The translations under genes and the position numbers were made by a program. The notes beneath the pieces were generated by a model that was not told the DNA's origin, made no database searches, and was given only the letters and a program-made list of their open reading frames with translations. Shown here piece by piece: positions 1 to 64,000 of a DNA stretch of 64,000 nucleotides (position 1 is its first letter; each line of letters starts with the position of its first letter). The stretch lies in contig CM059431.1 of the NCBI GenBank assembly GCA_030390025.1, positions 158,846,001 to 158,910,000 of the forward strand, written 5' to 3'. The stretch is from Squalus acanthias. Taxonomy: Eukaryota.

Positions 1-3000
1 GTGAAAAAGCAGGAATTAAGTGCCACAAAGCATATTTGAAAGTTCTCTATCTGAATGCACGTAGCATTCGTAACAAAATAGACGAGTTAATAGCATAAAT
101 AACTATACATGGTTATGATATTGTGACCATTACAGAAACATGGCTGCAGGGTGACAATGCCTGGGAATTAAACATACCAGGTTATTTAACGATCAGGAAG
201 GACAGGCAGGAAGGAAGGGGAGGTGGGGTGGCTATGTTAATAAAGGAAGGAATCACTGTAATACAGAGTAATGATATTGGGTCAAAAAATCATGATAATG
301 AAACAGTTTGGGTGGAGCTAAGGAATAATAAGGGAAAAAAAACACTAGTGAGCGTAGTCTATAGGCCTCCGAACAGTTGCAACTCTGTTGGACGTAGTAT
401 CAATCAGGAAATGGTTGAGGCATGTAATAAGGGAATATCTATAATTATGGGGGATTTTAAATATCATATTAATTGGACAAATCAAATGGGGCAGCGCTGC
501 CTTGAGGATGAGTTCATTGAGTGTATTAGGGATGGGTTTCTTGAGCAGTATGTAACTGAACCGACCAGGGGGCAAGCAACCTTAGATCTGGTCCTGTGTA
601 ACGAGACAGGATTAATTAAAAATGTCCTAGTAAAGGATCCCCTTGGAATGAGTGACCATAACATGGTTGAATTCCATATTCAATTAGAGGGTGAGAAGGT
701 TGGATCTCAAACAAGCGTGCTAAGCTTGAATAAAGGAGACTATGAAGGTATGCGAGCGGAATTGAGTAGAGTGGATTGGGAAAATAGATTAAAGGGTAAG
801 ACGACACATGATCAGTGGTGTACATTCAAGGAGTTATTTTACAACTTCCAGAAAATATATATTCCACTGAAAAGAAAAGGGTGTAAAAGAAAGGACAGTC
901 ATCCGTTGCTAAGTAAAGAAATTAAGGATTGTATGCGACTAAAAACAAGGGCATATAAGTAGCGAAATCTAGTGGGAGGACAGAGGATTGGGAAATCTTT
1001 AAAAGGCAGCAAAAAATAACAAAAACATTGATTAAGAAAGGGAAGATAGATTATGAAAGTAAATTAGCAAAAAATATAAAAACAGATAGTAAGAGTTTTT
1101 ATAGTTATATAAAAAGAAAAAGGGTGGCTAAAGTAAATGTTGGTCCCTTAGAGGATGAGACCGGGAAATTAATGGTGGGAAATATGGAGATGGCAAAAAC
1201 ACTGAATGAATATTTTGTATCAGTCTTTACAGTCGAGGACATTAAGAATACCCCAACACTGGACAAACAGGGGGCTATAGGGGGAGAGGAGCTAAACACG
1301 ATCAAAATCACTAAGGAAGTGGTACTCGGTAAAATAATGGGACTCAAGGCGGATAAATCACCTGGACCTGATGGCTTACATCCTAGAGTCTTCAAGGAAG
1401 TGGCGGTAGGGATTGTAGATGCATTGGTAATAATTTTTCAAAACTCCCTGGATTCCGCTAAGGTCCCGGCAGACTGGAAAACTGCTAATGTAACACCCTT
1501 ATTTAAAAAGGGAAGTAGACAGAAGGCTGGTAACTATAGACCGGTTAGCCTAACATCTGTGGTAGGTAACATTTTGGAGTCCATTATTAAGGAAACAGTA
1601 ACAGGACATTTGGATAATCATAATTTAATAGGACAAAGTCAGCATGGTTTTACGAAGGGGAAGTCATGTTTGACAAATTTGCTGGAGTTCTTTGAGGAAG
1701 TAACACATAGAGTGGATAAAGGGGAACCAGTGGACGTAGTGTATTTAGACTTCCAAAAGGCATTTGACAAGGTGCCACACAAAAGATTATTGCTTAAGGT
1801 AAAAAATCACGGGATTGGGGGTAATATTCTGGCATGGATAGAGGATTGGCTATCTAACAGAAAGCAAAGAGTTGGGATAAATGGTTCATTCTCAGACTGG
1901 CAATCAGTAACTAGTGGTGTTCCACAGGGGTCAGTGCTGGGTCCCCAACTCTTTACAATCTATATTAACGATTTGGAGGAAGGGACCAAGTGTAACATAT
2001 CAAAATTTGCAGATGATACAAAGATGGGAGGGAAAGTAGTGAGTGAGGAGGAAATAAAAAACCTGCAAGGGGACATAGACAGGCTAAGTAAGTGGGCAGA
2101 GATTTGGCAGATGGAATACAACACTGGAAAGTGTGAGGTGATGCACTTTGGCAGGAAAAATCCTAGAGCAATTTATTATCTTAATGGCAAGAAACTGGAG
2201 AGTACTGAAGTGCAAAGGGATCTGGGAGTCCTTGCGCACGAAACTCAAAAGGTTAGTATGCAGGTGCAGCAAGTGATTAAGAAGGCAAATGGAATGTTGG
2301 CTTTCATTGCTAGGGGGATAGAATATCAAAATAGGGAGGTATTGCTTCAGTTGTACAAGGTATTGGTGAGACCGCACCTGGAATACTGCATACAGTTTTG
2401 GTGTCCTTACTTAAGGAAAGACATCCTTGCTCTCGAGGCAGTGCAAAAAAGGTTCACTCGGTTAATCCCGGGGATGAGGGGGTGGTCATATGAGGAGAGG
2501 TTGGGTAGATTTGGACTCTACTCATTGGAGTTCAGAAGAATGAGAGGCGATCTTATTGAAGCATGTAAGATTGTGAAGGGGTTGGATCGGGTGGATGCGG
2601 GGAGGATGTTCCCGATGACGGGTGAGACTAGAACTAGGGGACATAGTCTTAGAATAAGGGGCTGCTCTTTCAAAACTGAGATGAGGAGGAACTACTTCAC
2701 TCAGAGGGTGGTAGGTCCATGGAATATGCTGCCACCAAAAGCTGTAGAAGCTACATCTTTAAATAAATTTAAAACATAAATAGACAGTTTACTAGAAGTA
2801 AAGGGCATTAAGGGTTACGGGGAGCGGGAAGGAATTTGGACATGAGTATAGGTTCGGATCGGTCATGGCCCTGTGGGTAGTGGAGCGGGCCCAGGGACCG
2901 TGTAGCCTGATTCTGCTCCTATTTCGTGTGTGCAATTCTGTTAGATGCAGGAGATGGTTCTGTGATAGATACTGGATTGGCGGTTAGGATCAGATCAGCC

Positions 3001-3084
3001 ATGATCTTATTGAATGGCGGAGCAGGCTCGAGGGGCCGATTGGCCTACTCCTGCTCTTATTTCTTATGTTCTTATGTTCTTATG
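1..3084 (+). mobile_element. CR1-clade LINE (HER1-like): APE endonuclease + reverse transcriptase, disrupted; 5' end beyond the window
   Basis: ORF 123-962 has APE motifs (ITETW, YRPP, MGDF, LDLVL, SDH). ORF 1028-2779 has RT motifs (KSPGPDG, YLDFQKAFDKV, GVPQGSVLGP, YINDL, FADD). A stop at 960-962 and a frame change separate them. The 3' tail (TTCTTATG)x3 ends at ~3084 and joins array sequence 'ctccacccg'. Confidence 0.95.
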
Positions 3085-3565
3085 CTCCACCCGTTTTATT
3101 ATCGTGTAATTCCTATAAATCGTATCGCAATCATTTCCTACTTGGTACCTTCATATTGCTTCCCGACGGAATTATCTGATCCATTCCGTCCCAATATATC
3201 TGTGCTCGTGTGTTCTTGATTTGTTGAAATTGGTTATCCTGTACATATATATTGCTTTGATTTACTGTTCTTCTGAATTCTAATGATATCACTGCTTCTT
3301 AGATATCCGTTATCCGTTTGCAGTAATTGATCCAATACTCATTCCTTACCTGTTGTTCTGGAACCGTACCCATCTATCACACGTCCTGGATACGTGGCAG
3401 ATAGCACACTCCCTCTTGCACCCGTACATCAATTCTATACTTTAGATATTTTAAGTCCCCCATATCTCTGATACCCTCGCTAAAATGTCTCCATTTTTTC
3501 AATATATCGCTTCCTCAATTCGTGACCCACCACTTGTGAATGAAAATTAACTCCTCTTAGTTAAT

Positions 3566-4384
3566 GGCCAGGTTTTTCGATCGCAGGAATCCCGGGACCG
3601 CAGGTCTGCAATCTAGAAAAATCTACGCCCTTACCTTCTGCATCCCGGGACGCACACGACTCCGATCCTGGGCCTCTCCAATCTCCACTTGCGCAAGGCC
3701 CTATTATCCCAGAGGCACAGGCAGATTACAGGGTGCCTGGGATCATGTGGGCCATGGGGAGCCAATCAAAGTAGGGAAACTGTATTCATACACTTGACAG
3801 GAAGACCTTTCAGATATATGAATGGAGATCACCCCAAAAACATAGTGGCCCAGAAATACCTTTCGCAGGCCGCCCGCGGGCGGAGGACTGCGATCTGGAA
3901 AAATCTGTGCCTGGACCGGAGGGGTCCCGGGAGGCGCAGAGTTCCGTTGCTTGGTCTCTCCAAACTTCCGGTCCGCAGGGCCCAGGTATCCCAGAGGCGC
4001 AGGCGGTTCGCAGCGTCCCTGGGATCACGTAGGGAGCCAATCAGAGAAGGGAATCTCCCTTCACACATTTGACAGGAAGACCTGACAAAAATATGAATGA
4101 AATTCACCCCCAAAACATAGTAAAAGCAAGCCTTAGCCCTGCTTTTACCAGGCATACGATTTCTAATGGTTTTCTGCAGGCGGGGGTTCTACAGAAAGCG
4201 GAACTATCCGTCCGCAGAGGACATTCTCCAAGCTCGGCGTCCAATCTGTCAAGAGCATTCTTGACAAATCGGAAATTACGTGTTTCAGCGCATGCGCTTG
4301 GCATGCCTGAAACCGGCATTTCCGCTGTCCCGACGGTTGTGCACACAGCGTGTACACACCAGTAAGGATCGGAATATCCGGCCC
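3566..4384. mobile_element. MITE M1, non-autonomous TIR element (PIF/Harbinger-like)
   Basis: Imperfect TIRs GGCCAGGTTTTTCGATC ... GATCGGAATATCCGGCCC, flanked by AAT/ATT; ~290-bp internal duplication. Other copies: 10489-11307, 17423-18241, 24337-25157, 31266-32084, 38200-39019, 51249-52066. Absent from the unit at ~44.5 kb. Confidence 0.7.
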
Positions 4385-5140
4385 ATTAACGCCAAGCTCC
4401 CAGCCGTGCGCTTACCTTAACCATTTCTTCATATAATAACTGCCTAGAGCATCATCAGACAATCGCTACCTTCATTTAATCAGCTTTATTCACCATGCTT
4501 TATTAATATATGTGTTATATAACTTCAGGAAATATTCGAAAAGAGATCAGATAGACATCATGGATGAGACTCGGAATTTTATTTTAAATAGGACATGATG
4601 GCTGTCATGAATAGAGATGCCGGTAATGTTATGTCTCTGAGTGATGGGCAGAAGAATGAACGTGAAGGCTTAAAGTTGCGTAACCCATGGACTGGATGAA
4701 TTTTGCGAGTGCTTGGTGAGACGTAGAATAATGCAGATATTTTGAGGTTGTTAATTATAAATAATAACTGTGGCAGGGAAGTTGGTAGATAGGCAGGTAG
4801 AATCAGCCATGCAGTGAAGTTGGAAGGAGAAAAGAAATGGAAGCAACGACTTGGATATGTTCAGTAGAAAGTTCTAGAAATTGGTGCCACCGGCAGTGAC
4901 TCAAATGAATCGTCTCGTTTAATTAAAATGCACGTCACCTTTGCTAAAGAACGGACAGAATTTCTCGGCCGTGAGCGACAGCTTATTTTAAATATGTCAG
5001 TTAATTTATTTTCCTGAGATTAGATATATGTGGCTATTAGATGTTCTATCTAGCTCCAGGATATCCATTGTGTCTCTGCTGAGGACGCGTGATGCTTGTG
5101 CTGCTAGTGGTATCTTATTCAAATATGCATTACAATATTT

Positions 5141-5898
5141 GGCCCGTAATTTCCGTTAGGAGTCTTCCTGCGTGCGCATGCCTCCGATCGGGAATAAATC
5201 TACGCCGTTACCTGAGGGCTCCCGAGGAGGAGCCATTTCCGATCCTGGGCCTGTCCAGAGGTGAAATGCGCAGGGCCCACCTGATCCCAGGGACGCTTGC
5301 GAAGCTCGTGAGCCCCGGAGATAGGTGGACAGGCGAGAGAATAGAGGGGAATCTCCCTTCATACATTTGACAGATAGACCTGTCAAAGGTATGAATGTAG
5401 ATCACCCGAAAAACAAATCAAAACAATAAATACATTTTTACAAAGCATCGCGTTTATAGAAATGAGTAACATTTATACTAATTTAAATAATTTAAACTAA
5501 AATTTAATGTTACGAAAAAAATAATTAAAGATTTTTACGGAGCTAAAATTAAACTTACCTTATTTAGAAGTACTTTAAAATTATAAATGAGCGAAAAAAT
5601 ATGTATTTTTTTACTTTTTTAAACTCTAGTGTGTGGGAAAAGCAGGCCTTACGCCTGCTTTTACCAAGAGTACGATTTTTAAGTGTTTTCAAGATCGAAT
5701 GTCCTGCAGCAAGCGGAAATCTCCACTCGCAGAGGCCCTTCTTTGGGGCAAGCGTCCAATCTGTCAAGATGATTCTTGACAGATCGGAAATGCCGGTTTT
5801 AGCGCATGCGCTTCGCATGCCTGAAACCGGCATTACCGATGTCCCTCCCGGTGTGTACACAGCGCGTACTCACACGTAGGCATCGGAAAATACGAGCC
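5141..5898. mobile_element. MITE M2, related to M1 (PIF/Harbinger-like)
   Basis: TIRs GGCCCGTAATTTCCG ... CGGAAAATACGAGCC; AT-rich core. Other copies: 12063-12818, 18998-19754, 25926-26657, 32839-33594, 39777-40533, 45174-45929, 54746-55496. Confidence 0.75.
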
Positions 5899-6039
5899 AT
5901 TGTGTCTTGGCGTGTTCCTTGCAATCCTGAAATTTGGATTAATTGCTCCTTGGATAGGATGCAATTTATGTCCGATTACAGAAACAACAGTAACCCGGAT
6001 CCCTGCAGAAATAGCTTAAATGCAAGACGTTTTCACTGA

Positions 6040-6305
6040 ATTATCAGTTGATTGGAGACTCTCTTTCTGCAGATGGTTTTTGCATGTCACTTATGCGGCA
6101 CAAATGTTGTTTGCTGATTATCCACCAAAACTGGCATATTGACCAGATCGTGTTGCATACGGACATGGACTGTTAGTCACCTGCGGAATTGGGAATGGAA
6201 TTGAACACTGCAATCATCAGTGTACAGCCCCAATTCTGACCGTATGACAGAAACAAATGAATTGATGATGCAGCTGACGATATTTGGTTCGAGGATTCTT
6301 CCACG
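6040..6305 (-). mobile_element. Old CR1-clade RT fragment, present in every unit
   Basis: Its reverse complement matches 60290-60500 of the nested LINE by eye (cagctgcatcatcaat...tgatgattgcag...gtccatg..cgtatgcaacaagatctgg). Confidence 0.6.
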
Positions 6306-6627
6306 ATGAACTCATGGTTATAACATGAGATGCTGTTCTCTTATTATTTAACGCATTCAAAACGACAAGTTATGTTTCCTTTGAGACGATATCAGCTGTA
6401 ATCTAAGAGCAGGTAAAAGGGTGGGCCGTGAGAATGCTGTTATCATTCACTCCATGGCTTTCAAGTCCTCGCACCACCACACCTGCGCCGCGAACATAAA
6501 GTCGCCAGAGAATACAACCTTTACAGCAGCAAAGCCATGCCGTTCCAGACCGACTTGAACAATCTCCCACCAACCCGTCTCAAATTTATGAGGCCATTTA
6601 GACAATTCCAACATATATGTAGCATAC

Positions 6628-6797
6628 CTTATGAATTGTTTCAGTAAACACGTTTGCATCTAAGAGCGATTGACTAACAGCTTCCACGAATTCTTCAATT
6701 GACGATTCTAGTCCCTGACGGTAGCAGCCGATAATTCTTCCAAGCTGGATATCCGTGTAGCTCGCCAACATTAGTAACATTTTAGTATCTGAATTTT
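6628..6797 (-). CDS. Exon A1 (first half of CARD-like domain)
   Basis: Acceptor ttttacag|AA, donor AAG|gtatgc; (E)NSDTKMLLMLASYTDIQLGRIIGCYRQGLESSIEEFVEAVSQSLLDANVFTETIHK; 170 nt. Confidence 0.8.
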
Positions 6798-9700
6798 CTG
6801 TAAAAGTGTAAATGAGAACAGGTTACAATACTATGTTTGCTTTGAAGCAATGAATAATTTGAACTAACTTTTAGAGCAGCAGGTTTTCTTTAGAGCCTTT
6901 CAAACACTGAGACGGCCAATGGCGCCTCACAGAGCAGGAATTTAGAGTTAAACTGCCTCCTTTTCGTAGAGTTAATAGAAACAACCTAGTACTTGCAACA
7001 CGTGGAGGTTGTTTAAAGTAAGTAGGAAGTAAAGAGTGGAAGCCCAAGGCAACGGATTCCAATCAGTGGTGCTGACGACTTTGTTGGAGTCCGGAGCAGA
7101 GGAACCAATAATCTGGGGACCACAGCAAAGGGAGAGGATAGACCAGAAATAAAAGAGGGTTTCTGAAGAAAACTGTAAAATTAAGACGCTCGAGACCGTA
7201 AAGGGAATTGTAGATGAGTAGGAGTCTTTCATAAATTGTCTGGGATAGCAAGTGAATGTCGGTCACCGACGAATGGGATTACGGATAAGTGGAGATGAGG
7301 GTGAATTGATGAATTGAAGCAGTCGAGCTCTGGAGATTCTATCTGGCAGTGCCCTTAAGTCGTTCAAGGAATCGAGTCTAAACGTCACAAAAGCGTATCT
7401 AAAACACGAGCAAATATTCATATGTTATCATATATCCAGAAAATTATAATATGATGATTGCGGACGGTAATCTGAGAATCCATTCGAAATTTATTGCTTG
7501 GATTCACCAGATGCTGCTGAGCAATTAGAAATAGTCGTGACTGTCGCTTGTTAGCCTAAAGAGCTCATAAATAATGCACAGATAGTTAAAGAAAGTAACA
7601 GTAAATGCAAGCTCATTCCTTCTTTCTTGTGAAAACTAAACTGCGAAACGGACCGGATAAATTGAAATACTGTGAATGTGAATGTACTCAAAATAAATTT
7701 GATAGATATCAATACAACAATTACAAGAACACAACATTGGGAAAAAGTTATTGATATCAAATTGAAATAATAACTAATTCTCAAATACCAGATCTGAAAC
7801 ATGACAATAGCTGGTAGGAATCATAATTGAATGTAACTGATTCTAAAATGCCTATCGATGGAAGTAGAAAGGCCTGAGAGATACTAAATAAAGAACGGCG
7901 CGGAATCAGCGGTCAGCGCAAAGCAAAGGCATTTGCTGCGGAAACAAAGTAAGCTTGACATAAAGATCTCGCAATCAGGTTTTCCGAAGTGTAATTCAAA
8001 TCAACGGGGCATCATTGGGAATCCCGAGTGCAAGCTGCTGTGAAGTCAACAGGCTGTCTAAGCATCCAACCAAAACGCAGAATTCTCACAGACAGAGAAC
8101 AAGGAAGTGAATAAGCTGTTAAACTTCTAACATTTAAAGAAATGACTGAGCGAACGAAACGAATATTGGGGCTCTAACATGGGGAAAATGCAAAGCAGAA
8201 ATAAGGAGGAAAAGTCTTTTAAAATAATTACATTTTCAGAATAATGTTAATTTTTATTTAAATGAATAAAGTTGTCTCTGCACAAAATAAAAAAATAGAT
8301 GTTCTGGCCTTCACATTTGTTTAGAATTCAATAAGCTGTTGCAATCCAGTTACGCCCTTCCCTTTCAGTCAAACTTTTAGTGGGGAATTCAAGAGCGCAA
8401 TTACTGTGAAAGAGCCGAAGATTACATCTGTTTCCCTGATTTGAGAGATTTCCATGATTACCGGCTCTTGGTGGGCACACCGCTGCCTCTGCAATTTTAT
8501 TGGAATCAAAGGAAGGGAACATAGGACCGAGCGAACAACGGGCAGCAGGTGCAATACCGACCGTTTTTCGGCGAGGACAAAACACAGGCCGTATCGCATC
8601 CATCGCCTATTATATGTTGCGCGCGAATAAACTTGATTTGAGCTGAATATCGGGCGTGTTTGTAACTGTCGGCAAATGTTACCGGCCATTGTGTGTCCCC
8701 GACAATTAGAATTTCATCCTCCTGGACATTAACTTAAAATAAGTTCCTCGACATAAATAATGAACTCTCTTACTCTGAAAGTAAACGAGATCTTTTGCAA
8801 ATAGATTTTGACATCGCCTACATTCTAGATCATGTTTTGTTCCTGTACCTGTCTTCTGTATCTCTGATAATGTGGCTTTCAGTTTGGGTTTTGTATTCTG
8901 CAGTTGAAGAAATATGTTCCACATTGTTCGTTCTCCCCGAGCTCCCTTTTCCAGCGCGGTATCGAAAATGCGTTGGGAAGCATCGTTTCTGCGCTGACTT
9001 TCAGCAAGTGTACTGATTTCCTAAAAAAAATATTGCAATCATATTGAACAAAGTATTTTACAAAATCAGCTAAGAAACGTCGGTTTTCTTTCTCCCTCTC
9101 TTTATGGGAGGAATGAATAGAAAAGCTCACAATCAGGTGACCAATATCTATTTCAACGGGATAAGTTATCAGGAGCGTCTCGAAAGAGCAGATAATTGCA
9201 GACGGCCGGAGAGGATTTGAGAGTTAATTCCAGAGTTTACGACCGAGGCAGCACAACGCACGGCTACCAATGGTGGCGTGAAGAGAATCGGAGTTGTGCA
9301 ATGGTTCAGAATTTGATGAGCACAGAGATCACGGAGGATTGTAGGGCTGGAGGATGTTGCAGAGATAGAGAGGACTAGCTTTGAGTCACCGAGGGAAGCT
9401 GAATTTTCTCAAATGATATGAAAAAATGTTAAGTGCCAAATAAAAGGGGAAAAGTCAGATTTCAGGAATATGCTTCGTGCAAAATGAAGCATTATTTGTT
9501 CTTAGTAACAGCAATGTTCTGGAAAGCGCAGAACCTGCTTTTAGAAACTCAAACTGCTCAGATTGTAAAACAATGCGGGTGAAATTGGAATCGGCGAGTC
9601 ACATGACAGGTGCTGATAGCGAATGGTCGGCTCGTGTTACACCCGTCCGTATTTCTTTATCATTGATTGCAATTAGACTTCCGTTCATTTCAAGTGTCAT

Positions 9701-12700
9701 TCATCGAAACAGCAGCACAAGCTTATCAGTAAATCCTTCATCTTCTATATGAACCATTTGCTTTGAATACGTGAATAGTCCTGTCTTATGAGTAACTATT
9801 TTATTTGAAGTGTTTATGAAATGTGATCATTGTCCCGAATTCTGTCATCTGCCAATCACCAAATTCTTAAACTGTCAACGTTTTACCTTCTGCTCGTTAA
9901 CCTCTATGTTTCTTTGATTTGATTTATATAATCAACACCCTACATTCAATTTTTAAATCTACTTTTCATTTCCTTTTCTATCCACATCCAAGTAATTCTT
10001 GTATGTGCTCCACCCGTTTTATTATCGTGTAATTCCTATATATCGTATCGCAATCATTTCCTTCTTGGTACCTTCGTATCGCTTCCCGACGGAATTAACT
10101 GATCCATTCCGTCCCAATATATCTGGGCTAGTGTGTTCTTCATTTGTTGAAATTGGTTATCCTGTACATATATATTGCTTTGATATACTGTTCTTCTGAA
10201 TTCTAATGATATCATTGCTTCTGAGATATCAGTTATCCGTTTGCAGAAATGGATCCAATACTCATTCCTTCCCTGTTGTTCTGGAAACGTACCCATCTAT
10301 CTCATGTCCTGGATACGTGGCAGATAGCACACTCCCTCTTCCACCTGTACATCACTTCTGTACTTCAGATATTTAAAGTCATCCATATCTCTGATAGCCT
10401 CGCTAAAATGTCTCCATTTTTTCAATATATCGTTTCCTCAATCCGTGACCCACCACTTGTGCATGATAATGAACTCCTCATAGTTAATGCCCAGTTTTTT
10501 CGATCGCAGGAATCCTGGGTGCGCAGGTCTGCAATCTGGAAAAATCTACGCCCTTACATTCGGGATCCCGGGACGCACACGATTCCGATCCTGGGCCTCT
10601 CCAATCTCCACTTGCGCATGGCCCTATTATCCCAGAGGATCAGGCAGATTACACGGTGCCTGGGATCATGTGGGCCATGGGGAGCCAATCAAAGTAGGAA
10701 AAATGCCTTCATACACTTGACAGGAACACCTGTCAAATATATGAATGGAGATCACCCCAAAAACATATTGGCGAAGAAATTCCTTTCGCAGGCCGCCCGC
10801 GGGCGGAGAACTGCAATCTGGAAAAATCTGTGACTGAATTGGAGGCCTCCCGGGAGGCGCAGAGTTCCGTTGCTTGGTCTCTCCAAACTTCCGGTGCGCA
10901 GGGCCCACTTATCCCAGAGGCGCTTGCGGGTCGCAGCGTCCCTGGGATCACGCAGGGAGCCAATCAGAGAAGGGAATCTCCCTTCATACACTTAACAGGA
11001 AGACCTGTCCAATATATGAATGGAATTCACCCCGAAAACAAAGTAAAAGCAAGCCTTAGCCCTGCTTTTAGCAGGCATACAATTTCTAATAGTTTCCTGC
11101 AGGCGGGGGTTCTCCAGAAAGCCGAACTATCCGTCCGCAGAGGACATTCTCCAGGCTTGGCGTCCAATCTGTCAAGAGCATTCTTGATAGATCGGAAATT
11201 ACGGATTTCAGCGCATGCGCTTGGCATGCCTGAAACCGGCATTTCCGATGTCCCTGCGGTTGTGTGCACAGCGCGTACACACCGGTAAGGATCGGAATAT
11301 CCGGCCCATTAACGCCAAGCTCCCAGCCGTCCGCTTACATTAACCATGTCTTCATATCATAACTTCCTAGAGCATCATCAGACAATCGCTACCTTCAACT
11401 AATCAGCTTTATTCACCATGCTTTATTAATATGTAATATATAACTTCAGGAAATATTCGAAAAGAGATCAGATAGACATCAAGGATGCGATTCGGAATTT
11501 TATTTTAAATAGGACATGATGGCTGTCTTGACAGGAGATGCCGGTAATGTTGATGTCCTTGAGCATTGGGCAGAAGAATGAACGTGAAGGCTTAAAGTTG
11601 CGTAACCCATGGACTGGATGAATTTTGCGAGTGCTTGGTGAGACGTAGAAAAATGCAGATTTTTTGAGGTTGTTAATTATAAGTAATAACTGTGGCAGGG
11701 AAGTTGGTAGATAGGCAGGTAGAATCCGCCATGCAGTGAAGTTGGAAGGAGAAAATAAATGGAAGCAACGACTTGAATATGTTCAGTAGAAAGTTCTAGA
11801 AATTGGTGCCACGGGCAGTGACTCACAGAAATCGTCTCGTTTAATTAAAATGCTCGTCTGCTTTGCTAAAGAACGGACAGAATTTCTCGGCCGTGAGCGA
11901 CAGCTTATTTTAAATGTGTCAGTTAATTTCATTTCCTGAGATTAGATATATGTGGCTATTAGATGTTCTATCCAGCTCCAGGATATCCATTGGGACTTTG
12001 CTGAGGACGCGTGTTGGTTGTGCTGCTAGTGGTATCTTATTCAAATATTCATTACAATATTTGGCCCTTAATTTCCTTTAGGAGGCTGCCTGCGTGCGGT
12101 TAACTCCTGCCGGGAATAAATCTACGCCCTTACCTGAGTGCTCCCAAGGAGGAGCCATTTCCGATCCTGGGCCTGTCCACAGTAGAAATGCGGAGGGCCC
12201 ACCTGATCCCAGGGACACTTGCGACGCTCGTGAGCCCCTGAGATAGGTGGACAGGCGAGAGAATAGAAGGGAATCTCCCTTCATACCTTTGACAGATAGA
12301 GCTGTCAAAGGTATGAATAAAGATCACCCCAAAAGCAAATCAAATCAATAAATACATTTTTCAAAAGCATCGCGTTTTTAAAATGAGTAACATTTAAATT
12401 AATTTAAATATTTTAAACAAAAATTTAATGTTTTGAAAAAATTTATCATAGATTTTTACGGATCTAAAATTAAACTTACCTTATTTAGAAGTACTTAAAA
12501 ATTATAAATGAGCGAAAGAATATGTATTTTTTTACTTTTTTAAACTCTTGTGCTCTGAAAAGCAGGCGTTACGCCTGCTTTTACCAGGAGTACGATTTTT
12601 AAGTGTTTTCAAGACCGGATGTCCTGCAGCAAGCGGAAATCTCCACCCGCAGAGGCCCTTCTCTGGGGCAAGCGTCCGATCTGTGAAGTTGATTCTTGAC

Positions 12701-15700
12701 AGATCGGAAATGCCGGTTTTAGCGCATGCGCTTCGCATGCCTGAAACCGGCATTACCGATGTCCCTGCGGGTGTGTACACAGCGCGTACTCACACGTAGG
12801 CATCGGAAAATACAAGCCATTGTGTCTCGGCATGTTCCTTGCAATCCTGAAATTTGAATTAATTGCTCCTTGGATAGGATGCCATTTATATCCGATTACA
12901 GAAACAACAGTAACCCGAATCCCTGCAGAAATACGGCCAAGGTAAATAGCTTAACTGCAAGACGTTTTCCAGTGAATTGTCAGTTGATTAGAGAGTCTCT
13001 TTCTGCAGATGGTTTTTGCATGTCACTTATGCGGCACAAATGTTACTTGCTAATTATCCACCAAAACTGGCATGTGGACCAGATCTTGTTGCATACGGGC
13101 ATGGACTGTTTAGTTCCCTTACGAATTCGGAATGGAATTGAACACTGCAATCATCAGTGTACAGCCCAAATTCTGACCATATGACAGAAAAACATGAATT
13201 GATGATGCAGCTGACGATATTTTGGTCGAGGATTCTTCCACGATGAACTCATGGTTATAACATGAGATGCTGCTCTCTTGTTATTTAACGCATTAAAAAC
13301 CTCAAGTTCTGTTTCCTTTGAGACGATATTAGCTGTAATCTAAGAGCACGTAAAAGGGTGGGCCGTGAGAAGGCTGTTATCATTCACCCCATGGCTTTCA
13401 AGTCCTCGCACCACCACACCTACGATGCGAACATAAAGTCGACAGAGAATGCAACCTTTAAACCATCAAAGCCATGCCGTTCCAGACAGACTTGAACAAT
13501 CTCCCACCAACTCGTCTCAAATTTAGGAGGCCATTTAGACAATACAAACATATATGTAGCATACCTTATGAATTGTTTCAGTAAACACGTTTGCATCTAA
13601 GAGCGATTGACTAACAGCTTCCACGAATTCTTCAATTGACGATTCTAGTCTCTGACGGTAGCAGCCGATAATTCTTCCAAGATGGATATCGGTGTAGATC
13701 GCCAACATTAGTAACATTTTAGTCTCTGAATTTTCTGTAAAAGTGTAAATGAGAACAGGTTACAATACTATGTTTGCTTTGAAGCAATGAATAATTTGAA
13801 CTAACTTTTAGAGCAGCAGCTTTTCTTTAGAGCCTTTCAAACAGTGAGACGGCCAATGGCGCCTCACAGAGCAGGAATTTAGAGTTAAAGCTGCCTCTTT
13901 TTCGTAGAGTTAAGAGAAACGACCTAGATCTTGCAACATGTGGAGGTTGTTTAAAGTAAGTAGGAAGTAAAGAGTGGAAGCCCAAGGCAACTGATTACAG
14001 ACAGTGGTGCTCACGACTTTGTTGGAGTCCGGAGAAGAGGAACCAATAATCTGGGGACCACAGCAAAGGGAGAGGATGGACCAGAAATAAAAGAGGGTTT
14101 CTGAAGAAGACTGTAAATTTAAGACGCTCGAGACCGTAAAGGGAACTGTAGATGAGTAGGAGTCTTTCACAAATTGTCTGGGACACGAAGTGAATGTAGG
14201 TCACCGACGAATGGGATTATGTATAAGTGGAAATGAGGGTGAATTGATGAATTGAAGCAGTCGAGCTCTGGAGATTCTATCTGGCAGTGCCCAAAAGTCG
14301 TTTAAGGAATCGAGTCTAAACCTCACAAAAGCGTATCTAAATCACGAGAAAATATTCATATGTTATCATATATCCAGAAAATTTAAATATGATGGTTGCG
14401 GACGGTGATCTGAGAATCCATTCGAAATGTATTGCTTGGAATCACCAGATGCTGCTGAGCAATTAGAAATAGTCGTGACTGTCGCTTGTTAGCCTAAAGA
14501 GCTAATAAATAATGCACAGATAGTTAAAGAAAGTAACAGTAAATGCAAGCTCATTCCTTCTTTCTTGGGAAAACTAAACTGCGATACGGACCGGAGAAAT
14601 TGAAATACTGTGAATCTAAATGTACTCAAAATAAATTTGATAGATATCAATACAACAATTACAAGAACACACCATTGGGATAATGTTATTGATATCAAAT
14701 TGAAATAATAATTAAATCTCAAATACCACATCTGAAACATGACAATAGCTGGTAGGAATCATAATTGAATGTACCTGATTCTAAAATGCCTATCGATGGA
14801 AGTAGAAAGACCTGAGAGATACTAAATAAAGAACGGCCCGGTATTAGCGGTCAGCGCGAAGCAAAGGCATTTGCTGCGGCCACAAAGTAAGCTTGACACA
14901 AAGATCTCGCAATCAGGTTTTCCGAAGTGTAATTCAAATCAACGGAGCATCATTGGGAATCCCGAGTGCAAGCTGCTGTGAAGTCAACAGGCTGTCTAAG
15001 CATCCAACCAAAACGCAGAATTCTCACAGACAGCGAACAAGGAAGTGAATAAGCTGTTAAACTTCTAACATTTAAAAAAATGATTCAGCGAACGAAACAA
15101 ATATTGGGGCTCTAACATGGGGAAAATGCAAAGCAGAAATAAGGAGGAAAAGTCTTTTAAAATAATTACATTTTCAGAATAATGTTAATTTTTATTAAAT
15201 GAATAAAGTTGTCTCAGCACAAAATTTAAATTAGATTCTCTGGCCATCAAATGTGTTTAGAATTCAATACGCTGTTGCAATCCAGTTACACCCTCCCTTT
15301 CAGTCAAACTATTAGTGGGGAATTCAAGAGCGCAATTACGGTGAAAGAGCCGAAGATTACATCAGTTTCCCTGATTTGAGAGATTTCCCTGATTACCGGG
15401 TCTGGGTGGGCACAGCGCAGCCTCTGCAATTTTATTGGAGTCAAAGGATGGGAACATGGGACCGAGCGAACAAATGCCAGCAGATGCAATACCGACCGTT
15501 TTTCGGCGAGGACAGAACACAGGCCGTGTCGCATCCATCGCCTATTATATGTTGCGCGCGAATAAACTTGACTTGAGCTGAATATCGGGCGTGTGCGTAA
15601 CTGTCGGCAAATGTTACCGGCCATTGTGTGTCCCCGACAATTAGAATTTCATCCTCCTGGACATTAACTTAAAATAAGTTCCAAGACATAAATAATGAAC

Positions 15701-18700
15701 TCTCTTACTCTGAAAGTAAACGAGATCTTTTGCAATTAGATTTTGAAACCGCATACCTTCTAGATCATGTTTTGTCCCTGTATCTCTGTTCTGTATCTCT
15801 GACAATGTCGCTTTCAGGTTGGGTTTTGTATTCTGCAGTTGAAGAAATATGTTCCACATTGTTCTTTCTCCCCGAGCTCCCTTTTCCAGCACGGTATCGA
15901 AAATGCGTTGGGAAGCATCGTTTCTGCGCGAACTTTCAGCAAGTGTACTGATTTCCTGAAAACATATTGCCATCATATTGAACAAAGTATTTTACAAAAT
16001 CAGCTAAGAAACGTCGGTTTTGTTTCACCCTCTCTTTACGGGAGGAATGAATAGAAAAGCTCACAATCAGGTGACCAAAATCTATGTCAACGAGATAAGT
16101 TATAAGGAGCGTCACTAAAGATCAGGGAATGGCAGATTGCCTGAGAGGATTAGAAAGTTAATTCCAGAGTTTAGAACCGTAGCAGCACACCGCACTGCTA
16201 CCAATGGAGGCGTGAAGAGAATCGGGGTTGCGCAATGGTTCAGAATTTGATGAGCACCGAGATCACGGAGGATTGTAGGGCTGGAGGATGTTGCAGAGAT
16301 AGAGAGGACCAGCGTTGAGTCACCGATGTAAGCTGAATTTTCTCAACTGATATGGAAAAATGTTAAGTGCCAAATAAAAGGGTAAAAGTCAGATTTCAGG
16401 AATATGGTTCGTGCAAAATGAAGCACTATTTGTTGTTAGTAACAGCAATGTTCTGGAAAGCTCACAAAGTGCTTTCAGAAACTCAAACTGCACAGATTGC
16501 AAAACAATGCGGTTGAAATTGGAATCGGCCAGTCGCATAACAGGTGCTGATAGCGAATGGTCGGCTCGTGTTACACGCGTCCGTATTTCTTTACCATTGA
16601 TTGCAATAAGACTTCCGTTCATTTCAAGTAACATTCATCGAAACAGCAGCTCAAGCTTATCAGTCAGTCCTTCATCTTCTATATGAACCATTTGCTTTGA
16701 ATACCTGAATAGTCCTGTCTTATGAGTAACTATATTATTTGAAGTGACTATGAAATGTGATCATTGACCCGAAAATTGTCTCATGCCAATCACCAAATTC
16801 TTAAACTGTCAACGTTTTACCTTCTGCTCGTTAACCTCTATGTTTCTTTGATTTGATTTATATAATCAACCCCCTACATTCAAGTTGTAAATCTACTTTC
16901 CATTTCCTTTTCTATGCACATCCAAATAATTCTTGTATGTGCTCCACTCCTTTTATTATCGTGTAATTCCTTTATATCGTATCGCAATCATTTCCGACTT
17001 GGTACCTTCGTATTGCTTCCCGACGGAATTATCTGATCCATTCCGTCCCAATATATCTGGGCTAGTGTGTTCTTGATTTGTGGAAATTGGTTATCCTGTA
17101 CATATATATTGCGTTGATTTACTGTTCTTCTGAATTCTAATGATATCATTGCTTCTTCGATATCCGTTATCCGTTTGCAGAAATGGATCCAATACTCATT
17201 CCTTCCCTGTTGTTCTGGAAACGTACCCATCTATCTCACGTCCTGGATACGTGGCAGATAGCACACTCCCTCTTCCACCCGTACATCACTTCGATACTTT
17301 AGATATTTAAAGTCATCCATATCTCTGATACCATCGCTAAAATGTCTCCATTTTTTCAATATATCGCTTCCTCAATACGTGACCCACCACTTGTGCATGA
17401 TAATGAGCTCCTCATAGTTAATGGCCAGTTTTTTCGATCGCAGGAATCCCGGGTGCGCAGGTCTGCAATCTGGAAAAATCTACGCCCTTACCTTCGGGAT
17501 CCAGGTACGCACAGGATTCCGATCCTGGGCCTCTCCAATCTCCACTTGCGCACGGCCGTATTATCCCAGAGGCACAGGCAGATTACAGGGTTCATGGGAT
17601 CATGTGGGCTATGGGGATCCAATCAAAGTAGGGAAACTGCATTCATACACTTGACAGGAACACCTGTCAAATATATGAATGGAGATCACCCCAAAAACAT
17701 ATTGGCCCGGAAAATCCTTTCGCAGGCCGCCCCCGGGCGGAGGACTGCGATCTGGAAAAATCTGTGCCTGCACCGGAGGGCTCCCGGGAGGCGCAGAGTT
17801 CCGTTGCTTGGTCTCTCCAAACTTCCGGTGCGCAGGGCCCACGTATCCCAGAGGCGCAGGCGGTTCGCAGCGTCCCTGGGATCACGTAGGGAGCCAATCA
17901 GAGAAGGGAATCTCCCTTCATACACTTGACAGTAAGACCTGTCCAATATATGAATGGAATTCACCCGAACACATAGTAAAAGCTAGCCTTAGCTCTGCTT
18001 ATAGCAGGCATACAATTTCTAATGGTTTTCTGCAGGCGGGGGTTCTCCAGAAAGCGGAACGATCCGTCCGCAGAGGACCTTCTCCAGGCTTGGCGTCCAA
18101 TCTGTCAAGAGCATTCTTGACAGATCGGAAATTACGGATTTCAGCGCATGCGCTTGGCATGCCTGAAACCGGCATTTCCGATGTCCCTACGGTTGTGTAC
18201 ACAGCGCGTACACACCCGTAAGGATCGGAAAATACCGGCCCATTAACGCCAAGCTCCCAGACGTGCGCTTACATTAACCATGTCTTCATATCATAACTTC
18301 CTAGAGCATCATCAGACAAACTCTACCTTCAACCAATCAGCTTTATTCACCATCCTTTATTAATATATTTGTTATATAACTTCAGTAAATAATCGAAAAG
18401 AGATCAGATAGACATCAAGGATGTACTCGGAATTTTATTTTAAATAAGACATGATGGCTGTCATGACAGGAGATGCCGGTAATGGTGATGTCCCTGAGCA
18501 TTGGGCAGAAGAATGAACGTGAAGGCTTAAAGTTGCGTAACCCATGGACTGGATGAATTTTGCGAGTGCTTGGTGAGACGTAGAATAATGCAGATATTTT
18601 GAGGTTGTTAATTATAAGTAATAACTGTGGCAGGGAAGTTGGTAGATAGGCAGGTAGAATCAGCCATGCAGTGAAGTTGGAAGGAGAAAAGAAATGGAAG

Positions 18701-21700
18701 CAACGACTTGAATATGTTCAGTAGAAAGTTCTAGAAATTGGTGCCACCGGCAGTGACTCACACGAATCGTCTCGTTTAATTAAAATGCTCGTCTGCTTTG
18801 CTAAAGAACGGACAGAATTTCTCGGCCGTGACCGACAGCTTATTTTAAATATGTCAGTTAATTTATTTTCCTGAGATTAGATATATGTGGCTATTAGATG
18901 TTCTATCTAGCTCCAGGATATCCATTGGGTCTTTGCTGCGGACGCGTGATGGTTCTGCTGCTAGTGGTATCTTATTCAAATATTCATTACAATATTTGGC
19001 CCGTAATTTCCTTTAGGAGGCTGCCTGCGTGCGGTTGACTCCTGTCGGGAATAAATCTACGCCCTCACCTGAGTGCTCCCGAGGAGGAGCCATTTCCGAT
19101 CCTGGGCCTTACCACAGCAGAAATGCGCAGGGCCCACCTGATCCCAGGGACGCTTGCGAAGCTCGTGAGCCCCTGAGACAGGTGGACAGGCGAGAGAATA
19201 GAAGGGAATCTCCCTTCATACCTTTGACAGATAGAGCTGTCAAAGGTATGAATGGAGATCACCCCAAAAACAAATCAAAACAATAAATACATTTTTCAAA
19301 AGCATCGCGTTTTTAAAATGAGTAACATTTAAATAAATGTTAAATATTTTAAACAAAAATTTAATGTTTTGAAAAAATTGATTATAGATTTTTACGGAGC
19401 TAAAATTAAACTTACCTTATTTAGAAGTACTTAAAAATTATAAATGAGCGAAAACATATGTATTTTTTTACTTTTTTAACCTCTTGTGCTCTGAAAAGCA
19501 GGCCTTACGCCTGCTTTTACCAGGAGTACGATTTTTAAGTGTTTTCAAGACCGGATGTCCTGCAGCAAGCGGAAATCTCCACCCGCAGAGGCAATTCTCT
19601 GGGGCAAGCGTCCGATCTGTCAAGATGATTCTTGACAGATCGGAAATGCCGGTATTAGAGCATGCGCTTCGCATGCCTGAAACCGGTATTACCGATGTCC
19701 CTACCGGTGTGCACACAGCGCGTACTCACACGTAGGCAACGGAAAATACGAGCCATTGTGTCTTGGCGTGTTCCTTGCAATCCTGAAATTTGAATTAATT
19801 GCTCCTTGGATAGGATGCCATTTATGACCGATTACAGAAACAACAGTAACCCGAATCCCTGCAGAAATACGGCCAAGGTAAATAGCTTAACTGCAAGACG
19901 TTTTCCACTGAATTATCAGTTGATTAGATAGTCTCTTTCTGCAGATGGTTTTTGCATGTCACTTATGCGGCACAAATGTTACTTGCTAATTATCCACCAA
20001 AACTGGCATGTTGACCAGATCTTGTTGCATACGGTCATGGACTGTTTAGTTACCTGAGGAATTGGGAATGGAATTCAACACTGCAATCATCAGTGTACAG
20101 CCCAAATTCCGACCGTATGACAGAAAAACATGAATTGATGATGCAGCTGACAATATTTGGGTCGAGGATTCTTCCACGTTGAACTCATGGTTATAACATG
20201 AGATGCTGTTCTCTTCTTATTTAACGCATTAAAAACCTCAAGTTCTGTTTCCTTTGAGACGATATTAGCTGTAATCTAAGAGCACGTAAAAGGGTGGGCC
20301 GTGAGAAGGCTGTTATCATTCACCCCATGGCTTTCAAGTCCTTGCACCACCACACCTGCGCCGCGAACATAATGTCGCCAGAGAATACAACCTTTAAACC
20401 AGCAAAGCCATGCCGTTCCAGACCGACTTGAACAATCTCCCACCAACCCGTCTCAAATTTATGAGGCCTATTTAGACAATTCCAACATATATGTAGCATA
20501 CCTTATGAATTGTTTCAGTAAACACGTTTGCATCTAAGAGCGATTGACTAACAGCTTCCACGAATTCTTCAATTGACGATTCTAGTCTCTGACGGTAGCA
20601 GCCGATAATTATTCCAAGCTGGATATCCGTGTAGCTCGCCAACATTAGTAACATTTTAGTATCTGAATTTTCTGTAAAAGTGTAAATGAGAACAGTTTAC
20701 AATACTATGTTTGCTTTGAAACAATGAATAATTTGAACTAACTTTTAGAGCAGCAGCTTATCTTTAGAGCCTTTCAAACAGTGAGACGGCAAATGGCGCC
20801 TCACACAGCAGGAATTTAGAGTTAAACTGCCTCCTTTTCGTAGAGTTAAGAGAAACGACCTAGTACTTGCAACATGTGGAGGTTGTTTAAAGTAAGTAGG
20901 AAGTAAAGAGTGGAAGCCCAAGGCAACGGATTCCAACCAGTGGTGCTGACGACATTGTTGGAGTCCGGAGCAGAGGAACCAATAATCTGGGGACCACAGC
21001 AAAGGGAGAGGATGGACCAGAAATAAAAGAGGGTTTCTGAAGAAGACTGTAAAATTAAGACGCTCGAGACCGTAAAGGGAATTGTAGATGAGTAGGAGTC
21101 TTTCACAAATTGTCTGGGATAGCAAGTGAATGTTGGTCACCGACGAATGGGATTATGGATAAGTGGAAATGAGGGTGAACTGATGAATTGAAGCAGTCGA
21201 GCTCTGGAGATTCTATCTGGAAGTGCCCTTAAGTCGTTTAAGGAAACGTCACAAAAGCGTATCTAAATCACGAGCAAATATTCATATGTTATCATATATC
21301 CAGAAAATTAAAATATGATGGTTGCGGACGGTGATCTGAGAATCCATTCGAAATTTATTGCTTGGAATCACCAGATGCTGCTGAGCAATTAGAAATAGTC
21401 GTGACTGTCGCTTGTTCGCCTAAAGAGCTAATAAATAATGCACAGATAGTTAAAGAAAGTAACAGTAAATGCAAGCTCATTCCTTCTTTCTTGGGAAAAC
21501 TAAACTGCGATACGGACCGGAGAAATTGAAATACTGTGAATCTAAATGTACTCAAAATAAATTTGATAGATATCAATACAACAATTACAAGAACACAACA
21601 TTGGGAAAAAGTTATTGATATCAAATTGAAAAAATAACTAAATCTCAAATACCACGTCTGAAACAAGGCAATAGCTGGTAGGAATCATAATTGAATGTAA

Positions 21701-24700
21701 GTGATTCTAAAATGTCTATCGATGGAAGTAGAAAGACCTGAGAGATACTAAATAAAGAACGGCCCGGAATCAGCGGTGAGCGCGAAGCAAAGGCATTTGC
21801 TGCGGCCACAAAGTAAGCTTGACACAAAGATCTCGCAATCAGGTTTTCCGAAGTGTAATTCAAATCAACGGAGCATCATTGGGAATCCCGAGTGCAAGCT
21901 GCTGTGAAGTCAACAGGCTGTCTAAGCATCCAACCAAAACGCAGAATTCTCACAGACAGCGAACAAGGAAGTGAATAAGCTGTTAAACTTCTAACATTTA
22001 AAAAAAATGATTCAGCGAACGAAACAAATATTGGGGCTCTAACATGGGGAAAATGCAAAGCAGAAATAAGGAGGAAAAATCTTTTAAAATAATTACATAT
22101 TCAGAATAATGTTAATTTTTATTTAAATGAATAAAGTTGTCTCTGCACAAAATAAAAAAATAGATTTTCTGGCCATCACATTTGTTTAGAATTCAATACG
22201 CTGTTGCAATCCAGTTACACCCTTCCCTTTCAGTCAAACTTTTAGTGGGGAATTCAAGAGCGCAATTACTGTGAAAGAGCCGAAGATTACATCAGTTTCC
22301 CTGATTTGAGAGATTTCCGTGATTACCGGCTCTGGGTGGGCACCGCGCAGCCTCTGCAATTTTATTGGAGTCAAAGGATGGGAACATAGGACCGAAGGAA
22401 CAACGAGCAGCAGATGCAATACCGGCCGTTTTTCGGCGAGGACAAAACACAGGCCGTATCGCATCCATCGCCTATTATATGTTGCGCGCGAATAAACTTG
22501 AATTCAGCTGAATATCGGGCGTGTGTGTAACTGTCGGCAAATGTCATCCGGCCATTGTGTGTCCCCGACAATTAGAATTTCATTAAAATAAGTTCCAAGA
22601 CATAAATAATGAACTCTCTTAATCTGAAAGTAAATGAGATCTTTTGCAATTAGATTTTGACATCGCCTACATTCTAGATCATGTTTTGTCCCTGTACCTG
22701 TCTTCTGTATCTCTGACAATGTCGCTTTCAGTTTCGGTTTTGTATTCTGCAGTTGAAGAAATATGTTCCACATTGTTCTTTCTCCCCGAGCTCCCTTTTC
22801 CAGCGCGGTATCGAAAATGCGTTGGGACGCATCGTTTCTGCGCTGACTTTCAGCAAGTGTACTGATTTCCTAAAAAAATATTGCAATCATATTGAACAAA
22901 GTATTTTACAAAATCAGCTAAGAAACGTCGGTTTTCTTTCTCCCTCTCTTTATGGGAGGAATGAATAGAAAAGCTCACAATCAGGTGACCAAAATCTATG
23001 TCAACGAGATAAGTTATAAGGAGCGTCTCGAAAGAGCAGAGAATTGCAGACGGCCGGAGAGCATTTGAGAGTTAATTCCAGAGTTTACGACCGAGGCAGC
23101 ACAACGCACGGCTACCAATGGTGGCGTGAAGAGAATCGGAGTTGTGCAATGGTTCAGAATTTGATGAGCACAGAGATCACGGAGGATTGTAGGGCTGGAG
23201 GATGTTGCAGAGATAGAGAGGACTAGCGTTGAGTCACCGAGGGAATCTGAATTTTCTCAACTGATATGAAAAAATGTTAAGTGCCAAATAAAAGGGGAAA
23301 AGTCAGATTTCAGGAATATGCTTCGTGCAAAATGAAGCATTATTTGTTGTTAGTAACAGCAATGTTCTGGAAAGCTCACAACGTGCTTTTAGAAACTCAA
23401 AACTGCTCAGATTGTAAAACAATGCGGGTGAAATTGGAATCGGTCAGTCACATGACAGGTGCTGATAGCGAATGGTCGGCTCGTGTTACACGCGTCCGTA
23501 TTTCTTTACCACTAATTGCAATTAGACTTCCGTTCATTTCAAGTATCACTCATCGAATCAGCAGCACAAGCTTATCAGTCAATCCTTCATCTTCTATATG
23601 AAACATTTGCTTTGAATACCTGAATAGTCCTGTCTTATGAGTAACTATTTTATTTGAAGTGTTTATGAAATGTGATCATTGTCCCGAATTCTGTCACCTG
23701 CCAATCACCAAATTCTTAAACTGTCAACGTTTTACCTTCTGCTCGTTAACCTCGATGTTTCTTTGATTTGATTTATATAATCAACCCCCTACGTTCAATT
23801 TTTAAATCTACATTTCATTTCCTTTTCTATGCACATCAAGTAATTCTTGTATGTGCTCCACCCGTTTTATTATCGTGTAATTCCTATATATCGTATCGCA
23901 AACATTTCCTACTTGGTACCTTCGTATTGCTTCCCGACGGAATTAACTGATCCATTCCCTCCCAATTTATCTGGGCTAGTGTGTTCTTGATTCGTTGAAA
24001 TTGGTTATCCTGTACATATATTTTACTTTGATTTACTGTTCTTCTGAATTCTAATGATATCTTTGCTTCTTAGATATCCGTTATCCGTTTGCAGAAATGG
24101 ATCCAGTACTCATTCCTTCCCTGTTGTTCTGGAAACATACCCATCTATCTCACGTCCTGGATACGTGGCAGATAGCACACTCCCTCTTCCACCCGTACAT
24201 CACTTCTATACTTTAGATATTTAAAGTCATCCTTTTCTCTGATACCCTCGCTAAAATGTCTCCATTTTTTCAATATATCGCTTCCTCAATCCGTGACCCA
24301 CCACTTGTGCATGATAATGAACCCCTCATAGTTAATGCCCAGTTTTTTCGATCGCAGGAATCCTGGGTGCGCAGGTCTGCAATCTGGAAAAATCTACGCC
24401 CTTACCTTCGGGATCCCGGGACGCACACGATTCCGATCCTGCGCCTCTCCAATCTCCACTTGCGCAGGGCCCTATTATCACAGAGGATCAGGCAGATTAC
24501 AGGGTGCCTTGGATCATGTGGGCCATGGGGAGCCAATCAAAGTAGGAAAACTGCATTCATATACTTGACAGGAAGACCTGTCAAATATATGAATGGAGAT
24601 CACCCCAAAAACATAGTGGCCCAGAAATTCCTTTCGCAGGCCGCCCGCGGGCGGAGGACTGCGGTCTGGAAAAAATCTGCGCCTGGACCGGAGGGCTCCC

Positions 24701-27700
24701 GGGAGGCGCAGGGTTCCGTTGTTTGATTATCTCTAAACTTCCGGTGCGCAGGGCCCACGTATCCCAGAGGCGCCGGCGGTTCGCAGCGTCCCTCGGATCA
24801 CGTAGGGAGCCAATCAGAGAATGGAATCTCCCTTCATACATTTGACAGGAAGACCTGTCAAATATATGATTGAAATTCACCCCCAAAACATAGTACAAGC
24901 AAGCCTTAGCCCTGCTTTTAGCAGGCATACAATTTCTAAGGGTTTTCTGCAGGCGGAGGATCTCCAGTAAGCGGAAATATCCGTTCGCAGAGGACCTTCT
25001 CCAGGCTAGGCGTCCAATCTGTCAAGAGCATTCTTGACAGATCGGAAATTACGGATTTCAGCGCATGCGCTTGGCGTGCCTGAAACCGGCATTTCCGATG
25101 TTCCTGCGGTTGTGTACACAGCGCGTACACACACGTAAGGAACGGAATATCCGGCCCATTAACGCCAAGCTCCCAGCCGTCCGCTAACATTAACACGTAG
25201 TTGTTAATGTCTTCATATCATAACTTGCTAGAGCATCATCAGACAATCGCTACCTTCAATTAATCAGCTTTATTCACCATACTTTATTAATATATGTGTT
25301 ACATAACTTCAGGAAATATTCGAAAAGAGATCAGATAGACATCATGAATGAGACTCGGAATTGTATTTTTAATAGGACATGATGGCTGTCATGACAGGAG
25401 ATGCCGGTAATGTTGACGTCCCTGAGGATTGGGCAGAAGAATGAACGTGAAGGATTAAAGTTGCGTAACCCCTGGACTGGATGAATTTTTCGAGTGCTTG
25501 GTGAGACGTAGAATAATGCAGATTTTTTGAGGTTGTTAATTATAAGTAATAACTGTGGCACGGAACTTGGTAGATAGGCAGGTAGAATCAGCCATGCAGT
25601 GAAGTTGGAAGGAGAAAAGAAAAGGAAGCAACGACTTGGATATGTTCAGTAGAAAGTTCTAGAAATTGGTGCCACCGGCAGTGACTCACACGAATCGTCT
25701 CGTTTAATTAAAATGCACGTCTGCTTTGCTAAAGAACGGACAGAATTTCTCGGCCGTGAGCGACAGCTTATTTTAAATGTGTCAGTTAATTTATTTTCCT
25801 GAGATTGGATATATGTGGCTATTAGTTGTTCTATCTAGCTCCAGGATATCCATTGGGACATTGCTGAGGACGCGTGATGCTTGTGCTGCTAGTGGTATCT
25901 TATTCAAATATTCATTACAATATTTGGTCCGTAATTTCAGTTAGGAGGATTCCTGCGTGCGGATGCCTCCTATCGGGAAGAAATCTACGCCCTAACCTGA
26001 GGGCTCCCGAGGAGGAGACATTTCCGATCCTGGGCCTGTCCACAGTAGAAATGCGCAGGGCCCACCTGATCCCAGGGACGCTTGCGAAGCTCGTGAGCCC
26101 CTGAGATAGGTGGACAGGCGGGGGAATAGAAGGGAATCTCACTTCATACCTTTGACAGATAGACCTGTCAAAGGTATGAATGGAGATCACCCCAAAAACA
26201 AATCAAAACAATAAATACATTTTTAAAAAGCATCGCCCTTTTAAAATTAGTAACATTTAGATTAATTTAAATAATTTAAACAAAAATGTAATGTTTTGAA
26301 AAAAAATTACAGAAATTTACGGAGCTAAAATTAAACTTACCTTATTTAGAAGTACCTTTTAATTATAAATGAGTGAAAACATATATATTTTTTTACTTTT
26401 TTAAACTCCTGTGCTGGGAAAAGCAGGCCTTACGCCTGCTTTTACCAGGAGAACGATTTTTAAGTGTTTTCAAGAGCGGATGTCGTGCAGCAAGCGGAAA
26501 TCTCCACCCGCAGAGGCCCTTCTCTGGGGCAAGCGTCCGATCTGTCAAGTGATTTTTGACAGATCGGAAATGCCAGTTTTCAGCGCATGCATTACCGATG
26601 ACCCTACGGGTGTGTACACAGCGCGTACTCACACGTAGGCATCGGAAAATACGAGCCATTTTGTCTTGGCGTGTTCCTTGCAATCCTGAAATTTGAATTA
26701 ATTGCTCCTTGGATAGCATTGCATTTATGTCCGATTACAGAAACAACAGTAACCCGAATCCCTGCAGAAATACGGCCAAGGTAAATAGCTTAACTGCAAG
26801 ACGTTTTCCAGTGAATTATCAGTTGATTAGAGAGTCTCTTTCTGCAGATGGTTTTTGCCTGTCACTTATGCGGCACAAATGTAACTTGCTAATTATCCAC
26901 CAAAACTGGCATTTTGACCAGATCTAGTAGCATACGGGCAGGGACTGTTTAGTTACCTGAGGAATTGGGAATGGAATTGAACACTGCAATCATCAGTGTA
27001 CAGCCCAAATTATGACCGTATGACAGAAAAAAATTAATTGATGATGCAGCTGACGATATTTGGGTCGAGGATTCTTCCACGATGAACTCATGGTTATAAC
27101 ATGAGATGCAGTTCTCTTCTTATTTAACGCATTAAAAACGACAAGTTCTGCTTCCTTTGAGACAATATTAGCTGTAATCTAATAGCACGTAAAAGGGTGG
27201 GCCATGAGATGGCTGTTATCATTCACCCCATGGCTATCAAGTCCTCGCACCACCACACCTACGCCGCGAACATAAAGTCGACAGAGAATACAACCTTTAA
27301 ACAAGCAATGCCATGCCGTTCCAGACCGACTTGAACAATCTCCCAAAAACCCGTCTCAAATTTATGAGGCCATTTAGACAATTCCAACATATATGTAGCA
27401 TACCTTATGAATTGTTTCAGTAAACACGTTTGCATCTAAGAGCGATTGACTAACAACTTCCACGAATTCTTCAATGGACGATTCTAGTCTCTGACGGTAG
27501 CAGCCGATAATTCTTCCAAGCTGGATATCCGTGTAGATCGCCAACATTAGTAACATTTTAGTATCTGAATTTTCTGTAAAAGTGTAAATGAGAACAGGTT
27601 ACAAAACTATGTTTGCTTTGAAGCAATGAATAATTTGAACTAACTTTTAGAGCAGCAGCTTTTCTTTAGAGCCTTTCAAACATTGAGACGGCCAATGGCG

Positions 27701-30700
27701 CCTCACAGAGCAGGAATTTAGAGTTAAACTGCCTCTTTTTCGTAGAGTTAAGAAAAACGACCTAGATCTTGCAACATGTGGAGGTTGTTTGAAGTATGTA
27801 GGAAGTAAAGAGTGGTAGCACAAGGCAACGGATTCCAGACAGTGGTGCTAACGACTTTGTTGGAGTCCGGAGCAGAGGAACCAATAATCTGGGGACCACA
27901 GCAAAGGGAGAGGATGGACCAGAAATAAAAGAGGGTTTCTGAAGAAGACTGTAAAATTAAGACGCTCGAGACCGTTAAGGGAATTGTAGATGATTAGGAG
28001 TCTTTCACAAATTGTCTGGGATAGGAAGTGAATGTTGGTCACCGACGAATGGGATTATGGATAAGTGGAACTGAGGGTGAATTGATGAAGTTAAGCAGTC
28101 GAGCTCTGGAGATTCTATCTGGCCGTGCCCAAAAGTTGTTTAAGGAATCGAGTCTAAACCTCACAAAAGCGTATCTAAATCACGAGAAAATGTTCATATG
28201 TTATCATATATCCAGAAAATTAAAATATGATGGTTGCGGACGGTGATCTCAGAATCCATTCGAAATTTATTGCTTGGAATCACTAGATGCTGCTGAGCAA
28301 TTAGAAATTGTCGTGACTGTCGCTTGTTAGCCTAAAGAGCTAATAAATAATGCACAGATAGTTAAAGAAAGTAACAGTAAATGCAAGCTCATTCCTTCTT
28401 TCTTGGGAAAACTAAACTGCGATACAGACCGGTGAAATTGAAATACTGTGAATCTAAATGTACTCAAAATAAATTTGATAGATATCAATACAACAATTAC
28501 AAGAACACACCATTGGGATAAAGTTATTGATAACAAATTGAAATAATAATTAAATCTCAAATACCACATCTGAAACATGACAATAGCTGGTAGGAATCAT
28601 AATTGAATGTACCTGATTCTAAAATGCCTATCGATGGAAGTAGAAAGACCTGAGAGATACTAAATAAAGAACGGCCCGGAAATAGTGGTCAGCGCGAAGC
28701 AAAGGCATTTGCTGCGGCCACAAAGTAAGCTTGACACAAAGATCTCGCAATCAGGTTTTCCGAATTGTAATTCAAATCAACGGAGCATCATTGGGAATCC
28801 CGAGTGCAAGCTGCTGTGAAGTCAACAGGCTGTCTAAGCATCCAACCAAAACGCAGAATTCTCACAGACAGCGAACAAGGAAGTGAATAAGCTGTTAAAC
28901 TTCTAACATTTAAAAAAATGATTGGGCGAACGAAACAAATATTGGGGCTCTAACATGGGGAAAATGCAAAGCAGAAATAAGGAGGAAAAATCCATTAAAA
29001 TAATTACATTTTCATAATAATGTTAATTTTTATTTAATTGAATAAAGTTGTCTCTGCACAAAATTTAAATTAGATTTTCTGGCCATCACATTTGTTTAGA
29101 ATTCAATACGCTGTTGCAATCCAGTTACACCCTTCCCTTTCAGTCAAACTTTTAGTGGGGAATTCAAGAGCACAATTACTGTGAAAGAGCCGAAGATTAC
29201 ATCACTTTCAATGATTTGAGAGATTTCCCTGATTACCAGCTTTGGGTGGGCACAGCGCAGCCTCTGCAATTTTATTGGAGTCAAAGATTGGGAACATAGG
29301 ACCGAGCGAACAACGGGCAGCAGATGCAATACCGGCCGTTTTTCGGCGAGGCCAAAACACAGGCCGTATCGCATCCATCGCCTGTTATACGCTGCGTCCG
29401 AATAAACTTGAATTGAGCTGAATATCGGGCGTGTGTGTAACTATCGGCAAATGTGATCCGGCCATTGTGTGTCCCCGACAATTAGAATTTCATCCTCCTG
29501 GACATTAACTTAAAATAAGTTCCTCGACATAAATAATGAACTCTCTTACTCTGAAAGTAAACGAGATCTTTTGCAATTAGATTTTGACATCGCCTACCTT
29601 CTTGATCATGTTTTGTCCCTGTATCTCTGTTCAGTATCTCTGACAATGTCGATTTCAGCTTGGGTTTTGTATTCTGCAGTTGAAGAAATATGTTCCACAT
29701 TGTTCTTTCTCCCCGAGCTCCCTTTTCCAGCGCGGTATCGAAAATGCGTTGGGAAGCATCGTTTCTGCGCTGACTTTCAGCAAGTGTACTGATTTCCTAA
29801 AAAAAATATTGCAATCATATTGAACAAAGTATTTTACAAAATCAGCTAAGAAACGTCGGTTTTCTTTCTCCCTCTCTTTATGGGAGGAATGAATAGAAAA
29901 GCTCACAATCAGGTGACCAATATCTATTTCAACGGGATAAGTTATCAGGAGCGTCTCGAAAGAGCAGATAATTGCAGACGGCCGGAGAGGATTTGAGAGT
30001 TAATTCCAGAGTTTACGACCGAGGCAGCACAACGCACGGCTACCAATGGTGGCGTGAAGAGAATCGGAGTTGTGCAATGGTTCAGAATTTGATGAGCACA
30101 GAGATCACGGAGGATTGTAGGGCTGGAGGATGTTGCAGAGATAGAGAGGACTAGCTTTGAGTCACCGAGGGAAGCTGAATTTTCACAAATGATATGAAAA
30201 AAATGTTAAGTGCCAAATAAAAGGGGAAAAGTCAGATTTCAGGAATATGCTTCGTGCAAAATGAAGCATTATTTGTTCTTAGTAACAGCAATGTTCTGGA
30301 AAGCGCACAACCTGCTTTTAGAAACTCAAACTGCTCAGATTGTAAAACAATGCGGGTGAAATTGGAATCGGCGAGTCACATGACAGGTGCTGATAGCGAA
30401 TGGTCGGCTCGTGTTACACGCGTCCGTATTTCTTTATCATTGATTGCAATTAGACTTCCGTTCATTTCAAGTATCATTCATCGAAACAGCAGCACAAGCT
30501 TATCAGTAAATCCTTCATCTTCTATATGAACCATTTGCTTTGAATACGTGAATAGTCCTGTCTTATGAGTAACTATTTTATTTGAAGTGTTTATGAAATG
30601 TGATCATTGTCCCGAATTCTGTCATCTGCCAATCACCAAATTCTTAAACTGTCAACGTTTTACCTTCTGCTCGTTAACCTCTATGTTTCTTTGATTTGAT

Positions 30701-33700
30701 TTATATAATCAACACCCTACATTCAATTTTTAAATCTACTTTTCATTTCCTTTTCTATCCACATCCAAGTAATTCTTGTATGTGCTCCACCCGTTTTATT
30801 ATCGTGTAATTCCTATATATCGTATCGCAATCATTTCCTTCTTGGTACCTTCGTATCGCTTCCCGACGGAATTAACTGATCCATTCCGTCCCAATATATC
30901 TGGGCTAGTGTGTTCTTCATTTGTTGAAATTGGTTATCCTGTACATATATATTGCTTTGATATACTGTTCTTCTGAATTCTAATGATATCATTGCTTCTG
31001 AGATATAAGTTATCCGTTTGCAGAAATGGATCCAATACTCATTCCTTCCCTGTTGTTCTGGAAACGTACCCATCTATCTCATGTCCTGGATACGTGGCAG
31101 ATAGCACACTCCCTCTTCCACCTGTACATCACTTCTATACTTCAGATATTTAAAGTCATCCATATCTCTGATAGCCTCGCTAAAATGTCTCCATTTTTTC
31201 AATATATCGTTTCCTCAATCCGTGACCCACCACTTGTGCATGATAATGAACTCCTCATAGTTAATGCCCAGTTTTTTCGATCGCAGGAATCCTGGGTGCG
31301 CAGGTCTGCAATCTGGAAAAATCTACGCCCTTACATTCGGGATCCCGGGACGCACACGATTCCGATCCTGGGCCTCTCCAATCTCCACTTGCGCATGGCC
31401 CTATTATCCCAGAGGATCAGGCAGATTGCACGGTGCCTGGGATCATGTGGGCCATGGGGAGCCAATCAAAGTAGGAAAAATGCCTTCATACACTTGACAG
31501 GAACACCTGTCAAATATATGAATGGAGATCACCCCAAAAACATATTGGCGAAGAAATTCCTTTCGCAGGCCGCCCGCGGGCGGAGAACTGCAATCTGGAA
31601 AAATCTGTGACTGGATTGGAGGGCTCCCGGGAGGCGCAGAGTTCCGTTGCTTGGTCTCTCCAAACTTCCGGTGCGCAGGGCCCACTTATCCCAGAGGCGC
31701 TTGCGGGTCACAGCGTCCCTGGGATCAAGCAGGGAGCCAATCAGAGAAGGGAATCTCCCTTCATACACTTGACAGGAAGACCTGTCCAATATATGAATAG
31801 AATTCACCCCGAAAACATAGTAAAAGCTAGCCGTAGCCCTGCTTTTAGCAGGCATACAATTTCTAATAGTTTCCTGCAGGCGGGGGTTCTCCAGAAACCG
31901 GAACTATCCGTCCGCAGAGGACATTCTCCAGGCTTGGCGTCCAATCTGTCAAGAGCATTCTTCACAGATCGGAATTTACGGATTTCAGCGCATGCGCTTG
32001 GCATGCCTGAAACCGGCATTTCCGATGTCCCTGCGGTTGTGTGCACAGCGCGTACACACCCGTAAGGATCGGAATATCCGGCCCATTAACGCCAAGCTCC
32101 CAGCCGTCCGCTTACATTAACCATGTCTTCATATCATAACTTCCTAGAGCATCATCAGACAATCGCTACCTTCAACTAATCAGCTTTATTCACCATCCTT
32201 TATTAATATGTGTTATATAACTTCAGGAAATATTCGAAAAGAGATCAGATAGACATCAAGGATGCGATTCGGAATTTTATTTTAAATAGGACATGATGGC
32301 TGTCGTGACAGGAGATGCCGGTAATGTTGATGTCCCTGAGCATTGGGCAGAAGAATGAACGTGAAGGCTTAAAGTTGCGTAACCCATGGACTGGATGAAT
32401 TTTGCGAGTGCTTGGTCAGACGTAGAAAAATGCAGATTTTTTGAGGTTGTTAATTATAAGTAATAACTGTAGCAGGGAAGTTGGTAGATAGGCAGGTAGA
32501 ATCCGCCATGCAGTGAAGTTGGAAGGAGAAAATAAATGGAAGCAACGACTTGAATATGTTCAGTAGAAAGTTCTAGAAATTGGTGCCACGGGCAGTGACT
32601 CACACAAATCGTCTCGTTAATTAAAATGCTCGTCTGCTTTGCTAAAGAACGGACAGAATTTCCCGGCCGTGAGCGACAGTTTATTTTAAATGTGTCAGTT
32701 AATTTCATTTCCTGAGATTAGATATATGTGGCTATTGGATTATCTATCCAGCTCCAGGATATCCATTGGGACTTTGCTGAGGACGCGTGTTGGTTGTGCT
32801 GCTAGTGGTATCTTATTCAAATAGTAATTACAATATTTGGCCCTTAATTTCCTTTAGGAGGCTGCCTGCGTGCGGTTAACTCCTGCCGGGAATAAATCTA
32901 CGCCCTTACCTGAGTGCTCCCAAGGAGGAGCCATTTCCGATCCTGGGCCTGTCCACAGTAGAAATGCGGAGGGCCCACCTGATCCCAGGGACGCTTGCGA
33001 CGCTCGTGAGCCCCTGAGATAGGTGGACAGGCGAGAGAATAGAAGGGAATCTCCCTTCATACCTTTGACAGATAGAGCTGTCAAAGGTATGAATAAAGAT
33101 CACCCCAAAAGCAAATCAAATCAATAAATACATTTTTCAAAAGCATCGCGTTTTTAAAATGAGTAACATTTAAATTAATTTAAATATTTTAAACAAAAAT
33201 TTAATGTTTTGAAAAAATTTATTATAGATTTTTACGGATCTAAAATTAAACTTACCTTATTTAGAAGTACTTAAAAATTATAAATGAGCGAAAGAATATG
33301 TATTTTTTTACTTTTTTAAACTCTTGTGCTCTGAAAAGCAGGCGTTACGCCTGCTTTTACCAGGAGTACGATTTTTAAGTGTTTTCAAGACCGGATGTCC
33401 TGCAGCAAGCGGAAATCTCCACCCGCAGAGGCCCTTCTCTGGGGCAAGCGTCCGATCTGTGAAGTTGATTCTTGACAGATCGGAAATGCCGGTTTTAGCG
33501 CATGCGCTTCGCATGCCTGAAACCGGCATTACCGATGTCCCTGCGGGTGTGTACACAGCGCGTACTCACACGTAGGCATCGGAAAATACAAGCCATTGTG
33601 TCTCGGCATGTTCCTTGCAATCCTGAAATTTGAATTAATTGCTCCTTGGATAGGATGCCATTTATATCCGATTACAGAAACAACAGTAACCCGAATACCT

Positions 33701-36700
33701 GCAGAAATACGGCCAAGATAAATAGGTTAACTGCAAGACGTTTTCCAGTGAATTATCAGTTGATTAGAGACTCTCTTACTGCAGATGGTTTTTGCATGTC
33801 ACTTATGCGGCACAAATGTTACTTGCTAATTATCCACCAAAACTGGCATGTGGACCAGATCTTGTTGCATACGGGCATGGACTGTTTAGTTACCTGAGGA
33901 ATTCGGAATGGAATTGACCACTGCAATCATCAGTGTACAGCCCAAATTCTGACCATATGACAGAAAAACATGAATTGATGATGCAGCTGACGATATTTGG
34001 GTCGAGGATTCTTCCACGATGAACTCATGGTTATAACATGAGATGCTGCTCTCTTGTTATTTAACGCATTAAAAACCTCAAGTTCTGTTTCCTTTGAGAC
34101 GATATTAGCTGTAATCTAAGAGCACGTAAAAGGGTGGGCCGTGAGAAGGCTGTTATCATTCACCCCATGGCTTTCAAGTCCTCGCACCACCACACCTACG
34201 ACGCGAAAATAAAGTCGACAGAGAATACAACCTTTAAACCAGCAAAGCCATGCCGTTCCAGACAGACTTGAACAATCTCCCACCAACTCGTCTCAAATTT
34301 AGGAGGCCATTTAGATAATACAAACATATATGTAGCATACCTTATGAATTGTTTCAGTAAACACGTTTGCATCTAAGAGCGATTGACTAACAGCTTCCAC
34401 GAATTCTTCAATTGACGATTCTAGTCTCTGACGGTAGCAGCCGATAATTCTTCCAAGATGGATATCGGTGTAGATCGCCAACATTAGTAACATTTTAGTC
34501 TCTGAATTTTCTGTAAAAGTGTAAATGAGAACAGGTTACAATACTATGTTTGCTTTGAAGCAATGAATAATCTGAACTAACTTTTAGAGCAGCAGCTTTT
34601 CTTCAGAGCCTTTCAAACAGTGAGACGGCCAATGGCGCCTCAGAGAGCAGGAATTTAGAGTTAAAGCTGCCTATTTTTCGTAGAGTTAAGAGAAACGACC
34701 TAGATCTTGCAACATGTGGAGGTTGTTTAAAGTAAGTAGGAAGTAAAGAGTGGAAGCCCAAGGCAACTGATTACAGACAGTGGAACTCACGACTTTGTTG
34801 GAGTCCTGAGAAGAGGAACCAATAATCTGGGTACCACAGCAAAGGGAGAGGATGGACCAGAAATAAAAGAGGGTTTCTGAAGAAGACTGTAAATTTAAGA
34901 CGCTCGAGACCGTAAAGGGAACTGTAGATGAGTAGGAGTCTTTCACAAATTGTCTGGGATACGAAGTGAATGTAGGTCACCGACGAATGGGATTATGGAT
35001 AACTGGAAATGAGGGTGAATTGATGAATTGAAGCAGTCGAGCTCTGGAGATTCTATCTGGCAGTGCCCAAAAGTCGTTTAAGGAATCGAGTCTAAACCTC
35101 ACAAAAGCGTATCTAAATCACGCGAAAATATTCATATGTTATCATATATCCAGAAAATTTAAATATGATGGTTGCGGACGGTGATCTGAGAATCCATTCG
35201 AAATTTATTGCTTGGAATCACCAGATGCTGCTGAGCAATTAGAAATAGTCGTAACTGTCGCTTGTTAGCCTAAAGAGCTAATAAATAATGCACAGATAGT
35301 TAAAGAAAGTAACACTAAATGCAAGCTCATTCCTTCTTTCTTGGGAAAACTAAACTGCGATACGGACCGGAGAAATTGAAATACTGTGAATCTAAATGTA
35401 CTCAAAATAAATTTGATAGATATCAATACAACAATTACAAGAACACACCATTGGGATAATGTTATTGATATCAAATTGAAATAATAATTAAATCTCAAAT
35501 ACCACATCTGAAACATGACAATAGCTGGTAGGAATCATAATTGAATGTACCTGATTCTAAAATGCCTATCGATGGAAGTAGAAAGACCTGAGAGATACTA
35601 AATAAAGAACGGCCCGGTATTAGCGGTCAGCGCGAAGCAAAGGCATTTGCTGCGGCCACAAAGTAAGCTTGACACAAAGATCTCGCAATCAGGTTTTCCG
35701 AAGTGTAATTCAAATCAACGGAGCATCATTGGGAATCCCGAGTGCAAGCTGCTGTGAAGTCAACAGGCTGTCTAAGCATCCAACCAAAACGCAGAATTCT
35801 CACAGACAGCGAACAAGGAAGTGAATAAGCTGTTAAACTTCTAACATTTAAAAAAATGATTCAGCGAACGAAACAAATATTGGGGCTCTAACATGGGAGA
35901 AATGCAAAGCAGAAATAAGGAGGAAAAATCCTTTAAAATAATTACATTTTCAGAATAATGTTAATTTTTATTTAAATGAATAAAGTTGTCTCAGCACCAA
36001 ATTTAAATTAGATTCTCTGGCCATCAAATTTGTTTAGAAGTCAATACGCTGTTGCAATCCAGTTACACCCTCCCTTTCAGTCAAACTATTAGTGGGGAAT
36101 TCAAGAGCGCAATTACGGTGAAAGAGCCGAAGATTACATCAGTTTCCCTGATTTGAGAGATTTCCCTGATTACCGGGTCTGGGTGGGCGCAGCGCAGCCT
36201 CTGCAATTTTATTGGAGTCAAAGGATGGGAACATGGGAACGAGCGAACAAATGCCAGCAGATGCAATACCGACCGTTTTTCGGCGAGGACAGAACACAGG
36301 CCGTGTCGCATCCATCGCCTATTATATGTTGCGCACGAATAAACTTGACTTGAGCTGAATATCGGGAGTGTGTGTAACTGTCGGCAAATGTTACCGGCCA
36401 TTGTGTGTCCCCGACAATTAGAATTTTATCCTCCTGGACATTAACTTAAAATAAGTTCCAAGACATAAATAATGAACTCTCTTACTCTGAAAGTAAACGA
36501 GATCTTTTGCAATTAGATTTTGAAACCGCATACCTTCTAGATCATGTTTTGTCCCTGTATCTCTGTTCTGTATCTCTGACAATGTCGCTTTCAGGTTGGG
36601 TTTTGTATTCTGCAGTTGAAGAAATATGTTCCACATTGTTCTTTCTCCCCGAGCTCCCTTTTCCAGCACGGTATCGAAAATGCGTTGGGAAGCATCGTTT

Positions 36701-39700
36701 CTGCGCGAACTTTCAGCAAGTGTACTGATTTCCTGAAAACAAATTGCAATCATATTGAACAAAGTATTTTACAAAATCAGCTAAGAAACGTCGGTTTTGT
36801 TTCACCCTCTCTTTACGGGAGGAATGAATAGAAAAGCTCACAATCAGGTGACCAAAATCTATGTCAACGAGATAAGTTATAAGGAGCGTCACTAAAGATC
36901 AGGGAATGGCAGATTGCCGGAGAGGATTAGAAAGTTAATTCCAGAGCTTAGAACCGTAGCAGCACAACGCACTGCTACCAATGGAGGCGTGAAGAGAATC
37001 GGGGTTGCGCAATGGTTCAGAATTTGATGAGCACCGAGATCACGGAGGATTGTAGGGCTGGAGGATGTTGCAGAGATAGAGAGGACCAGCGTTGAGTCAC
37101 CGAGGTAAGCTGAATTTTCTCAACTGATATGGAAAAATGTTAAGTGCCAAATAAAAGGGTAAAAGTCAGATTTCAGGAATATGGTTCGTGCAAAATGAAG
37201 CACTATTTGTTGTTAATAACAGCAATGTTCTGGAAAGCTCACAGAGTGCTTTCAGAAACTCAACCTGCACAGATTGCAATACAATGCGGTTGAAATTGGA
37301 ATCGGCCAGTCGCATGACAGGTGCTGATAGCGAATGGTCGGCTCGTGTTACACGCGTCCGTATTTCTTTACCATTGATTGCAATAAGACTTCCGTTCATT
37401 TCAAGTAACATTCATCGAAACAGCAGCTCAAGCTTATCAGTCAGTCCTTCATCTTCTATATGAACCATTTGCTTTGAATACCTGAATAGTCCTGTCTTAT
37501 GAGTAACTATATTATTTGAAGTGTTTATGAAATGTGATCATTGTCCCGAAAATTGTCTCATGCCAATCACCAAATTCTTAAACTGTCAACGTTTTACCTT
37601 CTGCTCGTTAACCTCTATGTTTCTTTGATTTGATTTATATAATCAACCCCCTACATTCAAGTTGTAAATCTACTTTCCATTTCCTTTTCTATGCACATCC
37701 AAATAATTCTTGTATGTGCTCCACTCCTTTTATTATCGTGTAATTCCTTTATATCGTATCGCAATCATTTCCGACTTGGTACCTTCGTATTGCTTCCCGA
37801 CGGAATTATCTGATCCATTCCGTCCCAATATATCTGGGCTAGTGTGTTCTTGATTTGTGGAAATTGGTTATCCTGTACATATATATTGCGTTGATTTACT
37901 GTTCTTCTGAATTCTAATGATATCATTGCTTCTTCGATATCCGTTATCCGTTTGCAGAAATGGATCCAATACTCATTCCTTCCCTGTTGTTCTGGAAACG
38001 TACCCATCTATCTCACGTCCTGGATACGTGGCAGATAGCACACTCCCTCTTCCACCCGTACATCACTTCGATACTTTAGATATTTAAAGACATCCATATC
38101 TCTGATACCATCGCTAAAATGTCTCCATTTTTTCAATATATCGCTTCCTCAATACGTGACCCACCACTTGTGCATGATAATGAGCTCCTCATAGTTAATG
38201 GCCAGTTTTTTCGATCGCAGGAATCCCGGGTGCGCAGGTCTGCAATCTGGAAAAATCTACGCCCTTACCTTCGGGATCCAGGTCCGCACAGGATTCCGAT
38301 CCTGGGCCTCTCCAATCTTCACTTGCGCATGGCCGTATTATCCCAGAGGCACAGGCAGATTACAGGGTTCATGGGATCATGTGGGCCATGGGGATCCAAT
38401 CAAAGTAGGGAAACTGCAATCATACACTTGACAGGAACACCTGTCAAATATATGAATGGAGATCACCCCAAAAACATATTGGCCCGGAAATTCCTTTCGC
38501 AGGCCGCCCCCGGGCGGAGGACTGCGATCTGGAAAAATCTGTGACTGGATTGGAGGACTCCCGGGAGGCGCAGAGTTCCGTTGCTTGGTCTCTCCAAACT
38601 TCCGGTGCGCAGGGCCCACTTATCCCAGAGGCGCAGGCGGTTCGCAGCGTCCCTGGGATCACGTAGGGAGCCAATCAGAGAAGGGAATCTCCCTTCATAC
38701 ACTTGACAGTAAGACCTGTCCAATATATGAATGGAATTCACCCCGAAAACATAGTAAAAGCTAGCCTTAGCTCTGCTTATAGCAGGCATACAATTTCTAA
38801 TGGTTTTCTGCAGGCGGGGGTTCTCCAGAAAGCGGAACTATCAGTCCGCAGAGCACCTTCTCCGGGCTTGGCGTCCAATCTGTCAAGAGCATTCTTGACA
38901 GATCGGAAATTACGGATTTCAGCGCATGCGCTTGGCATGCCTGAAACCGGCATTTCCGATGTCCCTACGGTTGTGTACACAGCGCGTACACACCCGTAAG
39001 GATCGGAAAATACCGGCCCATTAACGCCAAGCTCCCAGACGTGCGCTTACATTTACCATGTCTTCATATCATAACTTCCTAGAGCATCATCAGACAAACT
39101 CTACCTTCAACCAATCAGCTTTATTCACCATCCTTTATTTATATATTTGTTATATAACTTCAGTAAATAATCGAAAAGAGATCAGATAGGCATCAAGGAT
39201 GCGACTCGGAATTTTATTTTAAATAAGACATGATGGCTGTCATGACAGGAGATGCCGGTAATGGTGATGTCCCTGAGCATTGGGCAGATGAATGAACGTG
39301 AAGGCTTAAAGTTGCGTAACCCATGGACTGGATGAATTTTGCGAGTGCTTGGTGAGACGTAGAATAATGCAGATATTTTGAGGTTATTAATTATAAGTAA
39401 TAACTGTGGCAGGGAAGTTGGTAGATAGGCAGGTAGAATCAGCCATGCAGTGAAGTTTGAAGGAGAAAATAAATGGAAGCAACGACTTGAATATGTTCAG
39501 TAGAAAGTTCTAGAAATTGGTGCCACCGGCAGTGACTCACACGAATCGTCTCGTTTAATTAAAATGCTCGTCTGCTTTGCTAAAGAACGGACAGAATTTC
39601 TCGGCCGTGAGCGACAGCTTATTTTAAATATGTCAGTTAATTTCTTTTAATGAGATTAGATATATGTGGCTATTAGATGTTCTATCTAGCTCCAGGATAT

Positions 39701-42700
39701 CCATTGGGTCTTTGCTGCGGACGCGTGATGGTTGTGCTGCTAGTGGTATTTCATTCAAATATTCATTACAATATTTGGCCCGTAATTTCCTTTAGGAGGC
39801 TTCCTACGTGCGGTTGACTCCTGTCGGGAATAAATCTACGCCCTTACCTGAGTGCTCCCGAGGAGGAGCCATTTCCGATCCTTGGCCTTACCACAGCAGA
39901 AATGCGCAGGGCCCACCTGATCCCAGGGACGCTTGCGAAGCTCGTGAGCCCCTGAGATAGGTGGACAGGCGAGAGACTAGAAGGGAATCTCCTTTAATAC
40001 CTTTGACAGATAGAGCTGTCAAAGGTATGAATGGAGATCACCCCAAAAACAAATCAAAACAATAAATACATTTTTCAAAAGCATCGCGTTTTTAAAATGA
40101 GTAACATTTAAATAAATTTTAAATATTTTAAACAAAAATTTAATGTTTTGAAAAAATTGATTATAGATTTTTACGGAGCTAAAATTAAACTTACCTTATT
40201 TAGAAGTACTTAAAAATTATAAATGAGCGAAAATATATGTATTTTTTTACTTTTTTAACCTCTTGTGCTCTGAAAAGCAGGCCTTACGCCTGCTTTTACC
40301 AGGAGTACGATTTTTAAGTGTTTTCAAGACCGGATGTCCTGCAGCAAGCGGAAATCTCCACCCGCAGAGGCAATTCTCTGGGGCAAGCGTCCGATCTGTC
40401 AAGATGATTCTTGACAGATCGGAAATGCCGGTATTAGCGCATGCGCTTCGCATGCCTGAAACCGGCATTACCGATGTCCCTACCGGTGAGTACACAGCGC
40501 GTACTCACACGTAGGCAACGGAAAATACGAGCCATTGTGTCTTGGCGTGTTCCTTGCAATCCTGAAATTTGAATTAATGGCTCCTTGGATAGGATGCCAT
40601 TTATGTCCGATTACAGAAACAACAGTAACCCGAATCCCTGCAGAAATACGGCCAAGGTAAATAGCTTAACTGCAAGACGTTTTCCAGTGTATTATCAGTT
40701 GATTAGATAGTCTCTTTCTGCAGATGGTTTTTGCATGTCACTTATGCGGCACAAATGTTACTTGCTAATTATCCACCAAAACTGGCATGTTGACCAGATC
40801 TTGTTGCATACGGGCATGGACTGTTTCGTTACCTGAGGAATTGGGAATGGAATTCAACACTGCAATCATCAGTGTACAGCCCAAATTCTGACCGTATGAT
40901 AAAAAAACATGAATTGATGATGCAGCTGACAATATTTGGGTCGAGGATTCTTCCACGTTGAACTCATGGTTATAACATGAGATGCTGTTCTCTTATTATT
41001 TAACGCATTAAAAACCTCAAGTTCTGTTTCCTTTGAGACAATATTAGCTGTAATCTAAGAGCACGTAAAAGGGTGGGCCGTGAGAAGGCTGTTATCATTC
41101 ACCCCATGGCTTTCAAGTCCTTGCACCACCACACCTGCGCCGCGAACATAATGTCGCCAGAGAATACAACCTTTAAACCATCAAAGCCATGCCGTTCCAG
41201 ACCGACTTGAACAAACTCCCACCAACCCGTCTCAAATTTATGAGGCCTATTTAGACAATTCCAACATATATGTAGCATACCTTATGAATTGTTTCAGTAA
41301 ACACGTTTGCATCTAAGAGCGATTGACTAACAGCTTCCACGAATTCTTCAATTGACGATTCTAGTCTCTGACGGTAACAGCCGATAATTATTCCAAGCTG
41401 GATATCCGTGTAGCTCGCCAACATTAGTAACATTTTAGTATCTGAATTTTCTGTAAAAGTGTAAATGAGAACAGTTTACAATACTATGTTTGCTTTGAAG
41501 CAATGAATAATTTGAAATAACTTTTAGAGCAGCAGCTTTTCTTTAGAGCCTTTCAAACACTGAGACGGCCAATGGCGCCTCACAGAGCAGGAATTTAGAG
41601 TTAAACTGCCTCTTTTTCGTAGAGTTAAGAGAAACGACCTAGTACTTGCAACTTGTGGAGGTTGTTTAAAGTATCTAGGAAGTAAAGAGTGGAAGCCCAA
41701 GGCAACGGATTCCAGCCAGTGGTGCTGACGACTTTGTTGGAGTCCGGAGCAGTGGAACCAATAATCTGGGGACCACAGCAAAGGGAGAGGATGGACCAGA
41801 AATACAAGAGGGTTTCTGAAGAAGACTGTAAAATTAAGACGCTCGAGACCGTAAAGGGAATTGTAGATGAGCAGGAGTCTTTCTCAAATTGTCTGGGATA
41901 GCAAGTGAATGTAGGTCACTGACGAATGGGATTATGCATAAGTGGAAATGAGGGTAAATTGATGAATTGAAGCAGTCGAGCTCTGGAGATTCTATCTGGC
42001 TGTGCCCAAAAGTCGTTTAAGGAATCGAGTCTAAACCTCACAAAAGCGTATCTAAATCACGAGAAAATATTCATATGTTATCATATATCCAGAAAATTAA
42101 AATATGATGGTTGCGGACGGTGATCTGAGAATCCATTCGAAATTTATTGCTTGGAATCACCAGATGCTGCTGATCAATTAGAAATAGTCGTGACTGTCGC
42201 TTGTTCGCCTAAACAGCTAATAAATAATACACAGATAGTTAAAGAAAGTAACAGTAAATGCAAGCTCATTCCTTCTTTCTTGGGAAAACTAAACTGCGAT
42301 ACGGACCGGAGAACTTGAAATACTGTGAATCTAAATGCACTCAAAACAAATTTGATCGATATCAATACAACAATTACAAGAACACACCATTGGGAAAAAG
42401 TTATTGATATCAAATTGAAATAATAATCAACTCTCAAATACCACATCTGAAACATGACAATAGCTGGTAGGAATTATAATTGAATGTACCTGATTCTAAA
42501 ATGCCTATCGATGGAAGTAGAAAGACCTGAGAGATACTAAATAAAGAACGGCCCGGAATTAGCGGTCAGCGCGAAGCAAAGGCATTAGCTGCGGTCACAA
42601 AGTAAGCTTTACACAAAGATCTCGCAATCAGGTTTTCCGAAGTGTAATTGAAATCAATGGAGCACCATTGGGAATCCCGAGTGCAAGCTGCTGTGAAGTC

Positions 42701-45700
42701 AACAGGCAGTCTAAGCATCCAACCAAAACGCAGAATTCTCACAGACAGCGAACAAGGAAGTGAATAAGCTGTTAAACTTCTAACATTTAAAAAAAATGAT
42801 TGAGCGAACGAAACAAATATTGGGGCTCTAACATGGGGAAAGTTCAAAGCAGAAATAAGGAGGAAAAATCCTTTAAATTAATTACACTTACAGAATAATG
42901 TTAATCTTTATTTAAATGAATAAAGTTGTCTCTGCACAAAATTTAAATTAGATTTCCTGGTCATCACATTTGCTTAGAATTCAATACGTTGTTGCAATCC
43001 AGTTACACCCTTCCCTTTCAGTCAAACTTTTAGTGGGGAATTCAAGAGCACAATTACTGTGAAAGAGTCGAAGATTACATCAGTTTCGCTGATTTGAGAG
43101 ATTTCCCTGATTACCGGCTCTGGGTGGGCACAGCGCAGCCTCTGCAATTTTATTGGAGTCAAAGGAAGGGAACATAGGACCGAGCGAACAACGGGCAGCA
43201 GATGCAATACCAGCCGTTTTTCGGCGAGGACAGAACACAGGCCGTATCGCATCCATCGCCTATTATATGTTGCGCGCGAATAAACTTGAATTGAGCTGAA
43301 TATCGGGCGTGTGTGTAACTATCGGCAAATGTGATCCGGCCATTGTGTGTCCCCGACAATTAGAATTTCAACCTCCTGGACATTAACTTAAAATAAGTTC
43401 CTCGACATAAATAATGAACTCTCTTACTCGGAAAGTAAACGAGATCTTTTGCAATTAGATTTTGACATCGCCTACCTTCTAGATCATGTTTTGTCCCTGT
43501 ATCTCTGTTCTGTATCTCTGACAATGTCGCTTTCAGTTTGGGTTTTGTATTCTGCAGTTGAAGAAATATGTTCCACATTGTTCTTTCTCCCCGAGCTCCC
43601 ATTTCCAGCACGGTATCGAAAATGCGTTGGGAAGCATCGTTTCTGCGCTGACTTTCAGCAAGTGTACTGATTTCCTAAAAAAAATATTGCAATCATATTG
43701 AACAAAGTATTTTACAAAATCAGCTAAGAAACGTCGGTTTTGTTTCTCCCTCTCTTTATGGGAGGAATGAATAGAAAAGCTCACAATCAGGTGAACAAAA
43801 TCTATGTCAAAGAGATAAGTTATAAGGAGCGTCACTAAGGAGCAGGGAATGGCAGACGGCCGGAGAGGATTACAGAGTTCATTCCACAGTTTAGGACCGA
43901 GGCAGCACAACGCACGGCTACCAATGGTGGCGTGAAGAGAATCGGGGTTGCGCAATGGTTCAGAATTTGATGAGCACAGAGATCACGGAGGATTGTAGGG
44001 CTGGAGGATGTTGCAGAGATAGAGAGGACCAGCGTGGAGTCACCGAGGGAAGCTGAATTTTCTCAACTGAAAGGAAAAATGTTAAGTGCCAAATAAAAGG
44101 GGAAAAGTCAGATTTCAGGAATATGGTTCGTGCAAAATGAAGCATTAATTGTTGTTAGTAACAGCAATGCTCTGGAAAGCTCACAACGTGCTTTTAGAAA
44201 CTCGAACTGCACAGATTGTAAAACAATGCGGGTGAAAATGGAATCGGCCAGTCGCATGACAGGTGCTGATGGCGTATGGTAGGCTCGTGTTACAGGCGCC
44301 AGTATTTATTCCCATTGATTGCAATTAGAATTCCGTTCATTTCAAGTATCATTCATCGAAACAGCAGCACAAGCTTATCAGTCAATTCTTCATATTCTAT
44401 ATGAAACATTTGCTTTGAATAACTGTATAGTCCTGTCTTATGAGTTACTATTTTATTTGCAGTGTTTAATAACTACCTAGAGCATCATCAGAAAATCGCT
44501 ACCTTCAACTAATCAGCTTTATTCACCATGCTTTATTAATATATGTGTTACATAACTTCAGGAAATATTCGAAAAGAGATCAGATAGACATCATGGATGA
44601 GACTCGGAATTTGATTTTAAATAGGACATGATGGCTGTCATGACTGGAGATGCCGGGAATGTTATGTCTCTGAGTAATGGGCAGAAGAATGAACGTGAAG
44701 GCTTAAAGTTGCGTAACCCATGGACTGGATGAATTTTGCGAGTGCTTGGTGAGACGTAGAATAATGCAGATATTTTGAGGTTGTTAATTATAAATAATAA
44801 CTGTGGCAGGGAAGTTGGTAGATAGGCAAGTAGAATCAGCCATGCAGTGAAGTTGGAAGGAGAAAATTAATGGAAGCAACGACTTGGATATGTTCAGGAG
44901 AAAGTTCTAGAAATTGGTGCCACCGGCAGTGACTCACACGAATCGTCTCGTTTAATTAAAATGCACGTCACCTTTGCTAAAGAACGGACAGAATTTCGCG
45001 GCCGTGAGCGACAGCTTATTTTAAATATGTCAGTTAACTTCTTTTCCTGAGATTAGATATATGTGGCTTTTAGATATTCTATCTAGCTCCAGGATATCCA
45101 TTGGGTATTTGCTGAGTAGGCGTGATGCTTGTGCTGCTAGTGGTATCTTATTCAAATATTCATTACAATATTTGGCCCGTAATTTCCGTTAGGAGGCTTC
45201 CTGCGTCCGCATGCCGCCTATCGGAAAGAAATCTACGCCCTTCCCTGAGGGCTCCCGAGGAGGAGCCATTTCCGATCCTGCGCCTGTCCACAGTAGAAAT
45301 GCGCAGGGCCCACCTGATCCCAGGGACGCTTGCGAAGATCGTGAGCCCCTGAGATAGGTGGACAGGCGAGAGAATAGAAGGGAATCTCCGTTCCTACCTC
45401 TGACAGATAGACCTGTCAAAGGTATGAATGGAGATCACCCCAAAAACAAATCAAAACAATAAATACATTTTTACAAAGTATCGCGTTTTTATAATGAGTA
45501 ACATTTATATTAATTTAAATATTTTAAACAAAAGTTTAATGCTTTGAAAAAATATTTAAAGATTTTTAACGAGCTAAAATTAAACTTACCTTATTTATAA
45601 TTACTTTCAAATTATAAGTGAGTGAAAAAATAAATATTTGTTTACTTTTTTAAGCTCTTGTGCTGGGAAAAGCAGGCCTTACGCCTGCTTTTACCAGGAG

Positions 45701-48700
45701 TACGATTTTTAAGTGTTTTCAAGAGCGGATGTCCTGCAGCAAGCGGAAATCTCCACCCGCAGAGGCCCTTCTCTAGGGCAAGCGTCCGATCTGTCAAGAT
45801 GATTCTTGACAGATCGGAAATGCCGGTTTTCACCGCATGCGCTTCGCATGCCTGAAACCGGCATTACCGATGTCCCTACGGGTGTGTACACAGCGCGTAC
45901 TCACACGTAGGCATCGGAAAATACGAGCCATTGGCCCAGAAATTAAACATCGATGGTTCCCGCGGGAGTAAGTATTCCCCGCGAATTCGCACTCCGCGCC
46001 GACCTTTTTGTTTCGGGCCCACACGAACTTGAGTTTCAGGGCCTCTCCCTGTTGCAAGCGTGCAGTGCTTGCGTGTCCCTGATGCGCAATTAGTTCGTGC
46101 GAGCTCTGGGATCACGTGATTCAGTTAGAGCCAATGGCAGCACAACATCTTTCATTCATAGTTTTGACAGCAAGGGCTGTTAAAGCTATGAATACTACAA
46201 GACAGCAAAAGAACAGCTAAACCTCAATTAAATTTTAAAAAAGCCATCACATTAATAAAATAACTACATTAAAAAAAATTTTGAAAAAATTTAAAACCTT
46301 TTTAAAAGTTATAAAAATAAACTTACCTTTCTTTAAAGACTCGAAAAAAGATAAACCTGTTGAATTTTTTTTTGAATAACACTTAATTAACTACTTACCT
46401 TGTTAAAAGGTGGTCCTGCGGCTGCTTCCTTTATGTGTAAAATCTTCACCACTTACCTGCGCGTTCAAACCTGAAAGAAAAACTGAATGCACTGTTCACT
46501 TAGGCACCGCCACCTTTGCAAAACACCAAGTGCCAGATTCCCGCGCAAGCGCAGTGCATACAGGGAACCGGCAATTCGGGACCGAATACGCGAGAGTACA
46601 CAGTGCGTACTCTCGCGTATTCGGTCTAATTTTCGGGCCATTGTGTCTTGGCGTGTTCCTTGCAATACTGAAATTTGGATTAATTGCTCCTTGGATAGGA
46701 TGCCATTTATGTCCGATTACAGAAACAACAGTAACCCGAATCCCTGCAGAAATACGGCCAAGGTAAATAGCTTAACTGCAAGACGTTTTCCAGTGAATTA
46801 TCAGTTAATTAGAGAGTCTCTTTCTGCAGATGGTTTCTGCCTGGCACTTATGCGGCACAAATGATGCTTGCTAATTATCCACCAAAACTGGCATGTTGAC
46901 CAGATCTTGTTGCATACGGGCATGGACTGTTTAGTTACCTGAGGAATTGGGAATGGAATTGAACACTGCAATCATCAGCATAAAGCACAAATTCTGACCG
47001 AAGGACAGAAACATTTTTATTGATGAAGCAGCTGACGGTATTTGGGTCGAGGATTCTTCCACGATGAACTCATGGTTATAACATGAGATGCTGTTCTCTT
47101 GTTATTTAACACATTAAAATTGACAAGTTCTGTTTCCTTTGAGACGATATTAGCTGTAATCTAAGAGCACGTGAAAGGGTAGGCCGTGAGAAGGTTGTTA
47201 TCATTCACCCCATGGCTATCAAGTCCTCGCACCACCACACCTACCCCGCGAACATAAAGTCGCCAGAGAATACAACCGTTAAACCCGCAAAGCCATGACG
47301 TTCCAGACCGATTTGAACAATCTCCCACCAAACCGTCTGAAATTTAGGAGGCCATTTAGACAATTCCAACATCTATGTAGCATACCTTATGAATTGTTTC
47401 AGTAAACACGTTTGCATCTAAGAGCGATTGACTAACAGCTTCCAAGAATTCTTCAATTGACGATTCTAGTGTCTGACGGTAGCAGCCGATAATTCTTCCA
47501 AGCTGGATATCCGTGTAGCTCGCCAACATTAGTAACATTTTAGTATCTGAATTTTCTGTAAAAGTGTAAATGAGAACAGGTTACAATACTATGTTTGCTT
47601 TGAAGCAATGAATAATTTGAACTAACTTTTAGAGCAGCAGCTTTTCTTTAGAGCCTTTCAAACACTGAGACGGCCAATGGCGCCTCAGAGAGCAGGAATT
47701 TAGAGTTAAAGCTGCCTCCTTTTCGTAGAGTTAAGAGCAACGACCTAGATCTTGCAACATGTGGATGTTGTTTAAATTAAGTAGCAAGTAAAGAGTGGAA
47801 GCCCAAGGCAACGGATTCCAGACAGTGGTGCTAACGACTTTGTTGGAGTCCGGAGCAGAGGAACCAATAATCTGGGGAAAACAGCAAAGGGAGAGGATGG
47901 ACCAGAAATAAAAGAGGGTTTCTGAAGAAGACTGCAAAATTAAGACGCTCGAGACCGTAAAGGGAATTGTAGATGAGTAGGAGTCTTTCACAAATTGTCC
48001 GGGATAGCAAGTCAATATAGGTCACCGACGACAGGGATTATGGATAAGTGGAAATGAGGGTGAATTGATGAATTGAAACAGTCGAGCTCTAGGGATTCTA
48101 CCTGGCAGTGCCCAAAAGTCGTTTAAGGAATCGAGTCTAAACCTCACACAAGCGTATCTAAATCACGAGCAAATATTCATAAGTTATCATATATCCAGAA
48201 AATTATAAGATGATGGTTGCGGACGGTGATCTGAGAATCCATTCGAAATTTATTGCTTGAAATCACCAGATGCTGCTGAGCAATTAGAAATTGTCGTGAC
48301 TGTCGCTTGTTAGCCTAAAGAGCTAATAAATAATGCACTGTTAGTTAAAGAAAGTAATAGTAAATGCAAGCTCATTCCTTCTTTCTTGGGAAAACTAAAC
48401 TGCGATACGGACCGGAGAAATTGAAATACTGTGAATCTAAATGTACTCAAAATAAATTTGATAGATATCAATAAAACAATTACAAGAACACACCATTGGG
48501 AAAAAGTTTTTGATATCAAATTGAAATAATAACTAAATCTCAAATACCACATCTGAAACATGACAATAGCTGGTAGGAATCATAATTGATTGTACCGGAT
48601 TCTAAAATGCCTATCGATGGAAGTAGAAAGTCCTTAGAGATACTAAATAAAGAACGGCCCGGTATTAGCGGTCAGCGCCAAGCAAAGGCATTTGCTGCGG

Positions 48701-51700
48701 CCACAAAGTATGCTTGACACAAAGATCTCGCAATCAGGTTTTCAAAAGTTTAATTCAAATCAACGAAGCATCATTGGGAATCCCGAGTGCAAGTTGCTGT
48801 GAAGTCACCAGGCTGTCTAAGCATCCAACCAAAACGCAGAATTCTCACAGACAGCGAACAAGGAAGTGAATAAGCTGTTAAACTTCTAACATTTAAAAAA
48901 ATGATTGAGCGAACGAAACACATATTGGGGCTCTAACATGAGGAAAATGCAAAGCAGAAATTAGGAGGAAAAATCTTTTAAAATAATTACATTTTCAGGA
49001 TAATGTTAATTTTTATTGAAATGAATAAAGTTGTCTCTGCACAAAATTAAAATTAGATTTTCTGCCCATTACATTTGTTTAGAATTCAATACGCTGTTGC
49101 AATCCAGTTATACCCTTCCCTTTCAGTCAAACTTTTAGTGGGGAATTCAAGAGCGCAATTATTGTGAAAGAGCCGAAGATTACATCAGTTTCCCTGATTT
49201 GAGAGATTTCCCTGATTACCGGCTCTGGGTGGGCACAGCGCAGCCTCTGCAATTTTATTGGAGTCAAAGCAAGGGAACATAGGACCGAGCGAACAACGGG
49301 CAGCAGATGCAATGCCGGCCGTTTTTCGGCGAGGACAAAACACAGGCCGTATCGCATCCATCGCCTATTATATGTTGCGCGCGAATAAACTTGAATTATG
49401 CTGAATATCGGGCGTGTGTGTAACTGTCGGCAAATGTCAACCGGCCATTGTTTGTCCCCGACAATTAGAATTTCATCCTCCTGGACATTAACTTAAAATA
49501 AGTTCCAAGACATAAATAATGAACTCTCTTAATCTGAAAGTAAATGAGATCTTTTGCAATTAGATTTTGACATCGCCTACCTTCTAGATCATGTTTTGTC
49601 CCTGTACCTGTCTTCTGTATCTCTGACAATGTCGCTTTCAGTTTGGGTTTTGTATTCTGCAGTTGAAGAAATATGTTCCACATTGTTCTTTCTCCCCGAG
49701 CCCCCTTTTCCAGCGCGGTATCGAAAATGCGTTGGGACGCATCGTTTCTGCGCTGACTTTCAGCAAGTGTACTGATTTCCTAAAAAAATATTGCAATCAT
49801 ATTGAACAAAGTATTTTACAAAATCAGCTAAGAAACGTCGGTTTTCTTTCTCCCTCTCTTTATGGGAGGAATGAATAGAAAAGCTCACAATCAGGTGACT
49901 AAAATCTATGTCAAGGAGATAAGTTATAAGGAGCGTCTCTAAAGAGCAGATAATGGCAGACGGCCGGAGAGGATTACAGAGTTAATTCCAGAGTTTCGGA
50001 CCGAGGCAGCACAACGCACGGCTGCCAATGGTGGCGTGAAGAGAATCGGGATTGCGCAATGGTTCAGAATTTGATGAGCACAGAGATCACGGAGGATTGT
50101 AGAGCTGGAGGATGTTGCAGAGATAGAGAGGACTAGCGTTGAGTCACCGAGGGAAGCTGAATTTTCTCAATTGATATGAAAAAATGTTAAGTGCCAAATA
50201 AAAGGGGAAAAGTCAGATTTCAAGAATATGGTTCGTGCAAAATGAAGCATTACTTGTTGTTAATAACAGCAATGTTCTGGAAAGCTCACAACGTGCTTTT
50301 AGAAACTCAAACTGCACAGATTGTAAAACAATGCGGGTGAAATTGGAATCGGCCAGTCGCATGACAGGTGCTGATAGCGAATGGTCGGCTCGTGTTACAC
50401 GCGTCCGTATTTCTTTCCCATTGATTGCAATTCGACTTCCGTTCATTTCAAGTATCATTCATCTAAACATTAGTACAAGCATATCAGTCAATCCTTCATC
50501 TTCTATATTAACCATTTTCTTTTGAATACCTGAATAGTCCTGTCTTGTGAGTAACTATTTTATTTGAAGTGTTTATGAAATGTGATCATTGTCCCGAATT
50601 CTCTCACCTGCCAATCACTAAATTCTTAAACTGTCAACGTTTTACCTTCTGCTCGTTAACCTCTATGTTTCTTTGATTTGATTCATATAATCAACCCCCT
50701 ACATTCAATTTGTAAATCTACTTTTCATTTCCTTTTCTATGCACATCCAAGTAATTCTTGTATGTGCTCCACCCGTTTTATTATCGTGTAATTCCTATAT
50801 ATCGTATCGCAATCATTTCCTTCTGGTACCTTCGTATTGCTTCCCGACGGAATTATCTGATCCATTCCGTCCCAATATATCTGGGCTAGTGTGTTCTTGA
50901 TTTGTTGAAATTGGTTATCCTGTCCATATATATTGCTTTGATTTACTGTTCTTCTGAATTCTAATGATATCATTGCTTCTTAGATATCCGTTATCCGTTT
51001 GCAGAAATTGGATCCAATACTCATTCCTTCCCTGTTGTTCTGGAAACGTACCCATCTATCTCAGGTCTTGGATACGTGGCAGACATCACACTCCCTCTTC
51101 CACCAATACATCACTTCTATACTTTAGATATTTAAAGTCACCCATATCTCTGATACCCTCGCTAAAATGATTCCATTTTTTCAATATATCGCTTCCTCAA
51201 TTCGTGACCCACAACTTGTGCATGTTAATTGAACTCCTCATAGTTAATGGCCAGTTTTTTCGATCGCAGTAATCCCGGGAAGAAGGTCTGCAATCTGGAA
51301 AAATCTACGCCCTTACCTTAGGGATCCCGGGACGAACACGATTCCGATCCTGGGCCTCTCCAATCTCCACTTGCGCAGGGCCCTATTATCCCAGAGGCAC
51401 AGGCAGATTACAGGGTGCCTGGGATCATGTGGGCCATGGGGAGTCAAGCAAAGTAGGAAAACTGCATTCATACACTTGACAGGAAGACCTGTCAAATATA
51501 TGAATGGGGATCACCCCAAAAACATAGTGGGCCAGAAATTCCTTTCGCAGGCCGCCCGCGGGCGGAGGACTGCGATCTGGAAAAATCTGTGCCTGGACCG
51601 GAGCGCTCCCGCGAGGCGCAGAGTTCCGTTGTTTGGTCTCTCCAAACTTCCGGTGCGCAGGGCCCAAATATACAAGAGGCGCAGGCAGTTCGCAGCGTCC

Positions 51701-54700
51701 CTGGCATCACGTAGCGAGCCAATGAGGGAAAGGAATCTTCCTTCATACATTTGACAGGAAGACCTGTCAAATGTATGAATGGAATTCAGCCCCAAAAGAT
51801 AGTAAAAGCAAGCCTTAGCCCTGCTTTTAGCAGGCATACGATTTCTAAGGGTTTTCTGCAGGCGGGGGTTCTCCAGAAAGCGGAACTATACGTCCGCAGA
51901 GGACCTTCTCCAGGCTCGGCGTCCAATCTGTCAAGAGCATTCTTGACAGATCGGAAATTACGGATTTCAGGGCATGCGCTTGTCATGCCTGAAACCGGCA
52001 TTTCTGATGTCCCTACGGTTGTGTACACAGCGCGTACACATCCGTAAGTATCGGAATAGCCGGCCCATTAACGCCAAGCTCCCAGCCGTGCGCTTACATT
52101 AACCACGTAGGTGTTAATGTCTTCATATCATAACTTCCTGGAGCATCATCAGACAATCGCTACCTTCAACTAATCAGCTTTATTCACCATGCTTTATTAA
52201 TATATGTGGTACATAACTTCAGGAAATATTCGAAAAGAGATCAGATAGACATCATGGATAAAACTCGGAATTTTATTTTAAATAGGACATGATGGCTGTC
52301 ATGACAGGAGATGCCGGTAATGTTGATGTCCCTGAGCATTGTGCAGAAGAATGAACGTGAAGGCTTAAAGTTGAATAACCCATGGACCGGATGAATTTTG
52401 CGAGTGCTTGGTGAGACGTAGAAAAATGCAGATTTTTTGAGGTTGTATATTATAAGTAATAACTGTGGCAAGGAAGTTGGTAAATAGGCAGGTAGAATCC
52501 GCCATGCAGTGAAGTTGGAAGGAGAAAAGAAATGGAAGCAACGACTTGGATATGTTCAGTCGAAAGTTGTAGAAATTGGTGCCACCGGCAGTGACTCACA
52601 CGAATCGTCTCCTTTAATTAAAATGCACTTCTCCTTTGCAAAAGAACCGACAGAATTTCTCGGCCGTGAGCGACAGCTTATTTTAAATATGCTTTAATTT
52701 ACTGCCTCCCAAAGATACACAAAGCCAACACACCCGGACGTCCTATCGTATTAGGCAACGGAACCCTGTGTGAGAACCTCTCTGGGTACGTCGAGGGCAT
52801 CCTGAAACCCATCGTACAGGGAACCCCCAGCTTCTGTCGCGACACTACAGACTTCTTGCAGAAACTCAGCACCCATGGACCAGTTGATCCAGGAACACTC
52901 CTCGTCACAATGGACGTATCGGCACTCTACACCAATATCCCCCACAATGACGGCATCGCTGCGACAGCCTCAGTACTCAACACCAACAACAGCCAATCTC
53001 CGGACGCCATCCTACAACTCATCCGCTTCATCCTTGACCACAATGTCTTCACCTTCGACAACCATTTTTTTACCCAAACACACGGAACAGCCATGGGGAC
53101 CAAATTCGCACCCCAATATGCCAACATCTTCATGCACAAGTTCGAGCAAGACTTCTTCGCTGCACAGGACCTCCAACCAACGCTGTACACCAGATACATC
53201 GACGACATCTTCTTCCTTTGGACCCACGGCGAAGGATCACTGAAAGGACTACACGATAGCATCAACGGGTTCCATCCCACCATCAAACTCACCATGGACT
53301 ACTCCTCAGAATCGGTTTCATTCTTGGACACACGAATCTCCATCAAAGACGGACGCCTCAGCACTTCACTCTACCGCAAGCCCACGGACAACCTCAGAAT
53401 GCTCCACTTCTCCAGCTTCCACCCTAACCACGTTAAAGAAGCCATCCCCTATGGATAAGCCCTGCGAATACACAGGATCTGCTCAGACGAGGAGGAACGC
53501 GATGGACACCTACGGACACTGAAAGACGCCCTCGTAGGAACGGGATATGACGCTCGACTCGTCGATCGACAGTTCCGACGGGCCACAGCGAAAAACCGCA
53601 TAGACCTCCTCAGAAGACGAACACGGGACACAACCAACAGAGTACCCTACGTCGTCCAGTACTTCCCCGGAGCGGAAAAACTACGCCGTGTTCTTCGCAG
53701 CCTTCAACATGTCATCGATGACGACGAACACCTTGCTAAGGCCATCCCCACGCCTCCACTACTCGCCTTCAAGCAGCCGCCTAACCTCAAAAGTACCATC
53801 GTTCGCAGCAGATTACCCATCTTTCAGGCGAACAGCAACCAAGACACCACACAACCCTGCCACGGCAACCTCTGCAAGACATGCCAAATCATGGACACAG
53901 ATACCATCATCACATGTGAGGGCACTACCCACCAGGTACACGGTACATACTCATGTGACTCGGCCAACGTTGTCTACCTGATACGTTGCAGTAAAGGATG
54001 CTCCAGAGCATGGTACATCGGCGAGACCATGCAGACACTGAGACAACGTATGAACGGACACTGCACAACAATCGCTAGGCAGGAGGGTTGCCTCCCAGTC
54101 GGGGAACACTTCAGCAGCCAGGGGCATTCAGCCTCGGATATGCGGGTAAGCGTTCTCCAAGGCGGCCTTCGAGATACACGACAGCGCAAAATCATAGAGC
54201 AGAAACTGATAGCCAAGTTCCGCACTCATGAGGATGGCCTCAATCGCGATATCGGGTTCATGTCACGATACAGAACGTGACTTGACATCATGGTCGGTCT
54301 TCCCAGGTGTTTTTTTTTTAAAAAGGCTAACACAAGAACCTACACAGATTGACAGGATATGCAGCCAGCAGGTGGTTTGACACGTTGGACCCCCTGGGAC
54401 ACATCTCATTGTCTTGGCTATGCTCTTTGATGTAGGGAAAGATTTGAATATATTTTGTCTGTGTTTAAATTGTGAATTCTGGGAGATTCTCTCACTGCTA
54501 AACTTACCTGACGAAGGAGCGAACTGCTCCGAAAGCTTGTAAAATTAAATAAATCTGTTGGACTATAACCTGGTGTTGTGCGACTTCTTATTTTAAATAT
54601 GTCAGTTAATTTATTTTCCTGAGATTAGCTATATGTGACTATTAGATGTTCTATCTAGCTCCAGGATATCCATTGGGTATTTGCTGAGTACGCGTGATGC

Positions 54701-56411
54701 TTGTGCTGCTAGAGGTATCTTATTCAAATATGCATTACAATATTTGGCCCGTAATTTCCGTTAGGAGGCTTTCTGCGTCCGCATGCCTCCTATCGGGAAG
54801 AAATCTACGCCCTTACCTGAGGGCTCCCGAGGAGGAGCCATTTCCAATCCTGCGCCTGTCCACAGTAGAAATGCGCAGGGCCCACCTGATCCCAGGGACG
54901 CTTGCGAAGCTCGTGAGCCCCTGAGATAGGTGGACAGGCTAGAGAATAGAAGGGAATCTCCCTTCATACCTTTGACAGATAGACCTGTCAAAGGTATGAA
55001 TGGAGATCACCCCAAAAACAAATCAGAATAATAAATATATTTTTCAAAAGCATCGCATTTTTAAAATGAGTAACATTAATATTAATTTAAATTTTTTAAA
55101 CAAAAATTTAATGTTTTTAAAAAAATAATTAAAGATTTTTACGGAGCTAAAATTAAACTTACCTTATTTAGAAGGACTTTAAAATTATAAGTGAGTGAAA
55201 AAATATATATTTTTTACTTTTTTAAACTGCTGTGCTGGGAAAAGCCGGCCTTACGCGTGCTTTTACCAGGAGTACGATTTTTAAGTGTTTTCAAGAGCGG
55301 ATGCCCTGCAGCGGAAATCACCACCCGCAGAGGCCCTTCTCTGGGGCAAGCGTCCGATCTGCCAAAATGATTCTTGACAGAACGGAAATGCCGATTGTCA
55401 GCGCATGCGCTTCGCATGCCTGAAACCGTATTACCGATGTCCCTACGGTTATGTACACCGAGCGTACTCACACGTTGGCATCGGAAAATACGAGCCATTG
55501 TGTCTTGGCGTGTTCCTTGCAATCCTGAAATTTGGATTAATTGCTCCTTGGATAGGATGCCATTTATGTCCGATTACAGAAACAACAGTAACCCGAATCC
55601 CTGCAGAAATACGGCCAAGGTAAATAGCTTAATTGCAAGACGTTTTCCAGTGAATTATCAGTTGATTAGAGAGTCTCTTTCTGCAGATGGTTTCTGCCTG
55701 TCACTTATGCGGCAGAAATGTTACTTGCTAATTATCCACCAAAACTGGCATGTTGACCAGATCTTGTTGCAAAGGGCATGGACTGTTTAGTTACCTGAGG
55801 AATTGGGAATGGAATTGAACACTGCAATCATCAGCGCACAGCCCAAATTCTGACCGTATGACAGAAAAAAAATAATTGATGAAGCAGCTGACGATATTTG
55901 TGTCGAGGATTCTTCCACCATGAACTCTTAGTTATACCATGAGATGCTGTTCTCTTCTTATTTAATGCATTAAAAACGACAACTTGTGTGACCTTTGAGA
56001 CGACATTAGCTGTAACCTAAGAGCACGCAAAAGGGTGGGTCGTGAGAAGGCTGCTACCATCCATCCCATGGCTATCAAGTCCTCGCGCCATCACACCTCT
56101 GCGGGGAATATACAGTCGCCAGAGAATACAACCGTTACAACAGCAAAGACATGCCGTTCCAGACCGACTTGAATAATCTACCACCAACCCGACGAAATTT
56201 TAGGAGAAAATTTAGACAATTCCAACATATATGTAGCATACCTCATGAATTGTTTCAGTAAACACGTTTGCATCTAAGAGCGACTGACTAACAGCTTCAA
56301 CGAATTCTTCAATTGCCGGTTCTAGTCTCTGACGGTAGCAGCCGATAATTCTTCCAAGCTGGATATCCGTGTAGCTCGCCAACATCAGTAACATTTTAGT
56401 ATCTGAATTTT
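6628..56411 (-). CDS. Predicted spliced gene segment encoding tandem CARD-like death-fold repeats (NLR-like N-terminus), 15 exons A8-B7-A7...B1-A1, incomplete
   Basis: Alternating phase-compatible exons with AG acceptors and GT donors, no stops or indels. A+B has a CARD-like pattern (YRQRLESSIEEFVEAVSQSLLDANVFT / EISTLAE..RRNDASQRIFDT.LEKG...MWNIFLQL...KPKLKATLSEIQ), similar by recall to shark NLR N-termini. No expression data. Confidence 0.75.
8849..9020 (-). CDS. Exon B1 (second half of CARD-like domain)
   Basis: Acceptor ttttttttag|GAA, donor CAG|gtacag; EISTLAESQRRNDASQRIFDTALEKGARGERTMWNIFLQLQNTKPKLKATLSEIQKT; 172 nt. Confidence 0.8.
9150..9380 (-). mobile_element. Old L2-like 3' fragment, repeated next to each B exon
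   Basis: 'aggagcgtct...ttccagagtt...gcacggctaccaatggtgg...gagatcacggaggattgtagggctggagg' resembles the antisense L2 3' region also seen at 62570-62770. Confidence 0.55.
13565..13734 (-). CDS. Exon A2
   Basis: Same splice sites as A1; NSETKMLLMLAIYTDIHLGRIIGCYRQRLESSIEEF...TIHK, open. Confidence 0.8.
15757..15955 (-). CDS. Exon B2 (long form)
   Basis: Acceptor ttttcag|GAA. Proximal donor after 15784 reads AT; in-frame donor AAG|gtatgc 27 nt further on. Confidence 0.7.
20502..20671 (-). CDS. Exon A3
   Basis: Canonical sites; LASYTDIQLGIIIGCYRQRLE..., open. Confidence 0.8.
22698..22869 (-). CDS. Exon B3
   Basis: Acceptor tttttttag|GAA, donor CAG|gtacag; open. Confidence 0.8.
27404..27573 (-). 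CDS. Exon A4
   Basis: Canonical sites; LAIYTDIQLGRIIGCYRQRLESSIEEFVEVV..., open. Confidence 0.8.
29598..29796 (-). CDS. Exon B4 (long form)
   Basis: Acceptor intact. Proximal donor after 29625 reads AT; in-frame donor AAG|gtaggc after 29598. Confidence 0.7.
34341..34510 (-). CDS. Exon A5
   Basis: Canonical sites; same protein sequence as A2. Confidence 0.8.
36534..36732 (-). CDS. Exon B5 (long form)
   Basis: As B2: proximal donor AT, in-frame donor AAG|gtatgc after 36534. Confidence 0.7.
41281..41450 (-). CDS. Exon A6
   Basis: Canonical sites; same protein sequence as A3. Confidence 0.8.
43476..43674 (-). CDS. Exon B6 (long form)
   Basis: Acceptor intact. Proximal donor after 43503 reads AT; in-frame donor AAG|gtaggc after 43476. 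LEMG variant. Confidence 0.7.
45933..46639. mobile_element. MITE M3, unit-specific insertion (PIF/Harbinger-like)
   Basis: TIRs GGCCCAGAAATTA ... TAATTTTCGGGCC. Exact 3-bp TSD ATT (45930-45932 and 46640-46642). The other units show the empty site. Confidence 0.9.
47386..47555 (-). CDS. Exon A7
   Basis: Canonical sites; ...YRQTLESSIEEFLEAV..., open. Confidence 0.8.
49608..49779 (-). CDS. Exon B7
   Basis: Acceptor intact. Both the proximal donor CAG|gtacag and the +27 donor AAG|gtaggc (after 49581) are intact. Confidence 0.78.
52692..54586 (+). mobile_element. Penelope-like retroelement (RT + GIY-YIG endonuclease), 5'-truncated
   Basis: YCLPKIHKANTPGRPIV, LVTMDVSALYTNI, GTAMGT, YIDD, then VVYLIRC...YIGET..TLRQRMNGH in the same frame, with an in-frame stop at 53456-53458. 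Flanked by a 15-bp duplication CTTATTTTAAATATG (52677-52691, 54587-54601). Confidence 0.95.
54504..54542 (+). ncRNA. Minimal type I hammerhead ribozyme in the Penelope 3' region
   Basis: TTAC-CTGACGA-A-GGAGC(gaact)GCTCC-GAAA-GCTT-GTAA: both core boxes, a 5-bp stem II, a palindromic minimal stem III and a 4-bp stem I (TTAC/GTAA). Confidence 0.75.
56242..56411 (-). CDS. Exon A8 (5'-most copy in the window)
   Basis: Acceptor cttgtacag|AA, donor GAG|gtatgc; ...YRQRLEPAIEEFVEAV...TIHE, open. Confidence 0.78.
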
Positions 56412-57249
56412 CTGTACAAGTGTAAATGAGAACAGGTTAAAATACAATATTTGCTTTGAAGCAATGAATAATTTGAACTAACTTTTAGAGCAGCAGCTTT
56501 TCTTTAGAGCCTTTCAAACAGTGAGATGGCCAATGGCGCCTCACAGAGCAGGAATTTAGAGTTAAACTGCCTCTTTTTCGTAGAGTTAAGAGAAACGACC
56601 TAGATGTTGCAACATGTATAGGTTGTTTAAATTAAGTAGGAAGTAAAGAGTGCAGGCCCATAGCAACGGATTCCAGCCAGTGGTGCTAACGACTTTGTTG
56701 GAGTCCGGAGCAGAGGAACCAAAAGTCTGGGTTCCACAGCAAAGGGAGAGGATGGACCAGAAATACAAGAGGGTTTCTGAAGAAGACTGTAGAGCTAAGA
56801 AGCTCGAGACCGCAAAAGGAATTGTAGATGAGTCGGAGTCTTTCACAAATTGTCAGGGATAACAAGTGAATGTCGATCACTGACGAAGGGGATTACGGAT
56901 AAGTGGAAATCTGTTTGAACTTATGAATTGAAGCAGTCGAGCTCTGGAGTTTCTATCTGGCAGTGCAGAAATGTCGTTTAAGGAATCGAGTCTTAACCTC
57001 ACAAAAGCGTGGTTAAATCACGAGCAAATATTCATATGTTATCATATATCCAGAAAATTAACATTAACATATGATGGTTGCGGTTGGTGATCTGAGAATC
57101 CAGGTCGAGATTTATTGCTTGGAATCACCAGATGCTGCTGAGCAATTAGAAATAGTTGTAACTCTCGATTGATTGCCTAAAGAGCTAATAAATAATGCAC
57201 AGATATTTAAAGAAAGTAACAGTAAATGCAAACTCATTCCTTCCTTCTC

Positions 57250-60200
57250 TCCTGTCATTATGCCTCCTTTCATCTCTCCTATCTCGGATACAATGCACTC
57301 CCAATTTCCTGCACCAACAATTCATTGCTCTTCCACCTTCCTACTCTCCTGCTGCCGTCCATCTTAGATAAGTCTACAGCTTCCCTCTGTGCCTCTCTTG
57401 ACATCCTCCGAAAGGCCCACGGTGGCACTCGTTGCAGCCTCCTCACGAGCAGCAACCCCAACTGTATTATGCAACTCTTCCCCCGAACATCCCGCCCAGG
57501 TCGCCCGCTGGGGGCTAATCTTCTCAATCTCCTTCCCGTCCTACTCCCTCCTCCCAGCGCTGAGACTGTGGACACTTGCGGTTGGTTAGACATCACCGAA
57601 CCTCTCCCCATTTTCCTCCGTCAGGGCCATTCTCTTGCGAACCAGGTCCTTGCCAACCATGAGCTTATCGTGATTGAGTGCATCGACATCATGGCCCTGG
57701 TGGAAAATTGGATGAGGCGTGTAGAAGCCTTACCCTTAAGTGAAGCCACCCCGTCTGGCTATACCTTTCATCACTTGCCCTACCCAGACTGCGATGGCGA
57801 CAGTGTGGTTCTCATCACCAAATCACGCCTTGGTCTGTCACCCTACTCCTCCAACACCTTCTCCTCCTTTTGAGCATCTCACCTTATTCCACAACACTCA
57901 CCTCTCATTTAAAGTTCTCGTTCTCTCCCGCCCACCCAAGTACCATTATAATTTATCACCGAGATAGAGTCACTGCTTTCTTTCCTCAGCAATTGCACCA
58001 AGCGACTTCTCATCCTTGGTGATTTCAACCTCCCTCGCAATTCATCATGCTCTCTCTGCTCTGATTTCACTGCCCTCCTATCTGCCCTTAATCTCTAACT
58101 CCAAGTAAACTCCCCAACCCATAATCATGTACACAGCCTCCACCTTGCCATCTCCCGTGGCCTCGCTACTCCCATCGTGTCAATCGCTAGTAAAGCCATC
58201 TCTGACCATTTCCTTCCATCGCTCTACATCTACATCCCCTTCACCCCAAAGACTAATTCATTCTGATGCTGCCCCAGGAAAAAAACTCTCTCCCAACTCT
58301 CTTACAAACGCACTTACGAAATCCCAACTATCCAGCCCTTGGACTCCATGCACCACAACATTTTTGCACCTACCAATCTGCTCTACCATACACTCACCAC
58401 CACCTTCGATGCCATATCCTTATTAAAACAATTACACTGTCTCACCCTGGCTTTTTCAACTGGTCCGGCTCTCATCTTCAATCCCTTGAGTCCAAGCGAT
58501 GCAGACTTGAAAGGATATGGTGGAAAACTGTTTAATTCATTCGCTGCCAGATCTGGCTGCAACAGATAAAGCATTATCGGTCCACCTCTCTTCTGCCAAA
58601 ATTGCTCACTATTCTAGAATAATTCTGGAATGCAAAGCTAAACCCTGGCTTCTATTCTCCATTGCTAACCATCTTCTTAAGCCACTTTCCACGTCTCCTC
58701 CACCCTCAACTCCAACAACAAGTGCGAGAAGCTCAGGAACTTCTTTACTCTAAGATTGAGAGCATGCAATCAGTGGCCTCAGCCACTTCTCTTCCTTCCC
58801 CTAGCCCACCAGGCCAAACCTTCCCTTTTGGCTCCCCCTGCCATAGCCCTGAAATCGCAACTTTCTCCAGCTTCTCTCCGATCTCCCCTCCTGACCTCTT
58901 CGTGCTCATCTTGTCCATGAGTCTCACTTCCTGCTCCATCGACCCTATTCCCACCAAACTGCTGATCACCCAACTTCCTTTTCTGGCTCCTTTTGTAAGC
59001 TGACATTGTTAAGAGTTCTCTCTCCTCGGGTACCGTCCCCCTCTCCTTCCAATCTGCCGTCGTCATCCCCCCACCCCCACCTCAAAACAAACAACCCTCG
59101 ACTCCTCCGTCCTTGCAAATGTACGCTGACGATACCCAGCTCTACCTCACCACCTCTTCTCTCGAAACCTCCACTGACTCTAAATTGTCAGACTGCTTGA
59201 CCGACATCCAATTTTCTCCAGTTAAATATTGGGAAGACATTGTTTTCCATCCCTGCCAACTCCATCCCTCTCCCTAACATCTGTGAGGCCATACTACACT
59301 GTTCGCAACCTTGGTGTCATATTTGATCCTGAAATGAGCTTCCGACCACATATCCGCTGCATAACAATGACTGCCTATTTCCACCTCCATAACATTACCC
59401 GCCTTCACCCCTCCCTCAGCTCATCTGCTGCTGAAACCTTCATCCATGACTTGGTACCTCTAGACTTGAATATTCCAACGCACTCCTGGCAGGCCTCTCA
59501 CGTTCTATCCTACGTAAGCTTGACATCATAATCCAAATCTCGGGTGCTTTTGTTCAAAGTCGCACCAAGTACTGTTCACCCATCACGCATGTCCTCGCTG
59601 ACCTACAGTGGCTCCCTTTAAAAAATACGCCTCGATTTCAAAATTCTCAACCTTGTTTTCAATTCCCTAGATAGCTTTGCCCCTCCCTACCTCCAATCGC
59701 CTTCAGCAAAGGCAATAGGCCTCGACAACATCCCGGCTATCGTGCTGAAGACTTGTGCTCCAGAACTAGCCGTGCCTCCAGGTGAGCTGTTCCAGTACAA
59801 CTACAACACTGGCATTTGTACGACTGGAAAACTGCGCAAGTGTGTCCTGTCCACAAAAAGCAGGACAAATCAAACTTGCCAATTACTGCCCCATCAGTCT
59901 ACTGTCAATCAGGAGCAATCAGCTAGGCATCTTCGACCTTGCTATCAAGCAGCACTTAATGACCAATAACCTGCTCACTGATGCCCAGTTTGGGTTCCGC
60001 AAAGACCACTCGCCTCCCAACCTCATTATAGCCTTTGTCCAAACATGGGCAAAAGAGCTAAATTCCAGAGGTGAGGTGAGAATGACTGCCCTTCACATCA
60101 AGGCAGTATTTGACCGAGTGTGGCATCAAGGACACTTACTCAAACTGAAGTCAATGGGAATCGGGGGGAAAACACTCCACTGGTTGGAGACATACCTAGC

Positions 60201-61558
60201 ATAAAGGAAGATGGTTGTGGTGGTTGAAGGTCAATCATCACAGCCCCACGACATCGATGCAGGAGTTCCTCAGGGCAGAGACCAAAGGACGAACCATTCT
60301 CAGCTGCTTCATCAATGAACTTCACTCCAACATAAGGTCAGAAATGGGTATATTCGCTGACGAATGTACCATGATCAGCGCCATTCACAACTCCTCAGGT
60401 AATGACGTTGTCCAGGCTAGCATGCAACAAGACCTGGGCTGGTAAGTGGCAGCTTCGCTCCACAGAAGTGCCAGGCAATGACTATCTCCAACAAGCGAGA
60501 GTCGAACCACATCCATTGACATTCAACGACATTACCATCGCCGAATCCCCCACCATCAACATCCTGGGGTCACCATTGACCAGAAACTTAACTGGACGAG
60601 CCACATAAATATTATGGCAATAAAAGCAGGTTAGAGGCTAGGTACTCTGAGTCGAGTGTCTCGCCTCCTAACTCGCCAAATCCTTTCCACCATCTACAAG
60701 GAACAGGTAAGGATTGTGATCGAATACTCTCCACTTCCCTGGATGATTGCAGCTCCAACTAAACTCAAGAAGCTCTACACAATCCAGGACAAAGTTGCCC
60801 GCTTGATTGGCACCCCATCCATCAACTTAAACATTCGCTCCCTCCGCCACCGTCGTACCGTGGCTGCAGTCAGTGCCATCTACAAAATGCTCTGCAGGAA
60901 TTCGCCAATAATTGTTCGGCAGCAACTCCCAAACCTGCGACCTCTTCCACGTAGAAGGACAAGGGCAGCAAGCGCAAGGGAACACCATCACCTCCAAGTT
61001 CCCCCCCAAGTCACACACCATCCTAACTTAGAAACATATTGCCGTTCGTTCATCGTCGCTGGGTCAAAATCCTGGAACTCCCTACCTAACAGCTCTGTGG
61101 GAGTACCTTCGCCACACCACCGAGAGCAGCAGTTCAAGAAGGCAACTCATTATCAGCTTCTCAAGGTCAATTAGGGATGGCCAATAAATTCTGTCCTTGC
61201 CAGCGACGCCCAGATCCCATTAACGAATAAAGAAATGACCCCCACCACACCCCCACCTCCGAGATAAATACGCTCCTATAATACTGCCCTCTTGAGCATC
61301 CCTGAATATATTCGCTCAACCACAGCTGGCGCTGCCTTCTGTTTCCTAGGCCCTAAGATCTGGAATTCCCTCCATAAACTTCCTTAAAACCTTCCTCGCT
61401 CCTTGAAACCTTCCTCTTTGACCATGCTTTTATTCATCTGCCCTAATTTTTCCTCATGTTGCTTGGTGTCAATTGTTTGTCATATAATACTCCTGTGAAG
61501 CGCGTTGGGACGCTTTACTACGTTAGAAGCGCTATATAAATACAAGTTGGTGTTGTTG
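57250..61558 (+). mobile_element. Degenerate L2-clade LINE with an internal deletion and a nested insertion
   Basis: Endonuclease remnants (DIMALVENW, GYTFHHLP, LGDFN), SCSIDPIPTKLL, YADD at ~59122 directly after an RT deletion, VRNLGVIFD, and an L2-type tail 'gcgctatataaatacaagttggtgttgttg'. 5' boundary approximate. Confidence 0.85.
59707..61236 (+). mobile_element. Second CR1-clade LINE fragment (RT + 3' end) nested in the L2
   Basis: VLKTCAPELA, QFGFRKDHS, IKAVFDRVWHQG, FADE; many frameshifts; ends 'gccagcgacgcccagatcccattaacgaataaagaaa'. L2 sequence resumes afterwards. Confidence 0.8.
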
Positions 61559-62429
61559 ATCTCCACCACGGAGTTCCAGATAGGCTGCCGTCGGCCAGGA
61601 CTCCGCAATTGGAGTGCCCATTGCTGAGATTTACTCACACAGTGCAGGCGAAAACCAACCTTATTCCTGAGGTGGAGAACATTCTGCAGGGAAATATGGA
61701 GCGGTTGATCATTGATGAATTAAATGATCATTCACACGGTTTTACAGTCTGGTGGTCTAATATATTTACTCACAGATTTTGTTTAATAATTCGGATTTGC
61801 TGAACGTTGACATTAAATTCTGCTAGTTTATGAGTATGATATCTCTCCACACACAATAAACAGCTGGGTGTGATGTCTTCTGTCTCTATGGGCAGTGACA
61901 TTGTCCATGTGTTCATGGAGATGTGTCCTGGTTGTTGCTTCTATTTGAATATATTGACCATATCTCTCATGGTGTCAGCACCTGACTGATGAGCACTTTA
62001 GGAGGTGAGGAAGTTTACCGCTGATCCACTAATATTAACATTAATGAATAATGTTAATAATCCTGTAACTTTAAACAGTGAGGCGATGCACAACATTGAT
62101 TTCTGGAATATATTTAGGTGTCTGACAATCTCAGATTTGGCCATAAATATACAAGTGGTAGATTTGACTGCTATTTTACAATCACAATTCTTCACTTGTG
62201 CGCGTATCTCGATGTGTGTGTGCGCCCACACACGTATGTACAATGAAACTATTAGCCGCGTCCTATCCTTTCCCAACTGCGGAAATGTAGTTTCAGTCTC
62301 GGCTCAGTAATTTCTCGAAATTATAGTTGAATTTATTTTCCGGAATTAATTGAGAACTAATTTTGAAATCTTATAATATTCATTTTTCTGCTTTTTCATA
62401 CCTAGTATAATAAACACAACAGTCACAAA

Positions 62430-63805
62430 AATAACTTGCCTTTACACAGCGCTTTAAACATCGACAAACATCCCAAGGTGCTTCACAGGAGCCGAATCAG
62501 ATAAAAGATTGGTGCTGAAGAAAGGAGCTAGAAGGTGGAGTGGTCCAAAATGTTGGTAAAATAAATCGGGTTTAGGAGCATCTTAGTAGGAGTGGAAGAA
62601 GCTGGAGAGCGTTAGGTGGGGGATTTCAGATAAGAGAACCCGGACAGCCGAGATAACATTCGCCATAGATGTGCTGAGGAGATGGAGAAATGCACTCGCG
62701 CCCAGAGCCGGAGGAATAGAGAGACCTTGGTGGTGGGGGCTTGTACGGCTGAAGGATGTGTCAGAGACAGGAAGGAAAAGGACCATGAAGGGATTTAAAC
62801 GAGGATGCGAATGTTAATTTGGAGGTACTGGGGGACCGGGAGCCAATGTAGGTTCGCAAGGACAGGGAAGATCGTTGAGCAGCATTTTGGATCCACCCAA
62901 GTTTACGGAGAGTAAAAGGACAAAGCCGACCCGGAGAGCACTAGAAATATCGAGTCTACAGGTGATCAAAGCAAGGATGAGGATTTCAGCAGCAGATGGA
63001 CTGAAGCAGGGATAAAGATGGGTGATGTTACGGAGGTGGAAGCAGGCGGTGTTTGTGATGGAGAAAATATCGGGTCGGAACCTCAGCTTGTCGTCATATA
63101 GAACGCTGAGGTTGTAAACTTTCTGGTTCAATCGGAGACACTAGATGGACGGGGATGGAATCGCCACAAGGGAAAACAATTTGTGGCGGGGGTCGAAGAC
63201 CCTGTCTTCGGTCTTACCAATGTTTATTTGGAGAAACGTGTAGCATATCTCAGACAGGCTGTCGGACAAGCAGCGTGAGAAAGCAGAGTCAGTGCAGGTG
63301 GCGGGAGAGGTGGTGTAGAGGTGGAGAAGATAATTGTTGGCGTACATGTGAAAGCTGATCACTTGTCTTCGGATAATGTCTCCAATGTGCAGCATGCAGA
63401 TGAGAAATAAGAGGGGGAGAGAGGGGATCTACGGGAGTCTCCAGGGTAACAGTGCGGCAGAGGGAAGTGAAGCCCTTGATGAAAATTCTCTGGGTAAGAC
63501 TGGATGGTTAAAAGTGAACCCAAGCAAGGACAGTCCCACTGTGCTGGACAACGGAGGAGAGGCGGTGGAGGATGTTGTGCTGGACCGTGTAAACGCTGCA
63601 GAGGTCAAGAAAAATGAGGGGGGATAATTTACCACTTTCGCAGGCATAGAACGTTTCATTTCTGACTTTTATTATTGTCAGTTCAGTGCTGTGTCAGGAG
63701 CAGAAACTCGATTGGAGATATTCAAATATGAAGTTGTGAGAAAGATGGGCAGAGATTCGTGAGGCGACAAAACATTGAGGGGAAAGGGAGGCTGGAGATG
63801 GAGAT
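62430..63805 (-). mobile_element. Degenerate L2-clade LINE
   Basis: Antisense L2 tail at ~62432 (aacttgcctttacacagcgc). Minus-strand ORF remnants GDIIRRQVISFHMYANN (degenerate YADD) and FHLRNITHL...AAEILILALITCRLD. Confidence 0.8.
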
Positions 63806-63864
63806 ACACATGTCTAACTCTTCAGCCACGTGGAAAACTGTGTGCATCCCTTGGATCAAACTCT

Positions 63865-64000
63865 CTCACAGAGTCATAGAGTTATACAGCACAGTAAGAG
63901 GCCTTTCGGGACCGCGCTGCCATCATGCCCTGTCTATTTGAATCCCATTTTCCAGACTTGGTCCGTAGCCTTTTAAGCTATGGCGTTTCAAGTGCTCATC
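63865..64000 (-). mobile_element. 3' end of a CR1-like element running off the window
   Basis: 'acagagtcatagagttatacagcacag..aggcctttcgg' resembles an antisense CR1 microsatellite tail and stem-loop. Confidence 0.55.

Follow-up and report, generated by a model that had tools for sequence, protein, structure and literature searches.

We describe a CARD-encoding tandem array of a shark and ray gene family, with two exons per module and a repeat of about 6.9 kb, on the minus strand of Squalus acanthias CM059431.1, and on balance we favour reading the donor sites of its second exon (exon B) as the outcome of a single in-frame shift of splice site by way of a redundant donor, with copies B1 and B3 spliced at the upstream donor D1, and not of repeated turnover. 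Exons A and B of a unit would together encode one CARD, and successive units would be joined by splicing into a chain. The normal exon B donor, D2, would add a 9-residue linker behind the last CARD helix; D1, 27 nt upstream at the older exon end of the family, is present in three copies. Where D1 was present, a single G-to-T change in the final exonic base before D2 left a weak D2 and a stop codon at its junction; B1 and B3, which carry the T allele, would most likely splice at D1, losing the linker and staying in frame. Crossover or gene conversion would then have spread three single alleles among the copies, in which mosaic haplotypes are seen, and a third site, D3, would play no part, as an intronic look-alike.

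The window, by which we mean the whole stretch of 64,000 nucleotides analysed, holds 15 exons (A1–A8 and B1–B7) with no stop and no indel inside any of them, and an Rfam search of the window gave no matches. The phase-0 starts of exon B lie at 9020, 15955, 22869, 29796, 36732, 43674 and 49779, and the exon measures 172 nt to D1, 199 nt to D2 and 247 nt to D3, ending in phase 1 at each. The features, all on the minus strand, are the following.

3083 to 57248, minus strand: tandem array of units of about 6.93 kb, 93.6–98.6% identical and mosaic, with a higher-order period of three units.
56242 to 56411, minus strand: exon A8, the most divergent A copy; 170 nt, entered in phase 1 and left in phase 0, coding for the first CARD half.
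49581 to 49779, minus strand: exon B7 to D2, 199 nt; D1 is GT (last exon base 49608), D2 strong, D3 absent; relatives' contigs join at 49581.
47386 to 47555, minus strand: exon A7.
43476 to 43674, minus strand: exon B6 to D2; D1 is AT (43503), D3 at 43428.
41281 to 41450, minus strand: exon A6.
36534 to 36732, minus strand: exon B5 to D2; D1 is AT (36561), D3 at 36486.
34341 to 34510, minus strand: exon A5.
29598 to 29796, minus strand: exon B4 to D2; D1 is AT (29625), D3 at 29550.
27404 to 27573, minus strand: exon A4.
22698 to 22869, minus strand: exon B3 to D1, 172 nt, predicted; D2 (22671) is weakened and its join to the main acceptor reads TAA; no D3.
20502 to 20671, minus strand: exon A3.
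15757 to 15955, minus strand: exon B2 to D2; D1 is AT (15784), D3 at 15709.
13565 to 13734, minus strand: exon A2.
8849 to 9020, minus strand: exon B1 to D1, predicted; D2 (8822) is weakened and its join to the main acceptor reads TAA; D3 lies at 8774.
6628 to 6797, minus strand: exon A1.

Mis-assembly of the array appears unlikely because the copies differ by 1.4–6.4%. Exons A1–A7 each carry a second acceptor in frame, 9 nt into the exon (in A7, an exon start at 47546), and the A+B module is phase-symmetric, so skipping a whole module would keep the frame. From the spacing, the B partner of A1 probably lies past a LINE at the window's left edge.

A preliminary description of this DNA had proposed three in-frame phase-1 donors behind exon B, and all their letters, coordinates and phases agree with ours: D1 is GT in B1, B3 and B7 and AT in B2, B4, B5 and B6; D2 reads AAG/gt in five of the seven copies and AAT/gt in B1 and B3; D3 is GT in five of seven, whereas B3 and B7 have TT. 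The 27 nt from D1 to D2 are a multiple of three with no stop between, and the frame is open beyond D3 in all seven copies. Donors were scored with a rough frequency matrix (not MaxEntScan) and by U1-pairing energy. The matrix gives 1.3 bits for D1, 1.0 for the weak D2, 1.9–2.0 for D3 and 4.3–4.5 for the strong D2, and pairing energies are −7.7 kcal/mol for D1 and −4.0 for the weak D2, the poorest of the three donors. The two ratings of D1 conflict: its U1 pairing is good, but the matrix puts it barely above the weak D2. The claim that every copy keeps a good donor is left unproven in the case of B1 and B3. The extensions were also said to lack stops, which is true inside them but not at the B1 and B3 junctions, where a join from D2 to the main acceptor reads TAA.

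This TAA was absent from the preliminary description. A chain spliced at D2 throughout has two stops, and one with D1 used for B1 and B3 runs for 899 codons with none; with the main acceptor, use of D1 in B1 and B3 is therefore needed for an open frame. The weak D2 joined to the acceptor at +9 gives TAT (Tyr) and no stop, so that, judged from the letters, an open frame through B1 and B3 would need D1, the +9 acceptor or, in B1 only, D3.

Transcript data consist of spliced contigs from four runs of two studies, with rare variants dropped, and derive from relatives or paralogues 84–96% identical and not from the array itself; the contig alignments do not display the relatives' D1 allele and the runs hold neither B1 nor B3. 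A search for sequencing runs containing the array itself found none on record as RNA (5% of words in the best run), which is silent on array expression. The relatives' contigs support the exon model through A-to-B joints in all four runs, and B-A-B chain contigs are present among them. Their B-to-A joint falls at D2 (+27) in three clear contigs from three of the four runs (X1 record 3, X2 record 8 and X3 record 12, all joining at 49581), X1 record 1 has a further D2 joint with unknown letters in between, and no B-to-A joint at D1 (49608) or D3 (49533) occurs in them. The acceptor joined to D2 is the +9 acceptor in X2 and X3 and the main one in X1. The three clear contigs join B directly to A, which speaks against a micro-exon for the linker between the two. 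Since the relatives' joints lie at D2 only, D2 is probably the donor at work in B2, B4, B5, B6 and B7, with the 9-residue linker coding; B7 more likely splices at D2 than at D1.

There is one variant allele per donor site across the seven copies. The preliminary description spoke of donors turning over, and as a repeated process this does not stand: a single allele per donor, shuffled among mosaic copies, amounts to about one shift. Its caveat on the lack of independence between the events holds. The T allele of D2 is found in two of the three copies with D1 and in none of the four without, an association that counts as one event (p = 0.14). The double-loss haplotype is absent, and producing one needs a crossover within 27 nt. 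The D2 site is in four-gamete conflict with three neighbours, and between array units U1 and U4, 4 of 800 columns differ upstream of exon B and then 12 of 200 inside it. The AT allele of D1 completes a perfect 11-nt direct repeat by three linked changes, which would suit its derivation from the GT allele by a single template switch; the catshark repeat with the 9-residue linker is closer to the AT allele, which points the opposite way.

Homologues bear on the domain and on the age of D1. Pfam CARD (PF00619, cut-off 23.9 bits) did not match the three single half-domain exons of the window that were searched; among homologues, P0005 (30.3 bits) and P0008 (40.4) pass, and P0004 (22.9) and P0007 (23.4) fall just below. 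A structure model of the homologue P0001 (not the window protein) has six helices per repeat, as in solved CARDs, with helix 6 ending at residue 105, the D1 position, and pLDDT below 50 at residues 112–117. Foldseek with P0001 returned the CARDs of ARC, APAF-1, NLRC4, NOD1 and CARD8 (probability 0.94–1.00, target TM 0.68–0.84, no E-value below 0.001). A phmmer search with exon A8 gave seven matches: five annotated shark and ray proteins with repeats, one catshark fragment and one repetitive false match. No usable match to exon A or exon B was found in the ESM Atlas. Word-based searches for homologues yielded none among 14 candidates for exon B and, for residues 110–235 of P0001, only P0001 itself among 77. 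At the sequence level, the window domain is homologous to the N-terminal domain of a shark and ray NLRP-related NLR family.

We compared 21 B-to-A junctions in 16 of 17 proteins (P0003, a repetitive false match, was dropped; a mis-projected P0004 junction, value −5, is still counted). G directly follows the D1 position in 14 of the 21, and two models of one catshark gene diverge exactly there (G versus V), which fits the prediction of a phase-1 split codon. A zero-linker join occurs at one of the 21, in P0001, with pLDDT below 50 at residues 397–410, and is contradicted by P0008, a model of the same gene; as proof of tolerated linker loss it is rejected, P0008 having another exon there. We take D1 to be the older exon end of the family; in the array its use is predicted for B1 and B3.

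The Scyliorhinus torazame models XP_072354261.1 (P0008) and GCB66031.1 (P0001) carry the same domain in tandem at about 40–58% identity to the window exons, with a 9-residue linker, the length of the D2 linker, at one junction (both gene models); at another junction an exon ends at the D1 position. These catshark repeats are old and divergent, in contrast to 94–99% DNA identity in the window, and the models are automatic and mutually conflicting. Mustelus asterias XP_078087540.1 (P0002, 'NACHT, LRR and PYD domains-containing protein 3-like') has three near-identical copies. It and Hypanus sabinus P0009–P0017 have one to three N-terminal copies of the window's domain, with linkers of 5 or 16–21 residues and a NACHT that is absent from the window, beyond which the gene's 3' end lies. 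Cetorhinus maximus XP_078390056.1 (P0004) combines tandem CARDs with a C-terminal hydrophobic stretch, and its second repeat (52–55% identity to the window) ends like the D1-bearing allele; it has two repeats only, and its membrane-type exon is absent from the window.

Variable columns are scarcer in exons (30/369) than in introns (513/3483, p = 0.0003), 13 of 31 exon changes are synonymous against 22% expected (p = 0.01) and exon pN/pS is about 0.4–0.6, which supports purifying selection on the exons; the absence of indels from the exons falls short of significance (p = 0.09). Such constraint is mild, and would also suit a reading to which we give perhaps a quarter of our belief, namely that the G-to-T change simply damaged the donor: B1 and B3 would still use D2 or mis-splice, translation would stop after about five CARDs, probably with nonsense-mediated decay, and the array would be young and loosening with D1 a bystander. 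The TAA at both junctions, the lack of a D1 joint among the relatives' contigs and the low matrix score of D1 speak for it. It sits poorly with 15 exons free of internal stops and indels, with a T allele confined to D1-bearing copies, and with a D1 that pairs well with U1 and is a real exon end in homologue models.

B1 and B3 might also stay in frame by another route, which we regard as improbable: by joining the weak D2 to the +9 acceptor of exon A, by using D3 (B1), or by leaving out a whole A+B module, which is frame-neutral. The +9 acceptor present in A1–A7, joined to D2 in X2 and X3 and giving TAT in B1 and B3, is in its favour, but the weak D2 has the lowest U1 pairing of the three donors, X1 uses the main acceptor, and the X2 and X3 joints may reflect a 9-nt difference between paralogues and not a choice of acceptor. 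More speculative still, the T allele at D2 of B3 and B1 could be a working length switch, with D1 for reading on and the weak D2 for ending the protein; soluble chains of five or seven CARDs (from A8) would then stand beside a full-length anchored or receptor form, and CARD-filament signalling could be tuned through donor choice.

With D1 as the family exon end and D2 as the used donor, D3 alone among the donors needs explaining. Given that it exists, D3 is in phase by chance one time in three, introns have sites of its strength at 3.5 per kb, and of their 16-codon stretches 47% (3360/7123) are stop-free. The D2–D3 segment varies like intron (p-distance 0.062 versus 0.053), with pN 0.066 against pS 0.047 and six of seven changes non-synonymous in a small sample of 48 nt, and D3 looks like an unused intronic look-alike. 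Linkers of 9 or 25 residues had been proposed, of which the shorter agrees with the D2 joints of relatives and the longer finds neither a D3 joint nor coding-like variation. Least probable of all, and very much so, is the full earlier version of three working donors held in phase by selection as a buffered set with linkers of 0, 9 or 25 residues: every GT with a positive matrix score in the scanned 230 nt is in phase 1 in all seven copies, but D3 joints are absent from the relatives' contigs, the D2–D3 segment is intron-like, a phase match at D3 would come up one time in three, and there is a single variant allele per site.

In-frame splice-site shifts are a well-known mechanism; the poly-CARD array is more unusual. 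The CESAR paper, which used 360 real mammalian cases, deals with shifts that, like the one favoured here, have a nearby second donor, a mutated older one and a length change that is a multiple of three (PMC4914097). The shifts in that paper are between species and mostly of 3 or 6 nt (PMC4914097), whereas the array involves 27 nt, tandem copies in one gene, spread by recombination and a damaged donor that makes a junction stop. Our literature searches found no description of a poly-CARD array, and nothing related to donor turnover in tandem arrays.

Whether D1 is used decides between a chain of at least seven CARDs and a stop after five. If it is, the array would show, naturally and in compact form, a splice-site shift at its halfway stage, in which redundant (B7), D2-only and D1-dependent states adjoin in one gene.

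The sequence between 3083 and 57248 is a tandem array with a unit of about 6.93 kb, as seen by self-alignment of the window, and it carries the following features.

3083-57248, minus strand for the gene: exon A, 170 nt, 8 copies (A1-A8), phase 1 to phase 0
Same array, minus strand: exon B, 7 copies (B1-B7), starting in phase 0
99-2776, plus strand: LINE with endonuclease and reverse transcriptase, interrupting the intron after A1
52670-54277, plus strand: element with reverse transcriptase and a GIY-YIG match, inside the A8-B7 intron

Exon A8, used as a HMMER query, gave seven matches, six to shark or ray proteins and one repetitive false match, and exon B matched the same shark and ray proteins at 48-57%. 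Because these homologues contain Pfam CARD, and the closest of them is modelled with six helices in each repeat, a structure that matches solved CARDs (probability 0.94-1.00, E-value not significant), exons A and B together are predicted to encode one CARD-type domain. From 3083 to 44468 there is a higher-order period of three units, with 96.2% identity at that offset versus 93.2-93.9% at others; units U2 and U5 are 98.6% identical. The LINE, which we take to be CR1, ends near a short tandem at 3055-3084, and the second element is presumably Penelope. At 51284-52070, and at the corresponding position of every unit, the intron carries elements of about 280 nt in tandem that are 70-80% alike; every element contains a hairpin (up to 17 bp, 4-nt loop). 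They had no Rfam match in a search of the window, numerous contigs from each of the four runs described below match them, and they are probably a dispersed repeat.

Exon B has three candidate donors, all in phase 1: D1, D2 (+27 nt, adding a nine-residue linker) and D3 (+75 nt). Re-reading the window sequence bore out their letters, positions and phases as given in the preliminary description. A rough frequency matrix scores strong D2 (AAG|gt, five copies) at 4.3-4.5 bits, D3 at 1.9-2.0, D1 at 1.3 and weak D2 (AAT|gt, the T allele of B1 and B3) at 1.0, and U1-pairing energies (a donor score unrelated to repeat unit U1) are -9.2 or -5.7 kcal/mol for D2, -7.7 for D1, -5.3 or -4.5 for D3 and -4.0 for weak D2. 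The claim that every copy keeps a good donor therefore needs qualifying, given that the T allele weakens D2 by both measures and that the two conflict over D1.

Among the runs searched, none recorded as RNA contains this array; splicing was assessed in four contig sets guessed to be RNA, which share 0-5% of the array's words. The contigs come from two studies, are 84-96% identical to the window, have rare variants dropped and were aligned to one unit (46600-52690), whose B7 has D1 and D2 both intact. A-to-B joints fall at the predicted site in 4/4 runs, and B-to-A joints occur in three, every one ending at 49581, which is D2. In set X1, record 3 has D2 spliced to the main acceptor with a single letter changed; in X2 (record 8) and X3 (record 12), D2 is connected, with GT-AG ends, to a position 9 nt into exon A; and X1 record 1 extends to 49581, with unknown letters intervening. 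The joints listed for this unit in the four sets include none at D1 (49608) or D3 (49533). Three contigs have the order B-A-B, so modules are chained within one transcript. D2 is thus the working donor in relatives, and is presumably used within this array too. In a catshark gene, two models have a nine-residue linker at the same position, outside the last helix of the structure model. The closest contig, X1 record 2 on 47385-47558, has six differences in exon A; upstream of A it continues for 481 nt, for which no joint to exon B is listed and which are probably the 5' exon of the relative's gene. A lone 14-nt stretch (46457-46470, minus strand), found once in the window and outside the part compared with contigs, combines a pyrimidine tract, AG and a consensus-like donor. 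It sits in the rearranged A7-B6 intron (3711 nt versus about 4540), and its inclusion would shift the frame.

D3 most plausibly occurs by chance, and its proposed role as a working donor finds no joint in the relatives' contigs. In a small sample, the 48-nt D2-D3 segment varies as introns do (p-distance 0.062 versus 0.053) and 6/7 changes are non-synonymous. Introns contain 3.5 donor-like sites per kb that score 1.5 or more, and of their 7123 16-codon stretches 3360 lack a stop. D1, judged from homologous sequences, is the older exon end of the family, its phase being inherited and no coincidence. A G directly follows the D1 position in 14 of 21 B-to-A junctions from 16 homologues, which are not independent, many being isoforms or paralogues from one stingray, and two models of one catshark gene part exactly there (G versus V), as fits a phase-1 exon end. 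A linker-free B-A join is seen in only 1/21 junctions; we rejected it as proof that linker loss is harmless, since the catshark gene's other model contradicts it.

The codon split at D2 begins with the last exon base, T in B1 and B3, and exon A starts with AA, so D2 spliced to the main acceptor gives TAA in these two copies, a junction missed when the extensions were first described as free of stops. A chain using D2 throughout has two stops; with D1 for B1 and B3 it has 899 codons and none. B1 and B3 consequently depend on D1, on the +9 acceptor (TAT) or, for B1 only, on D3, which makes B3 the tightest case. The in-frame +9 acceptor (window 47546), the partner of D2 in X2 and X3, is present in 7/7 copies checked (A1-A7).

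Turnover of donors as a repeated process is not supported. Three linked changes at D1 separate B1, B3 and B7 from the remaining copies, and there is one variant allele at D2 (B1, B3) and one at D3 (B3, B7). The D2 site fails the four-gamete test against three neighbours, 157 informative sites form 25 patterns along the unit, and units U1 and U4 are near-identical upstream of exon B and divergent inside it. The pattern is explained by copies recombining with one another rather than by recurrent mutation. The T allele is found only alongside D1 (2/3 versus 0/4, p = 0.14; a single event). A haplotype with both losses would need a crossover inside those 27 nt, so not seeing it does not count as evidence of selection. 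Overall, the exons are constrained (variable columns 30/369 versus 513/3483 in introns, p = 0.0003; synonymous exon changes 13/31, p = 0.01); their lack of indels does not reach significance (p = 0.09).

The site letters, the junction stop, the relatives' use of D2 and the mosaic copies are established, and the original interpretation is partly supported. We lean, by a little, towards D2 as the normal donor: a single change would have disabled it where the background already offered D1, and B1 and B3 would then be spliced at D1. The junction stop sharpens this prediction and also admits plain damage, with truncation or decay, which is a less probable contender. That B1 and B3 are rescued through the +9 acceptor, through D3 or by skipping a module is unlikely. 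A buffered three-donor set, for all that the three sites share a phase, is very improbable with D3 intron-like.

Literature searches listed no evident description of shark poly-CARD exon arrays or their donors. Whale shark is reported to have an expanded NLRP-related family, in which the paper's CARD passages do not mention tandem arrays (PMC8455134). In the catshark model XP_072354261.1, four CARDs are separated from a CARD-NACHT part by a hydrophobic, membrane-like stretch, and the model may be two genes fused by annotation; this model and XP_078390056.1 (Cetorhinus maximus) both have a hydrophobic stretch after a CARD. In-frame splice-site shifts via a redundant site are described for 360 mammalian cases, mostly of 3 or 6 nt (PMC4914097). 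The donor shift proposed for B1 and B3 is a new example of this known process.
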